This document shows positions 1 through 43,282 of a stretch of 43,282 nucleotides of DNA, one piece after another. The DNA lies in assembly GCA_964624735.1 (NCBI GenBank), contig CAZUXN010000002.1, forward strand, positions 1 through 43,282. Direction: 5' to 3'. Origin of the DNA: Candidatus Woesearchaeota archaeon (GTDB taxonomy: Archaea > Nanobdellota > Nanobdellia > Pacearchaeales > GW2011-AR1). Below the pieces are notes generated by a model that saw only the letters and a program-made list of their open reading frames with translations, did no database searches and had not been told where the DNA came from. The translations under genes and the position numbers were made by a program. Numbering within the stretch: position 1 is the stretch's first letter; the number at the start of each line of letters is the position of its first letter.

Positions 1-2101
1 CTTGAGGAGCTCTATAACCGGGATCCGGGTTAACCATAGAACCGTGCATAATTCTCCCATCTACCTTATTTGAAAGAGGATCAATCCCAACAATAGTAAC
101 GTTTCCTTTAGGGGTATCAGGAACAACCCAGTAGTCGCCGTTTGCAAACTGGCCGTACTGCACTGGCTCTGAAAATGTCCATGTTATTCCAAACTGTGAA
201 AGCTGGGTTGTGTAATTTCCTAAAACAACTTCGCAACTCCCATCAACACAAACATTTCCTCCTGAACATGTTCCGCAATTTAATGTTCCTCCGCAGCCAT
301 CAATCCAAGTTCCACATTCCTGACCTAAACTTGTACATGTTTCTGGAATACAATTTTCAACACAAACACTTGGCTCTTCTGAACAGCTCCATCCACTCTC
401 AACTTGACAAATATCTGAACATCCATCACCATTATTTAAATTATTATCATCACAATTTTCTCCTGTATCTATAATTCCATCACCGCATTCAATATTTATT
501 ATTTCAATACAGCTTCCTCCTTGCAATTCACAATTTCCTAAATCACAGACATCATCATTACATTCTAATTCATAATAATCATTACAATTAGTTATTCTAT
601 TATTGCATAATTCTTCTTGTGTTACACAATCTTCTCCTCCGAACATAGGGTCATAATAACAATCTGGACAATCATTTTTGCATTTATTATAATTACAATT
701 AATTCCCCAAAATAATTCACAATCAGAACAACTATTGCATGTTTTTTCTAAACATCCTGTTATTGAACAATATTCATAACTCTCACACAATTCATCATCA
801 GGAATATTTTCACATCCAATTAAACTACTACAGCTATCAACTGTGCAGGTTATTGAATCATCACAATTAATTAAACTTCCTTCACATATTCCATTTAAAC
901 ACTGATCATTTTCAGTGCATAAATCATTATCATTACATGAATTTAAATTATATTCTATAGTGCATTCTCCTAAACTGCAGATTTCATCTGTACATTTATT
1001 TCCATCATCAGGACAATCTTCATCTAATATACATGAACAAGAACTTATATCAAACTTACAAGAATCTGTTGTTTCATTGCAGTAAGGGACTGAACAAGTT
1101 AGATTATCATCTTCACAAATTTTTGGTTCTCCATAACATAATCCTCCTAAACAAACATCACTTATTGTGCAGAATAAGCTGTCATCACATATTGTATTAT
1201 CTAACTGATTTTCTTCACTGATATTTATCCATTCTGTTTCATTTATAAGATTATAATCACATGTGCTTAAAGTTAAATTACAATAATAATCTCTATTCTC
1301 TTGTTTTGTCTGATTTATTATTGTGCACGAGCTATTTATTATCTGAGAAACATTATACCAATTATCTTCTGAACACTGAGTATCATTTATGCATTGTAAG
1401 ATACAAATTCCTTCCTGACATGTTTTTTCTTCTTCACATTGACCACAGCTTCCACCACAACCATCATCTCCGCAGTTTTTATTTTCACAATTAGGTGTGC
1501 ATGTTGAAGGAGAAGAAGATGACCCTCCTCCATTACTTCCCCCACCTCCAGGACTAGGAGTTGTTTTTGTTGTGTCTAAACTAGGTGAATCAATTGCATC
1601 TCCTGATTCTGTTTTATATTCAAAAACAACACTTACTTCTTCTATATTTTTAAAATTCTCCAAACCTAAATCTTGTGCATTAATCTGATAATCATAATTT
1701 CCTTCAAACTGTTTTCCTAAAATCCAGTCTATAAATCCTTTTTTTAATGGAATACTTATCTCCTGAATTCCTTCATCTGTCTCATAACCATAATTATTTT
1801 TTCCTGACTTAAAAACAAACTTTATTTTTGTTATGTTTTTATTTAAACTTCCTCCTGCTAATTTTAAATAAGATAATCTTCCATCCTCGCTTAACAAAGC
1901 AGATTCTATATTTGCTCCAATGCCAAGAGTTTTTTCAGGAGTTTTGTAATACTGATAAAAAGAAAATAAAAGAAAAATTATAATAATCAAAAGAACAGAA
2001 ATAATTGGAACAACAAAGAATTTTTTGAGTTTCTGGCTTCTTTTGCTTTTCTCTAATTTTTTTAAAATATCTATAGTTTCTTCTTTTTTTGAATCTTGCA
2101 T
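1..2101 (-). CDS. Cysteine-rich membrane-anchored surface protein, N-terminal 700 codons (3' end lies beyond position 1)
   Basis: Own minus-strand translation from ATG 2101-2099: MQDSKKEETIDILKKLEKSKRSQKLKKFFVVPIISVLLIIIIFLLF (TM anchor), then a G/S/P linker (TPSPGGGGSNGGGSSSSPS). The frame stays open to position 1 and is packed with Cys motifs, incl. CGDGIIDTGENCDDNNLNNGDGCSDICQVESGWSC (Myxococcus-type Cys-rich repeat pattern). Absent from the ORF track because there is no stop in the window. Confidence 0.8.
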   Translation of the reverse strand, partial: MQDSKKEETIDILKKLEKSKRSQKLKKFFVVPIISVLLIIIIFLLFSFYQYYKTPEKTLGIGANIESALLSEDGRLSYLKLAGGSLNKNITKIKFVFKSGKNNYGYETDEGIQEISIPLKKGFIDWILGKQFEGNYDYQINAQDLGLENFKNIEEVSVVFEYKTESGDAIDSPSLDTTKTTPSPGGGGSNGGGSSSSPSTCTPNCENKNCGDDGCGGSCGQCEEEKTCQEGICILQCINDTQCSEDNWYNVSQIINSSCTIINQTKQENRDYYCNLTLSTCDYNLINETEWINISEENQLDNTICDDSLFCTISDVCLGGLCYGEPKICEDDNLTCSVPYCNETTDSCKFDISSCSCILDEDCPDDGNKCTDEICSLGECTIEYNLNSCNDNDLCTENDQCLNGICEGSLINCDDSITCTVDSCSSLIGCENIPDDELCESYEYCSITGCLEKTCNSCSDCELFWGINCNYNKCKNDCPDCYYDPMFGGEDCVTQEELCNNRITNCNDYYELECNDDVCDLGNCELQGGSCIEIINIECGDGIIDTGENCDDNNLNNGDGCSDICQVESGWSCSEEPSVCVENCIPETCTSLGQECGTWIDGCGGTLNCGTCSGGNVCVDGSCEVVLGNYTTQLSQFGITWTFSEPVQYGQFANGDYWVVPDTPKGNVTIVGIDPLSNKVDGRIMHGSMVNPDPGYRAPQ

Positions 2102-2152
2102 GAAAATTATAAAAAAAGAGAATATTTATATCTTTTCCTACAACAGCCATTC

Positions 2153-2365
2153 CTATAAAGTGATAAATTTTATCTTTGTTTCTTTAAAAGTTTTTATTGC
2201 TTCAAAATCTTTTGTTATTATAATCCCATCTTTAAAACCAGGTTCTTTTGCACATACGACTAATTCTTTTATTTCTCTTTCTTTAGTTTCTTCATCTTTT
2301 AATTCATATACTACCTGAATAAATTTTTTACATTTAATCTTTTTCTAATAACAAAGTCTATTTCT
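2153..2365 (-). pseudogene. C-terminal remnant of a DUF4143-type AAA ATPase (frameshifted, no start)
   Basis: Minus strand reads ..EIDFVIRK, then in another frame KKFIQVVYELKDEETKEREIKELVVCAKEPGFKDGIIITKDFEAIKTFKETKIKFITL*. This resembles the recalled C-terminal pattern of archaeal DUF4143 ATPases. No ATG or upstream ORF. Confidence 0.4.
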
Positions 2366-2374
2366 GTACTTTGC

Positions 2375-2434
2375 TTATTCTTCCAAATCGTTGTCGAGTA
2401 TGGATTTTTCCTGGGCTTTTGATTTTCTTTTGAT
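2375..2434 (-). pseudogene. Orphan copy of the last ~19 codons of the Zn-ribbon/HTH gene at 19469..20269
   Basis: Minus strand reads KRKSKAQEKSILDNDLEE*, versus RRKSKAQEEALLGDDLELDEL* at the real gene end. Includes an 18-nt exact match TGGGCTTTTGATTTTCTT (2412-2429 = 19515-19532). Confidence 0.4.
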
Positions 2435-2486
2435 ATTAGGAATTAGGGGTAATTTTATAAATTGGGATTTCTGTTAATGTTTGTAT

Positions 2487-2612
2487 GAGGCTGTGGCGCA
2501 GCCCGGTAGCGCACCGCTCTGATAAGTACGAACTTGTTCGTTCATTTGCGAAATCATCGTTCACGAGATTTCAGAAAGGCGGGGGTCCCAGGTTCAAATC
2601 CTGGCAGTCTCA
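2487..2612 (+). tRNA. tRNA-Ile (anticodon GAU) with a ~52-nt intron at the canonical 37/38 position
   Basis: Hand fold: acceptor GAGGCTG/CAGTCTC, D arm GCGC-AGCCCGGTA-GCGC, anticodon stem CCGCT/GGCGG, loop CTGATAA (GAT at 2521-2523), T arm CCAGG-TTCAAAT-CCTGG, discriminator A2612, no encoded CCA. Intron ~2525-2576. Loop CTGA (2519-2522) pairs with TCAG (2571-2574), leaving an AAA bulge next to the stem (BHB-like). Confidence 0.85.
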
Positions 2613-2639
2613 TGTTCGAACCTGGGAGCATAGGGTCCC

Positions 2640-2723
2640 TGCTCACGATTTGCATTTTCGAAAGATAGTGAATTTAAATTCGAAAAAGCGAATCGTTCGG
2701 GTTCAAAGACCTGGCAGTCTCAT
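2640..2723 (+). pseudogene. Degenerate duplicate of the intron 3' part plus 3' exon of the adjacent tRNA-Ile
   Basis: Ends in the same 14 nt CCTGGCAGTCTCAT (2600-2613 = 2710-2723). AAGCGAATCGTTCGGGTTCAAAGACCTGG parallels AGGCGGGGGTCCCAGGTTCAAATCCTGG, but the T arm needs G-U pairs and an 8-nt loop, and there is no 5' half. Confidence 0.5.
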
Positions 2724-2772
2724 TGGTGGGATTGAAGGGAAGTTTTAAAAAGCAAATTTTGATAATGAGGAT

Positions 2773-3339
2773 ATGGGAATTACAAAATATTTGAGGGCGG
2801 CGTGGAAAAAACCCGACGTGAAAGTTTTGAGAACGCGGATGATTGAGTGGCGGAAGGGAGAGGCTATTACTCGAGTTAAGAAGCCGTCGAGGCTGGATAG
2901 GGCGCGGGCGTTGGGATACAAAGCGAAGAAAGGGGTGAGTGTTGTTAGAGTTAAAATTAAACGAGGTGGGCATAAGAGGACGAGACCAAATAAGGCGAGG
3001 CGGACTAAGAGATTGCATATTAGAAAGAATTTGAATATGAATTATAAGGAAATTGTGGAGCAAAAAGTTGCGAGGAGATTTAGTAATATGGAAGTTTTGG
3101 GTTCGTATTGGATTGGGAAAGATGGGATGAATTATTTTTATGAGGTTATTTTGGTTGACAGAAATGAGCCGGGAATTTTGAATGATAAAGAATTGGGAGC
3201 TTTTGTGAAGGCGCCGAAAAGGGGAGCGTTGAGAGGATTGACTTCTGCCGGCAGAAAAGCGAGAGGATTGAGGAATTCGGCGATTAAGGTTTCGAAAGTA
3301 TGTCCGTCGCTGAGGGCGAATAAGAGAAGAAGTAATTAA
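2773..3339 (+). CDS. rpl15e: 50S ribosomal protein L15e (eL15)
   Basis: 188 aa, MGITKYLRAAWKKPD..., very basic. Overall eL15 pattern and typical length. Confidence 0.9.
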   Translation: MGITKYLRAAWKKPDVKVLRTRMIEWRKGEAITRVKKPSRLDRARALGYKAKKGVSVVRVKIKRGGHKRTRPNKARRTKRLHIRKNLNMNYKEIVEQKVARRFSNMEVLGSYWIGKDGMNYFYEVILVDRNEPGILNDKELGAFVKAPKRGALRGLTSAGRKARGLRNSAIKVSKVCPSLRANKRRSN

Positions 3340-3349
3340 GTTTAAGTAA

Positions 3350-3673
3350 TTATATTTTCTGGTTGAGCCATTGTTTGATTGTGGCTTCTGGTTGGGCTCC
3401 TGTAAACTCATCTACTACTTTTCCGTCTTTGAAGAATTTTACAGAGGGGATAGACATTATTCCGTATTTGCTGGCTTGGGTTTGGTTTTTTTCTGTTTCG
3501 GCTTTTGCTAAGATTAGTTTGCCTTCATATTCTATTGCGATTTTTTCTAAGACTGGTCCGAGCATCATACACGGTCCACACCAGCTTGCCCAGAAGTCCA
3601 CAAGAACTGGGATTGTTTTTGATTTTTCTATTACTTCTTTTTCGAAGGTTTCGTCGGTTACATTGAGTTCCAT
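3350..3673 (-). CDS. trxA: Thioredoxin
   Basis: 107 aa with WCGPC active site (DFWASWCGPCMM) and thioredoxin-fold length. Confidence 0.9.
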   Translation of the reverse strand: MELNVTDETFEKEVIEKSKTIPVLVDFWASWCGPCMMLGPVLEKIAIEYEGKLILAKAETEKNQTQASKYGIMSIPSVKFFKDGKVVDEFTGAQPEATIKQWLNQKI

Positions 3674-3849
3674 TGTGTTGATAAATATTTATTTTTTATA
3701 AAGGTTTGGGAATTGCGCTAACTCGGAAGATATTTAATTGGGAGATTATTTATTTTATTATGGATTATAATGAAATTTGGAGGCAGATGTTTAGATTGGG
3801 AAGCTTACGCTAAAGCGATAGCTTGCTCAAAAATCTAAAGATTTTTTGG

Positions 3850-5607
3850 ATGGATTATTCAAAGATTTGCAGTGTTTATGCTGCATTAGAAGGAACGAGT
3901 AAGGGATTGGAGAAGACGGATATATTGGCGAAATTTTTAAGGAGGATTCGTGATGAGCCGGAGTTGATTTATCTTTTGCAGGGTCGGGTGTTTGCGGATT
4001 ATGATAATCGGGAATTGGGGATTTCGCATCAATTGATTATTAAGGCGATTGGTCGGGTGGCTGGAATTGGTGAGGATGTTGTTGTTGAGAAGTTTAAGGA
4101 ACTTGGGGATTTGGGGAAAGTTGTCGAGGCTGTTTTGGGAAGCAAAAAAAAACAAAAGGTTTTGTTTAAAGAAAAGTTGAGCGTTGAGAAGGTGATGGAG
4201 AATTTGCGGAAGGTTCCGACTTTTGAGGGGAAAGGGACTGTTGATTTGAAGATTGGGTTGATTGTTGAGTTGTTGCATTCGGCGACGCCGGAGGAAGCGA
4301 GGTATATTGTGCGGACTGTTTTGGGTGATTTGAAGATTGGGGTTGGTTCTGGGATTTTGAGGGACGCGATTGTTGTGTATTGTTTTGAGCCTAAAAATTT
4401 GGAAGACAAAAAGATTTGTGTTAAGGCTGTTCAGGAGGCGTATGATAAGGCGACAGATTTTGCTGAAGTTTTTGCGAAGGCGCGTGATGATTTGCTGGAG
4501 AAGATTAAGTTGGAGCCCGGGAAACCTGTGAAAGTTATGTTGTTTCCGAAGGCGAAGGATGTTGAAGATGCGTTTCGGATTGTTGGTCGGCCGGCGGCGT
4601 TTGAATATAAGTATGATGGGTTTAGAGTTATGGTGAATAAAACAGATGGCAGAGGACAGAGGGCAGAAGACAGGGTTAAGATTTTTACTCGTCGACTTGA
4701 GGAGGTTACTAAGCAGTTTCCTGAGATTGTTGAGTATGTTAATAGTTATGTGAAGGGAGAGAGTTTTATTTTGGATTGTGAGGTTGTTGGGTTTGATGCT
4801 GGGACTGGGAAGTATACGAATTTTCAGGCGATTAGTCAGAGGATTAAACGGAAGCATAGGATTGGTGAAATGATGGCGAAGTTGCCGGTTGAGTTGACAA
4901 TTTTTGATGTGATTTATTATGATGGGATTAGTTTGATTGAGACGGCGTTTAGCGAGAGGCGGGCTTTGATTGAAAAGATTGTTAGTGAGGACGAGAAGAG
5001 GATTGTTTTGGCGAAGCAGATTGTGACTGGCGACGATAAAGTTGTTGAGAAATTTTACGAGGAGGCGTTGAGTGAGAATCAGGAGGGATTGATGGGGAAG
5101 AGTTTGTCGGCGCCGTATAAACCTGGGGCTCGGATTGGTTATGCGGTGAAATTGAAGCCGGAGGATAATGATTTTGATTTGGTGATTATCGGGGCTGAGT
5201 GGGGGACGGGGAAGCGGGCTGGGTGGTTGACGAGTTTTGATGTGGCTTGTCAAAACTCGTCGCAGGTCGCAGGTCGCGATTCGCTGGTCGATGGGGAAGA
5301 TTTGAGCAGCAAAGGGAAGTTGTTGCAGGTTGGGAAAGTGTCGACGGGGTTGAAAGAGAAGCCCGAAGAAGGTTTGAGCTTTAAGGAGATGACTGATATG
5401 TTGGAGAAGTTGGTTGTTGAAGTTAAGGGGCGGAAGATTAAGGTTCGACCGGAGATTGTTGTGACGGTTCAGTATCAGAATGTGCAGAGGTCGCCGACGT
5501 ATTCTTCGGGTTATGCTTTGAGGTTTCCGAGGATTTTGGGGTTGAGGGAGGATAGGGGTGTTTCGGATATTGCGACGCTGGATGAAGTTGAGGAGGAAGC
5601 GGTTTGA
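3850..5607 (+). CDS. lig: ATP-dependent DNA ligase
   Basis: Adenylation motif EYKYDGFRV, and a DNA-binding/adenylation/OB order typical of archaeal Lig. The start is moved to MDYSKI (ATG 3850) rather than the track's upstream codon. Contains two repeat-derived inserts (see repeats). Confidence 0.9.
   Translation: MDYSKICSVYAALEGTSKGLEKTDILAKFLRRIRDEPELIYLLQGRVFADYDNRELGISHQLIIKAIGRVAGIGEDVVVEKFKELGDLGKVVEAVLGSKKKQKVLFKEKLSVEKVMENLRKVPTFEGKGTVDLKIGLIVELLHSATPEEARYIVRTVLGDLKIGVGSGILRDAIVVYCFEPKNLEDKKICVKAVQEAYDKATDFAEVFAKARDDLLEKIKLEPGKPVKVMLFPKAKDVEDAFRIVGRPAAFEYKYDGFRVMVNKTDGRGQRAEDRVKIFTRRLEEVTKQFPEIVEYVNSYVKGESFILDCEVVGFDAGTGKYTNFQAISQRIKRKHRIGEMMAKLPVELTIFDVIYYDGISLIETAFSERRALIEKIVSEDEKRIVLAKQIVTGDDKVVEKFYEEALSENQEGLMGKSLSAPYKPGARIGYAVKLKPEDNDFDLVIIGAEWGTGKRAGWLTSFDVACQNSSQVAGRDSLVDGEDLSSKGKLLQVGKVSTGLKEKPEEGLSFKEMTDMLEKLVVEVKGRKIKVRPEIVVTVQYQNVQRSPTYSSGYALRFPRILGLREDRGVSDIATLDEVEEEAV
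4641..4675. repeat. 7-nt-period array (AACAGAT GGCAGAG GACAGAG GGCAGAA GACAGGG) inside lig
   Basis: Read directly. Encodes ..TDGRGQRAEDR.. just after the KYDGFR motif, where Pyrococcus ligase (recalled: VHKDGDKIIVYSRRLE) is about 7 aa shorter. Confidence 0.7.
5229..5294. repeat. 12-bp perfect fold-back hairpin plus five 7-nt units inside lig
   Basis: GACGAGTTTTGA (5229-5240) / TCAAAACTCGTC (5250-5261) with a 9-nt loop, then TCGCAGG TCGCAGG TCGCGAT TCGCTGG TCGATGG (5260-5294). In frame (..QNSSQVAGRDSLVDGE..). Confidence 0.85.
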
Positions 5608-5750
5608 GGTCGCTGAGGGTTGCGACTTTGTCGCGATGGTTGGCATCTTTGATATCTGGGTCGGAAACGTTTATAAAGGAAATTTTTTATAGTATTTGAT
5701 GACAGTGGCGAAAAAAGTAAATTCTCTTGGAATTTTCATGTTTCCATTTT

Positions 5751-6350
5751 ATGTCTAAAATGAAAAAAGATACTTTTTTGAAGATTCAGAATATTGTTGC
5801 GACGACTTCTTTGGAAAAGGATGTTTCGTTGACGAAATTGGCGAGGACGCAGCCGAATACTGAGTATAATCCTGATACTTTTCCCGGGTTGGTTTTGAGG
5901 GTGAAGAAGCCGAAGAGTGCGGTTTTGGTTTTCTCGTCGGGGAATTTGGTTTGTACTGGGACAAAGTCGGTTGCGCAGGTTAAGGATGTTGTTCAGCAGG
6001 TGATTAGGCAGTTGAGGAAGATCGGGGTGAATGTGACGATTAAGCCGAAGATTACGGTGCAGAATGTTGTCGCGTCTGGGTCTATTGATTTGGATTTGAA
6101 TTTGAATGTTTTGGCTTTGGAGTTGGAAAATACGGAATATGAGCCGGAGCAATTTCCGGGGTTGGTTTACAAGTTGGATAATCCGACGGCGACTTTCTTG
6201 TTGTTTAGTAATGGGAAGTTGGTTTGTACTGGGACGAAGAATCGGGCGCAGTTAGATGATTCGATTGTGCAGTTAAATAAGAATGTTCGGGCGGCGTTGA
6301 AGAGGATTAAGGAGATGAGGAAGAAGAAGGGCGGGGAAGACGAATTTTAA
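5751..6350 (+). CDS. tbp: TATA-box binding protein
   Basis: Two TBP repeats (QNIVATTSL..FPGLVLR.. and QNVVASGSI..FPGLVYK..). Start set at MSKMKKD (ATG 5751). TATA-like TTTATAAA ~70 nt upstream. Confidence 0.9.
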   Translation: MSKMKKDTFLKIQNIVATTSLEKDVSLTKLARTQPNTEYNPDTFPGLVLRVKKPKSAVLVFSSGNLVCTGTKSVAQVKDVVQQVIRQLRKIGVNVTIKPKITVQNVVASGSIDLDLNLNVLALELENTEYEPEQFPGLVYKLDNPTATFLLFSNGKLVCTGTKNRAQLDDSIVQLNKNVRAALKRIKEMRKKKGGEDEF

Positions 6351-6507
6351 TTAAGGTGATATTGCCTTCGGTAATGGGAATATATTTTTAACATGGTGAT
6401 AATTTTTCTTTGAAAGATTGGGGGTGTGCCTTTGGCACGGAGCTTGGCTATTGATATGTGTTGTGGAGGGTAATAGTCTTTATATAGAGTTGATTTGTTT
6501 TTTAAGT

Positions 6508-7473
6508 ATGAATGGCGAGGTGTTAATTCTTGCTGACCCGAAGGGGAATGCTTGGGATTTTGCGAAGAGCGTTTATGAGAAGTTGAATTCTAATCATGAG
6601 CGACTTGTGAAGTATCATCTTGGGAAAGTTGAGATTCGGAAGTTTAACGATGGTGAGATTTTTGTGAAGGTGTTGGTTAGTGTTCGGAAGAAGAGTTGTT
6701 TTTTTGTGCATGATTCGTCGATGGCGCCGCAAGATTGGGTTATGTCTTTGGTTGAAGTTAATGATGCGTTGGCTCGGAGTTCGGCTGAGATGATTTACAA
6801 TGTTTTGCCTTATATGAAATATTCGCGGCAGGAAAGGATGACTGAACCTCGGACGCCGATTAGTTCTGGTGTTTTGGCTGAGATGATTGGGTTGAAGTCT
6901 GACGGGGTGATAACTACTGATTTGCATAATCCTGCTATTACTGGGTCTTATAAAATTCCTTTTGATAATTTAAGAGCATATCTGACGATAATAAAATATC
7001 TTCATTATAGGTATCCGGATTTTTTGAAAAATCTTGTGATTGTTGCGCCGGATGTTGGGAGTGCGGAGATGGCAAATTCTTATGCTAAGAGGCTTGGTGG
7101 GAATGTTGCGATTACGAGCAAATCTCGCGAGAGAGCTGGGGTTGTTGGTGAGATGAAAGTTATTGGGGATGTAAGCGGGAAAAATGTTTTGATTGTCGAC
7201 GATATAATCGATACGGCTGGGACGCTTTGTAAAGCGGCTGGGATTTTGAGGTATAAGGGGGCGCTTAATATTTGGGCATGTGCGACTCATGGACTTTTTA
7301 GTGGAGAGGCTTTGGGCAAGTTGGATGCTTCATGTCTTGATAAAATAATAGTCAGTGATTCGATCCCGCAGGGGAGTTTGGGTAAAGTGGAGATTGTTTC
7401 TTTGGTTGATTTGTTTGCTGAGACGATTGGGCGGATTGTTCATGGGCGGAGCGTGAGTGAATTGTTTCGGTGA
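6508..7473 (+). CDS. prs: Ribose-phosphate pyrophosphokinase (PRPP synthetase)
   Basis: PRPP-binding loop VLIVDDIIDTAGT, VIVAPDVGS, N-terminal Prs domain. Start moved to MNGEVLIL (ATG 6508). Confidence 0.85.
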   Translation: MNGEVLILADPKGNAWDFAKSVYEKLNSNHERLVKYHLGKVEIRKFNDGEIFVKVLVSVRKKSCFFVHDSSMAPQDWVMSLVEVNDALARSSAEMIYNVLPYMKYSRQERMTEPRTPISSGVLAEMIGLKSDGVITTDLHNPAITGSYKIPFDNLRAYLTIIKYLHYRYPDFLKNLVIVAPDVGSAEMANSYAKRLGGNVAITSKSRERAGVVGEMKVIGDVSGKNVLIVDDIIDTAGTLCKAAGILRYKGALNIWACATHGLFSGEALGKLDASCLDKIIVSDSIPQGSLGKVEIVSLVDLFAETIGRIVHGRSVSELFR

Positions 7474-7536
7474 AATAATTCACTCAAGGCAGTAGGCAAT
7501 AGGTTGCTTCGCTTGTGGGTAGTAGGTTTGAGATAG

Positions 7537-7563
7537 GGCAACTGTGGTTGCCTGAATATTTTT
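7537..7563 (+). terminator. Hairpin plus T-run downstream of prs
   Basis: GGCAAC-TGTG-GTTGCC (7537-7552) followed by TGAATATTTTT. Confidence 0.35.
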
Positions 7564-7614
7564 GACTTGTTCTGCTTAGGTTAATGTTTTAAAGATTGGA
7601 TTATTGTTTTTATT

Positions 7615-7989
7615 ATGGTGAAGTTTAGAGAGTATGTTACAGCGTCGGGGTTAAGGGTGTTTAGTGGGAAGAGTGCGGAGAGTAATGATGAGTTGGTTAA
7701 GGGGGCTGGGAAGAATGATGTGATGTTGCATACGGTTGAGCCCGGTAGCCCGTTTGTTAATGTTGGAGAGAAGCCGTCGAAGAAAGATTTGAAACAGGCG
7801 GCGATTTTTTGTGCGAGGTATTCTCAGGATTGGCGGGATGGAAAGAAGGATGTGGTTGTGAATGTGTTTTTGCGTCGGGATATGAAGAAGGGGATTTTTA
7901 TGAAGGCTGGGAGCTGGAGAGTTAAGAAGAGTGAGAGGATTGTTGTGAAGAAAGGGGATGTTTTGGGGTTTTGGAAGTATGATTATTAA
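7615..7989 (+). CDS. Small NFACT-R/DUF814 domain protein
   Basis: 124 aa. SGKSAESNDELV...DVMLHTVEPGSPFV matches the recalled DUF814 pattern (G.n..eNd.l......D.w.H....pGs.v). Confidence 0.6.
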   Translation: MVKFREYVTASGLRVFSGKSAESNDELVKGAGKNDVMLHTVEPGSPFVNVGEKPSKKDLKQAAIFCARYSQDWRDGKKDVVVNVFLRRDMKKGIFMKAGSWRVKKSERIVVKKGDVLGFWKYDY

Positions 7990-8043
7990 TTATTAAGTGA
8001 CTACAAACGAAATATTTATAAAGTTAAATTTGTGCTTGTTGAT

Positions 8044-8526
8044 ATGGAAGAAGATTACAACCCTAGTAGAAGGGAAGTTTTTAGAGAGATGTCTAGTGGG
8101 ATGTCTAGTGGGAGTAGGAAAGTTTTTAATGGAGTATTTAGTAAAAAAAGTGTTTTAAGGATTGGCAAGGAATTTAAAGATTTTGTAATTTTTGGTGGAG
8201 TAATATTGGGGGCTGTTTCAACTCTACCATATTATATTCCAACGGTAGCAAGAGAGATTAAGAGTCCCTTAAGTTATAGTTATAGAAAATATTCTTTAGG
8301 TGAAAATATAGGGGGGTGGGTGGGATTTTTTGGAGGGGTTGCTTTAGATATTGGGCAGGTATATAGCTATCATTATTTGGCTACCCATAATCATCCAGAA
8401 GTATTAGTAATTCCAGTGGTGGCGAATGTTATTTCAGGCGGTTATGAATTAAGCAGAATTGGTTGGAGAAATGCAAAGAAAAGATTAGTGGAAAAACATA
8501 AAAAAGAGCTTTCGGATATTTCTTAG
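8044..8526 (+). CDS. Hypothetical membrane protein
   Basis: Two or three hydrophobic segments (FVIFGGVILGAVSTLPYY, GGWVGFFGGVALDIG, VLVIPVVANVISGG). No recognised motif. Start placed at MEEDYN. Confidence 0.5.
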   Translation: MEEDYNPSRREVFREMSSGMSSGSRKVFNGVFSKKSVLRIGKEFKDFVIFGGVILGAVSTLPYYIPTVAREIKSPLSYSYRKYSLGENIGGWVGFFGGVALDIGQVYSYHYLATHNHPEVLVIPVVANVISGGYELSRIGWRNAKKRLVEKHKKELSDIS

Positions 8527-8527
8527 A

Positions 8528-9376
8528 TTAATTAATTAAATGTTTTAGAACTTCGTCTTTCATTGCTTGGATTGGAGGCTCGATGCCGAGCCAGATTCTT
8601 AGGGACTCTGCGCCTTGGTGGACGAGCATATTTACTCCTGATATTGTTTTGCAACCGATTGCTTCTGCGTCTTTGATTAGTTTTGTTTTTAGTGGGTTAT
8701 AAACAGCGTCGAAGATTATGTGATTTGGTTTTAGGAGTTTTTTTGGGATTGGGGAGTGTTCGGTGTTTGGATGCATCCCGATTGAGGTTGTGTTTACTAT
8801 GATGTCTGTTTCTGGTAATTGGTTATTAGTTATTAGTTGTTCGTAGTCGATTATTTTTGCGTTTATGTTTAGTTGTTGGTTTAAGTTGATTGCTTTTTGT
8901 TTGGTTCGGTTTGTTAGGGTTATGTTTGCGTTGTTGTTTTTTAGTGAGATTAGGATTGCTCTTGATACTCCTCCAGCTCCGATGACGAGGGCGTTTTTGT
9001 TTTCGAGATTTATGTTTTCTTCTTTTAGGGAGTTTTGGAAACCTGTCGCATCGGTATTATGGCCGATGGCTTTTGGGGTATCGGTGTTCGGTGTGTCGTG
9101 GTGTCGGATATATTTGATGGTGTTTACGGCTTGAATTTGTTTTGCTTCGTTTTTTATTTCGTCGAGGTGTTTCATCACTTCGACTTTGTGTGGGATTGTG
9201 ACGTTTAGTCCGTCGTAGGGGTTTGATTTTATGAAGTCTTTTAGGTCTTCTGGTTTGACGTCGATGGCGTCGTAGGTGTGTGGGAGATTTAGTTCTTTGA
9301 AGACAGCTTCATGCATTGGTTTTGATAGGGAGTGTGCGATTGGGTGACCGATGACTCCGAATTTTTTTGGGTTCAT
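8528..9376 (-). CDS. aroE: Shikimate 5-dehydrogenase
   Basis: GVIGHPIAHSLSKPMHEAVF, AVNT...GHNTD, GAGGVSRAI Rossmann motif. 282 aa. Confidence 0.85.
   Translation of the reverse strand: MNPKKFGVIGHPIAHSLSKPMHEAVFKELNLPHTYDAIDVKPEDLKDFIKSNPYDGLNVTIPHKVEVMKHLDEIKNEAKQIQAVNTIKYIRHHDTPNTDTPKAIGHNTDATGFQNSLKEENINLENKNALVIGAGGVSRAILISLKNNNANITLTNRTKQKAINLNQQLNINAKIIDYEQLITNNQLPETDIIVNTTSIGMHPNTEHSPIPKKLLKPNHIIFDAVYNPLKTKLIKDAEAIGCKTISGVNMLVHQGAESLRIWLGIEPPIQAMKDEVLKHLIN
9049..9108. repeat. 6-bp hairpin plus 7/8-nt-period TCGG array inside aroE (antisense to the gene)
   Basis: CATCGG (9049-9054) / CCGATG (9063-9068), then ..TCGGTGT TCGGTGT GTCGTGGT GTCGGAT (9081-9108). Encodes HHDTPNTDTPKA between AVNT and G.NTD, about 8 aa longer than E. 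coli AroE as recalled. Confidence 0.6.
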
Positions 9377-9417
9377 TTTTTGGGAAGGCTTATAAGGTTT
9401 AAAGAACTTTTTGTTTA

Positions 9418-9663
9418 ATGAAAGCGATTAAGAGATTGCAGATTGGGAAGGCTGGGTTGAGTGATGCGTTTGTTGGACAAGTTAAAAGTATTTTTGAGAA
9501 CGAGAAAATTTTGAAGATTAATATTTTGAAGTCGGCGTGTCGGGATAAGGAGCAGGCTGAGAAGATTGGGGAGGATTTGGTTTCTCTGTTGGGGAAGAAG
9601 TTTGGGTATAAGTTGGTTGGGTATGTTTTGACTTTGATTAAGTTTAGGAAAGAGCGACGGTAG
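9418..9663 (+). CDS. YhbY/CRM-domain RNA-binding protein
   Basis: 81 aa. LQIGKAGLSDAFVGQVKSIFENEKILKINIL...GYVLTLIKFRK fits the CRS1/YhbY pattern. Confidence 0.7.
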   Translation: MKAIKRLQIGKAGLSDAFVGQVKSIFENEKILKINILKSACRDKEQAEKIGEDLVSLLGKKFGYKLVGYVLTLIKFRKERR

Positions 9664-9742
9664 TTTTATATAGTGATATTTTTATTGTATTTTAAGTTAA
9701 CGGGCTTCGGCTTGTCTGTCTCCGTGAGGAGAGCTTGATGAA

Positions 9743-10315
9743 ATGGCGAAAATAATATTTGCGAAAAATCCTGTGAAGTTTATTCCGGTTTTAGCTGAGA
9801 CGCTTAAAAAGATTCCTGAGTTTGAAATTCCGGAGTGGGCTATGTTTGTTAAGTCTGGTGTTTCAAGGGAAAGGCCGCCGGTTGATAATGATTTTTGGTA
9901 TATTAGGGCGGCAAGTATTTTGAGGCAGATGTATATTAAAGGTGTCGTCGGCGTCGGGAGATTGAGGACGAGATATGGTTCGCGGAAGGATAGAGGTGGG
10001 AAGCATTGTGTTTTTAGGAAGGCGAGTGGTAAAATTATTAGGGTGATTTTGCAACAGGCTGAGGCGGCTGGGTTGGTTGAGAAAGTGGATAAGATGCAAC
10101 ATGGTCGGAGGTTGACTCAGGCTGGCAGGGATTTATTGGATTCAATTGAGGCACCTGCGGAAGTTATGGTTGACAGTTCGGAGTGGACGGTTAAATCTGT
10201 TTTGCCGATTGTGATGAATGATGAAGAAATAGAGACTGAAAAAGATGCTAAAGAAGTAAAGGATAAAACGGAAGAAAATGTGGAAGATGAGGAGGTTGTT
10301 GAGGATGGCAAGTAG
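9743..10315 (+). CDS. rps19e: 30S ribosomal protein S19e (eS19) with acidic C-terminal tail
   Basis: PEWAMFVKSGVSRERPP..DFWYIRAASILRQMYIKG..GVGRLRTRYGSRKDRG. C-terminal ~50 aa are D/E rich. Confidence 0.85.
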   Translation: MAKIIFAKNPVKFIPVLAETLKKIPEFEIPEWAMFVKSGVSRERPPVDNDFWYIRAASILRQMYIKGVVGVGRLRTRYGSRKDRGGKHCVFRKASGKIIRVILQQAEAAGLVEKVDKMQHGRRLTQAGRDLLDSIEAPAEVMVDSSEWTVKSVLPIVMNDEEIETEKDAKEVKDKTEENVEDEEVVEDGK

Positions 10316-10520
10316 GAAGGCGAAGGCGAGGAGTAGCAAGAAAAGGCATTTGGATCGAGCGCAGAGGCAGACGAATTGGGCGCCGTTTTGGACAGTGTTG
10401 AAAAAGTTTGGGAAAGGTAAAAAGGTCCATCCGTCGAGGATTACGCATGTTAAGAGAGCTTGGGCGAGAAATAAGTTGAAAATTAAACCGAGAATTATGA
10501 GGAAACAGAATTTAGGATAA
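10305..10520 (+). CDS. rpl39e: 50S ribosomal protein L39e (eL39)
   Basis: MASRKAKARSSKKRHLDRAQRQTNWAPFWTVLKKFGKGKKVHPSRITHVKRAWARNKLKI. The ATG at 10305 overlaps the rps19e stop. The track start at 10278 was rejected. Confidence 0.8.
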   Translation: MASRKAKARSSKKRHLDRAQRQTNWAPFWTVLKKFGKGKKVHPSRITHVKRAWARNKLKIKPRIMRKQNLG

Positions 10521-10521
10521 A

Positions 10522-11328
10522 ATGGAAAAGGGAAAAAAATCGGAAGTCGGAAGTCGGAAGTCGGAAGGAATAATTGGGACGACAAAAAAGACTGAGGTTA
10601 AAGAAGTTAAGAAGCTGGATGATGTTAAAGATAGTCTTGAGAATAAGGCGGCATTGGCAGCACACTCTGGTGTACCATCTGAGGATGGCAAAGCTGAGGG
10701 GAAAAGTAGCTCACGGATTACACAGATTAATACGGATTCTGAAAAAGGAAAATGGAAATCTAAGAAGGACAAAAAAAAGGAAGTTGTTGAGTTGGAGAGG
10801 GAGTATGTTGTGCCGTTGAGGCGTGGTTTTTTGAATGTGCCAAAGCATAAGAGGGCGAAGAAGGCAGTTAAGGTTTTGAAAGAGTTTATGGTTCGACATA
10901 TGCGTGTTCGTGATGGGGATTTGAGAAAAGTGAAGATTGATGGTTATTTGAATAATGAAATTTGGTTTAGGGGGATTAAGAAACCGATGGGGAAAATTAA
11001 AGTCCGGGCTAGGAAGATTGATGGGATTGTTTATGTTGAATTGGCTGAGATTCCTGATGTTGTGAAGTTTGTGAAGTCGCGTGAAGAGAAGCGGAAGTTG
11101 GCAGCTGAGAAAATTAAGCCAAAGAAGGTTAAGGCTGAGAAGGAAGTTGTTGACGAAGATAAAGATAAGGATGGGGTTGATGATAAGAAGGAGGAGGCTG
11201 AGGATAAGAAGGCTGGGGCTGAGAAGGCGGCGAAGGTTGAGAAAGCGGTTTCTAAGGAGATGAAGCATACGGCTCAAGGGAAGCATTTGAAGAAGACGAT
11301 GCCGGTTCGGAAGGCGCTCAAAAAATAA
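10522..11328 (+). CDS. rpl31e: 50S ribosomal protein L31e (eL31) with ~90-aa N-terminal and K/E-rich C-terminal extensions
   Basis: Core EREYVVPLRRGFLNVPKHKRAKKAVKVLKEFMVRHMRV...IWFRGIKKPMGKIKVRA. There is no in-frame ATG between 10522 and the core, so the true start is uncertain (TTG near 10789 is possible). Confidence 0.75.
   Translation: MEKGKKSEVGSRKSEGIIGTTKKTEVKEVKKLDDVKDSLENKAALAAHSGVPSEDGKAEGKSSSRITQINTDSEKGKWKSKKDKKKEVVELEREYVVPLRRGFLNVPKHKRAKKAVKVLKEFMVRHMRVRDGDLRKVKIDGYLNNEIWFRGIKKPMGKIKVRARKIDGIVYVELAEIPDVVKFVKSREEKRKLAAEKIKPKKVKAEKEVVDEDKDKDGVDDKKEEAEDKKAGAEKAAKVEKAVSKEMKHTAQGKHLKKTMPVRKALKK
10540..10567. repeat. Four perfect TCGGAAG units
   Basis: TCGGAAGTCGGAAGTCGGAAGTCGGAAG read directly, 18 nt after the rpl31e ORF start. 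Confidence 0.9.
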
Positions 11329-11345
11329 AGTGGGTTTGTTATTTT

Positions 11346-11445
11346 TTAGAGCGGCTTCGCTTTGTAGAACGCTTCGCTTGTAGAACGGAAAAATTTTAAT
11401 TTTTCCTCGTAGAACGAAAAGACTTTGTCTTTTCTTGTAGAATGA
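11346..11445. repeat. Intergenic array of GTAGAAC heptamers separated by unrelated perfect hairpins
   Basis: GTAGAAC at 11364, 11380 and 11409, GTAGAAT at 11438, TAGAGC at 11347. Intervening GCTTCGC (x2), GGAAAAATT-TT-AATTTTTCC and GAAAAGAC-TTT-GTCTTTTC. Confidence 0.8.
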
Positions 11446-11488
11446 TTTTGGGTGGATAAGTTTTTAATTTGAGATTCTATTTAGTTTT

Positions 11489-12190
11489 ATGGAAATTGTT
11501 AGGAAGGAGTTGCAGGAGTTTGCTGATTCGGAGAAGGCGAAGATTTTACAGAGGTTTTTTAAGACTGGGTCGGGGCAGTATGGGGAAGGGGATGTTTTTT
11601 TGGGGGTGAGTGTGCCGAAGTTGAGGTGGATTGCTAGGAAGCATTGGGATAGGATTAATATGGATGAGATTGAGAAGATGTTGAGGTCTAATATTCATGA
11701 GAAGAGGTTGGTTGCGTTGTTGATTTTGATTGAATTATTTAAGGATAATCCTAAGGTGGTTTATAATTTTTATTTGAGGAATTTGAAAGGTGTTAATAAT
11801 TGGGATTTGGTTGATTTGTCGGCGCCTAAGATTATTGGGAGTTATTTATTGGATAAAAAAGATAGGGGAATTTTGGATGAATTGGCATCGTCGGAGAATT
11901 TGTGGGAAAAGCGGATTGCGATTGTTTCGACTTTTACCTTTATCCAGGATGGGGAATTTGATGATTGTTTGAGGATTGCTAAGGTTTTGCTTAAAGATAA
12001 ACATGATTTGATTCATAAGGCTGTTGGGTGGATGCTTCGTGAGGTTGGGAAGAGGGACGAGGATTTGTTGAGGGAGTTTTTGGCTAGGCATTATAATGAA
12101 ATGTCTAGGACAACTTTGAGGTATGCGATTGAGAGGTTTGGGGAGGATTTAAGAATTAAGTATTTGAAGGGTGACTATGAAAGACTTTAA
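11489..12190 (+). CDS. DNA alkylation repair protein (AlkD/AlkC-like HEAT-repeat family)
   Basis: 233 aa. ..AKILQRFFKTGSGQYGEGDVFLGV..NNWDLVDLSAPKIIG..WEKRIAIVSTF..HKAVGWMLREVGK matches the recalled DNA_alkylation family pattern. Confidence 0.7.
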   Translation: MEIVRKELQEFADSEKAKILQRFFKTGSGQYGEGDVFLGVSVPKLRWIARKHWDRINMDEIEKMLRSNIHEKRLVALLILIELFKDNPKVVYNFYLRNLKGVNNWDLVDLSAPKIIGSYLLDKKDRGILDELASSENLWEKRIAIVSTFTFIQDGEFDDCLRIAKVLLKDKHDLIHKAVGWMLREVGKRDEDLLREFLARHYNEMSRTTLRYAIERFGEDLRIKYLKGDYERL

Positions 12191-12317
12191 GGAATCGTTG
12201 AACTTTGGGTTGATTAATTTTGATAAGCCTTGCTCACTTTCAACTCTTCGTGGATTTAAATTTAGTCGAAGAGCTAAAAGTTCGGACCCGACGTCGTTTT
12301 CGGTTTCGGAGAAATGA
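12177..12317 (+). pseudogene. Ghost copy of the cbf5 5' end carrying a 57-nt hairpin-bearing insert
   Basis: 47-codon ORF MKDFKESLNFGLINFDKP[CSLSTLRGFKFSRRAKSSD]PTSFSVSEK*, versus real MKDIKELLDFGLINIDKPAGPTSFSVSEF. Its ATG overlaps the alkylation-repair gene stop in the same ATGA context as the real start. Insert has IR CTCTTCG (12244-12250) / CGAAGAG (12267-12273). Confidence 0.8.
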
Positions 12318-12367
12318 GTATATCGGAAGATTTAAATAATAATAGAGGCTAACTTGTTTAGGTAACA

Positions 12368-12435
12368 GGTATTGCTTCAGTCTTCGGACATACCGCTTAT
12401 GTGCTCCCGGTTCTGAGTCTTCGGACTAAGGCCGG
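12368..12435 (+). promoter_or_regulatory. Two tandem hairpins with identical AGTCTTCGGAC apex, 11 nt upstream of the NYN gene start
   Basis: GGTAT..GTC-TTCG-GAC-ATACC (12368-12394) and CCGGTTCTGAGTC-TTCG-GACTAAGGCCGG (12407-12435). The 11-nt exact repeat lies at 12379-12389 and 12416-12426. Confidence 0.55.
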
Positions 12436-12446
12436 TTTTATTTAAT

Positions 12447-13007
12447 ATGGTAAAGAGAATTAGTATTTTTATTGATGGAGCTAATTTTTATCATGGGTTG
12501 AAAACTATTAATTTTAGATACTCTGATATTTTTTTTGATTTTGAGAGGTTTGTGAAAAGGTTGGTTGGGAACAATGAATTGATTAATGTTTATTATTACA
12601 ATGCTCCGCTGAAGGAGAATTTGAATAAGTATGTTTATTGGAATCAGATGAAATTTTTTGGACGGCTTAGGAAGATTTCAAAATTTAAAGTTGTTTTATG
12701 CAAGAGGCAAAAGAGATTGGATGAGAATAAGGATGAGTATTATGTTACTAAGGGGGATGATATTCATTTGGCGTTGGATATGTTGTGTGATGCCTGTAAG
12801 GATAAATATGATAAAGTGATTTTGGTGAGTGGTGATGGAGATTTTGCTCCTTTGGTAAAATATGTTAAGGAAGAAGGAAAGGATGTTATTAATTATTGTT
12901 TTGAGGGCTCTGTTTCTCGGGATTTGTTAAAAGAGTTTTCTAATGAAAATAGATTTGTTATTGATAGAAAAGTAGTTAATAAGTTCTTTTTGAGGAATAG
13001 AAGATGA
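12447..13007 (+). CDS. NYN-domain (LabA/DUF88-like) putative RNase
   Basis: ISIFIDGANFYHGL...VILVSGDGDFAPLVKYVKEEGKDV matches the NYN/LabA signature. Its stop overlaps the cbf5 ATG (ATGA). Confidence 0.8.
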   Translation: MVKRISIFIDGANFYHGLKTINFRYSDIFFDFERFVKRLVGNNELINVYYYNAPLKENLNKYVYWNQMKFFGRLRKISKFKVVLCKRQKRLDENKDEYYVTKGDDIHLALDMLCDACKDKYDKVILVSGDGDFAPLVKYVKEEGKDVINYCFEGSVSRDLLKEFSNENRFVIDRKVVNKFFLRNRR

Positions 13008-13885
13008 AAGATATTAAGGAATTGTTAGATTTTGGCTTGATTAATATTGATAAGCCGGCGGGGCCGACGTCGTTTTCGGTGAGTGAGTTTATTCGGAGGC
13101 AACTTGGATTGTCTAAGACTTCGCATATGGGGACGCTTGACCCGAAGGTGACTGGGGTTTTGCCGATTACTTTGGGGCGGGCTTGTAAGTTGGCGGGATA
13201 TTTTATTAAGCATGATAAGAGTTATATTGGGGTTTTGGAGACGCATCGGGAGTGTGATATTGTTGAGTTGCAGAAGTTGATTGATGAGAATTTTGTTGGG
13301 AAGATTAAGCAAACGCCGCCGCATCGGTCGGCTGTGCTTCGAAAAGAAAGAACACGAGAGGTGTTCTTTTGGAAACTTTTCGAAGCGGGGTGTCGGGATT
13401 CGGGGTGTCGGGATGTCGGTGACTTGGGCAACAGAAGTAAGAGTTTTTTGTTTGAGTGTAAGGTTGAAGGTGGGACTTATATTAGGAAGTTGTGTTCGGA
13501 CTTGGGCGGGATGATTGGTGGGGCACATATGGGGGAATTGCGGAGAACTAAGGCTGGGATTTTTAATGAAGAGAAAATTTATTCGCTTTATGAATTTGAG
13601 AGGGCAGTTGAATCGTGGAAGAATGGGGATGATGGTTTATTGAAGGAAATGATTGTGTCGGCGGATGATGCGATTCGCGAGGTTTTGCCTGTGGTTGAAG
13701 TTGATAAGTCTGCTTTGGCGTCTTTGTATGTTGGTCGACCGTTGCTGAAGTTTAATGTTGTTGGTGGGGTTGATGTTGAGACTGGGGAGGTTTTTGCTTT
13801 GTTTTGTGGAGATGTTTTTGTTGGGGTTTATATGAGGAGTGGTGAGGAAGCTGTTTTTGGGCGTGTTGAGTTTGTGAAGAATTGA
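13004..13885 (+). CDS. cbf5: tRNA/rRNA pseudouridine synthase Cbf5 (TruB family) with PUA domain
   Basis: GLINIDKPAGPTSFSVSEFIRR..SHMGTLDPKVTGVLPI (catalytic Asp), GGTYIRKL, C-terminal PUA-like region. Confidence 0.9.
   Translation: MKDIKELLDFGLINIDKPAGPTSFSVSEFIRRQLGLSKTSHMGTLDPKVTGVLPITLGRACKLAGYFIKHDKSYIGVLETHRECDIVELQKLIDENFVGKIKQTPPHRSAVLRKERTREVFFWKLFEAGCRDSGCRDVGDLGNRSKSFLFECKVEGGTYIRKLCSDLGGMIGGAHMGELRRTKAGIFNEEKIYSLYEFERAVESWKNGDDGLLKEMIVSADDAIREVLPVVEVDKSALASLYVGRPLLKFNVVGGVDVETGEVFALFCGDVFVGVYMRSGEEAVFGRVEFVKN
13337..13428. repeat. 19-bp interrupted fold-back hairpin plus 7/8-nt-period TCGGG array inside cbf5
   Basis: CTTCGAAAAGAAAGAACAC (13337-13355), loop GAGAG, GTGTTCTTT (13361-13369), bulge TGGAAA, CTTTTCGAAG (13376-13385). 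Then CGGGGTG TCGGGAT TCGGGGTG TCGGGAT GTCGGTG ACTTGGG. Encodes ..EAGCRDSGCRDVGDLGN.., absent from M. jannaschii Cbf5 as recalled. Confidence 0.8.
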
Positions 13886-13938
13886 TATATAGGTTGTAGG
13901 ATAGATTTATTTTTAAGGGAGGGTTTCTTGGAGTTTGA

Positions 13939-15978
13939 ATGGAAGAAGAAAATAAGGTGATTAATGAGGAGGTTATGGATCAAGATGAGTTTTTGATTGA
14001 GGCGAAGGATTTTTTTGAGGTTAATAAAAAGGAGATTGGGAAAGTTGCGAAGGGGGGAGAGAAGGTTGTTGAGATTGATTTTGATGTTTTGTCGGCGCAT
14101 TCACCTGGTTTGTCTGAGGTTTTGATTGATAGGCCGGAAGAGACGGTGCAGATGTTGGAGGTTGCGTTGGAGGAGTTGGAGTGGGCGCCGAATGATGCGA
14201 GGGTTCGGTTTAGTAGTATTTCGAAGGGGCAGGAACTTTATATTAGGAATATTAGGTCGAAATATTTAGGGAAGATGATTGGGATTGAGGGGATTGTGCG
14301 GAAAGCGTCGGAGGTTAGGCCGTTGGTGACAAATGCAAAATTTGAATGTCCGAGTTGTGGAACGATTATTTCGGTTTTGCAAATTGACAAAAAGTTCAAG
14401 GAGCCGACGAGGTGCTCGTGCGGACGGCGCGGTGGGTTTAAGGAGATTTCTAAGGATATGGTTGATGCGCAGGTTTTGACGATTGAGGAAGCGAGTGATA
14501 ATTTGCATGGGGGTGAACAACCGAAAAGGATGACGATTTTTTTGAAAGAGGATTTGGTTGATCCGAATATGGAAATGAGGACGACGCCGGGTTCGAGGGT
14601 TAAGATTATTGGGATTTTGAAAGAGATTGCTTTGTCTTCGTCTTCTGGTGCGATTTTGACGCGGTTTGATTTAGCGATTGAAGCAAATAATATTATTCCG
14701 TTGGAAGAAAGTTATGAGAATATTGATATTGACGAGGAGGACGAGAGGACGATTCATGAGTTGGCAGCGAGTCCTGATTTGATGAGGAAAATGATTGATA
14801 GTATTGCGCCGTCGATTTGGGGACATCGTGATGTGAAGGCGGCTTTGGCTTTTCAGTTGTTTGGTGGGGTGAAAAAAACGAGGAGTGATGGGACGAAAAT
14901 GAGGGGCGATATTCACGTTTTGTTGGTTGGGGACCCAGGGGTTGCGAAATCTGTGATGTTGGGATTTATTGCCGGGGTTGCGCCGAAAGCTCGGTATGTT
15001 TCTGGGAAGTCTTCGACCGGGGTTGGATTGACTGCGACTGTTGTTAAGGATGATTTACTGAGGGGTTGGAGTTTGGAAGCGGGAGCGATGGTTTTGGCGA
15101 ATAAGGGGATTGTTTGTATTGATGAGTTTGATAAGATGAACGAAGAGGACCGGTCGACGATGCATGAGGCGATGGAGCAACAGACGGTGACGATTTCGAA
15201 GGCGACGGTTCAGGCGACGTTGCGTTCGCAGACTTCAGTTTTGGCGGCGGCGAATCCAAAGTTTGGGCGGTTTGACCCGTTACAGTCAATTCCGAAACAG
15301 GTTAATTTGGCGCCGTCTTTGCTTTCGAGATTTGATGCGATTTTTATTATGAGGGATATTCCGAGCCGAAAGGATGACGAGGCGATTGCGACGCATGTTT
15401 TGTTGGAGCATAAGCAGGAAGCGAAGCACGATGTGATTGACAATGATTTGTTGAGGAAATATATTTCTTATGCGAGGCAAAAGTACGACCCGGTTTTGAC
15501 TGACGAGGCGGTTAAAGCAATGAAAGATTTTTATGTTGGGTTGAGAAATATGCCGCAGATTGGGGATGGGCCATCGAAACCGATTCCTATTGGGGCTCGG
15601 CAACTGGAGGCGATGGTACGGTTAGCGGAGGCGCATGCTCGGATGAGGTTAAGTAAGAAAGTTGAGGTTAGGGATGCGATTGAGGCGATTGATTTGGTTA
15701 AGAGTTATTTGATGCAGGTTGGGTATGATAAGGATACGAAAACTTTTGATGTTGATAGGATTACCGGGACTTCGGCGTCGTCGCGGAACAAGATTCATGT
15801 TGTGCAGGAGACAATTGAGAATTTGGAGAATAAGATGGGGAAGTTGATTCCGTTTGAGGAAATTACAAAGGCGTTGGCCGGGAAGATGAGCGAGACTGAT
15901 GTTGATGAAGTTGTTGGGAAGCTTTTGAAGAGTGGGGATTTATTTAGGCCGAGGCGAGGGTTTGTTCAACGGATGTAG
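13939..15978 (+). CDS. mcm: MCM replicative helicase
   Basis: Zn finger CPSCG..CSCG, Walker A GDPGVAKS, Walker B CIDEFDKM, arginine finger SRFD, C-terminal wHTH. 679 aa. Confidence 0.95.
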   Translation: MEEENKVINEEVMDQDEFLIEAKDFFEVNKKEIGKVAKGGEKVVEIDFDVLSAHSPGLSEVLIDRPEETVQMLEVALEELEWAPNDARVRFSSISKGQELYIRNIRSKYLGKMIGIEGIVRKASEVRPLVTNAKFECPSCGTIISVLQIDKKFKEPTRCSCGRRGGFKEISKDMVDAQVLTIEEASDNLHGGEQPKRMTIFLKEDLVDPNMEMRTTPGSRVKIIGILKEIALSSSSGAILTRFDLAIEANNIIPLEESYENIDIDEEDERTIHELAASPDLMRKMIDSIAPSIWGHRDVKAALAFQLFGGVKKTRSDGTKMRGDIHVLLVGDPGVAKSVMLGFIAGVAPKARYVSGKSSTGVGLTATVVKDDLLRGWSLEAGAMVLANKGIVCIDEFDKMNEEDRSTMHEAMEQQTVTISKATVQATLRSQTSVLAAANPKFGRFDPLQSIPKQVNLAPSLLSRFDAIFIMRDIPSRKDDEAIATHVLLEHKQEAKHDVIDNDLLRKYISYARQKYDPVLTDEAVKAMKDFYVGLRNMPQIGDGPSKPIPIGARQLEAMVRLAEAHARMRLSKKVEVRDAIEAIDLVKSYLMQVGYDKDTKTFDVDRITGTSASSRNKIHVVQETIENLENKMGKLIPFEEITKALAGKMSETDVDEVVGKLLKSGDLFRPRRGFVQRM

Positions 15979-24552: not shown

Positions 24553-24569
24553 CCTAGTCCCAGACTAGG
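24553..24569. other. Perfect 7-bp hairpin between the VR-like and TR-like repeats
   Basis: CCTAGTC-CCA-GACTAGG flanked by GGGG/T-run on the + strand (A-run/CCCC on the minus strand). Confidence 0.6.
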
Positions 24570-24627
24570 GGTTTTTTGAAGAATTTTAGGCTTTTAATTA
24601 TTGTTGTATTCTAAAATATATATTAAC

Positions 24628-25335
24628 CTATTTTTTCGAGCCGACGCCTTCGGCGTGAACCAGCCCCACCCGGCCATCGCCGCCCGAATCCGCGAGATTG
24701 TCGTTCCAGACGATCAGGTTGCCGTCGCCCACATATAGCCTCGACAATCCGGTCCGTTTTGTAAAAACTTTAATCTTAGTACCATCAAACTCTATTTTTT
24801 TTTCGTTATTTGAATAGGCGAATCTTGGGTCTATGATTATTTGTGTTTCATCTGTTTCTACAAATTTGTATCCTTGTTTGGTATTTGCTTCGGCTATTCT
24901 TAATCCGATAAATCTTGCTGGGTTTTCTGAGTCGTAAGATATATTACCTTGGTTTTTTGCTATACCTGCTAAGTTAGTTGATGGTTGGGATACATCGTTT
25001 GAGTAAAGTATTGCTTCTTTTATGTCGGCGTATATTCCTTCGAATGGGTTTATATTGTTGGCTTGCCCATGGGCGATTATTCTTACTGCGTCTTCTAGGG
25101 ATAGGGTTGCTATATTTGTTCCTTTTAGGAGTTCTGTTGTTGCTATTACGAAGGGTAGACTTGAGCCTGTGGCGTTTTCTATATTGAATCCGGAGTTCAT
25201 GATTGTTTTGTATCCTGGTGAATCTTTACCAAATCTTCCGATTAGAAAATCATTTACCCTTTGATACATAGATAAATCTGCTTGTATAATTCTTAATCCA
25301 TTTGTTGCGGGGATATCTATGTTTAGGTTTGCCAT
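24628..25335 (-). CDS. Hypothetical protein; candidate former DGR target (VR-like C-terminus)
   Basis: 235 aa, no recognised fold. The last ~35 aa (SRLYVGDGNLIVWNDNLADSGGDGRVGLVH..) are encoded by a locally GC-rich stretch repeated at 24362-24434. Confidence 0.6.
   Translation of the reverse strand: MANLNIDIPATNGLRIIQADLSMYQRVNDFLIGRFGKDSPGYKTIMNSGFNIENATGSSLPFVIATTELLKGTNIATLSLEDAVRIIAHGQANNINPFEGIYADIKEAILYSNDVSQPSTNLAGIAKNQGNISYDSENPARFIGLRIAEANTKQGYKFVETDETQIIIDPRFAYSNNEKKIEFDGTKIKVFTKRTGLSRLYVGDGNLIVWNDNLADSGGDGRVGLVHAEGVGSKK
24676..24748 (-). repeat. Variable-repeat-like copy (inside the CDS 3' end)
   Basis: See 24362-24434. There are 14 mismatches, 7 of them at adenines of the RT-proximal copy. 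Confidence 0.6.
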
Positions 25336-25389
25336 GTGATATTGGAGGATTTTTTGTTTATAAAGTTTTTGGTTGTTGTCACTTTAAAG

Positions 25390-27765
25390 TTAGATGTTGT
25401 GGCATGCTTTCAGGTCTTTTTCGAATTCTTGCAATTCTTTAGGGATTTTGATTCCTGCGATTGGGTTTCGTAGAGATATACCTTTTTCTTTTTTTGTTTT
25501 CCAGATTTGAGAATTGAAATCTGTTAATTTGTTTATTATTTGTTGGTTATTATTTGTTGGTTTTGTTTTTGGCCATTCTGATTTTAGAAGGTCTATATTT
25601 TTTTCTTTGGCGATTAGCGTCGTGATTTGTGGGATGATTGGGTAAAGGAGGGTTAGTAGTCTTTCTAGGATGAAGTGTAGTGTGTATTTTGCCGAGGTTG
25701 ATTCTTCGTTTGTGAAGTTTTTATTTTCGTTGTAGGCTCGGTTTTTTACGAGTTCGATGTAGTTGGATGCGAATGTGTCCCATAAAAATTTTCTGAGATT
25801 TTGTGCTGGATGATTGAAATCGTAAACTTGGTAGGATTTGTCTGTGGTTTGTGTTAGGTCTTCGATGTGATTGATGAAGAGTTGGTCTAATTTTGTTAGT
25901 GTTGGTTTGTTTTTTGGTTTATCGAACATCATTACGAATTTTGAAATGTTTAGTAATTTGTTTAGAGATTTTTTTTCAGCTTTGATTTTTTCTTTTGAGC
26001 AGGTGAAGTCGCCTTTAGAAAGGTCGCCTTCAGTTGCTGCCCAAAATCTTAGTGCTTCGGCTCCGTCTTCTTTTAGAATTTCTTGTGGGTCGATTGCATT
26101 GCCTAATGATTTTGACATTTTTCGGCCGTTCTCGTCTAAGATGTGTTGGTGAATCCAGATGTCTTTGAAGCAGGATTTTTTTGTTTCAAGGAAGCCTCGG
26201 AGAATTGTGTAGTAGAGCCATGTTCTTACGATTTCTTTTCCTTGTGGTCTCAGCGTCGCTGGGTATGTTTTTTTGAAAAATGTATTGTCGGATTTATACT
26301 TGAGCATGTTGAGTTCTGAGATTGATGAGTCGAACCAGGTGTCGAGAACTCTTTCTTCGCCTGTCCATTTATTTTTTGGGAAGTCTGCGACGGTTCCTAA
26401 TATTTTTTTTGTTTTGGTGTCTATAACTTCTGCGTCTTTTGGTGGTAGTTGTTTCCATGGTTCGGCATATTTTCCTTGTGGTGCTAATGCTATTAGATTT
26501 TCTGAATACCATAATGGGATTGGAGTTGCGTAATATCTTCTTCTTGATATTGGCCAGTCGATTGAGATTGAGTCTATCCAAGAGTCTAGGATTTTTTTTG
26601 AGTTTTTTGGATAGAAGTTTATATCCTTGATTATTTTTCGGATGTCGTTTTTGAATTCTATTTGTTTTAGGTAGAATTCTGGCATTTCGATGAATTCGAT
26701 TTCGGCATTTGAGCGTTCGGAGATTGGGGTTCGATGTGTGATTTGTTCTTGTTTTACGAGGAGTCCTTTTTCTTTGATTAATTCGATTATTTTTTCTCTT
26801 GCTTCTTTGACTTTTAGTCCTTTTAGGATTCCGGCTTTTTCGTTCATTCTTCCGTTTTGCTCGATTGCGATTTGTGGGATTAGTTTCATTTCTCGGAAGA
26901 ACTGGATATCAGTTAGGTCTCCCATTGAGCACATCATTGCGATGCCGGTGCCTTTGTCGATTTGGGCTGATGGGTGTGATTTGATTGGGATTTCTTTTTT
27001 GAAGATTGGGGAGATTGCTGTTTTGCCGTCGAGATGCTTGTATCTTTTGTCTTCTGGATTATAGATTACCATTCCGCATGTTGCGATTAGTTCTGGTCGT
27101 GTTGTTCCGATTATTATTTCTTCTTTAGTTTCTTTGACTTCCCATTTAATGTCGTTGAAGGTTGATTGGATTTCTTCGTAGTCGATTTCTGAGTCGGCGA
27201 TTGTTGTTCGGAGTTTTGGGTCCCAGTTGTTAATCCTTGCATCTTCGTAGATTAGTCCTTTTTTGTATAGGTCGATGAAGGTTGACTGGGTTAGTGTTCT
27301 GTATTCTGGGGAGTCGGTGTTATAGATTGCGCCGATTTTCCCGTCGTCTTTGTAGGAGGAGAATGAGATTCCGAGTTTCGCGAATGAGTCGATTGATTCG
27401 GCTGAGGCTTCGCTTAATAGTTGTTCACATAGTTCTACGAATTTTTTTCTTCCGACTTTGAATGGGGATGCTTTGAATTTTTTTTCGGTTGCCATTTCGA
27501 TTGGGAGTCCGTTTCTATCTAAGCCGAGGGGGAATAAGACTTCTTCACCTTTCATTCGTCGGTATCGTGCGAAGAAATCCATGAAGCAGTATGTGACGGC
27601 ATGGCCCATGTGGATTGGGGTGTTGACGTATGGGGGAGGTGTGTCGATTGAGTAGATTTTCTTTTTTGTTTTTGGATTGAATTTGAAAAGGTCTTTCTTT
27701 TTCCAATTAGATGTGATTTCGTTTTCTATTTCGACGTTCCAGTTTTTTATTTGTTTGAGGTTCAT
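25390..27765 (-). CDS. valS: Valyl-tRNA synthetase
   Basis: IDTPPPYVNTPIHMGHA (HIGH-type), KMSKSLGN, editing-domain-sized insert. Start moved to MNLKQIKNW (ATG 27765). Confidence 0.8.
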   Translation of the reverse strand: MNLKQIKNWNVEIENEITSNWKKKDLFKFNPKTKKKIYSIDTPPPYVNTPIHMGHAVTYCFMDFFARYRRMKGEEVLFPLGLDRNGLPIEMATEKKFKASPFKVGRKKFVELCEQLLSEASAESIDSFAKLGISFSSYKDDGKIGAIYNTDSPEYRTLTQSTFIDLYKKGLIYEDARINNWDPKLRTTIADSEIDYEEIQSTFNDIKWEVKETKEEIIIGTTRPELIATCGMVIYNPEDKRYKHLDGKTAISPIFKKEIPIKSHPSAQIDKGTGIAMMCSMGDLTDIQFFREMKLIPQIAIEQNGRMNEKAGILKGLKVKEAREKIIELIKEKGLLVKQEQITHRTPISERSNAEIEFIEMPEFYLKQIEFKNDIRKIIKDINFYPKNSKKILDSWIDSISIDWPISRRRYYATPIPLWYSENLIALAPQGKYAEPWKQLPPKDAEVIDTKTKKILGTVADFPKNKWTGEERVLDTWFDSSISELNMLKYKSDNTFFKKTYPATLRPQGKEIVRTWLYYTILRGFLETKKSCFKDIWIHQHILDENGRKMSKSLGNAIDPQEILKEDGAEALRFWAATEGDLSKGDFTCSKEKIKAEKKSLNKLLNISKFVMMFDKPKNKPTLTKLDQLFINHIEDLTQTTDKSYQVYDFNHPAQNLRKFLWDTFASNYIELVKNRAYNENKNFTNEESTSAKYTLHFILERLLTLLYPIIPQITTLIAKEKNIDLLKSEWPKTKPTNNNQQIINKLTDFNSQIWKTKKEKGISLRNPIAGIKIPKELQEFEKDLKACHNI

Positions 27766-27813
27766 GTTAATTGATATAGTAAGAGATTTAAAAGAATGTT
27801 GGTTGAGTTTTTT

Positions 27814-27864
27814 ATGGAGAAGAAGCTTAGGATTTTGGCTGCGGCAGATTTGCATGGGAACGCG
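27814..27864 (+). pseudogene. Ghost copy of the metallophosphoesterase 5' end
   Basis: ATGGAGAAGAAGCTTAGGATTTTGGCTGCGGCAGATTTGCATGGGAA (MEKKLRILAAADLHGN), versus real 27969.. ATGGTTGGGAAACTTAGAATATTAGCTGCTGCGGATTTACATGGGAG (MVGKLRILAAADLHGS). Confidence 0.8.
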
Positions 27865-27928
27865 TTTCGCTAGCTGTTCGGTGTTCGCTATTCGGTGTTA
27901 GCTTAAGTGTTGCGCGGTTCGTCCGCGC
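27864..27928. repeat. 7-nt-period array flanked by a palindrome and a GC hairpin
   Basis: AACGCGTT palindrome (27859-27866). GTTTCGC TAGCTGT TCGGTGT TCGCTAT TCGGTGT TAGCTTA AGTGTTG. Then GCGCGG-TTCGT-CCGCGC (27912-27928) plus TTTT. Confidence 0.8.
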
Positions 27929-27968
27929 TTTTGGGAAAGTTTTTATAATTGTTTTATGTGTTTGTTGT

Positions 27969-28562
27969 ATGGTTGGGAAACTTAGAATATTAGCTGCTGC
28001 GGATTTACATGGGAGTTTAGATATTGCTAAAAAATTATCTATGAAGGCGAAGAAGAATAAAGTTGACCTTGTTGTTTTGGCCGGGGATATTTATGGGTAT
28101 AGCGAGGGGGAGCCTGGGATTTTGGAGCCGTTTCGAAAGGCGGGGCAGAAGGTTATATTTGTGCCGGGGAACTGTGATTTTGATGAGGAGCATGAGATGT
28201 TGAAGAAAGAGGCGAAGAGTATTCATAATTATTATGTGAATTATGGTGGTGTTGGGATTGTTGGGATTGGGAATCCGAATTGGAAGTTGAGTTTGGATGG
28301 TGGGGACTTGGCGGAAATTAAGCGGAATTTTGGGAGGATGAAGGCGGGGAAGAAGATTTTGGTTTCGCATTTGCACGCGGCTGGGACGAAGGCGGAGTTT
28401 TCTGGGATTCCTGGGGATGATGTTATTCGGGACGCTGTTGATGAGTTTAAGCCTGATTTGTTGATTGCGGCGCATATTCATGAGGGCGAGGGGATTGAGG
28501 ATAAGATTGGGAAGACTCGGGTTGTGCAGGTTGGACGGAAGGGGAAGATTTTGGAGATTTAG
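27969..28562 (+). CDS. Calcineurin-like metallophosphoesterase (YfcE/MJ0936-like)
   Basis: AADLHGS, AGDIYG, PGNCD, SHLH, AAHIHEG motif series. Confidence 0.8.
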   Translation: MVGKLRILAAADLHGSLDIAKKLSMKAKKNKVDLVVLAGDIYGYSEGEPGILEPFRKAGQKVIFVPGNCDFDEEHEMLKKEAKSIHNYYVNYGGVGIVGIGNPNWKLSLDGGDLAEIKRNFGRMKAGKKILVSHLHAAGTKAEFSGIPGDDVIRDAVDEFKPDLLIAAHIHEGEGIEDKIGKTRVVQVGRKGKILEI

Positions 28563-28563
28563 G

Positions 28564-28590
28564 GAAATATTCTTATAGTATGTGTTTTTG
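28564..28590 (+). repeat. Promoter-region repeat GAAATATTCTTATAGTATGTGTTTTTG (copy 1)
   Basis: Near-identical copy at 29987-30013 (one extra T). Both lie just upstream of an ATG (hydrolase and topA). Confidence 0.8.
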
Positions 28591-28592
28591 AT

Positions 28593-29348
28593 ATGGTGAT
28601 GACTGAGACGAAGGTATTTTTTAATGGTGAGATTGGGAGAATTTGTGGGGTTTTGCACAAGGTTGATGATAGTTCTAAGATTGTGATTGTTGTGCATGGT
28701 TTTAGTTCGAACAAGGAGACTGGGGCGGTGGATATTTCGAGGGAATTGAATAAGGTTGGGGTTAATGCTTTGAGGATAGATTTGGATAATCAGGGGGAGT
28801 CCGAGTTGGATTTTGAGACTGGGGCATGTATTCCTAATTATGTTAAGCAAGTTGAGGCGGCGATTAGTTATTGTAAGGGGTTGGGGTATAAGGAGATTAG
28901 CTTGATTGGAGGGAGTTATGGGGGATTGGTTGTTTTTGCTGTTGCTCTTAGTCATCCTGAAATCAAAAGAATGGTTTTGAGGGTTCCTGTTGTTGATCAC
29001 AAGGAGCATGTTATTTGGAAATATGGAGAAGAGAAGTTGGAAGAATTTAAGGAAAATGGTGTTGTTCTTTATTTTAATAAGAATAATGAAAAATTTGATG
29101 TAACGTTTGATTTTATTGAAAAATCTTATCCTTATTCTATGTATGATAGAGCGGGGGAAGTTCGGATTCCGACTTTGATTATTCAGGGGGATGAGGATGA
29201 AGCTGTGGAACCTGATGCGGCGAGAAGGGCGGTGAAGTTTTTTTCTAATGGTAAGTTGTATGTTGTTAAAGGGGCGGGGCATAATTTGGGAGTGGGTGGG
29301 GATTTTAGTGAGGGGTTGAAGGTGTTGGTTGATTTTTTTAGAGATTAG
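28593..29348 (+). CDS. Alpha/beta hydrolase
   Basis: VVHGFSSNK, nucleophile elbow GGSYGG, QGDEDE, GAGH. 251 aa. Confidence 0.7.
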   Translation: MVMTETKVFFNGEIGRICGVLHKVDDSSKIVIVVHGFSSNKETGAVDISRELNKVGVNALRIDLDNQGESELDFETGACIPNYVKQVEAAISYCKGLGYKEISLIGGSYGGLVVFAVALSHPEIKRMVLRVPVVDHKEHVIWKYGEEKLEEFKENGVVLYFNKNNEKFDVTFDFIEKSYPYSMYDRAGEVRIPTLIIQGDEDEAVEPDAARRAVKFFSNGKLYVVKGAGHNLGVGGDFSEGLKVLVDFFRD

Positions 29349-29384
29349 GAAATATTAAAAGTCTCCTTAATTTGGTTTAATGTA

Positions 29385-29519
29385 ATGGCGAAAGAGAAAA
29401 ATGCGACTTTGATAATTACGGAGAAGCCGGCGGCGGCGGAGAAGATAGCGGCGGCTTTGAGTAGTGCGACTGATGAGAAGATTACGAACAAGGATAAGGT
29501 TTCGTATTATGAATTTTAA
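29385..29519 (+). pseudogene. Ghost copy of the topA 5' end (44 codons plus stop)
   Basis: MAKEKNATLIITEKPAAAEKIAAALSSATDEKITNKDKVSYYEF*. Over 90% nt identity by hand alignment to 30022-30156. Confidence 0.9.
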
Positions 29520-29526
29520 AGATTTA

Positions 29527-29733
29527 TTAACAAATTAGGTTCTTTACGTTGACTTCTGAAAGAAAGTTCTTTGGGATTCTTTTGCTTACGTTCAAAAGTT
29601 CTATTCCTAGAATATTTCCTTTTTCGTCTAAATCTAAAATTGTGTTGTCGTCCATTTTTTTGTTTGATGCGAAGTCGCCACTAGAGAATTCTATGTATAC
29701 TGCGTCTGCGTCTTTGTCGAAGGTGATTTCCAT
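29527..29733 (-). CDS. DUF2283-family putative antitoxin
   Basis: MEITFDKDADAVYIEFSSG...DLDEKGNILGIELLNVSK is the typical DUF2283 pattern. Confidence 0.7.
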   Translation of the reverse strand: MEITFDKDADAVYIEFSSGDFASNKKMDDNTILDLDEKGNILGIELLNVSKRIPKNFLSEVNVKNLIC

Positions 29734-29942
29734 TATATATAGTAGGCAGTTATAACCTTTATATATTTATCTTTCTCGTATACGATTTCTATATTCGCCT
29801 TATCGATGTTTTTCTGAACGTAAAATTTTCCATCTTTTTTGGAGGTGTTTTCTGGATATTTAATGGAATTGATAACTTCATCTTTTGTTAATTTTCTTTT
29901 TTTCATTCTAAAGAGGGCGTGTTTGGTGAAAATGATTTCCAT
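29733..29942 (-). CDS. DUF4258-family putative toxin
   Basis: IFTKHALFRMKKRKLTKDEVINSI...IEIVYEKDKYIKVITAY. 1-nt overlap with its DUF2283 partner. Confidence 0.65.
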   Translation of the reverse strand: MEIIFTKHALFRMKKRKLTKDEVINSIKYPENTSKKDGKFYVQKNIDKANIEIVYEKDKYIKVITAYYI

Positions 29943-29986
29943 AATTTTTCCAAGCGAGGAAGTTTATTAAATCTTTGTGATGGTGC

Positions 29987-30013
29987 GAAATATTCTTATA
30001 GTATGTGTTTTTT
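29987..30013 (+). repeat. Promoter-region repeat (copy 2)
   Basis: GAAATATTCTTATAGTATGTGTTTTTTG just upstream of the topA ATG at 30022. Confidence 0.8.
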
Positions 30014-30021
30014 GTATTGGT

Positions 30022-32211
30022 ATGGTTAAGAAGAATGCGACCTTGATTATTACAGAGAAACCGGCGGCGGCGGAGAAGATAGCGGCGGCTTTGAGTGGGG
30101 CGACTGATGAGAAGATTACGAATAAGGATAAGGTTTCGTATTATGAGTTTTACAAGGGAAGTCGGAGATATATTATTGGATGTGCGGTTGGGCATTTGTT
30201 TGGGATTCAGCAGATTGCGAAGAGGGGGCCGTTTCCTAATTTTGAGGTTGAGTGGAGGGCGTCTTATAATAAGAAGGGTGGGGCTTTTACTGAGAAGTAT
30301 TTGAGAGTTTTGAAAAAGTTGGCGAAGGAATGTGATGAGTTTATTGTTGCAACGGACTTTGATGTCGAGGGAGAGGTGATTGGTTGGAATGTTGTGCGGT
30401 TTGTTTGTGGAAAGAAGGATGCTAAAAGGATGAAGTTTTCTTTGTTGACGAAGGAGGCGTTGGATAAGTCGTTTGAGAATTTGTTGCCGACGCTTAATTG
30501 GGGCGCGGCGATTGCGGGGGAGACTCGACATTATATTGATTGGTTTTATGGGATTAATTTGTCGCGGGGTTTAATGAAGGCGTTGAGCTCGACTGGGACT
30601 TTTAGGATTTTGTCGATTGGTCGGGTTCAGGGGCCGGCGTTGAAGATTGTTGCGGACAGGGAGAAAGAGATTCGGGATTTTGAGTCGGAGCCGTATTGGA
30701 ATGTGTTTTTGCAGGTTCAGGATTCGAAGGGGCAGAGAGTTGAGGTGAAGCATCCGAAGGATATTTTTAAAGAGAGTGAGTTGTTGAAGTTTAAGCATTT
30801 GCAGGGGAAGAAAGGTGTTGCTTCTACGAAGATTAGTGACGATGAAGTTAAGGCGCCTGTTCCTTTTGATTTGACGACGCTGCAGACTGAGGCGTACAAG
30901 AATTGTGGGTTTACTCCGACGCAGACTTTGAAGGCGGCGCAGAATTTGTATTTGGCTGGGGCGATTTCGTATCCGAGGACTTCGAGCCAGAAGTATGATG
31001 CGTCGATTGGGTATGATAAGATTTTGAAGAATTTGAAGAAGTATACGACGGCTGTGAAATATGCGGTGAATTCGAAACCGACCGAGGGGACTAAGGTTGA
31101 CCCGGCGCATCCTGCGATTTATCCTACTGGTGAAGCTAAGAAAATTCCTGAGAGGGATAAGAAAATTTATGATTTGATTGTTAAGCGGTTTATTGCTTGT
31201 TTTTGTGATTCGGCTTTGGTTGAGAATAAGAGGATTAAGGTTGTTGTGAATGGTTTGGATTTTGGTGCGAAGGGAGTGCAAATTAAAGAGAAGGGTTGGA
31301 TGAATGTTTATCCGCATGGGACTAAGGAGTCGAAGGTTCCGACGATGAATGGGGATGTTGATGTTTTGGAGATTCGGACCGAGGAGAAAGAGACGAAACC
31401 GCCAAGAAGATATTCTGCTGCGTCGTTGGTTAAGGAGTTGGAGAAGAGGAATTTGGGGACGAAGGCGACTCGGGCGGCGATTGTTGAGACTTTGTATTCT
31501 CGGGGTTATGTTAGGGAGAAGAGTATTGAGGTTACGGAGTTGGGGATGAGAATGGAAGAAACGCTTGAGAAATATTCGCCGATTATTTTGGATGAGAAGC
31601 TTACTCGAGCTATGACTGAAGAATTAGAGAAGCTCGAGTCGGTATTCGGTATTCGGGGTGTCGGGGTGTCGGAGCTTGATAAGTTGAAGAAAGGTGAGAA
31701 GAAAATTTTGGATGAGGCGAAGGTTGTTGTGACGAAGATTGCCGAGGGGATGAGCGCTAATTTGGATAAGATGGGGAAGTCACTTGCTGATGCGAATGCG
31801 GTTGTTTGGGAGCAGGAGAAGGAGGCGAATACAATGAGCGAGTGTCCAGTTTGTCATAAAGGGAAGTTGAGGGTTATGTATGGGAAAAAATTTGGGAGAT
31901 ATTTTGTTTCGTGTGATGCTTATCCGGAGTGCAAGACGATTTATTCTTTGCCGCCGCGTGGTGCTATGCGCCCCGCGAGAAGACAGACGACAGAGGACAG
32001 AGGACAGAGGACAGAGGAGTTGGAGATGTGTGAGGAGTGTGGGTTTCCGAAGGTTGCGGCGTTCAAGAAAGGTGGGGCGCCTTGGAGGTTTTGTTTTAAT
32101 CCGGCGTGTCCGTCGAATGCGGAGTTGACGAAGAAGAAGGAAGAGTTTAAGGCGAAGATTGCGAGTGGTGAGATTAAGGTTGATGAGGATGGGAAGGTTG
32201 TTGAGAATTAG
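30022..32211 (+). CDS. topA: Type IA DNA topoisomerase
   Basis: TOPRIM (LIITEKPAAAEKIA, ATDFDVEGE), active-site region GAISYPRTSSQ, C-terminal Zn ribbons (CPVCHKG..CDAYPEC, CEECGFP..CFNPAC). Start moved to MVKKNATL. Confidence 0.9.
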   Translation: MVKKNATLIITEKPAAAEKIAAALSGATDEKITNKDKVSYYEFYKGSRRYIIGCAVGHLFGIQQIAKRGPFPNFEVEWRASYNKKGGAFTEKYLRVLKKLAKECDEFIVATDFDVEGEVIGWNVVRFVCGKKDAKRMKFSLLTKEALDKSFENLLPTLNWGAAIAGETRHYIDWFYGINLSRGLMKALSSTGTFRILSIGRVQGPALKIVADREKEIRDFESEPYWNVFLQVQDSKGQRVEVKHPKDIFKESELLKFKHLQGKKGVASTKISDDEVKAPVPFDLTTLQTEAYKNCGFTPTQTLKAAQNLYLAGAISYPRTSSQKYDASIGYDKILKNLKKYTTAVKYAVNSKPTEGTKVDPAHPAIYPTGEAKKIPERDKKIYDLIVKRFIACFCDSALVENKRIKVVVNGLDFGAKGVQIKEKGWMNVYPHGTKESKVPTMNGDVDVLEIRTEEKETKPPRRYSAASLVKELEKRNLGTKATRAAIVETLYSRGYVREKSIEVTELGMRMEETLEKYSPIILDEKLTRAMTEELEKLESVFGIRGVGVSELDKLKKGEKKILDEAKVVVTKIAEGMSANLDKMGKSLADANAVVWEQEKEANTMSECPVCHKGKLRVMYGKKFGRYFVSCDAYPECKTIYSLPPRGAMRPARRQTTEDRGQRTEELEMCEECGFPKVAAFKKGGAPWRFCFNPACPSNAELTKKKEEFKAKIASGEIKVDEDGKVVEN
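31603..31675. repeat. 9-bp inverted repeat plus 7/8-nt-period TCGG array inside topA
   Basis: ACTCGAGCT (31603-31611) / AGCTCGAGT (31631-31639), then TCGGTAT TCGGTAT TCGGGGTG TCGGGGTG TCGGAGC (31639-31675). Encodes ..ESVFGIRGVGVSE.. Confidence 0.75.
31977..32018. repeat. Six 7-nt units GAGAAGA CAGACGA CAGAGGA x4 inside topA
   Basis: 42 nt = 14 codons (..RRQTTEDRGQRTEE..) between two Zn-ribbon modules. The unit is nearly the same as in the lig array at 4641-4675. Confidence 0.85.
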
Positions 32212-32266
32212 ACATAGCATATTTAATTATAATAATTCTTATAAATAAGTCGCCCCTTGGCATTTT

Positions 32267-32959
32267 ATGAAAAGTGACCTTGGAGATTTGGCTGGTCTGA
32301 TTGGTTTATATCAACGTGTTCGGGTGGTTGAGAGAAATCCCGATGCGGCTGGAGCTTCAAGAGAATTGTTAGAAGCGAGAAGATTACATGAGATTAGAAT
32401 TAATGGGTTGATGGTTAATAGGGGATATGCTGCCCAAGAGAATCCGGTTTTTGATTATTGCTTAAGATGTTTTAATGGAGGTTCTGATGGTAGAGGTGCG
32501 CTTGATTTTTCGCCTAGAGTGAGAAGATTTATTCGTTATGCTAATGCGAATCAGGGGGGATATATTCTTTCTGCTAATGGAGATGTCCCTGAGGATATTG
32601 GAGTTATTGATGGCGAAGCCCGATTTGAAATGGATAGAACTTTTAGGTATTTGGTAGTTCCGGTTAAGAGACTGAGAACAAATATTGAAGGAAAATGGGA
32701 GAAGAAGTGTTTCTTTAATACTAAAACTAGAGAACCTGGTTTTAATGAAAATAGATTTATGGTTTCTCCTTATGTTTTTAGTGGCAAAAGAGAATGTGAG
32801 GATGATGCTTGGCATGGAGATGTTCCTGGAATGCCCAATGGAAATTCTAGAGTTTCGGTTTATATTGGAGATGGAAGAGTTACTGAATTCTTAGATAGAG
32901 GTTATGTGACGAACGTTCCAGCCAAAGAGAAAAAAGTTGTCTTAAGTGTTCTAAGTTAA
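32267..32959 (+). CDS. Hypothetical protein (orphan)
   Basis: 230 aa, no TM and no recognised motif. Its 3' end overlaps the convergent radB-like gene by 4 nt. Confidence 0.5.
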   Translation: MKSDLGDLAGLIGLYQRVRVVERNPDAAGASRELLEARRLHEIRINGLMVNRGYAAQENPVFDYCLRCFNGGSDGRGALDFSPRVRRFIRYANANQGGYILSANGDVPEDIGVIDGEARFEMDRTFRYLVVPVKRLRTNIEGKWEKKCFFNTKTREPGFNENRFMVSPYVFSGKRECEDDAWHGDVPGMPNGNSRVSVYIGDGRVTEFLDRGYVTNVPAKEKKVVLSVLS

Positions 32960-33708
32960 AATAGTCCGCGTTTTCTTATTCCGGTGTTGATAATTTCGAA
33001 TGCTAATTCTTTGACTGGGAGAGAGCGGTGTTTTTTTAGGATGAGTTTTCTTTTGTTGTTGTAGCCTTTGAGTTCGATTAGGCATTTGGACCAGTATTTT
33101 AGGAGGTCGCCGCCGACCATGGAAACGGAACGCTCTAGCGTTCCGTCGCTATTAGCTATTAGCTGTTTGCTTTTAGGTAAGAATTGGGAGTAGACTTGGT
33201 TTGTTACGATTACTGGGATATTTTGTTTTCTTGCGATTTCGTTTAAGGTTCTTAGTTGTTTTGCAAGTTTTCGGTTTACTTCTGAAATTTTTTCGTTGTT
33301 TTTTGATTGTATCGCTTCGCCGAGTTCGAGTCGGTAGAGCATTGCGATGCTGTCTATTATAATTAATGATATGTTTTCTTTTTTGACGTGTTTAAGCATT
33401 TGGTTGAAGGCTTTTTCTTGTTCTGTGAACGAGGTTGGCTTTAAGAGAAAAATGCTTTGAAGGGCGGCATCGATTTCTTCTTTTGTGCCTTGGTGAATTT
33501 GTTTGAAACGTTCGGTTGAGAATCCACCCTCGGTATCGATGAATATTACTTTGTTTCCTTTTCTGGCTTGGGATGTTGCGACGATGACGCAGAGGTTTGA
33601 TTTGCCTGAGCCGCCGGGGCCGTAGAGGGTCGTGATGATGTCGGTTTCGTAGCCGCCTTGGAGGAAGGTGTTTAGTTCGTATGAGCCGGCTGAGATTTTA
33701 TTGGTCAT
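32956..33708 (-). CDS. radB: RadB-like RecA-superfamily ATPase
   Basis: Walker A LYGPGGSGKSNL, Walker B-like LIIIDS. Start moved to MTNKISAGSYELN (ATG 33708), overlapping the upstream stop. Confidence 0.65.
   Translation of the reverse strand: MTNKISAGSYELNTFLQGGYETDIITTLYGPGGSGKSNLCVIVATSQARKGNKVIFIDTEGGFSTERFKQIHQGTKEEIDAALQSIFLLKPTSFTEQEKAFNQMLKHVKKENISLIIIDSIAMLYRLELGEAIQSKNNEKISEVNRKLAKQLRTLNEIARKQNIPVIVTNQVYSQFLPKSKQLIANSDGTLERSVSMVGGDLLKYWSKCLIELKGYNNKRKLILKKHRSLPVKELAFEIINTGIRKRGLF
33127..33179. repeat. 7-bp perfect hairpin plus five 7-nt units inside radB-like gene (antisense to the gene)
   Basis: GGAACGC-TCTA-GCGTTCC (33127-33144), then GTCGCTA TTAGCTA TTAGCTG TTTGCTT TTAGGTA (33145-33179). 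Encodes ..KQLIANSDGTLERSVS.. Confidence 0.8.
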
Positions 33709-34205
33709 TTGATTAGGTCCTTCAAGGTTAGTATTGAACTTACTGGAAATTCGAGGTTTGGGCTTGCTCTTTCTACTATAACGCATGCTTGGATATTTTT
33801 TACTCCAAATCTTTTTAGAATTTCTGCTGTAGCTGTGATTGATGAGCCGGTAGTGAATACATCATCAAGTATTGTTACATAATCATCGGTTGTTGGTATG
33901 TAGCCTTCAATTTGTTTTTCCATTCCATAATCTTTTTGTGTGTTTCTGATTGGGGATAGTGGAATATGATAAATGAGGTGATAGGCAGTAGCTATTGGGA
34001 TGCCTCCTATCCCTATTCCTGCAACACAGGTTGTATTTGCTGGTACAATGTTATGAAGGGACTGGGCGCAAAGTGGAAGAAATTCTGGATCTCTATATCC
34101 CGCTTTTATGTCAATATAAAAATTAGTTTTTTCTCCTGCTCGAAGTATATGGTCTCCAGGTTGGATTATACCTAATTCGTGAATTTTTGCAATTAATTCT
34201 TTCAT
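33705..34205 (-). CDS. Type I phosphoribosyltransferase, orotate PRTase-like
   Basis: PRPP loop VTILDDVFTTGSS, GIGIGGIPIATA. 166 aa. Confidence 0.65.
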   Translation of the reverse strand: MKELIAKIHELGIIQPGDHILRAGEKTNFYIDIKAGYRDPEFLPLCAQSLHNIVPANTTCVAGIGIGGIPIATAYHLIYHIPLSPIRNTQKDYGMEKQIEGYIPTTDDYVTILDDVFTTGSSITATAEILKRFGVKNIQACVIVERASPNLEFPVSSILTLKDLIK

Positions 34206-34264
34206 TGTGTTTTAGGTATATTGTTGATTAAATATATTTATATAGTGAGTAGCTATTAAAGTAT

Positions 34265-34543
34265 ATGGTGAGGAAGTCGGAGAGGGTTGAGTTGTTATGG
34301 AGAATTTTGGTTGGAATAGTTAGTGGAGTGATTTTGGGAATTTGGAAAGTGTTGGTTATTGTTTTGGCGATTGCGAACTGGTTTGTGGTTTTGTTTAATG
34401 GGAAAAGAGATAAAGGGCTTGCGGAATTTTGTGAATATTGGAACAGCGAAGTTTATATTTATGTTAGGTACTTGACTTTTGAGACAAATGAGAAGCCGTT
34501 TCCGTTTAGTGATTTGAAGAAGTTGGGAAAGTTTGAGAAGTAA
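34265..34543 (+). CDS. DUF4389-like small membrane protein
   Basis: Two TM helices, and WFVVLFNGKRDKGLAEFCEYWNSEVYIYVRYL resembles DUF4389. Confidence 0.5.
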   Translation: MVRKSERVELLWRILVGIVSGVILGIWKVLVIVLAIANWFVVLFNGKRDKGLAEFCEYWNSEVYIYVRYLTFETNEKPFPFSDLKKLGKFEK

Positions 34544-34798
34544 TCACTTTAGTTTTTTGAATTCGTCGACGGTTTTATCGATTTCTTTTTCGAGTGTTGC
34601 GATTGCTTTTTTTAGAAGTTTTTTTGGGTTGTCAGCTTCGATGTGGAGGATTGGGTTTTTTGTTGGGTGGTCGCGTTTCCATGCGGCGAGTTTTGCGCCT
34701 TCTTTGTTTAAGTAAACCCGGAGAACTTCTGCGATTGTTAAGCTTGATAATTCTATGTCAAGTTCGTTTTTTCCGTCTTTTATGATTTTAACTTCCAT
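34544..34798 (-). CDS. rpoL: DNA-directed RNA polymerase subunit L (Rpo11)
   Basis: 84 aa. ELDIELSSLTIAEVLRVYL...AAWKRDHPTKNPILHIEA fits the Rpo11/RpoL pattern. Confidence 0.75.
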   Translation of the reverse strand: MEVKIIKDGKNELDIELSSLTIAEVLRVYLNKEGAKLAAWKRDHPTKNPILHIEADNPKKLLKKAIATLEKEIDKTVDEFKKLK

Positions 34799-34886
34799 AT
34801 ATGTAATGGATAAAATTGGTTTTTAAGGTTATTGGATGTTTTTAAAAACTTGGTTTTGTCCAGTAGGTATCTCTGGTGAGATAAGA

Positions 34887-36935
34887 TTATTGATTTTCTA
34901 TTCTGGATATCCCGTCTTTCTTGATTCGGATTACGTGGTCGACGAAGCTTTCGATTTTTTCTTCGTGAGAGACAAGGATTGTTTGTTCGGCTTTTAGTTG
35001 TTCGAAAATATCTCGCATTTTGTCTATTTGTTCGGTTGCGAATCCGTCTGTTGGTTCGTCGAGGATTACGACATTCTTTGTTTTGATTTGCGAGAGCATA
35101 GAATTGAGAACTTTGTTTAAGGAAAGTCTATATGCTAATGCTATTGCTGTTCGTTCGCCTCCTGAGAGAAAGGCATAATCGATTTCATAATCTTGATTTG
35201 TAATTATCGGAGTAAAATCTTCGTTTAATCTTACTGATAAAGAATCTGATACTAGCATCGAGAACCATTCGGCGAAAATGTTTGAAAATTCGTTTCGAAG
35301 TTTTACCATAACGTTTTTTTCTGTGAGATTTATCATTGTGATGAATTTTTCTTGAAGCCAATCTTGTAATTCCCGTAGGTGATTGATTTGATTTCTAATT
35401 TTTTCTTTATCTTTTATTTCATCTGATAATTCTTTTAATCTTATTTTTAATAACTCTAACTCTTTGTTTTTTGTTGCTATTATAATTTCTTTTTTTCTAA
35501 ATATTTCATTTATTTCTTGTGCTTCTTTTTTTGCTTTGTCAAAAATTTTTTGAGATTCGTTAAAGGTTTGAATTTTTGTTTGAATTTGTTCTGCTTTATT
35601 TTGGAGTTCTTTTGTCTCATTTAATGTTATGTCGAGGACAAATGCGTCGCTTTTGATTTTTATTTCGATTATTTTTTGATGTTCGGCTTTTATTTTGTTT
35701 TGCTGTAAATTACTTTTATCTGTTTCATACTCTCTAACTAATTCTTTTTCTGTTTCTATTTCTTTGATTATGGATTGTTTTTGCTGGATTTTTTGTTCTA
35801 GTTCTCTGTTTATTTCTTCTATGTCGAATTGCATTCGTTTTGCGATTTTGTTTTTGTGTTCTTGTCCAACTGATTGGAAACAGGTCGGGCAATTTTCTAT
35901 GGAGATTATTTGTTCTCTAAGTTTTAGAGGTCTTTCTTTTTGGGAATTTAAAACCGATATCTGCGAGGATATCTTAAAAAATTTTAAGTTTTTTTCTTCT
36001 AAGGTTTGTCTGTGTTTTTCAACTAGTTTTATTATTGTTTTTAATTTTTCTTCTGAAAAATCTATTTTTTCATAAATTTGTTTTTGCATTAACATTATTT
36101 CTTTTTTAATTCGATTTTCTAATTCTCTTTTGCTTTGAATAAGTAAATTTGTTTTTATTAATTCTGATTTTAATTCTCTTTCCTTGTCGATTGTTTTTTG
36201 ACTTGATGTTAATTTTTCTTCGGATTTTTGTTTTATTAGAATGATATTTTGGTGTTCTAATTTTAGGTTGTTGATTTCTTTTGTTAATATTATTTTTTTT
36301 TCGTTTTCTAATGTAAATTTTTCTTTAAAAAGATTTAATTCTGAAGCAAAAATTTCTTTGATTTTTATTGTTTCTTTGATTTTCTGTAAAAGAATTTGAG
36401 AATTTTCTTTGATTTTTTTGTAACGATCAATGCCGAAAATGTGTCTTAATGTGTCGAGCCTAACTTCGGGTTTTTCTTGTATAATTGATTTCATTTCTTC
36501 TTGGGGAGTATAGACGGTGAATTTGTAGAGAAGATTTGATTTTTTTATGAATTCTTTTGGATAATTTAGAAGTTTAATTATTCTATCTTTCATTTCTGAT
36601 GTTGAAAGTTCTTCTCTTTTTGTGCCAATTGTAATGATGTTGGAATCTTGTGTTATACTGCCGTTTGATGATTTTTTTATTGTTCTTTCTAATATTATTG
36701 TTTTTCCGTCGATATCTATATCTAATTGTACATATGCCGCATCTGTTCCTTGTCTTAGAATTGATGTTCCTTTTTGTCCTGGTTGTAATCCGAAGAGTGC
36801 GAATTGTAATCCGAGAAGGACTGATGTTTTTCCTGAGCCTATGTCCCCAGCCAAAAGAACAGAGCCTTTTGGAAATTCAATTGTGAGATTTTTGTAGCTT
36901 CTAATGTTTTGTATGGTTAATTTTTTGAATAGCAT
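34887..36935 (-). CDS. rad50: Rad50 ATPase (short coiled coil)
   Basis: Walker A GDIGSGKTS, zinc hook CPTC, signature LSGGE, Walker B VVILDEPT. 682 aa. Confidence 0.9.
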   Translation of the reverse strand: MLFKKLTIQNIRSYKNLTIEFPKGSVLLAGDIGSGKTSVLLGLQFALFGLQPGQKGTSILRQGTDAAYVQLDIDIDGKTIILERTIKKSSNGSITQDSNIITIGTKREELSTSEMKDRIIKLLNYPKEFIKKSNLLYKFTVYTPQEEMKSIIQEKPEVRLDTLRHIFGIDRYKKIKENSQILLQKIKETIKIKEIFASELNLFKEKFTLENEKKIILTKEINNLKLEHQNIILIKQKSEEKLTSSQKTIDKERELKSELIKTNLLIQSKRELENRIKKEIMLMQKQIYEKIDFSEEKLKTIIKLVEKHRQTLEEKNLKFFKISSQISVLNSQKERPLKLREQIISIENCPTCFQSVGQEHKNKIAKRMQFDIEEINRELEQKIQQKQSIIKEIETEKELVREYETDKSNLQQNKIKAEHQKIIEIKIKSDAFVLDITLNETKELQNKAEQIQTKIQTFNESQKIFDKAKKEAQEINEIFRKKEIIIATKNKELELLKIRLKELSDEIKDKEKIRNQINHLRELQDWLQEKFITMINLTEKNVMVKLRNEFSNIFAEWFSMLVSDSLSVRLNEDFTPIITNQDYEIDYAFLSGGERTAIALAYRLSLNKVLNSMLSQIKTKNVVILDEPTDGFATEQIDKMRDIFEQLKAEQTILVSHEEKIESFVDHVIRIKKDGISRIENQ

Positions 36936-38131
36936 TATAATATTTGGGTTATCTCCAAAATATTTTTTAGTTCTGATAATAGTCTGTCTTCGTAGATTGT
37001 AATTTTTTCGTCTTCATTTTTTTCTATAGAGAGCGCTGTTATTAGTTGTGGTAAATATTTATTGAAATTTGTTGGATTTTTTTGCGAGTATTCATTCAAA
37101 ATTTTTCGTTCGATATTTTCGATATTATCTGTTAGGGATGATTCCATTTCAAACTCTGATTCTTGGACTTTGATTGAAGAAATGTTTCTGAGGAAAATGT
37201 ATGCTTGTTTCTTTTTTATGAATTCTTCTATTTCATTAAATCTAATGTCGCCGGTTTTCCCTTGAGTTAAAACTCCTCTTAGTTTTAATAAAACAATTTT
37301 GTTATTTAAATTGTGTTTATCTAATTCCGATATTATTTTTTGTGTTGCTATTAGTGCATTTGTGATTTCGATTTCGATTGAAACAACTTCTTTTATTGGA
37401 ATTTTGATGTTTTGTGTTTTTATTTTTCCGTTGGTGATTTCGCATAATTGGAAACTTCCATATTTTAAATCTGTTAGTTCTTGGAAGTTGTTTGGAAATG
37501 TCGGGCCAGGATAAATATAGCATGAGTTGTCTTCTCTTGTTTCAAAGATTTGGTGGATGTGCCCCATTGCATAGTAGTTTGATAGCGGGAGTTTGTGTTT
37601 TTCGATTGAATCCATTGGGATTGTCCCGATTACATCTTTGATTGTTGTGTGAATCATTAAGATTGTGAATGGATGTATTGATTCGAAATAGATTTTTTGG
37701 AGGTCTTCGATTTCCATTCCGGATTTTCTGCCGGGATATCCGTAGATTGCTATGTCGTCGTGCATTTGTGGTTTTAATTTTATTTTTCCGTCTTTTTGAT
37801 ATTCCCAGTTCTCGATATTCTTACAGAAGCCTGCTTTTTCTAGAACGTCTAAAAATGTCTTTCCTGAGGCTGAGAAGTCGTGTGAGCCGGCGATTAGGTA
37901 TACTGGGATTTTGGCGTCGTGGAGTTTTTTGAATTCTGCGAAAGATTCTTTTAGGATTTCGATTGGTGGGTATGCTGAGTCGAAGAGGTCGCCGGCAATT
38001 AGAATAAAGTCTACTTTTTCTTGAATACATAATTCGATTATTTTTTTGAAGGATTGGAAGTTTAGTTTTTGGAGTTCTTCTTGGCGCCAGCTTCCGAGGT
38101 GGCAGTCTGCTAAGTGTGCGAATTTTGTCAT
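36935..38131 (-). CDS. mre11: Mre11 nuclease
   Basis: HLADCHLG, AGDLFD, AGSHD, MIHTT, GHIH phosphoesterase motifs. Its stop overlaps the rad50 start. Confidence 0.9.
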   Translation of the reverse strand: MTKFAHLADCHLGSWRQEELQKLNFQSFKKIIELCIQEKVDFILIAGDLFDSAYPPIEILKESFAEFKKLHDAKIPVYLIAGSHDFSASGKTFLDVLEKAGFCKNIENWEYQKDGKIKLKPQMHDDIAIYGYPGRKSGMEIEDLQKIYFESIHPFTILMIHTTIKDVIGTIPMDSIEKHKLPLSNYYAMGHIHQIFETREDNSCYIYPGPTFPNNFQELTDLKYGSFQLCEITNGKIKTQNIKIPIKEVVSIEIEITNALIATQKIISELDKHNLNNKIVLLKLRGVLTQGKTGDIRFNEIEEFIKKKQAYIFLRNISSIKVQESEFEMESSLTDNIENIERKILNEYSQKNPTNFNKYLPQLITALSIEKNEDEKITIYEDRLLSELKNILEITQIL

Positions 38132-38172
38132 GGTTAGTAAAATTCTGGTTTGTTTATAAGGATTATTGGGGT

Positions 38173-38769
38173 TTAGTTTTGAAATTGTAGGATTAACAAT
38201 TCTTCCATAAATATTTTTTTCTTGGCGACGATTTTTGGGTTGTATTTTTTTATTCTGTTTATTGGGGTTAGGGTTGAGATTAGGAGGAATATTTTGCCGT
38301 TTTTGGTTAAATGTTTTTTTGCTTGTCTTAGGAATTTGATTGAAATTTCGTCGCCGTGTTTGCCGCCGGTTGTTGCAAGTTGTGAATCTTTTGGTTCTTT
38401 TTTATCGAAGGGGAGATAGGGAGCGTTGAATACTATCAAATCGAAACGATTTGATGTTGTTGGTTTTTGGTTTTTGGTTGTTGGTAATGGAATGTTTTTG
38501 AATAAGTTGGATTTTATTGCTTTGAATCCTTTTTGTTTTAGGAGTTTTACCGATTTTAGGTTGATGTCTATTGGGGTTATATTTTTTTTGTTTAGGAATT
38601 TTGAGGCTGTTTCTGATAGGATACCTGAGCCAGTGCCCATGTCTAACATTTTTATTGAAGATAAAAATGTGGGTGTTGGGTAGTGGGTGTTGGGTTGTAG
38701 GCTTTTGAGATATTTTTTTAGAAAGTTCGCGAAGAAGTATGAGTCTTCGGCTGTTTGATAAATTTCCAT
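38173..38769 (-). CDS. HemK/PrmC (Mtq2)-like SAM-dependent methyltransferase
   Basis: SAM motif LDMGTGSGIL and FNAPY (NPPY variant). Confidence 0.7.
   Translation of the reverse strand: MEIYQTAEDSYFFANFLKKYLKSLQPNTHYPTPTFLSSIKMLDMGTGSGILSETASKFLNKKNITPIDINLKSVKLLKQKGFKAIKSNLFKNIPLPTTKNQKPTTSNRFDLIVFNAPYLPFDKKEPKDSQLATTGGKHGDEISIKFLRQAKKHLTKNGKIFLLISTLTPINRIKKYNPKIVAKKKIFMEELLILQFQN
38435..38490. repeat. 9-bp perfect hairpin plus five 7-nt units inside the methyltransferase gene (antisense to the gene)
   Basis: ATCAAATCG-AAA-CGATTTGAT (38435-38455), then GTTGTTG GTTTTTG GTTTTTG GTTGTTG GTAATGG (38456-38490). Encodes ..PLPTTKNQKPTTSNRFD.. Confidence 0.85.
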
Positions 38770-38770
38770 T

Positions 38771-39109
38771 TTAGAATATTTTGTCCCAGAAAAGTCCGAG
38801 CAGTGCTGTGCTAATGAGAATTAATACTGCTATTGATATTAATATTATTAGAAATTTTTTTGATATTTGTTTTTTTTGATTTGGCTTTGGTGTCGTTGTA
38901 GATGATTGTGATTGTTGTTTTATTGGGTTTAGTGAGGCTGATGTTTGCTGAGCGATTTTTGAAGTTATGTTTATATTTTGAGCTGCTGCTTCGATTTCTT
39001 GTGGTTTATATCCTGCGCTGATGAAACTTTGCTTGGCTTTGGCTATACTTTCTCCTCTTAATAATGCGTTTTGTAATCCTCCAATTAATTCCTGTTCTCT
39101 ATCGGGCAT
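38771..39109 (-). CDS. Small C-terminally anchored membrane protein
   Basis: Start set at MPDREQEL (ATG 39109) to avoid overlap with RNase J. C-terminal TM FLIILISIAVLILISTALLGLF. Confidence 0.5.
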   Translation of the reverse strand: MPDREQELIGGLQNALLRGESIAKAKQSFISAGYKPQEIEAAAQNINITSKIAQQTSASLNPIKQQSQSSTTTPKPNQKKQISKKFLIILISIAVLILISTALLGLFWDKIF

Positions 39110-39117
39110 TTCTGGTG

Positions 39118-40449
39118 CTACAATTTTAGTATGCCTCCATCTTGCATTAAATGACATTGTTTGCCGAGTTTGTATCCGAGTTCTTTTGATAATTCTGCCA
39201 TTGGTTTCGTTTTGTCGAGACCGCCGTGTGCTGGGATTATATGTTGTGGGTTAATTATGTGTACTATGTCTCGGAGGTCCTCTCTTCCTGCGTGACCTGA
39301 AACATGGGCATCTCTGAAAATTCTTGGTTTACTTTTTTTTAGACGATTTTCCATTTTTGCAAATTGTTCTTTATTGATTGGAGTTGGGATTACGCTTGAT
39401 GAAAAAATGATGTTGTCGTCGCGATTTAATTTGAATGGAAGGTCGTGTCTGGATAATCTTTCGAGGATTGAGCCAGGTTCGCCCTGGTGTCCTGTGCAAA
39501 CAATCATATAATCTTTTCTTTTTATTTCTACTTTGTGTAATGTTTTTTCGACTTGTCGTCGGTATTTTGATATTTTTATATCATTGAGAAATGGCGCTAT
39601 GCCTACATTTTTTGCTGCTGTTGAATATTTGTCGAGACTTCTTCCTAGAAAAACGACTTCTCGATTTAGTTTTTTGCCGAATTCGACGATTGATTTTAGT
39701 CGCGCGATGTGTGATGAGAATGTTGTTACAATCATTCCTGCGTTTCTGTTTTGAATTGTCAAGAGAACTTCTTGGAGCAATGCTCTCGCAATTTTTTCTG
39801 ATGGAGTTTTTCTTTCTGAACCGGAATATAATGAGTCGACGATAAATACAAGAACTCCTTCTTTGGCGATTTCTCTTAGTCTTTTATAGTTTGGTTTTAG
39901 TCCGAACACTGGGGTATCGTCGAGTTTGAAATCATTTGCGTATAGTATTGCTCCCTTTGATGTATGTATTGCAATCATGAGACATTGTGCGGTTGAGTGA
40001 GTGATGTTTATGAAATCAATTTTGTATTTTTTGGTTTTGCCCCTGACATAAAAAGTTGTGTTTGGTTTGATTGTATAGATTTTGTTTCGAAGAACTATGT
40101 TATTGTCGCTGAGTAGGGAGTTGAGGACTTGGATTGTGAATGGGGTTCCGTAGACCGGAGCTTTGTATTTGTCGGATAAAAATGGGATTGCGCCGACGTG
40201 GTCGAGGTGAGCGTGGCTGACAAATTGTGCTCGGATTTTGTGTTTGATTTTTTTTATGACAGAATCTTCTGGGATTGCATTGATTGATTTTAGTTTTCGT
40301 TCGGTCATAATTTTATCTCGTTCGTTCATTGAGACTATTGCTGGAAGAAAGAAGCCTTCATCGAAAATAAACGCGTCTTCTTCGAGTTCGACTACTACCA
40401 TATTTTTTCCGACTTCTGAGAACCCGCCAACTGTGTATATTTTCACCAT
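39118..40449 (-). CDS. rnj: RNase J-like beta-CASP metallo-beta-lactamase ribonuclease
   Basis: HAHLDHVGAIP (HxHxDH). beta-CASP motifs ..DSLYSG.. and ..HVSGHAG... 443 aa. Confidence 0.8.
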   Translation of the reverse strand: MVKIYTVGGFSEVGKNMVVVELEEDAFIFDEGFFLPAIVSMNERDKIMTERKLKSINAIPEDSVIKKIKHKIRAQFVSHAHLDHVGAIPFLSDKYKAPVYGTPFTIQVLNSLLSDNNIVLRNKIYTIKPNTTFYVRGKTKKYKIDFINITHSTAQCLMIAIHTSKGAILYANDFKLDDTPVFGLKPNYKRLREIAKEGVLVFIVDSLYSGSERKTPSEKIARALLQEVLLTIQNRNAGMIVTTFSSHIARLKSIVEFGKKLNREVVFLGRSLDKYSTAAKNVGIAPFLNDIKISKYRRQVEKTLHKVEIKRKDYMIVCTGHQGEPGSILERLSRHDLPFKLNRDDNIIFSSSVIPTPINKEQFAKMENRLKKSKPRIFRDAHVSGHAGREDLRDIVHIINPQHIIPAHGGLDKTKPMAELSKELGYKLGKQCHLMQDGGILKL

Positions 40450-40524
40450 TTAATTATATGTTAGTGGTTTGAGTTTTTAAATTATTGTAGTAATGTTTTT
40501 AACCTTGCTGGAATTTAACTTGTT

Positions 40525-40992
40525 ATGAATAAAAAAGGTTTGATTGGGTTGGTTGTTGTAATTATAGTTTTGTTAGTTGTGGGATTTTTTTGGTTTGTAA
40601 GAAATTATGATTTTACTAATGAGAAAAATCTTGTAAATAATATTTCTCAGACGGCGAACCCTGCATCTGTTTATTGCGTTAATCAAGGTAATAAATTAGA
40701 AATAAGAGATGAGGACGGGGGGCAGATAGGATATTGTGTTTCTGCCGACGGGCAGGAATGTGAGGAGTGGGATTTTTTTAGGGGAGATTGTTCTTTTGAA
40801 GGAATTCAAAAATGTGTTCCTGCGAGTTGTTGTCATGCTTCTTCGTGTGTTTTGGAAAGTAGTGCTCCGAATTGTAGCATGACTATGTGCACTCAAGAAT
40901 GCCGTGGTGGGACGATGGATTGTGGAGTGGGAAATTGTGCATTTGTCGACGGGAATTGTGAGGTGAAATGGAATGAGAAAACTCTGGGTTAG
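40525..40992 (+). CDS. Secreted/anchored DUF333-domain protein with Cys-rich tail
   Basis: N-terminal TM/signal, NPASVYCVNQGN..GYCV..GQECEEWDFFRGDC (DUF333 pattern), then 11 more Cys. Confidence 0.6.
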   Translation: MNKKGLIGLVVVIIVLLVVGFFWFVRNYDFTNEKNLVNNISQTANPASVYCVNQGNKLEIRDEDGGQIGYCVSADGQECEEWDFFRGDCSFEGIQKCVPASCCHASSCVLESSAPNCSMTMCTQECRGGTMDCGVGNCAFVDGNCEVKWNEKTLG

Positions 40993-43282
40993 TTTTATTT
41001 TGCTTGTGTTGGTTGTTGGGGTTGTGTCGGGAGGGGGTTTTGTTGGTGGGGGTGAGAGTAATTCAAATTTTAAGGTGATGGTTAAATGTGTGAGCAATCA
41101 AAATCATTTGCGAATTTTGTCTATGAAAACTCTTAACAACAATGTTAATATTATTACAAATAAAGCAAAGGCGAATCATGATATAAATATTTTAACTGTT
41201 AATGTAACACAATCTGAATATGAAGAATTGCTTAATGACCCTAATGTAATAACAGAGAAAATATATAATGTAGTCTCTTTAATGATAGAAGACACAAATA
41301 TAACTGGTGCGGATTTGTCATGGGATTTAAAGATTGGTAATCTTAATTTAACTGGAAACGGACAAGCCGTTTGCATTCTCGATACTGGAGTAGATTATAC
41401 TCACCCAGATTTGGGAGGATGCAATACTTCAGAATTTTTGGCGAGGAATTGTTTAAAAATTATTGGCGGTTGGGATTTTGGCGATAATGATTTTGACCCT
41501 TTGGACCATAACGGGCATGGAACTCATGTTGCAGGTATCGTCGCTGCTAATGGAAAAATAAAAGGAATGGCTCCAGATTCAAAAATTGTTGCGATTAAAG
41601 TTTTTGCTGATAATGGAGATTCAACAAGTAATAGTATAGTTGATGGAATAGACTGGTGCGTTAATCATTCTGCAGAGTTTAATATTTCGGTAATAAGCAT
41701 GAGTTTGGGATTTACTGACCAATTTGGAAATTCTTATTTAAACTCTACTTATTGTGATTCTGATTTTCCAAATACTTATGATGCTGTTCAGAGTGCAGTT
41801 GATAAAAATATTTCTGTCGTTGCTGCTTCGGGTAATGATGCAGCAAATGGATATCTTGGGGCTCCTGCCTGTTTGTCTAATGTAATTTCTGTCGGGGCAA
41901 CTTACGACGAGAATGTTTCTGGGACAATAAGTTATCCGAGTGTTTGTAACGATTCAAACTTCTTCCTTGATAATATAACTTGTTTTACAAATAGAAATTT
42001 CTTGCTCAAACTTTTGGCCCCAGGAGCTTTTATCAATTCAACAATGCCGACTTATGAAGTTTGTTTAACAAATAGTAGCTGCATTAATAGCACTAATACT
42101 TATTCAGAAAATTATGATGAAATGGTTGGCACTTCTATGGCGACGCCGATGGTGTCCGGAGCAATTGCAATTATTAAGCAGATGTTAAAATTGACCAGAC
42201 AAAGTGAAACTCCGTCGGAGATTGAAAATATTTTGTATAATACCGGCAAACAAATTTATGATTCTTCTTCTGGATTAAATTTCTCCCGAATAAATGTTTA
42301 TGATGCTATTTTGTCTCTTGATAATATTGCTCCGAATGTCACACTTGTGTTGCCGACGAATAATAAAATAAACATCACGAAAAATCAAACCTTTATTTGC
42401 AATGCGACGGACTGGCAGTTGGCGAATGTGACTTTTTATTTGTGGAATTCAAGTGGGGGGTTGGTTAATAGTTCAACTAATAATTTGAGCGGGACAGCGA
42501 ATGTAACGAGTTTTAGTGTGACCAATATGTCGTTTGGTAATTATGAATGGAACTGTTTCTGTGTTGATGCTATTGGGAATTCGGCTTATGCTTCTGTTAA
42601 TTTTAGTTTGACTATTGGTGGGATTTCGACGACGCTGTTGTCGCCTGAGGATAATAAGTATACTAATGTTAATGATACAAATTTTAGCTGTCAGATTGTT
42701 TCGGATTCTAATTATGAATTGGCGAATGTGACTTTTTATTTATGGAACTCGAGTTGGGGATTGATTAATAGTTCGACGAAGAATATTTCTGGATTTAGTA
42801 ATATGAGTATTTTTAATTATAGTTTTGTCGATGAAGGGAATTATTCGTGGAATTGTTTGGGAATGAATAATGCGTCGAACGAATCTTGGGGTGGTTCTAA
42901 TTATAGTATTGTTTTTGATGTGAGTGCGCCGAATTTAGTTTTGACTAGTTTACCGACGAGTGTTACTTCAAATTCTGTTTTAAAAAATTTTGGCTTTAAC
43001 ATTTCTGATGATAATCTTGATGGGTGTATTTTAATTATAAATAATGTAATTAGTCGGACTAATTCTTCGATGAATATTTCTTTGTCTCAATCTTTTAGCC
43101 AAACTTTTACGCCGGGAACTTATAATTGGAAAATTAATTGCAGTGATTTTGCTGGTAATGTAAATTCTTCTGGCGAACATAGTTTTGTTATTACAGCTGT
43201 TCCAAGTCTTATTTCGAATGGTTCTCCTGGTGGCGGTAGTTCGGCAAGTATTTCTTCGACGCCAAAAACTTATGAGATTGGG
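40973..43282 (+). CDS. Subtilisin-like (S8) serine protease with tandem ~100-aa N-glycosylation-rich repeat domains; 3' end beyond the window
   Basis: Own translation: MRKLWVSFILLVLVVGVVSG (signal), Asp ILDTGVDYTHPDL, His HGTHVAG, Ser GTSMATPMVSG. Open for 770 codons to 43282. Absent from the ORF track (no stop). 32-nt near-exact repeat at 42419 and 42719. Confidence 0.85.
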   Translation, partial: MRKLWVSFILLVLVVGVVSGGGFVGGGESNSNFKVMVKCVSNQNHLRILSMKTLNNNVNIITNKAKANHDINILTVNVTQSEYEELLNDPNVITEKIYNVVSLMIEDTNITGADLSWDLKIGNLNLTGNGQAVCILDTGVDYTHPDLGGCNTSEFLARNCLKIIGGWDFGDNDFDPLDHNGHGTHVAGIVAANGKIKGMAPDSKIVAIKVFADNGDSTSNSIVDGIDWCVNHSAEFNISVISMSLGFTDQFGNSYLNSTYCDSDFPNTYDAVQSAVDKNISVVAASGNDAANGYLGAPACLSNVISVGATYDENVSGTISYPSVCNDSNFFLDNITCFTNRNFLLKLLAPGAFINSTMPTYEVCLTNSSCINSTNTYSENYDEMVGTSMATPMVSGAIAIIKQMLKLTRQSETPSEIENILYNTGKQIYDSSSGLNFSRINVYDAILSLDNIAPNVTLVLPTNNKINITKNQTFICNATDWQLANVTFYLWNSSGGLVNSSTNNLSGTANVTSFSVTNMSFGNYEWNCFCVDAIGNSAYASVNFSLTIGGISTTLLSPEDNKYTNVNDTNFSCQIVSDSNYELANVTFYLWNSSWGLINSSTKNISGFSNMSIFNYSFVDEGNYSWNCLGMNNASNESWGGSNYSIVFDVSAPNLVLTSLPTSVTSNSVLKNFGFNISDDNLDGCILIINNVISRTNSSMNISLSQSFSQTFTPGTYNWKINCSDFAGNVNSSGEHSFVITAVPSLISNGSPGGGSSASISSTPKTYEIG

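Follow-up and report, generated by a model that had tools for sequence, protein, structure and literature searches.

An inverted instance of a genus-wide hairpin-insertion module behind the intron-containing tRNA-Ile(GAU) gene of a Candidatus Woesearchaeota archaeon

tRNA genes are classic landing sites of mobile DNA, and how archaeal tRNA introns, split tRNAs, and tRNA fragments arose is a matter of continuing debate. MITE and IS200/IS605 elements generate a short target duplication of fixed length, or none in the case of IS200/IS605. The module described in the present study, built around a hairpin behind tRNA genes, resembles MITEs, IS200/IS605-derived PATEs, and REP/BIME sequences in being a family of short non-coding hairpins with many copies, both orientations, and conserved asymmetric mismatches in the stem. 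In contrast to MITEs and PATEs, however, no cognate transposase tracks it (Y1 in 3/25 genomes), near-identical copies are lacking within a genome except for local duplicates, and its target duplication of 10 to 30 nt comes with an inverted piece and is nearly exclusive to tRNA 3′ ends. Template-switch rearrangements (the Ripley quasi-palindrome; fork stalling and template switching) offer a further parallel, as the T-arm pieces of the module lie in direct-inverted-direct order with the palindrome centre at tRNA position 45/46, and the host shows strand asymmetry. Unlike such rearrangements, the module has a conserved inserted sequence and identical junctions at more than 30 sites.

Insertion with long target duplication (ILTD) of bacterial restriction-modification genes, as described by Nobusato, Furuta, and Kobayashi (PMC2853133), has in common with the module that the target repeats are longer and more variable than transposase duplications and that no mobility gene is present. 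The original definition of ILTD sets repeats of more than 30 bp (PMC2853133), and most repeats of the hairpin module are shorter. Moreover, the insert there is a gene cassette, whereas here it is a 64-nt non-coding hairpin at a defined position of the tRNA T-arm, with an inverted copy of the target always beside the direct one. Integrase-type integration into tRNA genes (SSV- and pNOB8-type elements; tRNA-Thr of Caldiarchaeum, PMC3293823) also keeps the tRNA intact and leaves a displaced partial copy beside the insert. The Caldiarchaeum case (PMC3293823) furthermore resembles ours in intron gain, the tRNAs that carry a new intron family here having partial copies as well. In contrast, our loci hold neither an integrase gene nor an element of kilobase scale, their flanks match many different tRNAs, and the core interrupts the repeated T-arm. 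Finally, tRNA intron transposition in Thermoproteales (PMC4090602) finds its likeness in a single intron family that occurs here in tRNAs for Ile, Arg, and Asn and is absent from their orthologues; it differs in that the family here has three known copies only, each of them at the canonical position.

The tRNA-Ile(GAU) locus and its intron

The window, that is, the whole stretch of 43,282 nt that was analysed, contains the following features at and around tRNA-Ile.

2454..2461, plus strand: TATA-like box TTTATAAA, about 26 nt upstream of tRNA-Ile and presumed to be its promoter (read from the sequence)
2487-2612, plus strand: tRNA-Ile(GAU) gene (Rfam RF00005 tRNA, 51.3 bits; the match has an insert of 53 nt in the anticodon loop)
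2487..2524, plus strand: exon 1, tRNA positions 1-37 (Rfam RF00005; ARAGORN -i)
2525..2576, plus strand: intron of 52 nt at the canonical position 37/38, in a putative, relaxed bulge-helix-bulge, BHB (ARAGORN i(40,52); pairing from sequence and fold)
2577..2612, plus strand: exon 2, tRNA positions 38-73 (Rfam, ARAGORN)
2615..2627, plus strand: inverted copy of tRNA positions 59->47 (5′ part of the T-loop, 5′ strand of the T-stem, variable region), inverted repeat I2, 12/13 complementary
2633..2641, plus strand: forward copy of tRNA positions ~44-52 (GGGTCCCTG against GGGTCCCAGG), read from the sequence and corresponding to the forward 46-53 copy of the family
2640..2701, minus strand: hairpin core of class A, ~64 nt, inverted relative to the tRNA (model R1, 68.1 bits)
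2700..2723, plus strand: distal copy of tRNA positions 52-73 with one further base; 2710-2723 (positions 61-74) are an exact match
2744..2753, plus strand: TTTTAAAAAG box, presumed rpl15e promoter (the same motif lies in the intergenic regions of relatives)
2773..3339, plus strand: rpl15e, ribosomal protein L15e, the conserved downstream neighbour (ORF; Pfam PF00827 on the identical protein; synteny in relatives)

The first-pass annotation of this DNA had proposed an intron-containing tRNA-Ile that folds once ~52 nt are removed, and this was borne out. Removal of the intervening sequence gives a cloverleaf with both the Rfam tRNA model and ARAGORN. ARAGORN needs its intron mode for the call, reporting tRNA-Ile(gat) i(40,52) with a 52-nt intron after position 37; without that mode it finds no tRNA in the window. 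The gene is functional, and it is the sole tRNA-Ile(GAU) found in the assembly, which is ~84% complete. For the 5′ exon, the upstream region is alignable in congeners (query 4-47). The neighbours of the locus are a Cys-rich protein, rpl15e, thioredoxin, and DNA ligase. The Cys-rich protein (2-2101, minus strand) lies directly upstream of the presumed tRNA-Ile promoter; it is a very large (>700 aa), repeat-rich secreted or membrane protein that extends past the window edge. Since the region 2400-2800 is identical in five independent public assemblies from other samples, the locus is no assembly artefact.

An exact 14-nt repeat of the tRNA 3′ end, CCTGGCAGTCTCAT, stands at 2600-2613 and 2710-2723, just as had been noticed earlier, and none of 100 shuffles gave any match. 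With the upstream GGTTCAAA included, 22 of 24 bases agree. The 97 nt between the two repeats hold no ORF. They belong to a module that contains, in gene order, two filler bases, the inverted 59->47 piece, the forward ~44-52 piece, and the inverted core of ~64 nt, followed by the repeat of positions 52-73. The core scores 68.1 bits on the minus strand (E ~1e-13) against 17.3 bits on the plus strand and has an 18-bp stem (2645-2662 with 2679-2696, inverted repeat I1); the fold of the tRNA-Ile trailer has a z of -3.1. In the distal copy the T-loop is 8 nt long, and this one extra base weakens the T arm.

This layout redraws the extent of the second copy. The earlier reading took it to reproduce the tail of the intron, the anticodon-stem strand AGCGA, and a variable loop, but the stretch 2640-2701 is the hairpin core, and AGCGA is the complement of the invariant TTCGCTT of the hairpin family. 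The half-gene extent from intron tail through variable loop is a chance likeness to an unrelated hairpin element. The additional T-loop suggested at 2614-2626 is real, at 2615-2627, but it is the reverse complement of positions 47-59 (12/13) rather than a forward T-loop. As to the distal "second 3′ half" itself, we infer a target-derived duplicate that arose from the insertion and has no function as part of a tRNA.

The intron would lie in a putative BHB whose central helix of 4 bp pairs C32-A35 (2519-2522) with 2571-2574, and whose 3-nt bulges (2523-2525 and 2575-2577) each place the splice site between bulge bases 2 and 3, both as drawn by hand. The inner helix is weak, with one G.U pair, and for this reason the BHB is called relaxed; the minimum-free-energy fold takes a shifted register. 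The splicing endonuclease EndA is encoded in the genome (PF01974, 97.7 bits, C11:5324-5584) and can be expected to remove the intron. None of the 22 other tRNA-Ile(GAU) genes of the genus that were examined has the intron, which is a recent, lineage-specific gain. Its 5′ part, AGTAYGAASNNGTTCRTYCATT, occurs at three sites only in 41 genomes, namely in this tRNA-Ile, in the tRNA-Arg(UCU) of the same genome, and in the tRNA-Asn(GUU) of another species (G019), always at 37/38; the orthologues of these three tRNAs that were read in other species do not carry it. One intron family has recently entered three different tRNA genes (Ile, Arg, and Asn) in two species. The intron of the tRNA-Arg(UCU) gene (G000 C20:10170-10484) is 43 nt long. 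Separately, tRNA-Glu(CUC) has a conserved intron of 87-89 nt with a GAUGAGA box in two species (G000 C1:4969-5128 and L084 in G013), and this intron might carry a C/D-box-like RNA.

The start of the tRNA-Ile intron equals the 3′ end of the hairpin core joined to the 5′ end of the core (AGTA+CGAAC), and TTTGCGAAAT is common to both. Local alignments between intron and core are weakly significant (p 0.004-0.07), and covariance model R1 found no match on the introns. With alignments this weak and the covariance model silent, descent of the intron from the core was not adopted and is kept as a lead only.

A hairpin family with a fixed layout at tRNA 3′ ends

In the same genome, 7 of the 36 tRNAs have a repeat of their own 3′ end within ~40-110 nt downstream, whereas in a control genome of another genus (400 kb) none of 26 tRNAs had such repeats or inverted copies. 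Most of the sequences between the repeats hold a common imperfect hairpin of ~64 nt with the consensus CGAACAATTCGCTTTGAGCAAA-loop-TTTGCGAAATGCAAATTGYGAGTA. Covariance model R1, built from seven hairpin copies that lie behind tRNAs other than tRNA-Ile, gave 127 matches at ~126 sites in 23 of the 25 species of the genus: nine in the genome studied and, among the 24 other species, between 1 and 11 in each of 22. No match was obtained in 16 genomes of other genera of the same order. Public records with the hairpin motif are labelled Candidatus Pacearchaeota, Woesearchaeota, or Nanoarchaeota.

The hairpin is strongly kept. Pairing covers 96.5% of all cells, and in 13 of 14 pairs both partners have changed, a level reached by 0/500 shuffles. 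TTCGCTT and ATGCAAA are invariant, 66 of 69 copies retain a C.A mismatch, and the hairpin has two tandem G.A/A.G motifs. The invariant motifs and the kept C.A mismatch point to purifying selection. On the forward strand, G:T pairs outnumber A:C pairs by 41 to 10. Copies within one genome are 70-89% alike, and the repeats within a single locus 0.97-1.0. Rfam holds no family for the hairpin and gave chance matches below threshold only, and literature searches returned nothing resembling a tRNA-linked hairpin module. The module is previously undescribed, confined to one genus, and linked to tRNA 3′ ends, and the tRNA-Ile locus is an instance with the core inverted.

A tRNA lies within 400 nt in 51 of 60 fetched copies, and several of the remaining ones stand at contig ends or adjoin degenerate tRNAs. 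The core starts 22-30 nt past the tRNA end, and, when numbered by tRNA position, the 36 canonical copies follow one layout: the discriminator, 0-5 filler bases, an inverted copy of ~59/60->45, a forward copy of 46-53, the core, and a post-core copy. The inverted copy seen at tRNA-Ile is present in at least 30 other hairpin loci. In 24 of 32 canonical copies the forward 46-53 piece directly abuts the core. The post-core copy begins at position 57 in 16 loci and at 62-65 in nine, and its last position is 73 in 29 of 33 loci. The direct repeats vary from 10 to 30 nt, apart from the inverted copy of the target; of 34 such repeats, 21 stop at the tRNA end, and 13 continue into the spacer for another 5-29 nt. 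The tRNAs concerned represent more than 20 isoacceptors, and in every case the flanks agree with the tRNA at that locus. The orientation of the core is that of its tRNA in 49 of 56 copies and opposite in seven, the tRNA-Ile copy among them.

Some variants of the arrangement are also found. Tandem arrays of cores occur, other hairpins, unrelated or distantly related, occupy the same slot behind tRNAs, and two non-tRNA sites (L059 and L078) have the layout a-b-rc(a)-a′-core-b′. At G000 C20:10170-10484 the promoter and positions 1-47 of tRNA-Arg(UCU) occur a second time, upstream of the real gene; this copy has no intron and has a core in its D-loop. A pseudo-tRNA-Cys with its anticodon stem split by a core (G000 C20:10521-10741) is followed, after ~165 nt, by an intact tRNA-Cys at the end of the contig. 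tRNA-Glu(UUC) (G000 C18:6200-6445) is followed by three tandem cores with repeated copies of its 3′ end, and the nearby tRNA-Ser(UGA) by a different hairpin with UGAUGA, behind which 10 nt of the tRNA-Ser 3′ end are repeated.

Turnover between species and the search for an enzyme

Most congeneric tRNA-Ile(GAU) genes sit just upstream of rpl15e. The locus was compared in relatives, as the first-pass annotation had advised. The orthologous site is empty in four cases (L005, L015, L021, and L022). It holds a class A core in the usual orientation at L008, a related variant core in at least two tandem units at L009, and other hairpin inserts, sometimes two in tandem, at L006, L007, L010, L016, and L017. 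In three species with an almost identical tRNA-Ile, which has one inserted base in L010, the site holds a class A core once (L008) and unrelated inserts twice (L007 and L010). The repeated target sequence is single-copy at the empty tRNA-Ile/rpl15e sites and doubled around the insert at the filled ones. Since orthologous sites are empty or bear other inserts, the module is dispensable and turns over. Furthermore, relative to the rpl15e promoter, the distal repeat of our locus sits about where the empty sites of relatives have the tRNA end; the module is therefore an insertion of ~110 nt directly behind the gene or, equivalently, inside the T-loop. At L006 (G023), an ORF-bearing insert of ~540 nt separates the distal tRNA-Ile repeat from rpl15e, so that the site also admits DNA of gene size. 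A metagenome scan gave no strain-level empty allele, and the five assemblies that encode an identical L15e are identical at the locus. No filled/empty polymorphism within one species was found, nor was a clean intermediate with fold-back and duplication and no core.

No transposase, reverse transcriptase, Cas1, or specific integrase tracks the hairpin element. Y1 transposase (PF01797) occurs in three of the 25 genomes of the genus and reverse transcriptase in nine of 25, neither of them in the genome studied, and Cas1 in one of 25. The genome has two Xer-like recombinases, with PF00589 matches on contigs C4 and C22 only and not on the tRNA-Ile contig; such recombinases are equally present in genera that have no hairpin element. 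A search for an autonomous parent delimited by the core arms, in which motifs were allowed two mismatches, gave pure noise. Elsewhere in the window, an Rfam RT-16 RNA (24434-24569, minus strand, 83.8 bits with a gathering score of 50) lies between ORFs that have no Pfam matches (24065-24433 and 24628-25335); this "RT-associated" motif stands by itself, as no RVT_1 reverse transcriptase was found in the assembly.

The genome has a pronounced strand asymmetry, with a contig-scale GC skew of ~0.3-0.5 in either direction (for example, +0.34 on C2 and -0.46 on C5) as against 0.03-0.11 in a control genus of the same order. Within it, all ten cores read forward on the C-rich strand. As a general rule of core polarity this fails in other species, where 12 cores lie on the G-rich and 11 on the C-rich strand (5-kb flanks). 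A weaker rule holds, in that the cores opposed to their tRNA are on the C-rich strand in seven of seven cases.

Origin of the module and its meaning

The downstream copy had first been regarded as a scar without function, left where the 3′ end of the tRNA underwent an insertion or duplication, and in this general form the idea holds, with only 2700-2723 being derived from the tRNA. Its specific version, an att-type scar, supposes that a plasmid or virus was integrated by a tyrosine integrase and later lost or reduced, leaving attL and attR ~100 nt apart. Direct repeats of a tRNA 3′ end are indeed the usual footprint of integration, which is established knowledge and is discussed in PMC2853133. 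In Caldiarchaeum an integrating element left a tRNA fragment together with a new intron (PMC3293823), which counts for this explanation, as do the two Xer-like recombinases of our genome. However, excision by an integrase would restore one att site and not two, neither an ORF nor an integrase remnant lies in the 97 nt between the repeats, and the repeat is broken in the T-loop by the core. The recombinases are encoded on other contigs and belong to a family equally present in genera that do not have the element. One family of 64-nt cores stands at more than 20 tRNA species in the same layout with local flanks; a single attP cannot explain it, and a separate attP would be needed for each tRNA. 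The att-type scar is accordingly very unlikely. Still more improbable, to the point that we give it hardly any weight, is a split or alternative 3′ half of the kind found in Nanoarchaeum or Caldivirga, joined to the 5′ half through trans-splicing or alternative splicing, an option that had been rated low from the outset. The last 14 nt are identical and a T-stem-like hairpin of 4 bp can still form, but the tRNA-derived part begins at position 52 only, the apparent anticodon-stem strand being hairpin core, and at most other tRNAs the copy begins at 57 or later. With its 8-nt T-loop the region is not scored by any tRNA model, and a search for a second complete tRNA with Rfam and ARAGORN, the latter advised as a check, returned none. 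Moreover, joining would recreate the same tRNA only, and the upstream sequence pairs with itself (the 18-bp hairpin I1) and not with exon 1 or the intron, leaving no BHB leader for trans-splicing.

A functional RNA is the main rival. Here the module would be co-transcribed with the tRNA and act as a trailer small RNA freed by RNase Z or as a processing or termination signal, with the repeat of the 3′ end serving as a T-stem that closes the hairpin. The core is co-oriented with its tRNA in 49 of 56 copies and starts at a fixed 22-30 nt, TTCGCTT and ATGCAAA are invariant, the tandem G.A/A.G motifs and the C.A mismatch are kept, both stems show compensatory changes, and G:T exceeds A:C on the sense strand (41 vs 10). 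Copies of one genome have diverged with the fold kept; it is this divergence with kept motifs, together with the co-orientation and the G:T excess, that keeps a functional RNA in view. Against it, orthologous sites in close relatives are empty or hold unrelated inserts, seven copies including that of tRNA-Ile are inverted, and tandem arrays exist. Cores also occur away from tRNAs and, in pseudo-copies, within the D-loop or the anticodon stem, and the extreme strand asymmetry of the genome could alone yield the G:T excess. We therefore judge this explanation unlikely, though not negligible. A terminator role was considered as the cause of the co-orientation and dropped, as T-runs of at least five are equally common on both core strands (27 vs 30 of 69). 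The core as a BHB intron in the T-loop was likewise dropped; when drawn by hand, the hairpin stacks with its base straight onto the T-stem and just one of the strands bulges, by 6 nt, which does not make a BHB.

The explanation that we hold to be the probable one, with moderate confidence, is an insertion module of the genus-wide hairpin family that arose at the DNA level, linked to replication or repair, and duplicated the tail of the tRNA. It comes closest to a suggestion made in passing at the outset, namely that the second copy is a product of a local duplication process. This reading is favoured by four observations taken together: no enzyme tracks the element, the T-arm pieces are arranged as if by template switching, the repeats are like those of ILTD, and the genome has a marked GC skew. 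An event centred on the T-arm and run by the replication or repair machinery of the host would have made a new, partial duplicate of the tRNA tail and copied the hairpin to where its T-loop belongs, the junctions being at 53/57. The tRNA gene proper would retain its intact 3′ end, and a short T-arm fold-back would be written between gene and core. In type, such an event would be a template switch or an insertion with long target duplication, and not recombination by an integrase. The flanking direct repeats would also permit precise loss, which would leave junctions such as GGTTCAAAT-CCTGGCAGTCTCAT-TGGTGGG, and such loss fits the rapid turnover between species.

The direct-inverted-direct order looks like template switching, yet the exact layout is not derivable from a simple two-step template switch, and random template switching leaves the conserved insert and the same junctions at more than 30 independent sites unexplained. 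It is conceivable, if rather doubtful, that the hairpin is a self-propagating element of a new kind, DNA- or RNA-templated, which would recognise the T-arm by structure, insert at 53/57, re-create the intact 3′ end, write the fold-back, and use host enzymes only; the pool of such elements may also seed tRNA introns, since the intron family gained by the tRNAs for Ile, Arg, and Asn starts with both ends of the core joined. The likeness of 70-89% among copies of one genome is unlike a recent MITE burst.

The modules mimic att scars and tRNA halves and will therefore confound calls of integrated elements or "split tRNAs" when metagenome-derived DPANN genomes are annotated. Throughout a whole genus, tRNA 3′ ends are rebuilt reproducibly and on a small scale around a 64-nt hairpin, with no integrase or transposase found. 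The mechanism, if worked out, would explain how tiny, streamlined genomes gain and lose DNA at essential genes without lethality. Hairpin elements, template switching, and intron gain may be connected in these archaea.

What the first reader, a model, noticed from the sequence alone, without database searches (positions are those of the whole stretch)
4641..38490. Recurrent fold-back hairpin plus 7-nt-period arrays, in-frame in essential genes, with one fixed chromosomal polarity
At six sites a perfect inverted repeat (6-19 bp arms) is followed immediately, on its higher-coordinate side, by 4-6 tandem units with a 7-nt (sometimes 8-nt) period. The sites are lig 5229-5294, aroE 9049-9108, cbf5 13337-13428, topA 31603-31675, the radB-like gene 33127-33179 and the methyltransferase 38435-38490. 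Arrays with a weak or no hairpin occur at 4641-4675, 10540-10567, 23986-24020, 27864-27912 and 31977-32018. The units differ between sites (TCGCAGG, TCGGTAT, TTAGCTA, GTTTTTG, TCGGAAG, CAGAGGA). So this is not one MITE consensus, yet the period and layout recur. Inside CDSs the reading frame is preserved even though 7 is not a multiple of 3, and at least three arrays (lig 4641-4675, aroE, cbf5) lie where recalled homologues have shorter loops. The hairpin-left/array-right order holds for three plus-strand and three minus-strand genes. Polarity therefore follows the chromosome (replication direction?) rather than transcription. I know of no described element class with this architecture. The nearest analogies are cyanobacterial STRR heptamers and in-frame Rickettsia RPEs.
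Basis: partly seen in the sequence, partly recalled or inferred. Interest (0 to 1): 0.85.

Follow-up and report, generated by a model that had tools for sequence, protein, structure and literature searches.

The report
Polar hairpin-plus-heptamer inserts in archaeal genes
In a small group of DPANN (Pacearchaeota-like) archaea with extremely lopsided DNA strands, short runs of 7-base repeats, often starting at the foot of a DNA hairpin, have been written in-frame into housekeeping genes, always in the same direction along the chromosome. This looks like the footprint of an unusual strand-specific replication error process, not a mobile element.

Summary
Period-7 arrays are about 8 times more common than in shuffles; other periods are not. 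Perfect hairpins are about 5 times enriched. Across five array-rich relatives (102 kb), 13 of 41 hairpins carry an adjacent 7-nt array on the right and none on the left. In 1.26 Mb of other relatives the count is 0 of 532.

The order holds for + and − strand genes. Orthologues show the arrays are lineage-specific inserts, or once a replacement, at recurrent hot spots. The arm on the low-coordinate side is usually conserved host codons; the other arm plus the array is new. One array is a local 7-mer amplified from 1 to 4 copies. Array density rises with GC skew. Independent assemblies agree, so this is not an artefact.

My best reading is template-switch (fold-back) hairpin creation plus hairpin-associated 7-nt slippage on the G-rich strand, filtered by selection for in-frame, stop-free inserts. 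The link to replication direction is untested, because every site lies on one skew arm. Heptamer repeats and template-switch hairpins are each known; their polar coupling inside core genes is not.

The parts
4641..4675 (+). Degenerate ACAGAGG-type heptamer array in DNA ligase (site 1), no hairpin. It encodes GRGQRAEDR, roughly 6 residues more than insert-free orthologues.
   Evidence: TRF; ligase alignments; codon alignment. L079 has a perfect (ACAGAGG)4 at the same site; L083, L003, L006 and L029 have none.
5229..5261 (+). Perfect hairpin in ligase (site 2) with 12-bp arms: GACGAGTTTTGA / TCAAAACTCGTC. The left arm is the conserved LTSFD codons. The right arm is new sequence encoding QNSS.
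   Evidence: DNA fold z -4.4.
5259..5294 (+). TCGCAGG/TCGCTGG heptamer array starting at the hairpin base. Together with the right arm it adds about 18-20 residues after FDVAC.
   Evidence: TRF.
7454..7486 (+). Perfect 10-bp hairpin (longer with mismatches) spanning the stop codon of the PRPP-synthase gene.
   Evidence: fold z -5.8. L004 has a different 16-bp hairpin at the same gene end.
7487..7530 (+). Intergenic AGGCAGT-type heptamer array starting at the hairpin base. It contains stop triplets.
8807..8851 (+). ATTAGTT-type heptamer array inside aroE (a - strand gene), without a hairpin.
   Evidence: TRF; lag scan. L083 has (GTAGTTT)4 and L079 a GGTTTTT-type array in the same part of aroE.
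9050..9069 (+). Weak 6-bp hairpin CATCGG/CCGATG in aroE. Both arms are conserved codons, so it is probably a natural quasi-palindrome.
   Evidence: fold z -1.6.
9082..9108 (+). TCGGTGT-type 7/8-nt array in aroE, about 10 residues more than L003, L006 and L050.
   Evidence: L079 and L083 carry different hairpins and arrays at the same site.
10540..10567 (+). Perfect (TCGGAAG)4 near the N-terminus of ribosomal protein L31e. It is a local amplification of a 7-mer present once in L003, adding 21 nt (7 residues).
   Evidence: TRF; codon alignment.
13336..13386 (+). Nested hairpin in cbf5 with outer arms of 11 bp and inner arms of 9 bp. Both arms lie in conserved coding sequence, changed from the consensus AVKRE..KLLEA to AVLRK..KLFEA.
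   Evidence: fold z -6.3. L029 has the same hairpin with two compensatory pair changes.
13386..13424 (+). GGGGTGTC/GGGATTC 7/8-nt array at the hairpin base, adding about 13 residues (GCRDSGCRDVGDL).
   Evidence: TRF.
23986..24020 (+). TAGCTAT-type heptamer array immediately upstream of the start codon of eRF1 (a - strand gene).
   Evidence: TRF. Relatives carry other arrays (GTTTTTG, GTTATTA) at the same place, often after an ATCAGC..GCTGAT hairpin.
27864..27912 (+). TCGGTGT/TAGCTGT 7/14-nt array just upstream of the start codon of a class I (Val/Ile-type) tRNA synthetase gene (- strand).
   Evidence: TRF.
31603..31639 (+). 9-bp hairpin ACTCGAGCT/AGCTCGAGT with a 19-nt loop in topA (site 1). 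Both arms are conserved codons; thermodynamically marginal.
   Evidence: fold z -0.9. L087 has the same array without this hairpin.
31639..31675 (+). Composite array (TCGGTAT)2(TCGGGGTG)2 in topA, adding about 10 residues (FGIRGVGVSE). Its 29-nt core also occurs in the ligases of L172 and L173.
   Evidence: TRF.
31977..32018 (+). (AGAGGAC)5.9 array in topA (site 2). It replaces about 13 residues found in orthologues and does not add length.
   Evidence: TRF.
33125..33146 (+). Perfect 9-bp hairpin ACGGAACGC/GCGTTCCGT in the RadB-like gene (- strand). The left arm is the conserved ER.V codons.
   Evidence: fold z -4.4. L148 has the same hairpin with a different array.
33147..33179 (+). GCTATTA-type heptamer array at the hairpin base, about 6 residues more than the consensus.
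   Evidence: TRF.
38435..38455 (+). Perfect 9-bp hairpin ATCAAATCG/CGATTTGAT in the methyltransferase gene (- strand). The left arm is the conserved FDLI codons.
   Evidence: fold z -4.2.
38456..38490 (+). GTTGTTG/GTTTTTG heptamer array at the hairpin base, adding about 13 residues (PLPTTKNQKPTTS).
   Evidence: TRF.
38646..38670 (+). Perfect 10-bp A/T-rich hairpin in the methyltransferase gene.
   Evidence: fold z -6.5.
38670..38700 (+). GGGTGTT heptamer array at the hairpin base. Array plus hairpin add 12 residues, shared with L148 and L087 only.
   Evidence: TRF.

Best explanation
These are footprints of a lineage-specific, strand-asymmetric replication error process. They are not a mobile element.

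Step 1 (inferred). The 3' end of the nascent strand that carries the G-rich (+) sequence switches template over a short range, folding back on itself. It copies 8-16 nt of the sequence just behind it. This either adds a new right-hand arm or converts a quasi-palindrome into a perfect one.

Step 2 (inferred). At the 3' base of such a hairpin, or at a chance 7-mer seed, synthesis stutters in steps of 7 nt (sometimes 8). This builds a short tandem array. One alternative variant fits the polarity of the arrays equally well, though not the making of the new right arm. In it, a hairpin extruded on the long-lived single-stranded G-rich lagging-strand template stalls the polymerase arriving from its 3' side, and the stall causes repeated slippage there.

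Step 3 (shown by pattern). Selection keeps only products that preserve the frame, have no stop codon and encode mostly small or hydrophilic residues in permissive loops, or that lie between genes. Arrays then decay, get replaced or re-expand, while hairpins persist longer.

The same mutational regime that makes the strand extremely C-poor probably underlies the process.
For: POLARITY AND SPECIFICITY.
- In array-rich loci, 13/41 hairpins have a lag-7 array directly on the right and 0 on the left. No other lag shows this. In 1.26 Mb of other relatives the count is 0/532.
- Starting from arrays instead, hairpins with arms >=8 lie 13 on the 5' side and 0 on the 3' side of the G-rich array strand.
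- With looser calling and a 55-nt window the counts are 15 against 5 for arms >=8 and 11 against 2 for arms >=9. Left-side hairpins (arms >=8) split 8 in + genes, 6 in - genes and 1 intergenic.

FOLD-BACK SIGNATURE.
- On the + strand the left arm is conserved host codons and the right arm is new. This holds for lig, L148 topA, the PRPP-synthase gene end, the RadB-like gene, the methyltransferase site at 38435, and aroE of L079 and L083. The set includes both gene orientations.
- In lig, right arms match each lineage's own synonymous codons: ACGAG..CTCGT in the window against ACCTC..GAGGT in L005.
- Multi-base compensatory differences occur in cbf5 (window against L029) and aroE (L079 against L083). 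Template switching is known to produce such changes in one step (PMC8794818).

SLIPPAGE SIGNATURE.
- The L31e array is a local TCGGAAG amplified from 1 to 4 copies.
- Orthologous sites carry different arrays next to the same hairpin: RadB in the window against L148, and upstream of eRF1.
- Period-14 sub-structure is present.

SELECTION FILTER.
- Array consensus units in + strand genes are mostly stop-free on the + strand, and intergenic arrays often contain stops.
- Units differ by gene strand: TCGG.. and ACAGAGG in + genes, GGTTKTT in - genes.

LINK TO STRAND ASYMMETRY.
- Period-7 density correlates with |GC skew| over 116 loci (Spearman 0.46, p 2e-7). Periods 8-11 do not.

CONTROLS.
- Heptamer arrays in unrelated viral contigs show no hairpin polarity: 4 against 5 for arms >=7.

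BACKGROUND.
- Archaeal PolB and PolD slip on repeat DNA, possibly triggered by secondary structure in it or upstream of it, as cited in PMC9879509. I did not read the primary paper.
Against: - Nothing here explains why the step is 7 nt.
- The 29-nt composite TTCGGTATTCGGGGTGTCGGGGTGTCGGA is identical at non-orthologous sites: topA of the window and L087, and lig of L172 and L173. Purely local slippage does not explain this easily. It suggests copying between loci or strongly channelled units.
- About half of the arrays have no hairpin.
- Near-identical strains show no unit-number variation, so the process is not fast.
- Close relatives with similar skew have no or few arrays: none in L003, one each in L006 and L017.
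- Replication direction was never tested, because only one skew arm was available.
- The correlation with skew is not corrected for phylogeny.
Confidence: 0.5

Rival explanations
1. Functional polar DNA signals. The hairpin with a G/T-rich single-stranded heptamer tail would be a cis-acting element read on one DNA strand. Possible roles are lagging-strand priming or restart, or orientation of the chromosome for segregation. These would be analogous in logic to ssi/primosome assembly hairpins or to skewed polar motifs. Selection would maintain the element even inside genes.
For: - Strict chromosomal polarity independent of transcription.
- Hairpins are conserved with compensatory changes while the adjacent arrays turn over.
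- Arrays stay unpaired 3' of the stem in predicted folds.
- Density is roughly one per 3 kb in the window.
- Arrays are stable among strains.
Against: - Arms and units share no sequence.
- Many arrays lack hairpins.
- Sites are present in some close relatives and absent in others (L003).
- Some hairpins have decayed, such as the lig hairpin of L079.
- Arrays degenerate.
- Template switching can mimic covariation without selection (PMC8794818).
- No protein partner was identified.
Confidence: 0.15
2. Scars of error-prone break repair. Double-strand breaks or nicks at recurrent fragile sites, possibly TCGA-containing palindromes, would be repaired by fold-back priming plus iterative microhomology-primed filler synthesis. 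This would leave an inverted copy and a short tandem filler.
For: - Hot spots are hit repeatedly with different products: lig FDVAC, topA site 1 and aroE.
- One array replaces sequence (topA site 2).
- A whole hydrolase domain is inserted at the ligase hot spot in P0076 and L029.
- TCGA is enriched 2.8-fold in the 30 nt upstream of arrays, 32 against 11.3 expected, and is not enriched downstream.
- Short fold-back inverted insertions of 5-34 bp at breaks are documented in yeast (PMC11724301, abstract seen).
Against: - A two-ended break should give both mirror orientations, but the adjacent counts are 13:0.
- The TCGA enrichment is partly a by-product of hairpins needing C in a C-poor strand.
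- No nuclease or restriction system was identified.
Confidence: 0.15
3. Copied-in sequence from a trans-acting source. This could be a non-autonomous repeat family spread by template switching between arrays. It could also be repeats written by a dedicated enzyme, such as a reverse transcriptase or primase-polymerase working from a short template in a telomerase-like way.
For: - An identical 29-nt composite array occurs at non-orthologous sites in different lineages.
- A small set of units recurs (ACAGAGG, TCGGAAG, TCGGGGTG, GGTTKTT).
- Retroelements are present: RT-16 RNA and a DGR remnant in the window, and a full RT gene in L083.
Against: - Hairpin arms are host codons.
- There are no terminal repeats, target duplications or family consensus.
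- At least 12 different units occur in one 43-kb window.
- The L31e array is demonstrably a local amplification.
- Heptamer arrays of control units are equally common in unrelated viral contigs: 14 loci for ACAGAGG against 17 and 6 for two permuted controls. Unit recurrence therefore needs no special template.
- The DGR template and variable repeats contain no heptamers.
Confidence: 0.1
4. Assembly or sequencing artefact, or chance low-complexity sequence in a three-letter-like strand.
For: The strand is strongly C-poor, which raises chance repetition somewhat.
Against: - Local dinucleotide shuffles do not reproduce the period-7 excess or the hairpins.
- The same arrays appear in independent assemblies from other samples and pipelines.
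- Homologous arrays appear in related species.
Confidence: 0.01

Closest known systems
Heptanucleotide simple-sequence repeats of bacteria: cyanobacterial STRR and GGGGA(T/C)T of Nostoc, GGGAATC of Xanthomonas, TAACTGA of Beggiatoaceae
   Same: Tandem 7-nt units in short arrays of a few to tens of copies, and a genome-specific abundance. Heptamers are noted as over-represented among prokaryotic SSRs (PMC4692102). Some units here (GGGATTT, AGGGGTT, GGGTGTT) are G-tract heptamers like the quadruplex-forming ones.
   Different: - The bacterial repeats have one or a few consensus units per genome.
- They are about 90% intergenic.
- In Xanthomonas they show no leading/lagging preference (PMC4692102).
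- Here there are many units, most arrays sit in-frame in housekeeping genes, all lie on one strand, and a third start at a hairpin base.
Template-switch mutations / quasi-palindrome correction (Ripley model; Monttinen and Loytynoja, PMC8794818)
   Same: New sequence is the reverse complement of adjacent sequence. Perfect stems are made or repaired in one event, which gives apparent multi-base compensatory changes.
   Different: Template-switch mutations are not described as coupled to a tandem array at the stem base. They are also not reported with an all-or-none strand polarity at this density inside core genes.
Fold-back inverted insertions at DNA breaks in yeast (PMC11724301) and polymerase-theta-type templated insertions
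   Same: Very short inverted duplications are primed by microhomology next to a free 3' end. Repeated rounds of synthesis can give direct repeats.
   Different: That process is break repair, seen experimentally in eukaryotes. It has no heptamer periodicity and no expected strand polarity.
Borg tandem repeats in Methanoperedens extrachromosomal elements (PMC9879509)
   Same: Archaeal, genome-specific, rapidly evolving tandem repeats arise locally and add disordered segments to proteins without breaking frames. Polymerase slippage possibly triggered by secondary structure is proposed for them.
   Different: All Borg repeats inside genes have unit lengths divisible by three. Borg repeats are long, near-perfect and A-rich, with no adjacent fold-back hairpin. 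Here the unit is 7 nt, so all three frames are read in turn.
Rickettsia palindromic elements (RPE); comparison from my own knowledge
   Same: Palindromic DNA inserted in-frame into conserved protein genes at tolerated positions.
   Different: RPEs are 100-150 bp copies of a family consensus.

Membership tests
Heptanucleotide SSR / STRR-type repeats | Head-to-tail repeats with a 7-nt unit | tested here: met
   TRF; period-7 excess over shuffles.
Heptanucleotide SSR / STRR-type repeats | One or a few genome-wide consensus units | tested here: not met
   At least 12 distinct consensus units in the window and over 30 across 11 array-rich loci.
Heptanucleotide SSR / STRR-type repeats | Predominantly intergenic location, no replication-strand preference (as described for Xanthomonas and Nostoc) | tested here: not met
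   76 of 96 arrays lie inside long ORFs. In the array-rich loci the arrays are G-rich on the + strand; the 19 C>G arrays in the wider set are A/T-rich low-complexity runs from other lineages. Comparison text from PMC4692102.
MITE / RPE-type inserted palindromic elements | Copies share a family consensus, with terminal inverted repeats belonging to the element | tested here: not met
   Hairpin arms differ at every site, and the left arm is orthologous host coding sequence.
MITE / RPE-type inserted palindromic elements | In-frame presence inside conserved genes, absent from orthologues | tested here: met
   Ligase, aroE, cbf5, topA, RadB-like and methyltransferase alignments.
Template-switch (fold-back) mutation | Novel segment is the reverse complement of immediately adjacent pre-existing sequence | tested here: met
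   Right arms are the reverse complement of conserved upstream codons in lig, L148 topA, the RadB-like gene, the methyltransferase, and aroE of L079 and L083.
Template-switch (fold-back) mutation | Clustered multi-base changes that keep or create pairing in one step | tested here: inconclusive
   Compensatory differences in cbf5 (window against L029) and aroE (L079 against L083) fit this. No ancestral reconstruction was done, so selection on structure is not excluded.
Replication-oriented (leading/lagging) feature | Orientation flips between replichores at origin and terminus | not testable with these tools
   All array-rich DNA obtained has positive skew. The only negative-skew stretch (window 1-2400) carries no arrays. 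Every assembly found ends inside that gene.
Phase-variable contingency SSR | Unit-number polymorphism within populations | tested here: not met
   No heptamer indels among contigs 99.9-100% identical from 4 to 8 assemblies; only a poly-G length change was seen. Read-level data were not available.
Borg-type genic tandem repeats | Unit length divisible by three inside ORFs | tested here: not met
   Units are 7 or 8 nt. The Borg rule comes from PMC9879509.
Known structured RNA family | Match to an Rfam covariance model at the hairpins | tested here: not met
   The Rfam scan gives only a tRNA and RT-16 RNA, both elsewhere in the window.

The most novel reading that the evidence does not exclude
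The hairpin with a heptamer tail would be a genuine strand-specific DNA-level system of these ultra-small archaea. One form is a cis-signal read on the single-stranded G-rich template, for example for priming or restart of discontinuous synthesis or for chromosome orientation. The other form is the product of a dedicated enzyme that caps a folded-back 3' end and writes 7-nt repeats, a telomerase-like healing inside the chromosome. Protein-coding genes would merely tolerate it.
Probability: 0.15. Interest if true: 0.9.

Novelty: new variant of a known kind. Interest (0 to 1): 0.66.

Why it matters
- It would be a clear natural example of a polar, strand-specific insertion process that writes new peptide segments into essential genes. 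The affected genes include DNA ligase, topoisomerase, Cbf5, a RadB-like ATPase, shikimate dehydrogenase and ribosomal protein L31e.
- The repeat unit is not a multiple of three, so each array is read in all three frames.
- It ties an extreme GC skew (G about 3 times C in co-oriented genes) to a second, structural mutational signature. That gives a handle on how DNA is replicated in uncultured DPANN archaea.
- Practically, these inserts will distort alignments, phylogenies and indel-based markers for this group.
- The hairpin covariation they create can be mistaken for selected RNA structure.

Tried and rejected
OPPOSITE REPLICHORE.
- I looked for it through the ribosomal protein L15e gene beside the skew switch. 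All six contigs stop inside the Cys-rich gene at the window's left end.
- Arrays with C>G on the + strand in related loci turned out to be A/T-rich low-complexity runs in other lineages, not mirror images.

POPULATION POLYMORPHISM. None was found in arrays.

SPECIAL TEMPLATE. I tested whether recurring units point to one. Two composition-matched control heptamers are as frequent in viral contigs as ACAGAGG, so I rejected this as evidence.

GENERALITY OF THE HAIRPIN LINK. Heptamer arrays in viral contigs do not share the hairpin association.

RETROELEMENT AS SOURCE. The RT-16 RNA / DGR remnant contains no heptamers in its template region.

STRUCTURE PREDICTION. The AlphaFold2 ligase model has mean pLDDT 58.9, too poor for more than a weak statement. 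Both inserts fall between strands; the site-2 insert has pLDDT below 50 (473-488), while the site-1 insert lies in a block averaging about 79.

KNOWN RNAs. The Rfam scan found no known RNA at the hairpins. The bacterial promoter/terminator scan was uninformative for an archaeon.

LITERATURE. Searches for DPANN or Pacearchaeota with GC skew, heptanucleotide repeats or hairpin insertions found no description of this architecture. The library is incomplete, so this is not proof of absence.

Full report
CONTEXT. The window comes from an uncultured DPANN archaeon. Its ligase and other proteins are closest to MAGs labelled Pacearchaeota, Nanoarchaeota or Woesearchaeota, and the same DNA occurs in JGI metagenome 3300031654 and other assemblies. 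From about 2.4 kb onward the + strand is extremely G-rich and C-poor. GC skew is +0.45 to +0.56 where genes are on the + strand. It is still +0.18 to +0.36 where genes are on the - strand (base counts). The asymmetry therefore has a large component that does not depend on transcription.

CHECK OF THE OBSERVATION: ARRAYS. In a lag-k identity scan, period 7 (9 segments against 1.07 expected) and its double, period 14 (8 against 0.57), stand far above local dinucleotide shuffles. Periods 4, 5, 8-11, 13 and 16 do not; periods 12, 15 and 21 are only modestly raised.

CHECK OF THE OBSERVATION: HAIRPINS.
- A scan for perfect inverted repeats confirms the hairpins.
- Hairpins with arms of 9 bp or more are 4-5 times more frequent than in shuffles.
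- Six of eight sites fold as single-stranded DNA far better than shuffles.
- The aroE hairpin (6-bp arms, 12-nt spacer) and the topA hairpin (19-nt loop) are marginal.
- Gene identities are confirmed by Pfam.
- Contigs assembled independently from other samples are identical through the lig and cbf5 arrays, so this is not an assembly artefact.

SPECIFICITY AND POLARITY. I fetched 80 ligase loci from GTDB genomes and 79 topA loci from metagenomes, about 2.4 Mb in all.
- Period-7 arrays are concentrated in a subset of lineages: the window, L004, L079, L029, L083/L087, L147, L115, L116, L141 and L148. They are nearly absent elsewhere, including the close relative L003.
- In five array-rich loci (102 kb), 13 of 41 perfect hairpins have a lag-7 array starting at their right base. 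None has one on the left, and no other lag shows this. In the remaining 1.26 Mb none of 532 hairpins does.
- Starting from arrays oriented by their G-rich strand, hairpins with arms >=8 lie 13 on the 5' side and 0 on the 3' side.
- With looser calling and a 55-nt window the counts are 15 against 5. The right-side cases are mostly non-adjacent, and some look like gene-end terminators.
- Left-side hairpins (arms >=8) sit 8 in + strand genes, 6 in - strand genes and 1 intergenic. The order is thus independent of transcription.
- Heptamer arrays in unrelated viral contigs show no such association.
- Array density rises steeply with |GC skew| across 116 loci (Spearman 0.46, p 2e-7), while other periods do not. 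This is not corrected for phylogeny.

ANATOMY FROM ORTHOLOGUES. The ligase has a base length of 561-562 residues in most relatives. Variable low-complexity inserts cluster at a few hot spots. In the window, inserts relative to array-free orthologues occur in these genes:
- lig, at two sites;
- aroE;
- L31e;
- cbf5;
- topA site 1;
- the RadB-like gene;
- the methyltransferase, at two sites.
The topA array at 31977-32018 instead replaces about 13 residues.

The rule for the arms is as follows. On the + strand the left arm is conserved host coding sequence: LTSFD in lig, ER.V in RadB, FDLI in the methyltransferase, I(V/F)G in aroE of L079 and L083, and ELE in L148 topA. The loop-proximal right arm plus the array is the new DNA. 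This holds whichever strand the gene is on.

A second class has both arms inside conserved codons, made complementary by substitutions. It comprises cbf5, window topA, and L083 cbf5 site 2. The array again starts at the right base.

EVIDENCE FOR RECURRENT EVENTS AND TURNOVER.
- Orthologous sites carry different products. There are three different hairpin/array combinations at one aroE site (window, L079, L083). There are two different hairpins and arrays at topA site 1 (window/L087 against L148). There are different registers at the PRPP-synthase gene end (window against L004).
- The same hairpin can carry different arrays, as in RadB (window against L148) and upstream of eRF1.
- The L31e array is a local 7-mer, single-copy in L003, amplified to four copies. 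That adds 21 nt and so stays in frame.

MECHANISM. The right arms are reverse complements of the sequence just upstream and track each lineage's own codon usage. This is the signature of short-range template switching, that is, fold-back of a 3' end travelling left to right on the + strand. Template switching is known to create perfect stems and multi-base compensatory changes in one event (PMC8794818). It can therefore explain the covariation seen in cbf5 and aroE without selection for structure.

The arrays behave like slippage products:
- a local seed is amplified;
- 14-nt sub-repeats occur;
- arrays turn over and decay;
- their starting point is pinned to the 3' base of a hairpin.

Two variants fit the position of the arrays. 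In the first, the nascent G-rich strand stutters after folding back or after a hairpin forms behind the polymerase. In the second, the G-rich strand is the long-exposed lagging-strand template. This is the usual explanation for G over C excess, taken from general knowledge. A polymerase arriving from the 3' side would then stall at the stem base and slip there. Only the first variant also accounts directly for a new right arm copied from the left one.

Selection explains the rest:
- frames are preserved;
- array consensus units in + strand genes are mostly stop-free on the + strand;
- units depend on gene strand (TCGG.. and ACAGAGG in + genes, GGTTKTT in - genes);
- stop-containing units occur mainly between genes or are limited to two copies.

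Why the step is 7 nt remains unexplained. Heptamers are, however, noted as the over-represented long SSR class in prokaryotes (PMC4692102). They are also common in viral contigs whatever the unit.

WHAT DOES NOT FIT NEATLY.
- A 29-nt composite array is identical in topA of the window and L087 and in lig of L172 and L173. (GGGGTGTC)4 also recurs at another ligase site. This suggests copying between arrays or strongly channelled outcomes.
- TCGA is enriched 2.8-fold just upstream of arrays. This may reflect the need for C in stems, or fragile CpG palindromes.
- A complete alpha/beta-hydrolase domain sits at the ligase hot spot in P0076 and L029, flanked by array-type linkers. The hot spots therefore accept larger insertions too.
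- These points keep break repair and trans-templated models alive at low probability.
- A functional polar signal also cannot be excluded. Hairpins outlive arrays and polarity is absolute. The lack of any shared sequence and the patchy presence among close relatives argue against it.

COMPARISON WITH KNOWN SYSTEMS. The arrays are heptanucleotide SSRs by form. They fail the other features of STRR, Xanthomonas or Beggiatoa repeats, namely a single consensus, intergenic location and no strand preference. They are not MITEs or RPEs, because there is no consensus and the arms are host codons. They differ from Borg repeats, whose genic units are always multiples of three. The hairpins qualify as template-switch products by the reverse-complement criterion. 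The coupling of the two with fixed chromosomal polarity inside core genes is, as far as my searches go, undescribed.

VERDICT. It is best read as a new, polar mutational signature of a DPANN subclade, not a new mobile element class. The claimed link to replication direction is plausible but untested.

Noticed in passing
window 1-43282 (switch near 2200-2600): GC skew is extreme, +0.2 to +0.56 over 2-kb windows from 2 kb onward. It reverses to -0.3 to -0.6 in 1-2400, across an AT-rich gap (GC 0.22-0.25 at 1950-2400). This may be a replication origin or a terminus. Many related MAG contigs also show |skew| of 0.3-0.5.
   Followed up: partly
window 24065-24748 (- strand): A remnant of a diversity-generating retroelement. 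RT-16 RNA (RF03019, 83.8 bits) lies at 24434-24569. A 64-nt template-like repeat at 24371-24434 matches a variable-like repeat at 24685-24748, near the 3' end of ORF 24628-25335, at 86% identity. Five of the 9 differences fall at template adenines. The downstream ORF 24065-24433 looks to me like a truncated RT C-terminus; this rests on inspection only, since Pfam gave no hit. L083 has the same RNA next to a full RVT_1 gene, and L087 and L148 have the RNA as well.
   Followed up: partly
window 2487-2730: Rfam finds a tRNA (51 bits, 126 nt, so it contains an intron) that ARAGORN misses. Directly after it comes an inverted copy of its T-arm (2586-2598 / 2615-2627). A 14-nt direct repeat of its 3' end (CCTGGCAGTCTCAT) occurs at 2600-2613 and 2710-2723. 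This could be an integration scar or another fold-back event.
   Followed up: no
P0076 and L029 11400-12300 (ligase): Two related ligases carry a complete alpha/beta-hydrolase domain of about 200 residues (PF06821 in P0076). It is inserted in-frame at the same FDVAC hot spot and flanked by heptamer-array-encoded linkers.
   Followed up: no
window 1-2100 (- strand): A large Cys-rich, probably secreted protein gene with G/S/T-rich low-complexity linkers. All six independent assemblies retrieved through the neighbouring ribosomal protein L15e gene end inside or short of it. This suggests a hypervariable or repetitive region.
   Followed up: no
window 30484-30535 versus L162: A contig from a sister sample lacks about 55 nt of topA, between short direct repeats. 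This frameshifts the gene, so it is either a defective variant or a low-coverage assembly error.
   Followed up: no
window 7506, 11354, 11371 and 6 other sites: GCTTCGC is the complement of GCGAAGC, which I recall as a very stable DNA mini-hairpin (from memory, not checked here). It occurs 9 times against 2.6 expected, three of them in intergenic repeat clusters. At 11354-11442 it is part of 16- and 29-nt repeats carrying two small hairpins downstream of the L31e gene. It also sits next to arrays in L004, L029, L116 and L147.
   Followed up: partly
30 nt upstream of arrays in 13 array-rich loci: The palindrome TCGA is enriched 2.8-fold (32 against 11.3 expected) upstream of arrays but not downstream. 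It often appears as TTCGAA, CTCGAG or GTCGAC within stems or loops.
   Followed up: partly
L048 15461-15519, 15895-15936, 18377-18419: A low-GC Pacearchaeota MAG carries AACAGTT/TTAACTG-type heptamer arrays. To my eye they resemble the TAACTGA repeats of Beggiatoaceae, and I recall similar repeats in cyanobacteria. No sequence comparison was run.
   Followed up: no
L083 12028 versus L085/L086: The only indel among near-identical strains is a one-base change in a poly-G run. It alters a small ORF from 101 to 83 residues.
   Followed up: no

Follow-up and report, generated by a model that had tools for sequence, protein, structure and literature searches.

How does a replicative DNA ligase come to carry, in the middle of a loop, a perfect palindrome that runs straight into a series of heptamers? 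The case is found at the beginning of the window, by which we mean the whole stretch of 43,282 nucleotides analysed here (43 kb), and it had been suggested, from the sequence alone, that the 3' arm of the palindrome is a fold-back copy of host sequence rather than imported DNA.

An in-frame insert in the ligase

The ligase gene occupies positions 3850 to 5607 (+ strand). Its reading frame is open from 3823 to 5607, and the methionine at 3850 is the likely start, giving a product of 585 residues that is 100% identical to P0001. Three Pfam domains, all over the curated cut-offs, were found: PF04675 (E = 5e-41), PF01068 (2e-48) and PF04679 (2.5e-9). They form the three-domain architecture with an N-terminal DNA-binding, an adenylation and an OB-fold domain. 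The protein aligns over its full length to the solved ligases 2cfm (P. furiosus; E = 4e-110), 3rr5 and 2hiv. Motif I, KxDG, is present in FEYKYDGFR, and K254, Y255, D256 and G257 are unchanged across 46 relatives. The predicted product is an archaeal/eukaryotic Lig1-type ATP-dependent DNA ligase, and the host lineage is one of Pacearchaeota/Woesearchaeota-like DPANN archaea.

Between GWLT and GKVSTG, the window ligase has a loop of 33 residues where 117 of 131 related loci have 15-16, so that about 18 codons (N-S-S-Q-V-A-G-R-D-S-L-V-D-G-E-D-L-S) are extra. They lie in frame at 5253-5306 (+), each boundary being uncertain by 1-2 codons, and structure-sequence alignment leaves a gap opposite them in the solved ligases 2cfm, 3rr5 and 9dfa. 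An insert of about 20 residues had been announced just before GKLLQVGKVSTG; the insert is there, and only its size has to be corrected, to about 18 codons. It lies in the turn of a beta-hairpin, a predicted surface loop, in the OB-fold domain of the enzyme. In an AlphaFold2 model made with a 46-sequence alignment it falls between strands E460-468 and E491-498 with a pLDDT below 50, but the model is poor (mean pLDDT 56.6) and too weak for claims on exposure or DNA contact. We call the loop permissive because in L027 and P0076 it accommodates an array together with an entire 195-aa serine-hydrolase domain. On its own, the insert of the ligase is a tolerated loop addition, to which we assign no function.

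The palindrome straddles the start of this insert. Its 5' arm GACGAGTTTTGA (5229-5240, + strand) is followed by a 9-nt loop made of the V-A-C codons (5241-5249) and by the 3' arm TCAAAACTCGTC (5250-5261), the exact reverse complement of 5229-5240. Both the exact inverted repeat at a distance of 9 nt and the coding of L-T-S-F-D by its 5' arm within the ligase frame were correctly read at the outset. This is the sole perfect hairpin of the window with a stem of at least 12 and a loop of 3-12; a mean of 0.010 is expected per window, and 1% of 200 second-order Markov shuffles contained any. As single-stranded DNA it folds with -16.5 kcal/mol (z = -4.4 against shuffles), and in five lineages the z of the stem ranges from -3.7 to -5.0. 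In L002 and L082 the hairpin has 14/15-nt arms, a 15-bp stem and a 3-nt loop: the stretch corresponding to 5241-5249 is itself paired in relatives having D-I-S/A-C codons. Part of the 3' arm, TCAAAAC, lies over the native codons for Cys, Arg (now Gln) and Asn, and its TCGTC end is inserted material. The Gln codon (CAA) is the native Arg codon (CGA in relatives) after a substitution, which abolishes the single mismatch found in the relatives' stem. The Asn codon (AAC) is probably native as well, R-N-D-G being present in relatives that lack the insert, for example P0016.

Immediately downstream, five heptamers occupy 5260-5294 (+): TCGCAGG (5260-5266), TCGCAGG (5267-5273), TCGCGAT (5274-5280), TCGCTGG (5281-5287) and TCGATGG (5288-5294), the first one sharing 2 nt with the end of the 3' arm. 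Units 3 to 5 are degenerate (4/7, 6/7 and 5/7 matches), and TRF reports merely 2.7 perfect copies (5259-5277). The reading as five units is nevertheless supported by the homologous arrays at the same site, site B, which consist of five degenerate units in L082 and of five near-perfect TCGGTGG units in L002; the five heptamers said to follow the 3' arm are therefore retained on homology, although only 2.7 copies are perfect. A tail GAAGATTTGAGCAGC (E-D-L-S-S) comes next at 5295-5309 (+). Its homologue in L082 and L167 is GAAGATTTGAGCAAC, and L002 and L109 have a related tail, GA(C/G)TTGGGYAAC. No further copy of the insert was detected in the 43-kb window at up to 3 mismatches, and across the relatives' loci the tail and 5' junction motifs were found at the ligase site only. 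The ligase gene has a second array, at site A (4642-4673, + strand), where 4.6 copies of an ACAGAGG-like unit add about 6 residues (RGQRAE) after VMVNK, with no hairpin present. In relatives, site A holds a perfect (ACAGAGG) x4.6 (L069, L081, L147) or (GTCGGGA) x4.9 (L106).

A unit length that is no multiple of 3, and the five perfect or near-perfect units of L002, may recall a phase-variation locus, whose 7-nt repeats would turn the ligase on or off through frameshifts. A hairpin together with about 50 nt is also reminiscent of the T4 gene 60 coding gap; a ribosome might instead skip the insert, as also with mitochondrial byps. We consider both hardly credible: at least 14 site-B inserts are all multiples of 3 and devoid of stop codons, in every lineage the insert keeps the frame open and in register, near-identical L069, L081 and L147 have equal copy numbers, the window array with its 2.7 perfect copies is degenerate, and the ligase is presumed to be an essential, single-copy replicative enzyme.

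Fold-back chimeras are a known artefact of amplification, for instance inverted chimeras made by multiple-displacement amplification. Yet a homologous insert with the same hairpin is present in independent assemblies and samples at 70-83% protein identity (L082, L002, L109, L107, L162-L167), the identical protein is on record at both NCBI and JGI, and the reading frame is kept. The independent homologues refute an assembly artefact in practice, and we give it virtually no weight.

Origin of the hairpin and turnover of the insert

The codons TTG ACG AGT TTT GAT are also found in the insert-less L015, L106 and L098, without any 3' arm. Judged from these relatives, the 5' arm is native ligase coding sequence and the 3' arm would be the new copy, reverse-complementing over a perfect 12 nt a sequence 9 nt away. 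An ancestral, non-repetitive form of the segment, which had been named as what would refute the fold-back reading, was not seen in relatives: the segment is either absent or likewise palindromic and repetitive.

The arm also follows its flank: in four further lineages the first inserted bases are complementary to synonymous codons of the lineage itself. An ACG AGT flank goes with AAC TCG T in the window, L082, L002, L107 and L162; an ACG TCA flank goes with AGG ACG T in L163, ACG TCT with AAT ACG T in L167, and ACC TCA with CGA GGT in L003 (one indel). Between L162 and L163, whose inserts are homologous, concerted triplet differences are seen on both arms. In a stem alignment of 12 sequences, 82% of the cells are paired; sliding the partner lowers this to 28-44%. 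The statistics on these 12 sequences are modest, the observed paired fraction being reached in 15 of 500 shuffles and double changes being found in 3 pairs. Complementarity is not universal either: relative to the AGT type, clustered changes keep it in L163, L167 and L003, and not in L164, L069 and L165, where an AGT-type 3' arm stands beside a TCG Ser codon and the outer stem is broken. A further candidate, covariation of ACC (Thr) with GGT in L164 and L069, was rejected as it requires a 1-nt register shift. The native arm, the covariation with the flank and the recurrence of the same arrangement at other loci (see below) together support a copy of host sequence rather than an import. Fold-back accounts for just the first 5-9 inserted bases, and for neither the heptamers nor the tail.

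A stem conserved over 12 lineages with some double-sided changes (82% of cells paired), and folding as strongly as z -3.7 to -5.0 in five of them, could also be expected of a selected structural element: a hairpin acting in mRNA or single-stranded DNA, perhaps together with the G-rich array, as a translational pause between folding units, a protein binding site or a replication signal. Some arrays are indeed G-quadruplex-like (GGGGTTTC x4 in L109, TTCGGGGG x4.6 in L167). Such an element is, however, absent from most relatives, its presence flips among very close ones, hairpins at other arrays are unrelated and made of whatever coding sequence adjoins, and the outer stem is broken in three lineages. 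Compensatory changes are moreover produced by template switching itself (PMC8794818). Selection on the structure is in our view improbable.

Within the family, the insert is common to the window ligase and to L082/P0004, an 82%-identical relative; on this comparison, the insertion is neither recent nor unique to the window genome. In the ligase phylogeny (a neighbour-joining tree with nearest-neighbour bootstraps), the nearest relative of 9 of the 17 insert-bearing ligases is insert-less at 96% bootstrap or more, and P0090 and P0115, which differ by 7.7%, differ in the presence of the insert. A single ancient gain followed by vertical descent is rejected by these bootstraps. A recombination signal was detected around the insert; homologous inserts in recombinant flanks reject purely independent gains as well. 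Our reading of the tree and of the flanks is that the insert is often gained or lost, and in part moved by recombination.

Hairpins and heptamer arrays elsewhere in the window

Period-7 arrays are abundant in the window: 13 were observed against 0.92 +/- 0.96 expected, an enrichment of about 14 fold. Among relatives, loci with a skew of at least 0.4 have 2.9 arrays per 10 kb and lower-skew loci 0.16-0.63, and the excess is lineage-specific. Of 16 window arrays, at least 11 lie inside ORFs as in-frame inserts, and at least 10 different heptamer units are used within the 43 kb. Array length is narrowly distributed (median 31.5 nt, interquartile range 29-34; median 4.35 units). In 13 of 60 arrays (22%), the end of a hairpin with at least 9 matches and no more than 1 mismatch lies within 3 nt of where the array starts; this is so at 0.33% of random positions and, for the opposite side of the arrays, in 1 of 60. 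About 70-78% of arrays, including the second ligase array, have no adjoining hairpin. Seen from the hairpins, tandem repeats follow 6 of the 7 longest perfect ones of the window.

Several of these modules could be described. In the Cbf5 pseudouridine synthase gene (13347-13432, + strand), a 9-bp hairpin (13347-13369) is followed after 16 nt by an octamer/heptamer array (13386-13419) and a tail TCGGTGACTTGGGCAAC; the module makes a 15-aa insert in a beta-hairpin loop, and structure alignment proved the array to be an insertion. In a RadB-like gene on the - strand, the 9-bp hairpin ACGGAACGC-TCTA-GCGTTCCGT leads directly into a GCTATTA array (33125-33176 in + coordinates). A methyltransferase gene, also on the - strand, has two modules (+ coordinates): at 38435-38485, the 9-bp hairpin ATCAAATCG-AAA-CGATTTGAT, whose left arm is native F-D-L-I coding sequence, then directly a GTTGTTG/GTTTTTG array; at 38646-38695, a 10-bp hairpin, then directly a GGGTGTT array. 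The PDB alignments, being weak or truncated, did not suffice to prove that the RadB-like and the methyltransferase arrays are insertions. The ribose-phosphate pyrophosphokinase gene ends with a further module (7455-7545, + strand): its final codons make up the 5' arm GAGTGAATT, and past the stop codon come the 3' arm AATTCACTC, degenerate heptamers and a conserved GGGCAAC-TGTG-GTTGCC hairpin; the orthologues in L002 and L164 have matching arms of their own and different heptamer units. Other arrays on the + strand are a perfect (TCGGAAG) x4 (10540-10567) in an L31e-like gene, within its N-terminal extension, and, in the topoisomerase IA gene, TCGGTAT x2 with TCGGGGTG x2.5 (31639-31672; peptide SVFGIRGVGVSE) and (ACAGAGG) x5.9 (31978-32018), whose unit is that of ligase site A. 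The succession of native arm, loop, inserted inverted arm and array is repeated at other loci with wholly different arm sequences.

A different account, that the ligase segment is an ordinary low-complexity surface loop of ancestral origin drifting in length, in which palindrome and heptamers coincide by chance, can point to a beta-turn length that varies even between solved ligases and to loops of 17-19 residues in distant relatives. It is very improbable in view of the fixed 15-16-residue loop in most of the family, the expectation of about 0.01 perfect 12-bp hairpins per window, the 14-fold period-7 enrichment, the adjacency of hairpin and array (13/60 against 0.33%) and the covariation of the arms with their flanks.

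The modules are oriented. Where local skew is positive, the hairpin is upstream of the array in 12 cases and downstream in 0; the negative-skew arrays number 6, and replication direction is inferred from skew alone, in the window and in relatives' loci. Genes of the - strand, too, have the native arm on the left in + coordinates. The hairpin thus lies 5' of the array on the G-rich strand irrespective of gene orientation. Third-codon GC skew, which is extreme in this lineage (near +0.85), ranges from +0.76 to +0.93 for genes of the + strand and from -0.55 to -0.79 for those of the - strand; because its sign differs by gene strand, we take the asymmetry to track the replication strand and not the transcribed strand. 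For comparison, the usual bacterial GC skew is about 2.5% according to a database survey (PMC8941118). Our literature search yielded no publication that treats skew or tandem repeats for these archaea. The ligase insert is one of a lineage-wide class of insertions, oriented on the chromosome strand, that combine a hairpin with a heptamer array of about 32 nt.

The tail TTGGGCAAC recurs after arrays.

Some sharing between loci raises the question of whether array and tail come ready-made, as a mobile or ectopically templated cassette of which the junction (the 3' arm) alone would be local. The Cbf5 tail TCGGTGACTTGGGCAAC matches the tail of the L002 ligase insert at 16 of 17 positions; TTGGGYAAC occurs 14 times in 1.9 Mb, 4 of them directly after arrays, and GGGYAAY is found in or after arrays 7 times against 0.42 expected. 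The units ACAGAGG and TCGGNNN recur across different genes, array length is near-constant, and a 29-nt stretch of the composite topoisomerase IA array at 31639-31672 is identical to part of the ligase insert of L162. In L027, the whole-domain insertion carries an array at its 5' junction. Against this, the 43-kb window and about 1 Mb of relatives' loci showed no transposase-like gene and no donor or master copy, and orthologous sites of close relatives carry differing units. Ligase sites A, B and C bear different units by lineage, which fits local turnover better, and allelic recombination can explain the ligase cases. A scan of viral contigs for (TCGGGGTG)2.5 gave 7 loci, all on unrelated high-GC contigs with intergenic arrays, so that this unit arises convergently and nothing more can be concluded from it. 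We regard a ready-made cassette as rather unlikely.

Proposed mechanism and comparison with known systems

The most likely cause, and one that we favour with some confidence, is a template switch at replication followed by reiterative slippage, with the product tolerated in a permissive loop. The S-F-D-(I/V)-(S/A)-C-R-N codons would have been quasi-palindromic beforehand, as GTTTTGACAT / ATGTCGAAAC are in relatives. During replication, the nascent 3' end would fold back and copy the upstream GACGA as TCGTC, an intramolecular template switch that lengthens the stem. Before the return to the template, a heptamer run of about 35 nt and a short tail would be added, the heptamers likeliest by reiterative slippage at the base of the hairpin. 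The insert may afterwards have diverged, been re-templated in some lineages, been lost and gained repeatedly, and moved between related lineages by homologous recombination. Permissiveness of the loop, partly shown, would be why the product is translated and tolerated. The fold-back origin of the hairpin is supported by comparison of the arms, and template switching is an established creator and repairer of perfect stems (PMC8794818); we infer that these events take place during replication and that slippage generates the arrays.

Simple slippage does not account for the narrow array length (median 31.5 nt), for the tail TTGGGYAAC recurring after arrays in unrelated genes, nor for the 29-nt identity between topoisomerase and L162 ligase. 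Alternatively, it is conceivable, if less likely, that a dedicated, replication-strand-oriented activity writes, immediately 3' of hairpins, G/T-rich heptamer tracts of constant length (about 32 nt) with TTGGGCAAC as a frequent ending. The tracts would then be the filler of insertion junctions, up to that of the whole-domain insertion into the ligase loop. The writer may be a replicative polymerase or primase stalled at a lagging-strand-template hairpin and engaged in reiterative synthesis, or an RNA-templated, telomerase-like addition. A search for a reverse transcriptase as the templating enzyme gave only an RT-16 RNA motif; the 122-aa ORF beside it matches the C-terminal region of group II intron RT far below threshold, and nothing points to an active enzyme. 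If true, such an activity would be an undescribed mutational or repair pathway remodelling essential proteins, possibly tied to the extreme skew.

The lineage, with a third-codon GC skew of about +/-0.8, couples fold-back hairpins with heptamer tracts of about 32 nt in a fixed polarity. The genes affected (ligase, topoisomerase IA, RadB, Cbf5, L31e, methyltransferase) serve replication, recombination, translation and RNA modification. The lineage offers a natural system for the coupling of template switching and repeat genesis to archaeal replication, and for the entry of new peptide segments, even whole domains, into conserved proteins.

In Plasmodium falciparum, low-complexity insertions in conserved proteins are driven by AT-richness and by homopolymer or triplet repeats. 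Extreme composition and slippage-derived in-frame inserts in the loops of housekeeping proteins are common to both cases, but the P. falciparum insertions have neither hairpin nor strand polarity. Rickettsia palindromic elements, which like other MITE-like repeats are inserted within housekeeping genes without breaking the frame, are self-contained elements of 100-150 bp with a family consensus. They resemble the present inserts as short palindromic insertions tolerated in frame in surface loops and scattered over many genes. Here, by contrast, half of the palindrome is native, the hairpin differs at each locus, the insert measures about 54 nt and is single-copy in the window, and no consensus of the RPE, REP or MITE kind exists beyond the short tail.

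Hairpin-coil tandem-repeat elongation by an archaeal family-B DNA polymerase has been described in vitro (Ogata and Miura 2000, as cited in PMC13061963). As reported there, hairpin-forming ends are tied to polymerase-driven growth of short repeats by an archaeal enzyme; the reaction is an in vitro, high-temperature and template-free one giving long arrays of palindromic units, and for the present organisms it is a lead only.

Over-represented heptamers are known in bacteria, such as the cyanobacterial STRR and the GGGNATC of Xanthomonas and Nostoc, with four units preferred (PMC4692102, which also cites a 2007 survey of heptamer excess). The likeness lies in 7-nt G-rich units, a genome-wide excess, about 4 units per array and some intergenic copies just after gene ends. 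Those families have one or a few consensus units per genome, whereas here there are many (at least 10 in 43 kb), at least 11 of 16 arrays are in-frame inserts within ORFs, many abut a locally derived hairpin, and the hosts are DPANN archaea. The present lineage may help to explain why heptamers are favoured in prokaryotes, an excess that has been reported and not explained (PMC4692102).

The closest likeness to the hairpin itself is with template-switch mutations (Ripley model; Loytynoja and Goldman 2017; Monttinen and Loytynoja 2022, PMC8794818), in which a reverse-complement copy makes or perfects a stem in one event, multi-base compensatory changes are produced and stems can be extended by insertion. 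As in these, the source arm in the ligase appears ancestral and the copy is absent from the insert-less L015, L106 and L098. Unlike in these, a heptamer array of about 35 nt and a tail follow that are not copies of nearby sequence, and the events recur often, keep a fixed polarity relative to the chromosome strand and take place inside essential archaeal protein-coding genes.

The ligase insert and the loop that hosts it

The inverted repeat noticed in the sequence-only reading was confirmed in the gene for a three-domain ATP-dependent DNA ligase (ORF 3823-5607, + strand, likely start 3850; Pfam PF04675, PF01068 and PF04679). GACGAGTTTTGA at 5229-5240 is followed, after 9 nt, by its exact reverse complement TCAAAACTCGTC at 5250-5261. 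The five TCGC-type heptamers are present at 5260-5294 with the sequence reported there (TCGCAGG, TCGCAGG, TCGCGAT, TCGCTGG, TCGATGG), the first one starting on the last two bases of the 3′ arm; copies scored as perfect by Tandem Repeats Finder are the first 2.7 only. The hairpin is far above chance expectation: it is the only perfect one with a stem of at least 12 in the window, compared to a mean of 0.010 in 200 second-order Markov shuffles, and folds as single-stranded DNA with −16.5 kcal/mol (z = −4.4).

The protein aligns over its full length with solved ligases of Pyrococcus and Thermococcus (2cfm, 3rr5, 9dfa; E ~1e-110), and in these alignments the segment QNSSQVAGRDSLVDGEDLSS stands opposite a 16-residue gap, at the turn between OB-domain strands where P. 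furiosus reads ...GAYDPETGEFLEVGKVGSG. Spacing from GWLT to GKVSTG is 15 or 16 residues in 117 of 131 related loci (MAGs labelled Pacearchaeota, Woesearchaeota or Nanoarchaeota, drawn from genome and metagenome collections) and 33 in the window, which gives an insert of ~18 codons (roughly 5253-5306). The proposed insert is therefore real with respect to both the solved ligases and these 117 loci, but slightly shorter than the ~20 aa first suggested. The AlphaFold model of the ligase is poor (pLDDT 56.6) and agrees only on the position of the insert between two strands. Evidence independent of this model shows that the loop is permissive, since at the same position (site B) locus L027 (4406-5035) and protein P0076 accommodate, in frame, a heptamer array, TCGGAAT x2 and TCGGGGT x3 in L027, and then a serine-hydrolase domain (PF06821) in its full length of 195 aa. 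Third-codon skew in the L027 domain is like that of the remainder of the gene.

Loops of 24-35 residues were found in 17 of 184 non-redundant close homologues (at least 70% identity). The DNA of 14 of the 17 shares one layout: native codons T-S-F-D-(I/V)-(S/A)-C-R, bases complementary to them, a tandem array, and often a tail, GA(C/T/G)TTG(G/A)G(C/T)AAC. L082, whose protein is 82% identical to that of the window, has a homologous insert of equal length, with five degenerate heptamers and a 15-nt arm in which one base is mismatched. L002 carries the same hairpin, then (TCGGTGG) x5, and other relatives have G-run octamers (L109, L167), GTGTGGGG (L107) or GACAGAT (L069). This combination of a shared hairpin and differing units indicates that conservation is confined to the hairpin end, and that the array turns over.

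Hairpin arms, flanking codons and the scatter of the insert

The 5′ arm is native, since relatives without insert (L015, L106, L098) carry the same TTG ACG AGT TTT GAT as the window. The first inserted bases at site B track each lineage's own synonymous flank codons. ACG AGT goes with AAC TCG T in the window, L082, L002, L107 and L162, and ACG AGC with the same bases, at the cost of one mismatch, in L109 and L166; ACG TCA goes with AGG ACG T in L163, ACG TCT with AAT ACG T in L167, and ACC TCA with CGA GGT, with one indel, in L003. Counter-examples were nevertheless found in L164, L069 and L165, where a TCG Ser codon lies beside an AGT-type arm. The inserts of L162 and L163 are clearly homologous and show concerted triplet differences on both arms, which reads as the signature of template-switch mutation, a process known to make perfect stems, or restore them, in one step (PMC8794818). 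In the window, an Arg codon with hardly any variation, CGA, has changed to CAA (Gln), by which the sole mismatch disappears and the perfect stem grows from 9 to 12 bp. Over a 12-sequence alignment of the arms, 82% of the cells are paired, compared to 28-44% when the partner is slid; double changes occur in only 3 pairs, and the observed pairing was reached by 15 of 500 shuffles.

A fold-back origin of the hairpin, by a template switch copying the adjacent upstream sequence as its reverse complement, thus appears well supported by the native 5′ arm and the lineage-specific inserted bases, and we consider it very probable, in agreement with the initial interpretation. It explains the hairpin arm and covers only part of the insert; the event is moreover old, shared with relatives, and one of many such. 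We do not regard all lineages as independent fold-back events. As insert-less relatives such as P0016 read C-R-N-D-G at this loop, the Asn codon at the insert start is probably native. In that case, a pre-existing 10-bp quasi-palindrome, GTTTTGACAT / ATGTCGAAAC, would have been the seed, onto which the switch would have added TCGTC.

With the loop excluded, 9 of the 17 insert-bearing ligases have a nearest relative that lacks the insert (bootstrap of at least 96%); P0090, for instance, differs by 7.7% from insert-less P0115 and by 16.7% from any other insert-bearing sequence. Recombination accounts for part of this scatter. P0005 and P0006 are 92.5% identical in the 120 residues around the insert and 79.7% elsewhere, and the pattern is reversed between P0005 and P0011, the sequence closest to it overall (79.2% around the insert, 90.8% elsewhere); the window and P0004 share 95.0% around the insert and 81.6% elsewhere. 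Such mosaic genes indicate homologous recombination between related archaeal lineages. The site-B inserts of L027, and of L003 together with L097, are different in kind and must be separate events.

Arrays and adjoining hairpins in the window and its relatives

The ligase insert is one example of a pattern found across the genome. The window contains 13 period-7 arrays of at least 2.5 copies (0.92 +/− 0.96 in shuffles, maximum 5) and 5 period-8 arrays (0.74 expected), most of them in-frame inserts within ORFs. A second, ACAGAGG-like array lies in the ligase gene itself (4642-4673), and in-frame arrays are also found in the Cbf5, topoisomerase IA (two), L31e-like, RadB-like and methyltransferase genes, among others. 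ACAGAGG, the TCGGNNN family and TAGCTAT each recur in more than one gene. In relatives, ligase arrays occupy three sites, and the unit at a given site can differ between relatives: at site A, L069 has (ACAGAGG)n but L106 has (GTCGGGA)n, and at site C, L106 has (TCGGAGG) x5. Relatives' loci with a GC skew of at least 0.4 contain 2.9 arrays per 10 kb, and relatives of lower skew 0.16-0.63 per 10 kb. Array lengths vary little (median 31.5 nt, with an interquartile range of 29-34), and the median copy number is 4.35. G/T-rich, telomere-like arrays were also seen in L002 (216-269, TTGGGG/TTTGGGG x8), L104 (648-666, TTAGGGG) and L111 (6843-6861, TTAGGGA), at least the last one directly 3′ of a hairpin.

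Fold-back leaves over the 7-nt unit, the ~32-nt array length, a tail that recurs in unrelated genes and a 29-nt identity between two genes. These facts keep alive the alternative, which we hold to be unlikely, that array and tail came by copy-paste or ectopic templating; they also prompt a speculative reading in which a dedicated, replication-strand-oriented activity would write such tracts 3′ of hairpins. Compared with 2apo, the Cbf5 gene (13347-13432) has a proven insert of 15 aa in a beta-hairpin loop, made of an array and a tail, TCGGTGACTTGGGCAAC, of which 16 of 17 positions match the tail of the L002 ligase insert. TTGGGYAAC follows arrays in unrelated genes, namely Cbf5, the L002 and L109 ligases, and at one intergenic site, which are 4 of its 14 occurrences in 1.9 Mb; GGGYAAY was observed 7 times in arrays or after them, for 0.42 expected. 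One topoisomerase IA array (31639-31672) shares 29 identical nt (TTCGGTATTCGGGGTGTCGGGGTGTCGGA) with the L162 ligase insert, and the other (31978-32018) has the ACAGAGG unit of ligase site A. Searches of the window and relatives' loci found no donor for the ligase insert, and a search of the window found no credible reverse transcriptase. At 24065-24569 (− strand), an RT-16 RNA motif (RF03019, 83.8 bits) does lie directly upstream of a 122-aa ORF, which matches group II intron reverse transcriptase/maturase in its C-terminal part far below threshold (E = 0.002); the vicinity has no recognisable full RT gene, and two tandem arrays lie just downstream (23986-24060).

Hairpins of the kind attributed to fold-back adjoin arrays well beyond the ligase. 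In high-skew sequence, 13 of 60 non-redundant arrays (22%) start within 3 nt of the end of a hairpin's 3′ arm (at least 9 matches, at most 1 mismatch). The same holds for 0.33% of positions drawn at random and, on the opposite side of the array, for 1 of the 60. The window has 7 perfect hairpins with a stem of at least 9 (1.57 expected), 6 of which have tandem repeats 0-16 nt after them. Their sequences are unrelated between loci, and the arm distal to the array is native wherever this can be judged, as at ligase site C in L069 or in F-D-L-I of the methyltransferase. The end of the ribose-phosphate pyrophosphokinase gene is orthologous in three genomes (window 7455-7545, L002 4480-4580, L164 4225-4320): the 5′ arm consists of each genome's own last codons, with a matching 3′ arm, then come a ~30-nt heptamer array whose unit differs per genome and a conserved GGGCAAC-TNTG-GTTGCC hairpin with a T-run. 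At 11320-11442, the L31e-like gene has a 9-bp AT-rich hairpin across its stop codon, and intergenic 16-nt and 29-nt tandem repeats (GCTTCGCTTTGTAGAAC...) come after it.

Strand polarity and known systems

Overall GC skew of the + strand is +0.2 to +0.55 from ~2.4 kb to the window end, and of opposite sign in 1-2300. At third codon positions, + strand genes have values of +0.76 to +0.93, and − strand genes, read on their coding strand, −0.55 to −0.79, so the asymmetry goes with the strand of the chromosome and not with the one transcribed. A database survey puts the usual bacterial effect at ~2.5% (PMC8941118). In the ligase genes of relatives the skew lies between −0.03 and +0.59, which makes the extreme skew clade-specific. 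Within 1800-2612, the sign changes at ~2300-2500 (cumulative minimum) beside an AT-rich stretch (GC 0.24); this place, ~1.4 kb ahead of the ligase gene, is a candidate origin of replication. A 126-nt tRNA, probably intron-containing, was detected at 2487-2612 by Rfam and missed by ARAGORN.

Where local skew is at least 0.1, 12 hairpins lie upstream of the array and none downstream; below −0.1 the figures are 0 and 2, for 6 arrays only, all AT-rich. The modules at 33125-33176 and 38435-38485 sit in − strand genes, yet keep the + strand order of hairpin then array. This tracking of the chromosome strand points to a replication-linked process. Two models would fit the polarity: the nascent leading strand may fold back and then stutter, or Okazaki synthesis may stall at the hairpin base on the exposed G-rich lagging-strand template and copy the last 7-8 nt again.

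Rickettsia palindromic elements resemble the present inserts in being palindromic and in frame, but are self-contained consensus elements, unlike these. In the literature searched, we did not find described the combination of a locally templated hairpin abutting a fixed-length heptamer tract, with strand polarity, inside essential genes of a DPANN archaeal clade with extreme skew. An excess of heptamers, preferentially in runs of about four, is reported for many bacteria (PMC4692102); those studied in Xanthomonas and Nostoc are built on a single consensus unit and are avoided on coding strands, unlike the present arrays. The ligase hairpin itself has the form of a textbook product of template-switch mutation.

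Follow-up and report, generated by a model that had tools for sequence, protein, structure and literature searches.

A leader RNA and nuclease cassette between two copies of the cbf5 start in a Pacearchaeales archaeon

The cbf5 gene and its duplicated start

The DNA analyzed here (the window) is a 43,282-nucleotide stretch of a Candidatus Woesearchaeota archaeon. An intact cbf5 gene, encoding the pseudouridine synthase subunit of H/ACA particles, is located at 13004–13885 (+ strand; 293 amino acids). Its product has TruB_N (E 1.9e-18) and TruB_C_2 (E 4.2e-15) domains, both above the Pfam threshold, is 64–80% identical to Cbf5 of Pacearchaeota and Nanoarchaeota, and aligns with its homologues end to end over the full length. 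The GTLDP catalytic motif retains its aspartate, and H41-MGTLDPKVTG is invariant in 13 homologues. No PUA domain was detected by Pfam in the cbf5 product. The gene directly after cbf5 is MCM (13939–15978), and the upstream gene (11489–12190, + strand) encodes a DNA alkylation repair protein of the AlkD-like HEAT-repeat family (PF08713, E 4.7e-69).

Codons 1–28 of cbf5 are present twice. The right-hand copy (13004–13087, + strand, 84 nt) is the start of the intact gene, whose N-terminus reads MKDIKELLDFGLINIDKPAGPTSFSVSE. The left-hand copy is a truncated ghost (12177–12311, 135 nt). The ghost open reading frame (12177–12317, + strand) is composed of cbf5-like parts at 12177–12230 and 12282–12311, separated by an insert and followed by AAA TGA, and translates as MKDFKESLNFGLINFDKP[CSLSTLRGFKFSRRAKS]SDPTSFSVSEK*. 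A repeat search recovered the two cbf5-like parts as repeats D1 (53 nt, 12177–12229 versus 13004–13056, 85% identical) and D11 (22 nt, 12283–12304 versus 13059–13080, 91% identical). Because the spacing is 827 nt for D1 and 776 nt for D11, the ghost carries a net 51 extra bases. In a local-alignment screen the ghost and the cbf5 start scored 66, far above chance (cross-locus null maximum, 33).

The ghost retains its native place immediately 3' of the upstream gene, and a putative TATA-like ATTTAAGA occurs ~26 nt 5' of its ATG. A preliminary description of this locus, made from the sequence, had reported a target duplication of ~110 nt and an ancestral ATGA overlap of the ghost with the upstream gene. 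The duplication holds, with the lengths corrected to 84 nt (intact copy) and 135 nt (ghost). The overlap does not: the last 14 nt of the AlkD-like open reading frame overlap the ghost in a different frame, with the stop codon TAA at 12188–12190.

The NYN cassette

Between the two copies of the cbf5 start is a module of ~690 nt consisting of a promoter, a leader RNA, and the open reading frame of an NYN/LabA-type nuclease. The promoter (12324–12340, + strand) has a BRE-like CGGAAG and a TATA box ATTTAAATAAT, which we take to be archaeal promoter elements from general knowledge of these. Its position is conserved, at equal distance 5' of nearly every NYN homologue, and the consensus across the NYN family is cGAAAGaCTTAAATAAt.

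The leader RNA (12358–12440, + strand, 83 nt) is pseudoknotted and has its 3' end 6 nt before the NYN ATG. The loop of its stem P1 pairs with a strand further downstream as an H-type pseudoknot; the other elements are a UUCG mini-hairpin, a small GCAAG/UUAUG hairpin, and, at the end, a bulged hairpin with UUUUAUU after it. The predicted structure is supported by covariation: in alignment A4, 98.5% of cells were paired and 11 pairs had compensatory changes, values matched by 0 of 500 shuffles, and controls in which the structure was slid had 31–43% paired. The covariance model built for the leader (R1) scored 73.7 bits at 12358–12440, its sole match in the window. Across ~75 loci, R1 had one match directly 5' of each NYN gene and none elsewhere; promoter and leader together are conserved 5' of NYN in these loci and nowhere else. 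Rfam 15 had no match at 12358–12440, either at the gathering threshold or at E values up to 10, and no Rfam family was found for the leader in 20 related loci. The leader is thus a well-supported new structured RNA, previously uncatalogued. A terminator scan did not flag its hairpin.

The nuclease open reading frame (12447–13007, + strand) encodes 186 amino acids and matches PF01936 over residues 4–163 (E 1.2e-23; 84.7 bits, cut-off 24.2). Among 21 homologues there is no variation at the acidic active-site residues D10, D104/D105, D130, and D132. An AF2 model (pLDDT 87.9) has a predicted PIN-like α/β fold, with best Foldseek matches to 2qip (E 1e-10, TM 0.71–0.81) and the NYN domain of MARF1 (E 6e-5), and PADLOC returned NYN and HEC-09 matches. 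The product is accordingly a predicted LabA-like nuclease of PF01936. Its stop codon TGA overlaps the cbf5 ATG as ATGA (13004–13007), so that cbf5 restarts at the NYN stop, as had been described.

The protein resembles other LabA/NYN nucleases (PF01936, 2qip, MARF1, HEC-09) in sequence, predicted fold, and catalytic aspartates. Unlike these, it stands alone at 186 amino acids, with neither OST-HTH/LOTUS nor other domains, and in DPANN archaea it is strictly paired with the conserved 5' leader. Type III toxin–antitoxin systems (ToxIN-like) have a promoter, an antitoxin RNA of tandem repeats that is processed by the toxin, a terminator-like hairpin, and an endoribonuclease. The cassette resembles them in the order of its parts (promoter, structured RNA, hairpin with a U-tract, and predicted ribonuclease), as well as in small size and sporadic occurrence in multiple contexts. 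However, its leader is a single pseudoknotted unit of 80–83 nt from which internal tandem repeats are absent, and its nuclease is NYN/PIN-like rather than ToxN-like.

Empty and filled cbf5 sites in relatives

In two relatives without the NYN gene, cbf5 starts only once and the ghost is absent. In one (L092), an alkylation-repair glycosylase gene (Adenine_glyco) is followed after 36 nt by cbf5 and then MCM, which is the empty site that the preliminary description had anticipated from synteny; in the other (L007), NosD on the − strand precedes cbf5 and MCM. An insertion of the NYN cassette into the 5' end of cbf5, as first described, is borne out by this comparison, and the duplicated segment is missing from both NYN-free loci. 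The L004 locus has the same Adenine_glyco neighbor as L092, followed by ghost, NYN cassette, and cbf5. The filled sites L004, L005, L006, and L088 have the ghost and the ghost-to-cassette junction found in the window; the ghost ends alike in all, at codon 28 with GTTTCGGAG, and a homologous spacer of 11–13 nt precedes the BRE. The gene upstream of the cbf5 site varies, being AlkD-like in the window, Adenine_glyco in L004, and DUF8412/OmdA in L088. Since the ghost and cassette were seen in independent assemblies (JGI, ENA, and Logan), the structure is not an assembly artefact.

The cassette was inserted after cbf5 codon 28 in an ancestor of a small clade of Pacearchaeota/Nanoarchaeota. The insertion is old and clade-wide and not private to this bin. 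In L088, a lineage-specific AATTTCAGTTTG and an identical tract of 32 nt occur in both the ghost and the intact copy, which suggests gene conversion between the two.

The hairpin insert of the ghost

The secondary, in-frame insert of the ghost (12231–12281, + strand) is 51 nt, or 17 codons, in length. It was originally given as 57 nt replacing two codons; the insert in frame is confirmed, while its length is 51 nt and the two codons directly after it are altered (AG to SD). The 7-bp inverted repeat also noted at that time is a perfect core (CTCTTCG/CGAAGAG) within 15-nt arms (12236–12250 and 12267–12281) that are 87% complementary. In the predicted hairpin, a symmetric 3x3 internal loop separates a 5-bp stem from a 7-bp stem, and the hairpin loop contains GATTTAAAT; folded as an isolated RNA, the hairpin had no unusual stability (z = +0.68). 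No further copies of the insert were found in the window or among the other loci retrieved.

The ghost of L004 is without the insert, and that of L088, the closest relative, has it. The window and L088 inserts are identical at 47 of 51 positions (92%), as compared with 21 of 35 four-fold sites in NYN (Fisher p = 8e-4), and the insert is conserved as much as the functional leader RNA. Because it is absent from one relative and 92% identical in another, the insert is secondary and inherited, and it appears to be constrained. This agrees with the earlier proposal that the locus was hit at least twice. Constraint is argued here from two sequences, the window and L088, and suggests that the ghost is not simply dead DNA. 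The ghost peptide, in contrast, does not appear to be conserved as a protein: ~10 non-synonymous and 3 synonymous differences were counted by eye between window and L088.

A cbf5 gene interrupted at the RNA level was considered as an explanation, with the ghost as first exon and either the NYN module or the 51-nt hairpin as intron. Among archaeal protein genes, cbf5 is the classic example of one whose intron is spliced out; in Crenarchaeota this is a bulge-helix-bulge element removed at the RNA level from a single-copy gene (PMC2738675). The interruption here is tied to the same gene, and the hairpin-forming 51-nt insert keeps the reading frame. But the event in the window is a DNA-level insertion with duplication that leaves an uninterrupted gene copy; the downstream cbf5 is complete with its own start codon and needs no splicing, and a stop codon terminates the ghost. 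The internal loop of the hairpin is a symmetric 3x3, where a bulge-helix-bulge would show two 3-nt bulges on opposite strands 4 bp apart, and the ghost peptide is unconserved between window and L088. We regard an intron as so improbable that it is close to negligible. The insert is a later acquisition. It may serve as an insulator or terminator, or as a palindrome to which a protein binds ahead of the cassette promoter.

Other ghost-flanked cassettes

Flanking direct repeats lying within 400 nt were found at 11–12 of 72 NYN loci, with scores of 47–133 against a null maximum of 33. A wider search found ~15 of 81 loci with repeats, which are 35–130 nt in length, derive from the ends of neighboring genes, and sometimes form arrays. 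The hypA start (88 nt) is present three to four times in L001, with NYN, NUDIX, and another open reading frame between the copies, and a glycosyltransferase start is present in five copies in L075. The repeat is the 3' end of the upstream gene in L040, and the start and promoter of a divergent gene in L039. At L175, NYN directly overlaps hypA and there is no ghost.

The window itself has two further cases, both of which involve toxin–antitoxin cassettes. The first is an island at the junction of MCM and an OB-fold gene (17136–18589, strand not assigned). A ghost of the OB-gene 5' end (17136–17234) abuts a ghost of the MCM 3' end (17227–17362, 90.6% identical to its source), the two being joined at a GGAG microhomology; these are followed by a ParE toxin–antitoxin pair (17367–17838, − strand), a second OB-gene 5' ghost (17862–18013), and an NYN paralogue (18017–18589, − strand). 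The cassettes on either side of the OB-5'/MCM-3' junction are mutually unrelated ParE pairs. The second case (29385–29942, strand not assigned) is upstream of an intact topoisomerase gene, topA. It has a ghost of the topoisomerase start (29385–29519, 44 codons), 93% identical over 124 nt to 30029–30152, and a DUF2283/DUF4258 pair (29527–29942, − strand). ParE and DUF4258/DUF2283 pairs thus share islands and insertion mode with NYN cassettes.

An NYN clade with at least 70% identity (70–83%) occurs in at least six genomic contexts in different genomes, and the NYN copies inside one genome are divergent paralogues. The cbf5 locus is one instance of a recurrent entry of accessory cassettes into core genes in this lineage. 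No integrase, transposase, reverse transcriptase, or tyrosine recombinase was found among ~35 open reading frames scanned in the 43-kb contig; RadA and Rad50/Mre11 are encoded there. A Y1 transposase adjoins NYN in only one or two of ~100 loci.

Origin of the duplicated ends

Of the mechanisms considered, single-crossover (Campbell-type) integration of circularized fragments has the best support; together with the present-day working proposed below, we give it about an even chance of being correct. A fragment containing the cassette and the adjoining cbf5 start would have been circularized by an illegitimate, microhomology-type join. A single crossover between homologous sequences in the highly conserved 5' end would then have brought the circle into a cbf5 that lacked the cassette. 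The product of such an insertion-duplication is necessarily a truncated copy that keeps the native upstream region, followed by the cassette and then by the full-length gene. This is the arrangement observed, in which the native upstream context stays with the truncated copy and the cassette is fused to the full cbf5 copy. Ghost and intact copy would later have exchanged sequence by gene conversion, and recombination between them could excise the cassette again. The order OB-5' then MCM-3' also favors Campbell-type integration, because it fits a circularized [MCM-3' – cassette – OB-5'] and not a staggered-cut duplication. The ghost-free overlap of NYN with hypA at L175 may represent a donor-like state. 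No circular form, no donor allele with NYN directly before cbf5 and ghost-free, and no population polymorphic for empty and filled sites was observed; contigs L089–91 end at the promoter.

Insertion-duplication is familiar from suicide vectors and from elements that integrate at gene ends. These likewise leave, in order, a truncated copy that retains its original upstream region, the inserted DNA, and a full copy; the direct repeats are the shared homology, the event can be reversed by recombination between them, and repeated events give tandem arrays. Unlike suicide-vector events, the cbf5-type case is natural and recurrent, the inserts are single accessory genes of 0.5–1.8 kb, and there is neither replicon nor integrase, the circle being deduced from the architecture. 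Integrase-mediated elements of the SSV and pTN3 types are several kilobases or larger, are flanked by partial duplicates of tRNA or protein genes, and have their own site-specific integrase and one fixed att sequence. They have in common with the loci described here target-derived direct repeats of 40–110 nt, an intact target gene, and stacked partial copies, whereas the targets here are many and unrelated and integrase is absent.

Further points stand against Campbell-type integration. In 7 of the 12 repeat-bearing loci, the end of the left repeat falls 0–20 nt upstream of the BRE/TATA, and in 8 of 12 the right repeat begins between –20 and +18 nt relative to the NYN stop codon. Clustering of this kind is more reminiscent of an element whose ends are defined than of fragments broken at random; genome compactness, and selection that keeps the promoter intact, could nevertheless produce it as well. 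The 84 nt at cbf5, and 35–45 nt at some loci, are short for a RadA-dependent crossover. Lastly, the first arrival of the cassette beside each new target gene is not accounted for.

The tight clustering, found in independent events, is what would be expected if the NYN module were a true mobile element with defined ends and dedicated machinery, perhaps a factor supplied in trans or else the NYN nuclease and its RNA, that makes widely staggered cuts whose fill-in leaves 35–130 nt duplications. The duplicated target differs from locus to locus, arrays have one gene-start duplication per inserted cassette, and leader and nuclease are strictly paired, all in keeping with such an element. We consider it unlikely but credible. 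Neither terminal inverted repeats nor a conserved end motif was found, and cassette and window are without transposase or integrase. The same ghost-flanked pattern occurs at toxin–antitoxin pairs and a NUDIX gene without NYN or RNA, the OB-5'/MCM-3' ghost order is impossible from a staggered cut around an insert, and the NYN copies within a genome are divergent and not recent transposition copies. A classical transposon or IS was rejected: the cassette is the NYN open reading frame alone, it has no terminal inverted repeats, and the duplications of 35–130 nt are not of fixed length.

The GGAG microhomology at the OB/MCM ghost join and the variable lengths of the duplications are also compatible with local rearrangement without a mobile intermediate. 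Microhomology-mediated break-induced replication could switch templates, copying a cassette located elsewhere into cbf5 and re-entering upstream of the exit point, or NYN and the cbf5 start could be duplicated in tandem and one NYN copy then lost. No recombinase would be necessary, and L175 could be the state before duplication. However, tandem duplication with loss requires a second, exact deletion at each of ~15 loci, and because the flanking ParE pairs are unrelated, the MCM/OB junction is not a diverged tandem duplication, even as its MCM ghost is 90.6% identical to the source. The presence of NYN genes 70–83% identical in at least six contexts also implies transfer between genomes or sites. 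Local rearrangement seems to us quite unlikely.

Toxin–antitoxin cassettes are typical cargo of integrons, and an integron-like array, in which an IntI-type integrase would recombine attC and attI sites, was also weighed. Integrons and integrase-less attC clusters (CALINs) have been reported in DPANN/Nanoarchaeota (PMC9668308). The loci here resemble them in arrays composed of compact single-gene cassettes, in repeats of ~50–130 nt (45–130 nt between cassettes), and in enrichment of toxin–antitoxin-like cargo. But the repeats consist of coding sequence from the beginning or end of the neighboring core gene (cbf5, hypA, glycosyltransferase, MCM, topoisomerase) and are not attC; in the cbf5 repeat the bottom strand lacks an attC-like single-strand fold, being no better folded than shuffled sequence (z = –0.74). 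Cassettes occur in both orientations with their own promoters, and no IntI or other tyrosine recombinase was found in the 43-kb window. The integron reading is largely refuted and retains scarcely any probability.

Proposed working of the cassette

Along with Campbell-type integration, we propose that cbf5 transcripts would now start inside the cassette or run through it, with transcription continuing from the NYN promoter across the leader hairpin and U-tract. Expression may be helped by a TATA-like TTAATAAG situated ~25 nt 5' of the cbf5 ATG, within the conserved codons for VNKFF, and translation of NYN and cbf5 may be coupled through the ATGA overlap. If the cassette does drive cbf5, an essential RNA-modification enzyme depends on a selfish module.

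For the leader, the most probable role would be control of NYN expression in cis, either by attenuation or by serving as the target through which the nuclease regulates itself. The module would therefore be a self-contained, toxin–antitoxin-like selfish or defense gene. We infer a selfish module from the islands and insertion mode shared with toxin–antitoxin pairs and from the six or more NYN contexts. HEC-09, the nearest PADLOC family, gave no phage defense in the sole test reported.

A wider reading, which we put forward tentatively and think improbable, is an integrase-free cassette system of DPANN archaea. The conserved ends of essential genes (cbf5, MCM, topoisomerase, hypA) would serve as landing pads, with the end duplicated at each capture, and NYN and its leader would take an active part, either as an RNA-associated nuclease that makes or targets breaks or as a new addiction module, controlled by RNA, that captures expression of the essential gene into which it has inserted. 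If true, this would be a new class of mobile element and not a by-product of homologous recombination.

The linkage of leader RNA and nuclease provides a concrete handle on the function of stand-alone LabA/NYN proteins, which are widespread in DPANN archaea. Tightly packed, reduced genomes can take selfish or accessory genes inside essential genes, the gene end being duplicated and the gene surviving. The traces of such events (ghost starts, arrays, and reversed junctions) can be searched for systematically. Ghosts break assemblies and give spurious short open reading frames, and recognizing them improves DPANN annotation.

Duplication of the cbf5 start

The best protein matches of the window carry the names Pacearchaeota or Nanoarchaeota, identifying a DPANN archaeon, and profile searches of its ORFs show that the region is core chromosome, with genes for DNA ligase, TBP, ribosomal proteins S19e and L31e, Cbf5, MCM, aRF1, topoisomerase, RadA, and Rad50/Mre11. 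An AlkD-like alkylation-repair gene (11489–12190) is followed by a 46-codon ORF (12177–12317), 129 nt of non-coding DNA, a NYN-domain ORF (12447–13007), cbf5 (13004–13885), and the gene for MCM (13939–15978). The 46-codon ORF, termed here the ghost, is a copy of cbf5 codons 1–28. In a repeat search, its first 53 nt were 85% identical to the real cbf5 start and another 22 nt were 91% identical; between these two blocks the register shifts by 51 nt, and the additional bases lie in frame at 12231–12281. The preliminary description had placed ATGA overlaps at the start of the ghost and at that of the functional cbf5 copy. The one at which cbf5 restarts at the NYN stop is present in the sequence. 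The one between the ghost and its upstream gene is not, as the AlkD-like gene is read in another frame and its stop (TAA, 12188–12190) falls 14 nt inside the ghost.

Two relatives that lack the NYN cassette have a single cbf5 start. One (L092, Cbf5 77% identical) has the order Adenine_glyco gene, 36 nt, cbf5, and MCM; the other (L007, Cbf5 74% identical) has a NosD gene on the minus strand, cbf5, and MCM. In three independent assemblies (L004, L005, and L006), the order is Adenine_glyco, ghost, NYN, and cbf5; their Adenine_glyco gene is the orthologue of the one in L092. This pair of empty and filled sites bears out the earlier proposal that the cassette was inserted into cbf5, and the duplicated start was absent from both cassette-free relatives. 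The ghost ends at the identical codon in the window, in L004, and in the closest relative, L088 (NYN 83% identical), with the sequence GTTTCGGAG, which is real-gene sequence in L092, and a homologous spacer of 11–13 nt separates the ghost end from the cassette promoter in all three. The common end and spacer point to one ancestral insertion event. The gene upstream of the ghost varies by genome (AlkD-like, Adenine_glyco, or DUF8412/OmdA). Three contigs carrying NYN followed by cbf5 (L089–91) each end precisely at the cassette promoter, the kind of break expected when an assembler meets a repeat.

The cbf5-derived parts of the ghost are 73–85% identical between the window and L088, and the differences are mostly non-synonymous, which argues that the ghost peptide is under no selection. 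The L088 ghost shares with the real gene of that genome a 32-nt stretch of complete identity and a lineage-specific AATTTCAGTTTG, indicative of gene conversion between the two copies.

The cbf5 ORF itself contains a strong hairpin at 13337–13420 (GCUUCGAAAAGAAAGAACAC...GUGUUCUUU...CUUUUCGAAGC; z = -2.8 for the region), after which GGGGTGTCGGGAT occurs twice in tandem and encodes CRDSGCRDVG. The topoisomerase gene has a 27-nt, 93% copy of this G-rich cbf5 motif at 31646–31672. Cbf5 proteins of the clade range in total length from 277 to 333 amino acids, and variable in-frame insertions are concentrated at two places in them, one after WKLLEA and the other after AGIFxE.

A hairpin within the ghost

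The 51-nt insert in the ghost (12231–12281) forms a hairpin with a perfect 7-bp core. It is absent from the L004 ghost and present in that of L088, and was hence acquired in a second, later event and passed down within the lineage of the window and L088, in keeping with the earlier claim that the locus had been hit at least twice. The insert is 92% identical (47/51) between the window and L088, as is the leader RNA of the cassette (92%). By comparison, identity is 60% (21/35) at four-fold degenerate sites of NYN and 56–64% in non-functional spacers; the difference between the insert and the four-fold sites is significant (Fisher p = 8e-4). Since the real cbf5 copy lacks the insert, conversion from that copy cannot have preserved it, and the hairpin is thus probably functional.

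Even when up to 3 mismatches were allowed, the window contained no second copy of the insert, and among ~170 fetched loci only the L088 ghost has one. Its likeness to the cassette promoter is confined to GATTTAAAT and is not significant, as 11% of random windows score as well. The hairpin matched no Rfam family, and its fold rules out a BHB motif. The reading of the locus as an intron or split gene is essentially excluded, the hairpin fold and the intact downstream cbf5 both speaking against it.

The NYN cassette and its leader RNA

The fetched NYN set comprised 80 species-representative genomes and metagenome loci; a scan of metagenome contigs yielded few close relatives. Nearly every homologue has a conserved cGAAAGaCTTAAATAAt upstream, which we read as an archaeal BRE/TATA, and ~25 nt downstream of it a conserved RNA of 80–83 nt (12358–12440 in the window) that ends 6–12 nt before the ATG. 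An alignment of 32 sequences gives this leader RNA a fold composed of stem P1, an H-type pseudoknot, a UUCG mini-hairpin, and a bulged terminal hairpin followed by a U-tract. Positions in this structure are 98.5% paired, with compensatory changes in 11 pairs; none of 500 shuffles reached the observed values, and slid controls paired at 31–43%. The predicted structure is thereby strongly supported. With a covariance model, one leader RNA was found per locus in ~75 loci, each time immediately 5' of NYN and in the orientation of that gene, and only once in the 43-kb window. Rfam 15 provided no match for the leader or in related loci, the weak hits at E 1–9 being noise. More distant NYN genes, among them a second paralogue in the window (18017–18589, minus strand), keep only the TATA box, a strong hairpin, and the U-tract directly before the ATG. 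The promoter and terminator scan was of bacterial type and hence uninformative for an archaeon.

Profile match, conserved aspartates, and predicted fold all agree in identifying the cassette protein as a bona fide NYN/LabA nuclease. The nearest family in the defence database is HEC-09, a candidate that did not confer phage defence when tested. We infer that the leader controls expression of NYN in cis, through attenuation or autoregulation, and that the cassette would behave as a self-contained selfish or defence gene. In a NYN tree built to see whether the cbf5-linked copies form one clade, bootstraps were 13–60%, too low to decide the question.

Some loci depart from or extend this layout. 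In L008, 160 nt separate the leader RNA from the NYN ORF downstream of it, as opposed to ~8 nt elsewhere, and NYN is flanked by low-complexity arrays of CAACCGT/CAACTGT-type heptamers (2597–2716 and 3564–3680). Six loci that otherwise differ (L014, L018, L027, L042, L043, and L173) have in common an element ~40–130 nt upstream of the NYN TATA box, consisting of GCCATCCCATTAAATTTGAGGTGCGCGCCC, a hairpin (CTTCTTTCTT/AAGAAAGAAG), and then ATGAAATAATCTTTTTTGG; L018 has a further copy downstream of NYN. The element corresponds to neither a tRNA nor an Rfam family, and may represent either a longer cassette end or a non-coding gene conserved next to the cassette.

Ghost-flanked insertions at other genes

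Two further cases occur in the window. In cassette-free relatives, MCM and an OB-fold gene lie close together, with only one small unannotated ORF between them (54 or 108 amino acids). In the window, 2.7 kb separates the two genes, and an island (15804–19364) contains, in order, ORF96, a ParE-like pair, a 5' ghost of the OB gene (17136–17234) abutting a 3' ghost of MCM (17227–17362; 90.6% over 138 nt), a second and unrelated ParE-type toxin-antitoxin pair, a second OB-gene 5' ghost (17862–18013), the NYN paralogue (18017–18589, minus strand), and the real OB-fold gene. Both OB-gene ghosts are copies of promoter and start. The other case is a 44-codon ghost of the topoisomerase start (29385–29519; 93% over 124 nt), after which come a minus-strand DUF4258/DUF2283 pair and then the intact topoisomerase gene. 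Together, these cases argue that ghost-flanked insertion is not confined to NYN but is the way in which small selfish cassettes are lodged both between and within core genes in this lineage. Another partial copy of the topoisomerase start (49 nt, 28564–28612) lies between metallophosphoesterase and alpha/beta-hydrolase genes.

Beyond the window, comparison of the sequence upstream of the cassette promoter with that downstream of the NYN stop identified strong direct repeats in 11–12 of 72 distinct NYN loci (scores 47–133; cross-locus null maximum 33), and a wider search found flanking repeats in ~15 of 81. These repeats are 35–130 nt long and are built from whichever gene end adjoins the cassette. 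In L040 this is the 3' end of the gene upstream, and in L039 a divergently oriented gene has supplied its promoter and start; in L012 and L075, the repeats derive from the starts of a flippase gene and a glycosyltransferase gene, respectively. Five copies of the glycosyltransferase start separate NYN genes and other ORFs in L075. In L001, the hypA start (5' UTR and 18 codons) recurs three to four times, and between its copies lie a NUDIX gene, the NYN cassette, and one further ORF. In L175, NYN overlaps hypA and there is no ghost. Members of the NYN clade of ≥70% identity are found in six or more genomic contexts.

In L177, the cassette has a divergently oriented IS200/IS605-type Y1 transposase gene on its upstream side (366–806, minus strand), and a fragment of one lies upstream of NYN in L009 (2230–2412). 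None was found in the other ~100 NYN loci, and we judged the association incidental. A Saccharibacteria contig (L086, 1456–4993) has a distant NYN homologue (28% identical) within an ORF array interspersed with four copies of a GC-rich repeat of 67–70 nt (CAGGTTCTAACATCCCTCCAGAGGCCCTCCAGAGGCGGGC...). This CPR bacterium may thereby possess an attC- or REP-like array.

Mechanism of insertion

When a gene and a circular DNA carrying that gene's 5' fragment undergo one homologous crossover, the result is exactly the architecture seen here, namely a truncated copy with the native upstream region, an insert, and a full-length copy. We favor Campbell-type integration of circularized fragments with subsequent gene conversion between the repeats, giving it about an even chance of being correct. 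The junction within the MCM/OB island is the most informative one for mechanism. There, the OB-gene 5' ghost directly precedes the MCM 3' ghost, the reverse of the chromosomal order, and the two join at a GGAG microhomology, an order that a circularized fragment composed of MCM 3' end, cassette, and OB-gene 5' end would contribute. RadA and Rad50/Mre11 are encoded in the window, and its scanned ORFs include no integrase, transposase, or reverse transcriptase.

The main evidence counter to Campbell-type integration comes from the positions of the cassette ends, which in most loci with repeats fall in tight clusters at the promoter and the NYN stop, as expected of a defined mobile element that makes long staggered-cut duplications. 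Such an element is nonetheless unlikely, because a staggered cut around an insert cannot produce the reversed ghost order. The junction bears as well on template switching or tandem duplication, which we consider quite improbable: the cassettes to either side of it are unrelated, ruling out a diverged tandem duplication. None of the 20 NYN loci inspected for tRNA genes as integration targets adjoins one. An integron-type origin was rejected on an attC fold test of the cbf5 repeat and is likewise essentially excluded.

Probable consequences for cbf5 expression

With the cassette in place, the native upstream position of cbf5 would now serve the ghost, and the intact gene would have to be transcribed through or from the cassette. 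Transcripts could arise by read-through of the leader hairpin and U-tract, or possibly from a TATA-like TTAATAAG in the conserved VNKFF codons, ~25 nt before the cbf5 ATG, and translation of NYN and cbf5 may be coupled through the ATGA overlap. Were cbf5 transcribed by way of the cassette, an essential gene would depend on a selfish module.

The nuclease family is already known, and the insertion chemistry is probably ordinary homologous recombination. In the literature, we found no description of the strict pairing of a NYN nuclease with a new pseudoknotted leader RNA, of recurrent ghost-flanked insertion into the ends of essential genes, of arrays built on duplicated gene starts, or of a constrained hairpin inside a ghost, and nothing relevant on NYN in connection with DPANN, repeats, or an RNA motif.

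Other features of the window

Ribosomal protein L31e (10522–11328) has a Lys/Glu-rich N-terminal extension of ~90 amino acids, and its Pfam domain spans only residues 92–163 of 268. Rfam identifies a tRNA at 2487–2612 (126 nt, 51.3 bits), whose span implies a long intron; ARAGORN reported no tRNA in the same window. An RT-16 RNA (Rfam RF03019, 83.8 bits) at 24434–24569 on the minus strand is flanked by a 64-nt direct repeat (24371–24434 and 24685–24748, 86%). The ORFs adjoining it (24065–24433 and 24628–25335, minus strand) have no Pfam match, and no reverse transcriptase for it was found among the window ORFs scanned. Near the end of the window is a 66-nt direct repeat, 86% identical, whose copies (42419–42484 and 42719–42784) are 300 nt apart.

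Follow-up and report, generated by a model that had tools for sequence, protein, structure and literature searches.

The cbf5 gene and its product

The window, that is, the whole stretch of 43,282 nucleotides analysed here, contains at positions 13004-13885 of the plus strand a gene encoding the H/ACA pseudouridine synthase Cbf5 (293 aa). Its identification is based on Pfam domains, solved structures and named orthologues. A Pfam profile search matched the ORF to TruB_N (1.9e-18; 67.7 bits, curated cut-off 27.3) and to TruB_C_2 (4.2e-15; 56.1 bits, curated cut-off 29.3), archaeal Cbf5 proteins are the top solved-structure matches, and orthologues from Pacearchaeota and Nanoarchaeota MAGs are annotated as Cbf5. 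The catalytic Asp, D46, located in HMGTLDPKVTG (GTLDP motif), is invariant across 43 orthologues. Residues Q103-R118 align to the thumb loop (beta7_10 loop) of Pyrococcus Cbf5, following the residue mapping of PMC5029457. The PUA profile (PF01472) had no match in the window protein and is present in one orthologue, P0020; the C-terminal beta-rich region is modelled with confidence in the predicted structure. The gene is unsplit in 102 of 102 loci.

A hairpin followed by a tandem array

Within cbf5, positions 13336-13386 form an interrupted palindrome of 20 bp, made of perfect stretches of 11 and 9 bp. The 5' half (13336-13355) consists of an outer arm, GCTTCGAAAAG (13336-13346), and an inner arm, AAAGAACAC (13347-13355), and encodes V111-T117, in the C-terminal half of the thumb loop. 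The hairpin loop GAGAG (13356-13360) leads into the 3' half (13361-13386), which encodes the beta strand V-F-F-W-K-L-F-E-A and comprises the inner arm GTGTTCTTT (13361-13369), a 6-nt bulge, TGGAAA (13370-13375), on the 3' side of the palindrome, and the outer arm CTTTTCGAAGC (13376-13386). The outer arms thus pair perfectly over 11 bp and the inner arms over 9 bp. An earlier note on this DNA had described the two perfect arms and the bulge in the same way, with one base pair fewer in the outer arm.

The palindrome folds at -30.9 kcal/mol as RNA (z = -5.8) and, as DNA, at -18.7 kcal/mol on the plus strand (z = -6.5) and -18.1 kcal/mol on the minus strand (z = -7.5); none of 200 shuffles matched this stability. 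One composite hairpin of at least 17 bp occurs in the window and none in 40 windows simulated with a first-order Markov model, hence the cbf5 palindrome is not a product of chance. The earlier note's view that so long a fold-back inside conserved catalytic-domain coding sequence is unexpected is upheld.

The palindrome is followed by a G/T-rich tandem array at 13386-13419 (plus strand), with 2.2 copies of a 15-nt unit, CGGGGTGTCGGGAT(T/G), and a sub-period of 7/8 nt. CGGGGTGTCGGGAT occurs twice in the array with a spacing of 15 nt, and TRF reported periods of 8 and 15, that is, short units arranged head to tail, which agrees with the spaced TCGGG array noted earlier. Positions 13387-13412, GGGGTGTCGGGATTCGGGGTGTCGGG, constitute a canonical (G3+N4)4 G-quadruplex motif, satisfying the pattern (G>=3 N1-7) x4 on one strand.

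Relative to insert-less orthologues, positions 13387-13425 (plus strand) are an in-frame insertion of 39 nt, or 13 codons. It measures about 15 residues against the solved Cbf5 structures 2apo and 2aus, and most close orthologues, with 277-281 aa against the 293 aa of the window protein, do not have it; an insertion relative to other Cbf5 proteins had been proposed in the earlier note. The insert had also been said to be lacking from M. jannaschii Cbf5, which is correct, although the comparison sequence given there is of the P. abyssi type; the point applies to both proteins. In the predicted structure the insert forms the disordered tip (pLDDT below 50, residues 132-142) of a beta-hairpin (E116-129/E146-154), and it would be translated as a disordered loop of 13 residues. 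The insert occupies a part of the surface where this conserved protein tolerates additions, and the hairpin arms align residue for residue to insert-less homologues.

Conservation and covariation of the hairpins in cbf5 orthologues

The module described above, named site A, was compared in 22 sequences (the window and 21 GTDB orthologues). In this set, the hairpin is found only in sequences carrying the site A array, and the site folds at -22 to -28 kcal/mol in array carriers versus -1 to -13 kcal/mol in the others. Locus L102 shares this interrupted hairpin, and in L104 the 3' arm is kept and pairs with a different 5' arm. At two pairs both bases have been exchanged, with no G-U intermediate, and pairing is intact in 93.8% of cells. 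The 5' arm has taken most of the changes; this bias is suggestive, from sequence comparison, of a possible donor/recipient asymmetry. The arrays themselves are completely different between carriers. Where the earlier note had considered that the insertion might disappear on alignment and the palindrome prove unconserved, the opposite was found: the palindrome is kept, with compensatory changes, exactly in the carriers of the site A array.

A second cbf5 site, site B, shows in other genomes a hairpin with an array, like site A. Of the 12 possible Watson-Crick pairs at this site, 6-11 are formed in nine distinct orthologues with an array and 1-5 in 53 short-insert sequences (Mann-Whitney p = 2.6e-6, comparing all 14 longer sequences with the 53 below the insert-length threshold). 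Covariation occurs at 5 of 12 pairs, with a score of 0.382 against 0.215 +/- 0.03 in shuffles, none of 500 reaching the observed value, and the upstream folding energy is -15.9 kcal/mol in array-bearing sequences versus -5.4 kcal/mol in the others. Some of the covarying stem changes are nonsynonymous; they affect the Cbf5 thumb loop and also RRT-E-AGIF, a segment that is otherwise conserved.

The distribution of the modules is patchy. All site A carriers (the window, L002, L012 and L102) have close relatives without the hairpin. L012 has both cbf5 modules and its 92%-identical relative L008 has neither; these two loci share about 55% identity over the hairpin segment of about 50 nt and 85-96% in its flanks, the divergence being confined to patches. 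Such clustered arm differences fit a template-switch product. On the other hand, L002 and L012 agree at 57 of 60 nt in the hairpin segment, although the divergence of their cbf5 genes elsewhere is too great for a megablast match. This identity in diverged genes, together with the missing hairpin in L008, calls for recombination, transfer or strong constraint, and not local mutation alone.

Further modules in the window

Beyond what the earlier note describes, the cbf5 case exemplifies a strand-polar module of general occurrence, seen in numerous genes and genomes. In the window, at least seven further hairpin-then-array modules occur, in genes for DNA ligase, topoisomerase I, a phosphoesterase, a RadA-like protein and a methyltransferase. 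The DNA ligase module (5229-5277, plus-strand gene) has a perfect 12-bp hairpin (5229-5240/5250-5261) followed by (GTCGCAG)x2.7 at 5259-5277. L107, an orthologue without the insert, matches its 5' arm letter for letter in conserved codons. The 3' arm has been newly inserted and equals the 5' arm read as its reverse complement; the array starts inside the end of this 3' arm (GTC, continued by GCAG...). An unchanged 5' arm beside a new reverse-complement 3' arm corresponds to the donor/recipient asymmetry of a template switch, and the inserted arm bears the signature of that process.

The topoisomerase I gene (plus strand) contains two modules. In the first (31603-31672), a 9-bp hairpin, ACTCGAGCT/AGCTCGAGT (31603-31639), is followed by a (TCGGTAT)(TCGGGGTG) array (31639-31672); in the second (31955-32018), an imperfect hairpin (31955-31977) precedes (AGAGGAC)x5.9 at 31978-32018. 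A weaker module is found in the metallophosphoesterase gene (28224-28269, plus strand), with an AT-rich 7-bp hairpin (28224-28245) and (TGTTGGGAT)x2.2 at 28250-28269.

Three modules lie in minus-strand genes and are given here in plus-strand order. The RadA/Rad51-like gene (32956-33786) has a 9-bp hairpin, ACGGAACGC/GCGTTCCGT (33125-33146), followed by (GCTATTA)x4.1 at 33148-33176, the module spanning 33125-33176; PDB alignment of the protein did not place this insert cleanly. In the methyltransferase gene (38173-38769), the first module (38435-38485) combines a 9-bp hairpin (38435-38455) with a G/T array (38456-38485), and the second (38646-38695) a 10-bp hairpin (38646-38670) with (GTGGGTGTTGGGTA)x2 at 38669-38695, an array that doubles as a G4 motif.

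The association of hairpin and array is one-sided. Among 71 arrays, the upstream segment falls below the first percentile of folding, against random segments, in 16 cases and the downstream segment in 2. In 539 kb, 7 of 23 perfect hairpins of at least 9 bp have an array starting no more than 12 nt downstream and 0 of 23 have one upstream, chance being about 0.01 per hairpin. An ordinary lineage-specific loop indel beside an unrelated chance palindrome is therefore exceedingly improbable. Loop tips are indeed frequent indel sites, and a K/R/E-rich stretch followed by an F/L-rich one brings some inherent purine/pyrimidine complementarity; against this reading, besides the counts just given and the absence of a comparable palindrome from all 40 simulated windows, two cbf5 sites show a strict association of hairpin with array, and the stems covary.

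Orientation of the modules relative to the DNA strand

Minus-strand genes contain five modules (the RadA-like gene, two in the methyltransferase gene, and AroE in L023 and in L054), and in each of them, read along the plus, G-rich strand, the hairpin comes first, on the 5' side of the array. The polarity of the modules thus follows the DNA strand and not transcription, by which an intron, a translational bypass and an mRNA signal are ruled out. An RNA-level element (a BHB intron, a bypass or an mRNA hairpin regulating translation of the insert) would otherwise be an obvious candidate, since cbf5 is the textbook case of a protein-coding BHB intron in Archaea and the RNA fold is very stable. The crenarchaeal cbf5 pre-mRNA intron forms a BHB, which is cut by EndA (PMC2738675). 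Both cases present extra coding-region sequence beside RNA secondary structure in an archaeal cbf5, but the crenarchaeal intron interrupts the ORF and is excised at the bulge-helix-bulge, whereas the window insert is in frame, without a stop codon, has no BHB across its boundaries and is oriented by DNA strand. Furthermore, cbf5 is uninterrupted in 102 of 102 loci, the cbf5 stems are almost purely Watson-Crick, and mRNAs from minus-strand genes have the array first and the hairpin after it, so that the transcript does not set the order. An RNA-level explanation is accordingly very improbable.

Specific forms of such an element were also rejected. A relaxed brute-force scan of 13300-13500 gave 27 BHB-like matches versus 12 +/- 4 in shuffles, such matches being frequent in this G/U-rich sequence and regarded as background; none of them excises 13387-13425. 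Bypass elements, as in T4 gene 60 and mitochondrial byp, have matching take-off and landing codons, with a stop or untranslatable codon after take-off. In cbf5, the codons before and after the insert are GCG and GGC, which do not match, and no in-frame stop follows the insert start. Frameshifting is excluded by codon reading and by the intact ORFs in 102 loci.

GC skew, G-quadruplex motifs and shared heptamers

Arrays with a period of 7/8 nt number 35 in 308 kb from loci with a GC skew of at least 0.30, versus 0 in 203 kb from loci below 0.30; the modules are confined to relatives with extreme GC skew (>=0.3). In the window the plus strand is both G-rich and T-rich, and it carries 4 G4 motifs versus 0.5 expected, all on the G-rich strand, two of which are arrays. 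Most of the other arrays are not G4 motifs, and a strong hairpin is missing from about half of the arrays.

These features raise the possibility of a selected cis-acting DNA signal, with the hairpin and the G-rich array acting in pausing, in priming, in binding of an ssDNA protein or as a hairpin-plus-G-quadruplex, and being kept by purifying selection despite their amino-acid cost. Conservation of the stems with covariation, extending to the nonsynonymous thumb-loop and RRT-E-AGIF changes, a polarity fixed on one DNA strand and the excess of G4 motifs on the G-rich strand, two of them in arrays, would fit such a signal. However, the stems have no sequence in common, and nothing therefore points to a sequence-specific binder; the modules are scattered with irregular spacing inside unrelated genes, the majority of arrays are not G4 motifs, and close relatives live without modules. 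Compensatory change free of intermediates is equally expected from template switching (PMC8794818). A selected signal is rather unlikely on balance.

Stems and arrays vary between sites and genomes, what is shared being short cores (TCGG...) and a few heptamers, of which TCGGAAG and TCGGTGT recur identically in unrelated genes and genomes. This recurrence in different genes is in line with self-propagating selfish cassettes, in which hairpin-plus-array alleles would overwrite plain alleles by homologous recombination or biased gene conversion, and so are the near-identical hairpin segment of L002 and L012 despite the divergence of the genes, the patchy divergence between L012 and L008, and the existence of non-carrier close relatives for every site A carrier. 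Selfish cassettes are nevertheless quite unlikely: no element consensus, terminal repeats or target duplication is seen, an associated nuclease or transposase was not found, arrays at the same site are wholly different between carriers, and the arms have their residue-for-residue counterparts in homologues without the insert. The high-skew restriction and the strand polarity fit a replication process more simply. Somewhat less unlikely, though still doubtful, is the broader proposal that the modules are products or targets of a dedicated strand-specific system of high-skew DPANN archaea, either a hairpin-recognising ssDNA enzyme which adds or copies 7-8-nt units or gene-conversion cassettes which drive themselves.

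Proposed mechanism

The cbf5 palindrome and the TCGGG array are one DNA-level module, and it was probably left behind by a mutational process that is linked to replication, asymmetric between the strands and at work in a Pacearchaeota-like DPANN clade with extreme GC skew. Modules of one architecture recur with the same DNA-strand polarity, stem covariation, high-skew restriction and in-frame loop position. On somewhat better than even grounds, replication-linked template switching would make and keep the hairpins and slippage at their 3' foot would build the arrays, with only in-frame products in surface loops surviving. Presumably the lagging-strand template, exposed as single-stranded DNA, is the G/T-rich strand, and there a quasi-palindromic coding sequence would become a perfect hairpin by template switching, one arm being copied as the reverse complement of the other, and repeated switching would maintain the complementarity of the arms. 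Synthesis stalled at the 3' foot of the hairpin may then slip back by 7-8 nt, giving a head-to-tail array seeded by the arm end. Selection would retain in-frame products in tolerant surface loops, the Cbf5 loop being a beta-hairpin tip after the thumb loop. The switching and slippage steps, as well as whether the hairpin or the array arises first, we infer from these patterns, and the direction of replication from the skew alone. Such switching is documented to yield, in a single event, both perfect stems and compensatory changes of several bases (PMC8794818).

Several observations count against template switching with slippage. The recurring identical heptamers are not predicted by simple local slippage, and the 7-8 nt period is not accounted for by the slippage model. 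The arrays without a strong hairpin, about half, also weigh against it, as does the constancy of array length in near-identical genomes: no variation was seen between pairs 99.6-99.9% identical (L002/L027, 99.6%, with five arrays; L001/L022, 99.85%), a small and uninformative sample, in which a change of +/-7 nt would be a frameshift.

Comparison with known systems

Template-switch mutagenesis during replication is the subject of the Ripley model and of studies in E. coli. This quasi-palindrome mutagenesis converts imperfect into perfect inverted repeats in single multi-nucleotide events (Monttinen and Loytynoja, 2022; PMC8794818). It can insert reverse-complement copies of nearby sequence and keeps stems by apparently compensatory double changes, a picture that the ligase 3' arm and the clustered L008/L012 differences fit. 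The window modules differ in that they lie inside conserved coding sequence of essential genes, persist across diverged lineages and are coupled to a one-sided tandem array in genomes of extreme GC skew only, a combination that goes beyond the phenomenon as described.

Hairpin-stimulated slipped-strand mispairing in E. coli is similar in that a template hairpin stalls synthesis and promotes adjacent misalignment, with an outcome dependent on the replication strand. Palindrome-associated deletions and duplications in this bacterium reportedly show a lagging-strand bias. Those are experimental events between pre-existing direct repeats, whereas the arrays described here are natural, in frame, of 7-8 nt period and always placed 3' of the hairpin.

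Rickettsia palindromic elements (RPE) are said to place palindrome-associated DNA in frame in conserved genes, where it is tolerated at the protein surface, as in the present case. They form dispersed families of 100-150 bp with conserved sequence and the palindrome inside the insert, while the window modules have no family consensus and insert a simple tandem array; the cbf5 palindrome is composed of host codons, and the ligase insert includes the 3' arm only. Simple-sequence contingency loci of phase-variable bacterial surface genes likewise contain short tandem units, not multiples of three, inside ORFs; the window arrays, in contrast, are anchored to hairpins and fixed in frame in essential housekeeping genes, with no copy-number variation in near-identical genomes. 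REP/RAYT and IS200/IS605 are hairpin-dependent ssDNA elements targeting the lagging-strand template. They share with the modules the dependence on a DNA hairpin and a replication-linked orientation bias, but have conserved hairpin sequences and an HUH/Y1 enzyme and are mostly intergenic, none of which is seen for the window modules. No published description of a hairpin-then-array module was found in the literature on Pacearchaeota, heptanucleotide repeats, palindromes, GC skew and in-frame selfish DNA.

Implications and further features of the window

Taken together, the modules suggest an undescribed replication-linked process that rewrites essential genes. If so, nucleic-acid structure, beyond protein function, would shape essential conserved genes across a clade of ultra-small archaea, with residues of the Cbf5 thumb loop and of further conserved segments changing to keep a DNA stem perfect, and with non-triplet repeats grafted onto housekeeping proteins. 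The modules would then offer natural material for studying template switching and hairpin-induced slippage on a large scale, and a link to extreme GC skew and hence to replication and repair in DPANN archaea, which cannot yet be studied in culture. Compensatory covariation in coding regions can mimic functional RNA structure, and inserts of this kind can mislead alignments, phylogenies and gene calls in these lineages. Should a dedicated system be involved instead, it would be a new kind of genetic element living inside essential genes.

An RT-16 RNA is located at 24434-24569 in the window. A diversity-generating retroelement was considered for the modules and rejected, as there are no template/variable repeat pairs, the modules lie in housekeeping genes and the ORFs beside the RT-16 RNA have no reverse-transcriptase domain.

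A scan of all loci for stretches of negative skew gave short, gene-sized dips only, and no contig with modules on both replichores. The GC skew of the window flips at about 2.3-2.5 kb; this flip is absent in three 21.7-kb loci around ligase orthologues, where the upstream gene order differs. To the left of it, the window holds one Cys-rich gene, free of arrays.

Palindrome and tandem array in cbf5

The cbf5 gene of the window (13004-13885, plus strand) encodes a protein of 293 residues with TruB_N and TruB_C_2 matches; its best relatives among solved structures are archaeal Cbf5 proteins, and the sources named for its closest homologues put the organism among Pacearchaeota/Nanoarchaeota (DPANN). 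A gene for an NYN-domain protein, a predicted RNase (12447-13007), shares 4 nt (ATGA) with cbf5 at the cbf5 start codon, and the two are therefore probably co-transcribed. Another NYN-domain gene lies at 18017-18589.

Inside cbf5, an interrupted perfect palindrome (13336-13386) has outer arms of 11 bp (GCTTCGAAAAG / CTTTTCGAAGC), inner arms of 9 bp (AAAGAACAC / GTGTTCTTT), a GAGAG loop and a 6-nt bulge, TGGAAA, on its 3' side. Its fold energy is -30.9 kcal/mol as RNA (z = -5.8); as DNA it is -18.7 kcal/mol (z = -6.5) for one strand and -18.1 kcal/mol (z = -7.5) for the other. A window-wide scan found no other composite hairpin of at least 17 bp, and 40 Markov simulations of the window produced none. 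The tandem array (13386-13419) starts on the last base of the palindrome 3' arm, holds two copies of CGGGGTGTCGGGAT spaced 15 nt apart with a sub-period of 7/8 nt, and doubles as a canonical G-quadruplex motif. An earlier note, made from the sequence alone, had claimed such a palindrome followed by an array within cbf5, and both are real, as arms, fold energies, simulations and array spacing agree.

The majority of Cbf5 orthologues have 277-281 residues and read ...WKLLEAS-E(D/N)GKSFLFECKV. The insertion that the earlier note had proposed is present relative to most of them, amounting to 13 additional in-frame codons (39 nt, 13387-13425), and relative to the M. jannaschii and P. abyssi Cbf5 structures, where the gap is about 15 residues. 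In an AlphaFold2 model (mean pLDDT 81) it forms the tip of a beta-hairpin (strands 116-129 and 146-154), residues 132-142 having pLDDT below 50; judged by alignment and model, the array is a real translated loop insertion. By structure alignment, residues V111-T117, which the palindrome specifies in its 5' half, are the C-terminal half of the thumb loop (beta7_10 loop) that clamps substrate RNA (residue mapping from PMC5029457), and the 3' half encodes the beta strand following this loop.

Conservation of the hairpin among orthologues

Among the window and 21 GTDB orthologues, a hairpin at this position (site A) occurs only in carriers of the array, namely the window and the related loci L002 and L012, with fold energies of -22 to -28 kcal/mol versus -1 to -13 in the rest. 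Two further carriers are L102, in which the interrupted hairpin of the window recurs, and L104, which shares the 3' arm AAACTTCTCG but has a different 5' partner for it. The palindrome, whose conservation the earlier note had put forward as a test, is thus kept in orthologues with the site A array, with changes on both sides of pairs. In the window, L002, L012 and L102, an outer-stem pair changed from G-C to A-U and an inner-stem pair from C-G to U-A, with no G-U intermediate at either; three of four combinations were seen and 93.8% of cells are paired, although four sequences make these statistics weak. The arrays themselves are unrelated among carriers: TCGGGGTG/TCGGGAT in the window, TCGGAAG... 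in L002, (GGTGTTC)x4 in L012 and two copies of a 19-mer in L102. L008, the sister of L012, is without the hairpin, and cbf5 identity between the two is 85-96% over most of the gene versus about 55% over the hairpin segment of some 50 nt.

In another related locus, L103, the upstream coding hairpin at the site A insert (~3390-3470) is degenerate, and the insert is palindromic in its own right (GGAACTTC-TAAG-GAAGTTCC nested within GATGATGG...CCATCTTCATC).

A second cbf5 position in other genomes, site B, is an independent repeat of the hairpin-array result at site A. L012 has both modules and L008 neither. The G/T-rich arrays here lie 3' of a segment RR(T/I)xAG(I/V)FxE, and in nine of nine distinct array cases the stem spans codons around an invariant GCTGG (Ala-Gly). 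Of 12 possible Watson-Crick pairs, 6-11 form in the nine array cases versus 1-5 in 53 sequences under the insert-length threshold (Mann-Whitney p = 2.6e-6 for all 14 longer sequences against those 53), and upstream folding energy is -15.9 versus -5.4 kcal/mol (p = 7e-6). Double-sided changes affect 5 of the 12 pairs. The covariation score, 0.382 compared with 0.215 +/- 0.03 in shuffles, was reached by none of 500 shuffles and stands far above slid controls. Several changes are nonsynonymous at nearly fixed positions (T to I; E to S, C or R).

A different recurrent in-frame insert encodes [SP][RK]DDSGEP (GAYGAYTCNGGNGANCC); it has no adjacent hairpin and no copy in the window. It occurs at two cbf5 sites in different lineages (L037 4589-4605, L056 2582-2598, L021 3742-3758 and L069 2460-2476) and, in L036 (4635-4651), outside cbf5, about 100 nt past the cbf5 match.

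Modules in other genes and their polarity

Beyond cbf5, at least seven further hairpins in the window are directly followed by a period-7/8 array, including one in the DNA ligase gene (12-bp perfect stem), two in the topoisomerase I gene, one in a metallophosphoesterase gene and, in minus-strand genes, one in a RadA-like gene and two in a methyltransferase gene. In a scan of 539 kb (the window and 85 non-redundant related loci), GC-containing non-triplet arrays had structure below the 1st percentile of random segments in the 46 nt upstream in 16 of 71 cases versus 2 of 71 downstream. Seven of 23 perfect GC-containing hairpins of at least 9 bp are followed by an array that starts no more than 12 nt downstream, against about 1% per hairpin by chance; none is preceded by one.

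In all five modules of minus-strand genes (those of the RadA-like and methyltransferase genes, and AroE in L023 and L054), the hairpin lies 5' of the array on the plus strand, and the order is therefore reversed in their mRNA. Module architecture tracks the DNA strand, not transcription. The window also has four canonical G-quadruplex motifs on plus (5191-5218, 11567-11591, 13387-13412 and 38671-38694) versus 0.5 expected, and none on minus; two of the four are hairpin-anchored arrays, and another comes shortly before the ligase hairpin.

A cbf5 intron is known from Crenarchaeota (PMC2738675) and is the evident precedent. RNA-level readings of the module fail, the insert being in frame and without a stop codon; no BHB motif bracketing it and no matched take-off and landing codons were found, no split or frameshifted cbf5 occurs among 102 loci examined, and the hairpin-array order, not fixed relative to the transcript, also opposes them.

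Relation to GC skew

From ~2.6 kb to the window end, the plus strand is T-rich and its GC skew lies between +0.13 and +0.53, irrespective of gene orientation; the size of this skew is itself exceptional. At about 2.3-2.5 kb there is a sharp switch in skew, from about -0.4/-0.55 to +0.5 over a trough of 24% GC (1800-2400), which may mark a replication origin or terminus. Period-7/8 arrays number 35 in 308 kb with GC skew of at least 0.30 versus none in 203 kb below it (Spearman rho 0.43, p = 2e-4, over related loci that are phylogenetically non-independent). G/T-richness is the usual mark of the strand that is single-stranded for longer, with leading-strand sequence serving as the lagging-strand template; the plus strand here may be of that kind.

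Exactly at the skew switch, Rfam places a 126-nt tRNA (2487-2612, plus strand, 51 bits) missed by ARAGORN, presumably with an intron or other non-canonical form. The sole gene of the negative-skew part is a Cys-rich, repeat-bearing ORF of at least 666 residues (1-2000, minus strand), open at the left end of the window.

Origin of the modules

An insert-less orthologue of the ligase gene (L107) matches the 5' arm of the ligase hairpin, GACGAGTTTTGA (codons L-T-S-F-D), exactly. The 3' arm, TCAAAACTCGTC (codons Q-N-S-S), is newly added and is the exact reverse complement of the 5' arm; the array (GTCGCAG)n starts within its final three bases. In the L105 orthologue this module recurs, and its stem is longer. 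To judge by these sequences, the arms have the pattern expected of an intrastrand template switch. A single template switch during replication is documented to be able to produce a perfect stem and compensatory changes at several bases (PMC8794818).

The sequences show the architecture of the module, how it recurs, its polarity and covariation, its limitation to high-skew genomes and its place in a loop. Beyond this, we infer a direction of replication and two mutational steps, in this order. On the G/T-rich strand, template switching would convert quasi-palindromic coding sequence into a perfect hairpin and would also keep it perfect; synthesis stalled at the 3' foot of the hairpin would then slip back 7-8 nt, seeding an array from the arm end, and purifying selection would retain only in-frame products in tolerant loops. 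This combination of template switching, slippage and selection is the most likely mechanism, and we regard it as somewhat probable.

Several observations lie outside it and keep two rivals alive. These are the 7-8 nt period itself; the near-identical site A hairpins of L002 and L012, although the genes diverged elsewhere and L008, the sister of L012, has no such hairpin; the identical heptamers TCGGAAG and TCGGTGT in unrelated genes, the former common to the L002 cbf5 insert and an N-terminal (TCGGAAG)x4 array in the L31e gene; and arrays without a strong hairpin beside them, such as four period-7 arrays of the window (10540-10567, 4642-4673, 23986-24016 and 27871-27903), namely the L31e array, (ACAGAGG)x4.6 in the ligase gene, and two that come just before the start codons of minus-strand genes, those for aRF1 and an IleRS-like protein. 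A cassette spreading by recombination or gene conversion is unlikely, and a selected single-strand DNA signal is improbable to a like degree.

The known ingredients are template-switch mutagenesis, slippage stimulated by hairpins and palindromic selfish DNA inserted in frame (Rickettsia RPEs, for example); searches of the accessible literature turned up no description of their combination here. Combined in these modules are a perfect palindrome built of conserved codons in essential genes, its maintenance with covariation across lineages, the systematic presence of a non-triplet tandem array on one side of it, the DNA-strand polarity, and the confinement to a DPANN clade of extreme GC skew.

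Other features of the window

Between the L31e and DNA-alkylation-repair genes (11354-11442), 16-nt and 29-nt tandem repeats (GCTTCGCTTTGTAGAAC...) are flanked on both sides by stable hairpins. An RT-16 RNA motif (RF03019), described beside reverse-transcriptase genes, matches at full length at 24434-24569 on the minus strand (83.8 bits). Neither ORF beside it (24065-24433 and 24628-25335, both minus) matches a Pfam family; an RVT_1 protein is encoded in a related genome (L105, 1386-2405).

Follow-up and report, generated by a model that had tools for sequence, protein, structure and literature searches.

The window (the whole stretch of 43,282 nucleotides analysed here) belongs to a metagenome-assembled genome (MAG) of a DPANN archaeon, with 35 contigs and 575,744 bases (576 kb), hereafter G000; other genomes of the genus are labelled G0xx and metagenome contigs L0xx. 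The locus opens with a metallophosphoesterase gene (MPE, 27969–28562, + strand; Pfam Metallophos, E = 6.9e-19), which is conserved genus-wide on the left side of topA, and closes with the functional topA, a type IA DNA topoisomerase gene (30022–32211, +, 729 aa). The topA frame is intact, with Toprim, Topoisom_bac (E = 1.4e-103) and a C-terminal zinc ribbon (Zn_ribbon_Top1) and no stops along its full-length match to relatives; relatives in the genus have one full-length copy of topA, with which it shares 64–84% identity. Between the two genes lie, on the + strand, promoter P1 (28564–28592, GAAATATTCTTATAG...), which drives an alpha/beta-hydrolase gene (28593–29348; Pfam Abhydrolase_1/Hydrolase_4), promoter P3 (29346–29384), and a truncated copy of the topA 5' end, called the “ghost” (29385–29519); two small genes and their promoter region (29943–29986) follow on the − strand, and then, on the + strand again, promoter P2 (29987–30021), which drives the functional topA.

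The − strand genes encode a putative antitoxin of 68 aa (DUF2283, 29527–29733; PF10049, E = 2.9e-15, 56.6 bits for a cutoff of 23) and a putative BECR-fold (RelE/ParE superfamily) toxin of 69 aa (DUF4258, 29733–29942; PF14076, E = 3.9e-10, 40.3 bits for a cutoff of 25), both above the Pfam curated thresholds. They are adjacent and co-oriented, the toxin stop overlapping the antitoxin start by 1 nt (base 29733), and have their own promoter, with a TATA-like box (TTTAATAAA, reverse strand, 29963–29971) about 28 nt before the toxin ATG, −28 being the genome-wide peak of TTATA; this promoter flank is conserved in L057 and L058. As a preliminary description of the locus had it, this toxin–antitoxin (TA) pair (29527–29942) lies exactly between the truncated and full copies of the topA 5' end, with the repeats on either side. 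DUF4258 and DUF2283 are the only ORFs in the insert, which otherwise holds promoters, and neither the ORF list nor Pfam revealed an integrase or transposase within it. From repeat start to repeat start the unit measures 634 nt, the non-topA insert being only about 470 nt. The DUF4258/DUF2283 operon, in other words, occupies a place within the original topA start; the essential gene owes its survival to another promoter and start downstream of the cassette.

Like type II TA systems of the RelE/ParE (BECR) superfamily, the putative pair consists of two small genes that overlap and are served by a promoter of their own, joins a PF14076 toxin to a PF10049 partner, and is under purifying selection in both genes. 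Indeed, compared with orthologous cassettes, DUF2283 has a pN of 0.03–0.04 for a pS of 0.46–0.50, and DUF4258 a pN of 0.04–0.06 for a pS of 0.60–0.65, so that the cassettes must be old and under purifying selection. The toxin gene comes first here, whereas an A/T order is listed for the DUF4258 family, an experimentally uncharacterised toxin family of the BECR-fold RelE/ParE superfamily (PMC11980606). Our literature search found no paper covering DUF4258 together with DUF2283.

Promoters and the two topA starts

A promoter segment had been described at 28564 and again at 29987, with a length of 27 nt; the repeat is real, GAAATATTCTTATAGTATGTGTTTTT being identical at 28564–28589 and 29987–30012, and its measured length is 26 nt. 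Its 25-nt core has two copies only in the 575,744-base genome, even with 4 mismatches allowed. The related sequence reported at 29346 is also present (TAGGAAATATT, 29346–29356) and overlaps the hydrolase stop codon. P1 and P2, which have the 26-nt core in common, are of a type that we call B. In L043 and L045, too, the hydrolase is preceded by a P1-type promoter, and the distance from the TTATA motif to the start codon in P1 is the usual one in this genome; P2 has its ortholog in L058/L059, in the promoter that separates TA from topA. Type B serves the hydrolase in three lineages and topA in others (G003, G015, L058/59). As P1, at 28564, belongs to the hydrolase and is of a type that drives topA elsewhere, 28564 and 29987 do not simply mark opposite ends of a single insertion. 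P3 is of the genus-typical type A: GGAAATATTAAAAGTCTCCTTAATTTGG matches AAAAATATAAAGTCTCC. The functional topA promoter of L043 is nearly the same, and P3 also matches the canonical promoter of relatives; these matches identify the ghost (start codon and 44 codons), together with P3, as the native topA start.

The ghost ORF encodes 44 aa, with a TAA at the cassette junction; 29395–29518 and 30029–30152, corresponding to topA codons 4–44, align over 124 nt without gaps and are 92.7% identical. It had been claimed that the 5' end of topA recurs from its first nucleotide at 29385–29519, at over 90% identity and ending in a stop: identity and stop hold, but the similarity begins at codon 4–5 (AATGCGAC), the first codons reading MAKEKNATL in the ghost and MVKKNATL in the functional copy. 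The repeat does not, then, start at the ATG; the promoter types before the two copies in G000 differ as well (A for the ghost, B for the real copy). The N-terminus of the ghost resembles that of a close relative, L045 (MAKKEKNATL).

Between ghost and real copy, pS is 0.26, 0.43 and 0.39 and pN is 0.017, 0.011 and 0.000 in G000, L049 and L050, respectively; dN/dS is 0.02–0.05 between ghost and real copy (0.05 in G000) and 0.03–0.14 between ghosts. Pooled over the ghost/real comparisons, 27.5 differences are synonymous and 2.5 non-synonymous (P = 1.2e-10 for a neutral ghost beside a constrained real copy), and with non-synonymous change nearly absent, we rejected neutral decay of the ghost. One has to keep in mind that a low ghost dN/dS is equally expected from selection on the ghost peptide.

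Ghost alleles scatter among the functional topA alleles and form no clade of their own. The L049 ghost is nearest to the functional topA of G005 (7 differences vs. 13 to its own real copy), with which it also has the MPE-adjacent promoter in common; the L055 ghost is nearest to the real copy of its own species (3 differences), and so is the G000 ghost to its own real copy (8 differences), the donor alleles assumed for the latter being absent from the sample. Over the 1040 nt that start at the ghost/TA junction and run across TA, promoter and topA, L049 and L050 differ at 2 positions; within the 117-nt ghost they differ at 15, and upstream the sequences are unrelated, so that the divergence ends exactly at the ghost end.

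The topA neighbourhood in related lineages

The order ghost–DUF2283–DUF4258–promoter–topA is found in at least four other metagenomic lineages (L049/L052, L050/L051/L053/L055, L057, and L058/L059), which are colinear with the window at 83–86% identity. The ghost terminates after ...SYYE, within 4 nt, in every TA-bearing lineage, and 5/5 lineages retain its promoter, its start codon and an unbroken frame. A module with the same junction in lineages about 85% identical is not an artefact of assembly, nor is it a recent event private to G000. In the topA tree, G000, L043, G005 and the other TA-bearing clade form a polytomy, a topology compatible with one common origin as well as with transfer from lineage to lineage. 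The promoter and 44 codons are duplicated as one stretch (about 180 nt) in L050, and G015 has a young duplication of 77 nt (76/77 identical), from the TATA box to topA codon 15, flanking a different gene. The same ghost-flanked insertion logic had been proposed for other loci of G000; it does recur, for example, in repeat-flanked PemK, HEPN-MNT and NYN cassettes.

The ValRS(−)–MPE(+)–topA(+) synteny, with a variable interval before topA, is kept in 14 genomes of the genus. The search for empty sites that the preliminary description called for was fruitful: MPE lies 50–190 nt from topA in five genomes (G018, G005, G021, G006, and G017), and L043 and L045 are TA-less as well. Two findings taken together had been named as speaking against an insertion, namely a lack of insert-free variants and a conserved ghost ORF; insert-free variants exist, yet the ghost ORF is conserved. 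The hydrolase gene, which had been placed inside the topA duplication, lies upstream of the ghost; TA-less L043 and L045 already have hydrolase, type-A promoter and intact topA in that order, with hydrolase homologs 77–85% identical directly upstream of topA, and L049/L052 have ghost–TA–topA without the hydrolase. Among 49 genus genomes, we found no close hydrolase ortholog. By these gene orders, the hydrolase appears to be accessory cargo that predates the TA insertion and is unconnected with it. Across genomes, MPE is separated from topA or the ghost by anything from 50 nt to 10 kb, with different genes in each.

Origin of the ghost and comparison with known systems

In our judgement, the TA pair probably inserted at topA with a duplicated 5' end, and the ghost has since been overwritten repeatedly by recombination with functional alleles. 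A self-contained TA operon with its own promoter would have come to occupy the former topA codon 44, in an integrase-free event, and topA would restart behind the cassette from a type-B promoter, with codons 4–44 repeated after a fresh start codon. Because the junction is the same in all sampled TA-bearing lineages, the insertion would predate their separation or have spread among them. The ghost is common to related lineages and undecayed and, thus, appears to be rewritten by recombination rather than to be a simple duplication scar: instead of drifting as a pseudogene, it would have functional topA alleles copied over it by homologous recombination, repeatedly so since its 130 nt are highly conserved. 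As it recombines with topA alleles, it would act as a right-hand homology arm for swapping upstream content, making the MPE-to-ghost interval a cargo hotspot; in G000, the hydrolase would have arrived, or have been already present, as a hydrolase–promoter–topA 5' block. The different promoter types of the two G000 copies are not predicted by a one-step target duplication and would need a later swap or an imported 5' end.

A further step, which we offer tentatively, is that the truncated topA start may be, rather than a scar, a functional component of a mobile unit that needs no integrase, is made of ghost, TA and replacement promoter/5' end, and is moved between species by host RadA recombination. 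RadA could insert, excise and pass on the package, with the ghost as a portable homology arm that captures further upstream cargo; its coding capacity may be kept by re-copying or because a 44-aa Toprim fragment or a convergent transcript modulates the TA pair.

The plain reading of the preliminary description was a recent in situ duplication in G000, with the ghost as a decaying pseudogene. It fits a small insert between direct repeats without a mobility gene, and G015 shows that fresh duplications occur at topA; we nevertheless hold it to be very improbable, given the same junction in lineages about 15% diverged, a pS of 0.46–0.65 between their TA cassettes, ghost and real promoters unrelated in type, and a ghost/real pS of 0.26–0.43 while non-synonymous sites hardly differ (P ~ 1e-10 for neutral decay). 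Barring chimeric metagenome contigs, the common junction, the cassette divergence and the non-neutral ghost refute a recent private duplication with a scar. Strain variants mis-joined into a false duplication are hardly credible at all: the genome is a MAG of 35 contigs, and Logan contig L048 does end inside the repeat, at 29456, but the same order of parts is found in other samples and assemblers (ENA ERZ27315768, ERZ27315541, ERZ27315536; JGI 3300005936, 3300014656), and 9 substitutions separate the two copies, whose flanks differ on either side. L047, which is 100% identical to the window and possibly from the same sample, is weak as independent assembly support.

That the ghost is a real gene deserves more attention, even if we think it unlikely. 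It would then encode a selected peptide of 44–49 aa (the first Toprim strand and helix) acting as a regulator, a decoy or a third TA component, or its transcript would run convergently into the TA operon as an antisense regulator. The intact promoter, start codon and frame, the low dN/dS values and a promoter geometry identical to that of functional topA all agree with such a gene; the scatter of ghost alleles next to different functional alleles, the wholesale replacement of the ghost between L049 and L050, the unconserved tail after the junction (F*, LKL*, *) and the occurrence of the TA family at other loci without any topA fragment (L063, L067) do not. SXT/R391 integrates at the 5' end of prfC, to which SXT supplies a new promoter and 5' coding sequence, and phage 21/e14 into icd; these elements are large and use a tyrosine recombinase and a short att core. 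The topA locus is similar in that an essential gene receives a replacement end, the displaced duplicate differing mostly at synonymous sites. A remnant of a site-specific element of this style, its integrase lost or acting in trans, would account for the constant junction and for a real copy whose promoter and N-terminus differ from those of the ghost, and tyrosine recombinase genes do lie directly upstream of topA in G004 and G024. These two genomes, the only ones with this arrangement, are TA-less, however, and their recombinase appears to be a normal chromosomal gene of Xer type that adjoins topA, the promoter of which falls within the 3' end of the recombinase gene; no recombinase was found in or beside any of the six TA-bearing loci (G000 27969–32211; L049–L059), the non-topA insert is far smaller, and variable end points and many targets (G015, other G000 loci) do not fit a single att site. 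We, therefore, regard such a remnant as rather improbable.

Insertion with long target duplication (ILTD) of restriction-modification (RM) systems was reportedly described by Nobusato et al. in 2000. Its criteria are direct repeats >30 bp that are single-copy in an insert-free relative, an insert <20 kb with no other mobile-element gene, and RM cargo; the repeats are copies of the host target made at insertion, hence near-identical and co-extensive, and no archaeal case passed the authors' screen (Furuta, Abe and Kobayashi 2010, PMC2853133). The topA module is, likewise, a small selfish unit without integrase or transposase, well below 20 kb and free of other mobile-element genes, and its repeats (124 nt) align to a single topA 5' end in G005, G018, L043, L045 and others; repeat length varies by event, and the repeats can support later amplification or loss. 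It departs from ILTD in its cargo, a TA pair instead of an RM system, in its DPANN archaeal host, in its target, the promoter and 5' coding end of an essential gene, and in a truncated copy that retains coding capacity across lineages. As to near-identical, co-extensive copies, the picture is mixed: those of G000 differ at 26% of synonymous sites and in promoter type, L050 has promoter and 44 codons duplicated as one stretch, and the 76/77 duplication of G015 is clean, though around other cargo.

In Campbell-type insertion-duplication, used in the laboratory with non-replicating plasmids, DNA carrying a promoter and a 5' gene fragment integrates by a single crossover. The likeness consists of a truncated copy with the native promoter (the ghost, type A), a complete copy behind another promoter and N-terminus (type B), and an insert between them that recombination between the copies could remove. 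This mode would account for the constant junction and for the foreign-looking promoter and N-terminus of the real copy, and it requires a circular or linear intermediate with cassette, promoter and 5' fragment. We know of no described natural, recurrent, integrase-free process of this type that moves TA cargo between archaeal species.

DPANN genomes are very small and densely packed with leaderless genes, the next TATA box lying within about 10 nt of a stop codon, a spacing that leaves almost no neutral insertion site. This locus shows an entry route for accessory or selfish genes, namely an insertion that duplicates an essential gene's promoter and first codons, after which the duplicate probably serves as a long-lived recombination handle, making the neighbourhood a cargo hotspot. 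It also holds a warning for annotation: the ghost, an intact ORF with a good promoter, will be called a small protein. If general, this would be a concrete integrase-free route to gene gain and exchange in reduced archaeal genomes, and ILTD, so far a matter of bacterial RM systems, would extend to archaeal TA cassettes.

Anatomy of the topA locus

According to Pfam, the locus comprises a metallophosphoesterase gene (MPE, 27969-28562), an alpha/beta hydrolase gene (28593-29348), a putative antitoxin (DUF2283, 29527-29733) and a putative toxin (DUF4258, 29733-29942), both on the minus strand and referred to here as the TA pair, and a complete type IA topoisomerase gene, topA (30022-32211). The topA start does recur upstream, as a 44-codon ORF ending in TAA (29385-29519, plus strand) that we call the ghost: codons 4-44 (29395-29518 versus 30029-30152) are 92.7% identical over 124 nt. 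The duplication had been described as starting at the ATG, which is not the case, as the similarity begins at codon 4-5 and the promoters preceding the ghost and the functional (real) topA copy differ. The promoter segment reported at 28564 and 29987 is indeed present in two copies, but the identical run is 26 nt long and not 27 (GAAATATTCTTATAGTATGTGTTTTT, at 28564-28589 and 29987-30012). A search of all 575,744 bases of the genome for its 25-nt core, with up to four mismatches allowed, recovered these two sites only. The segment is therefore neither a consensus common to promoters in general nor a promoter that moves about this genome, whose usual TATA consensus is TTTATAAA/TTTAAATA.

The window corresponds to contig C2 in a 576-kb genome (G000; 35 contigs, about 84% complete). 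Homologs of its proteins carry the source names Pacearchaeota, Woesearchaeota or Nanoarchaeia, for which reason the host is regarded here as a DPANN archaeon. GC skew is extreme on all 35 contigs (|0.10-0.53|, above 0.25 except for C31 at |0.10|) with one sign per contig, being positive in the window even beneath minus-strand genes. The genes are mainly leaderless, with a TTATA motif peaking sharply at -28 relative to start codons, and upstream-gene stop codons directly adjoin the TATA box of the next gene. Two in-frame ATGs, 28593 and 28599, are available for the hydrolase; the second may be the true start, lying at a leaderless-type distance (-26) from the TTATA of the promoter copy at 28564. 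Left of the copy at 29987, similarity to the MPE 3' end (10/17 in G000, 13/22 in the TA-bearing contig L049) could be a trace of the duplication's original left edge; in such G/T-rich DNA, it is too weak to use.

MPE has a ghost of its own: its first ~17 codons are repeated ~155 nt upstream (27822-27872, MEKKLRILAAADLHGNAFR and a stop, versus the real start at 27977-28023, MVGKLRILAAADLHGSLDIA), with a local alignment score of 50 against 20 +/- 3.5 (maximum 35) for shuffles. The spacer between them (27873-27968) holds no cargo gene but carries TTCGGTG-type heptamer-like repeats and a GCGCGG...CCGCGC hairpin. On the other side of topA, before radA, a 230-aa ORF (32267-32959, plus strand) has neither a Pfam match nor a tblastn match in 19 related loci, which suggests that the downstream side may also harbour lineage-specific cargo.

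Empty sites, promoter types and the hydrolase

The genus gene order is ValRS (minus strand), MPE (plus strand), a variable interval and topA (plus strand). Empty sites were found in relatives, the MPE-topA distance being 50-190 nt in five genomes (G018, G005, G021, G006, and G017); in other genus genomes, the gap measures 0.4 to 10 kb and contains unrelated genes, including a nitronate monooxygenase and a nucleoside-deoxyribosyltransferase-like gene. The hydrolase and the TA pair are absent from the 12 kb upstream of topA in 16/16 genus genomes, and no close ortholog of either was found in 49 genus genomes. Two TA-less genomes carry a tyrosine recombinase gene (267-269 aa, Phage_integrase E 2e-41) directly upstream of topA (L006:3666-4469 in G004, L012:3684-4493 in G024, minus strand in both), with the canonical topA promoter inside its last codons; this is probably a chromosomal Xer-type gene, though at the same hotspot.

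The canonical genus topA promoter (type A) reads (TCAATT)AAAAATATAAAGTCTCC. The sequence preceding the ghost, GGAAATATTAAAAGTCTCCTTAATTTGG, is of this type and almost identical to the promoter of the functional topA in L043, a metagenome relative; the ghost N-terminus (MAKEKNATL) resembles that of topA in the close relative L045 (MAKKEKNATL). Given these two resemblances, the ghost and its promoter are the native topA start. The functional topA copy stands behind a type-B promoter (AATATTCTTATAG), as does the hydrolase of G000.

Relatives retrieved via hydrolase homologs clarify the position of that gene. In L043 (hydrolase 77% identical), the order is ValRS, type-B promoter, hydrolase, type-A promoter and intact topA, with neither TA nor ghost; in L045/L046 (85%), the end of MPE is followed by the type-B promoter, the hydrolase, a 123-aa reverse gene, the type-A promoter and topA. 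The hydrolase-promoter-topA block therefore exists independently of the TA pair, and the hydrolase is not, as first proposed, part of the topA duplication. Moreover, the type-B promoter precedes the hydrolase in three lineages and drives topA itself in G003, G015, and L058/59; the segments at 28564 and 29987 are thus two copies of one promoter type used by the clade for either gene, and not simply the two ends of one insertion.

A TA module shared among lineages

Further TA-bearing contigs were retrieved via toxin homologs and oriented with topA on the plus strand. L049/L052 have ValRS, MPE, ghost, TA and topA, without the hydrolase; L050/L051/L053 have MPE, five cargo genes, ghost, TA and topA; L055, L057, and L058/L059 share the order ghost-DUF2283-DUF4258-promoter-topA. 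The cargo of L050/L051 (L050 1256-3985) lies between MPE and the ghost, in a strain whose TA and topA are the same as in L049. Its products are a membrane protein with a SHOCT tail, a 331-aa protein matching no family, a Cys-rich protein of 100 aa, and a PemK toxin paired with an RHH antitoxin. The end point of the ghost, after ...SYYE, agrees to within 4 nt in every TA-bearing contig.

These contigs, obtained from several different samples with several assemblers, align colinearly with the window along the whole stretch that leads from the ghost through the TA pair into topA (83-86% identity), so that an assembly artefact can be considered excluded, better by them than by L047, which is 100% identical to the window over 5,927 nt and possibly comes from the same sample. 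A near-identical sister contig of 47.6 kb carries a toxin variant, P0057. Between lineages, the TA genes differ by 0.46-0.65 synonymous (pS) and 0.03-0.06 non-synonymous (pN) differences per site; they are thus old at the topA site and under purifying selection. A topA tree, built on 1.2 kb downstream of the repeat, recovers a well-supported clade of ten with a polytomy of G000, L043, G005, (G024, G015, G003) and ((L049, L050), (L058, L059)); a single origin of the TA insertion would be compatible with this tree, which does not prove it.

Ghost divergence, recombination and origin of the module

The ghost is not decaying neutrally. Between ghost and real copy, pS and pN are 0.26 and 0.017 in G000, 0.43 and 0.011 in L049, and 0.39 and 0.000 in L050; pooled, these amount to 27.5 synonymous versus 2.5 non-synonymous differences, and a null model with a neutral ghost and a real copy accepting synonymous changes only, which expects 63% non-synonymous, is rejected (P = 1.2e-10). 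In every TA-bearing lineage, the ghost retains an intact promoter, start codon and frame, and its synonymous distance to the real copy is close to that of species-level lineages (0.46-0.47). Two readings fit: most of the divergence may have arisen while each copy was a functional gene in a separate lineage, or selection may act on the ghost peptide itself. Transcription from the ghost promoter would be expected to head for the 3' end of the convergent TA operon.

The ghost alleles form no cluster of their own, in a comparison resting on 117 nt with little phylogenetic signal. For the L049 ghost, the nearest allele is the functional topA of the TA-less G005 (7 differences versus 13 to its own real copy), whose MPE-adjacent promoter it shares; the L055 ghost is nearest to the real copy of its own species (3 differences), and the ghost promoter of L057 is type B, like the topA promoter of G003. 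L049 and L050 offer the clearest evidence for ghost overwriting by recombination. They share the toxin protein and topA, and the 1,040 nt that follow the ghost/TA junction contain 2 mismatches versus 15 in the 117-nt ghost, upstream of which their DNA is unrelated. The boundary of identity is the ghost end, and recombination with the incoming DNA of a relative, its right-hand homology ending there, would give this pattern. G000 is compatible with such a scheme, whether a block of hydrolase, type-A promoter and topA 5' end recombined upstream of an existing unit of TA, type-B promoter and topA, or the TA unit recombined into a chromosome already bearing the hydrolase.

A three-step model, in which a 1-kb duplication including the hydrolase would be followed by an exact in-frame deletion, was rejected: codons 1-4 of the real copy are too unlike the ghost and are those with which topA begins in L043 (ATGGTTAAGAAG), and L049/L050 carry the module without the hydrolase. 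Import of the real 5' end from a G024-like genome was suggested by 95% identity over the first 40 codons versus 79% overall; counting synonymous positions alone leaves a marginal excess (34/39 versus 74% elsewhere, P = 0.04), and we dropped this idea because shared codon bias accounts for most of it. An L058-like donor of the block of TA, promoter and 5' end was also considered: the sliding identity of G000 to L058 is 0.94 in the first 117 nt, and other windows likewise reach 0.94-0.95. The locus matches the insertion with long target duplication (ILTD) described for bacterial restriction-modification systems, the mechanism of which is not known (PMC2853133) and for which no archaeal case survived the screen of Furuta et al. 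(PMC2853133); in L050, promoter and 44 codons are duplicated together (~180 nt). A Campbell-type single crossover with DNA carrying the cassette, a promoter and a topA 5' fragment would yield the same product, and accounts better than ILTD for the constant junction and for a real copy whose promoter and N-terminus look foreign. No recombinase or transposase was found in or beside the TA-bearing loci, all of those examined considered.

The same insertion logic was rightly recognized at cbf5 and the RPA-like gene, as repeats enclose NYN and ParE-like cassettes at the cbf5 and mcm/RPA loci of this window, and the repeat-flanked cassettes of G000 match ILTD likewise. On C15, 118-nt repeats of an M48 peptidase 3' end (812-929 and 1538-1654, 98%) flank an antitoxin-PemK pair; on C7, the upstream gene, which looks like a glycosyltransferase, has its 3' end present three times (18010-18134, 18982-19053, and 19696-19820), and these copies separate a HEPN-nucleotidyltransferase pair and an NYN gene; on C10 (1036-2425), two tandem NYN genes are accompanied by short repeats. 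A young, clean topA duplication is seen in G015 (L032, G015:C2, reverse strand, about 1135-1223 and 264-340): 77 nt from TATA box to codon 15, 76/77 identical and 883 nt apart, enclose a reverse gene of 225 aa that weakly matches Nuc_deoxyrib_tr, an independent event in another species. Stacked cassettes are also seen at another locus in more distant Pacearchaeota (L067), where three copies of a 65-nt promoter-like repeat (CGTTTATAAAGATTTCTATATTGTGTTACT..., 1939-2003, 3344-3408, and 3960-4024) separate an AAA_14/DUF4143 gene and a DUF4258/DUF2283 pair of 70% identity; the neighbouring gene encodes a translation GTPase (Pfam GTP_EFTU and eIF2_C).

Within the RelE/ParE superfamily, DUF4258 is placed among the families with a BECR fold and is experimentally uncharacterised (PMC11980606), and the pair is predicted to be probably an ordinary addiction or defence module. 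Recombination between the direct repeats would remove it and restore the L043-type arrangement, a loss that post-segregational killing by the TA pair would presumably counter. The ghost-flanked TA insertion at the topA start is real and inherited, of the ILTD or insertion-duplication kind; the unexpected part is a ghost that has retained coding capacity while marking the boundary of recombination.
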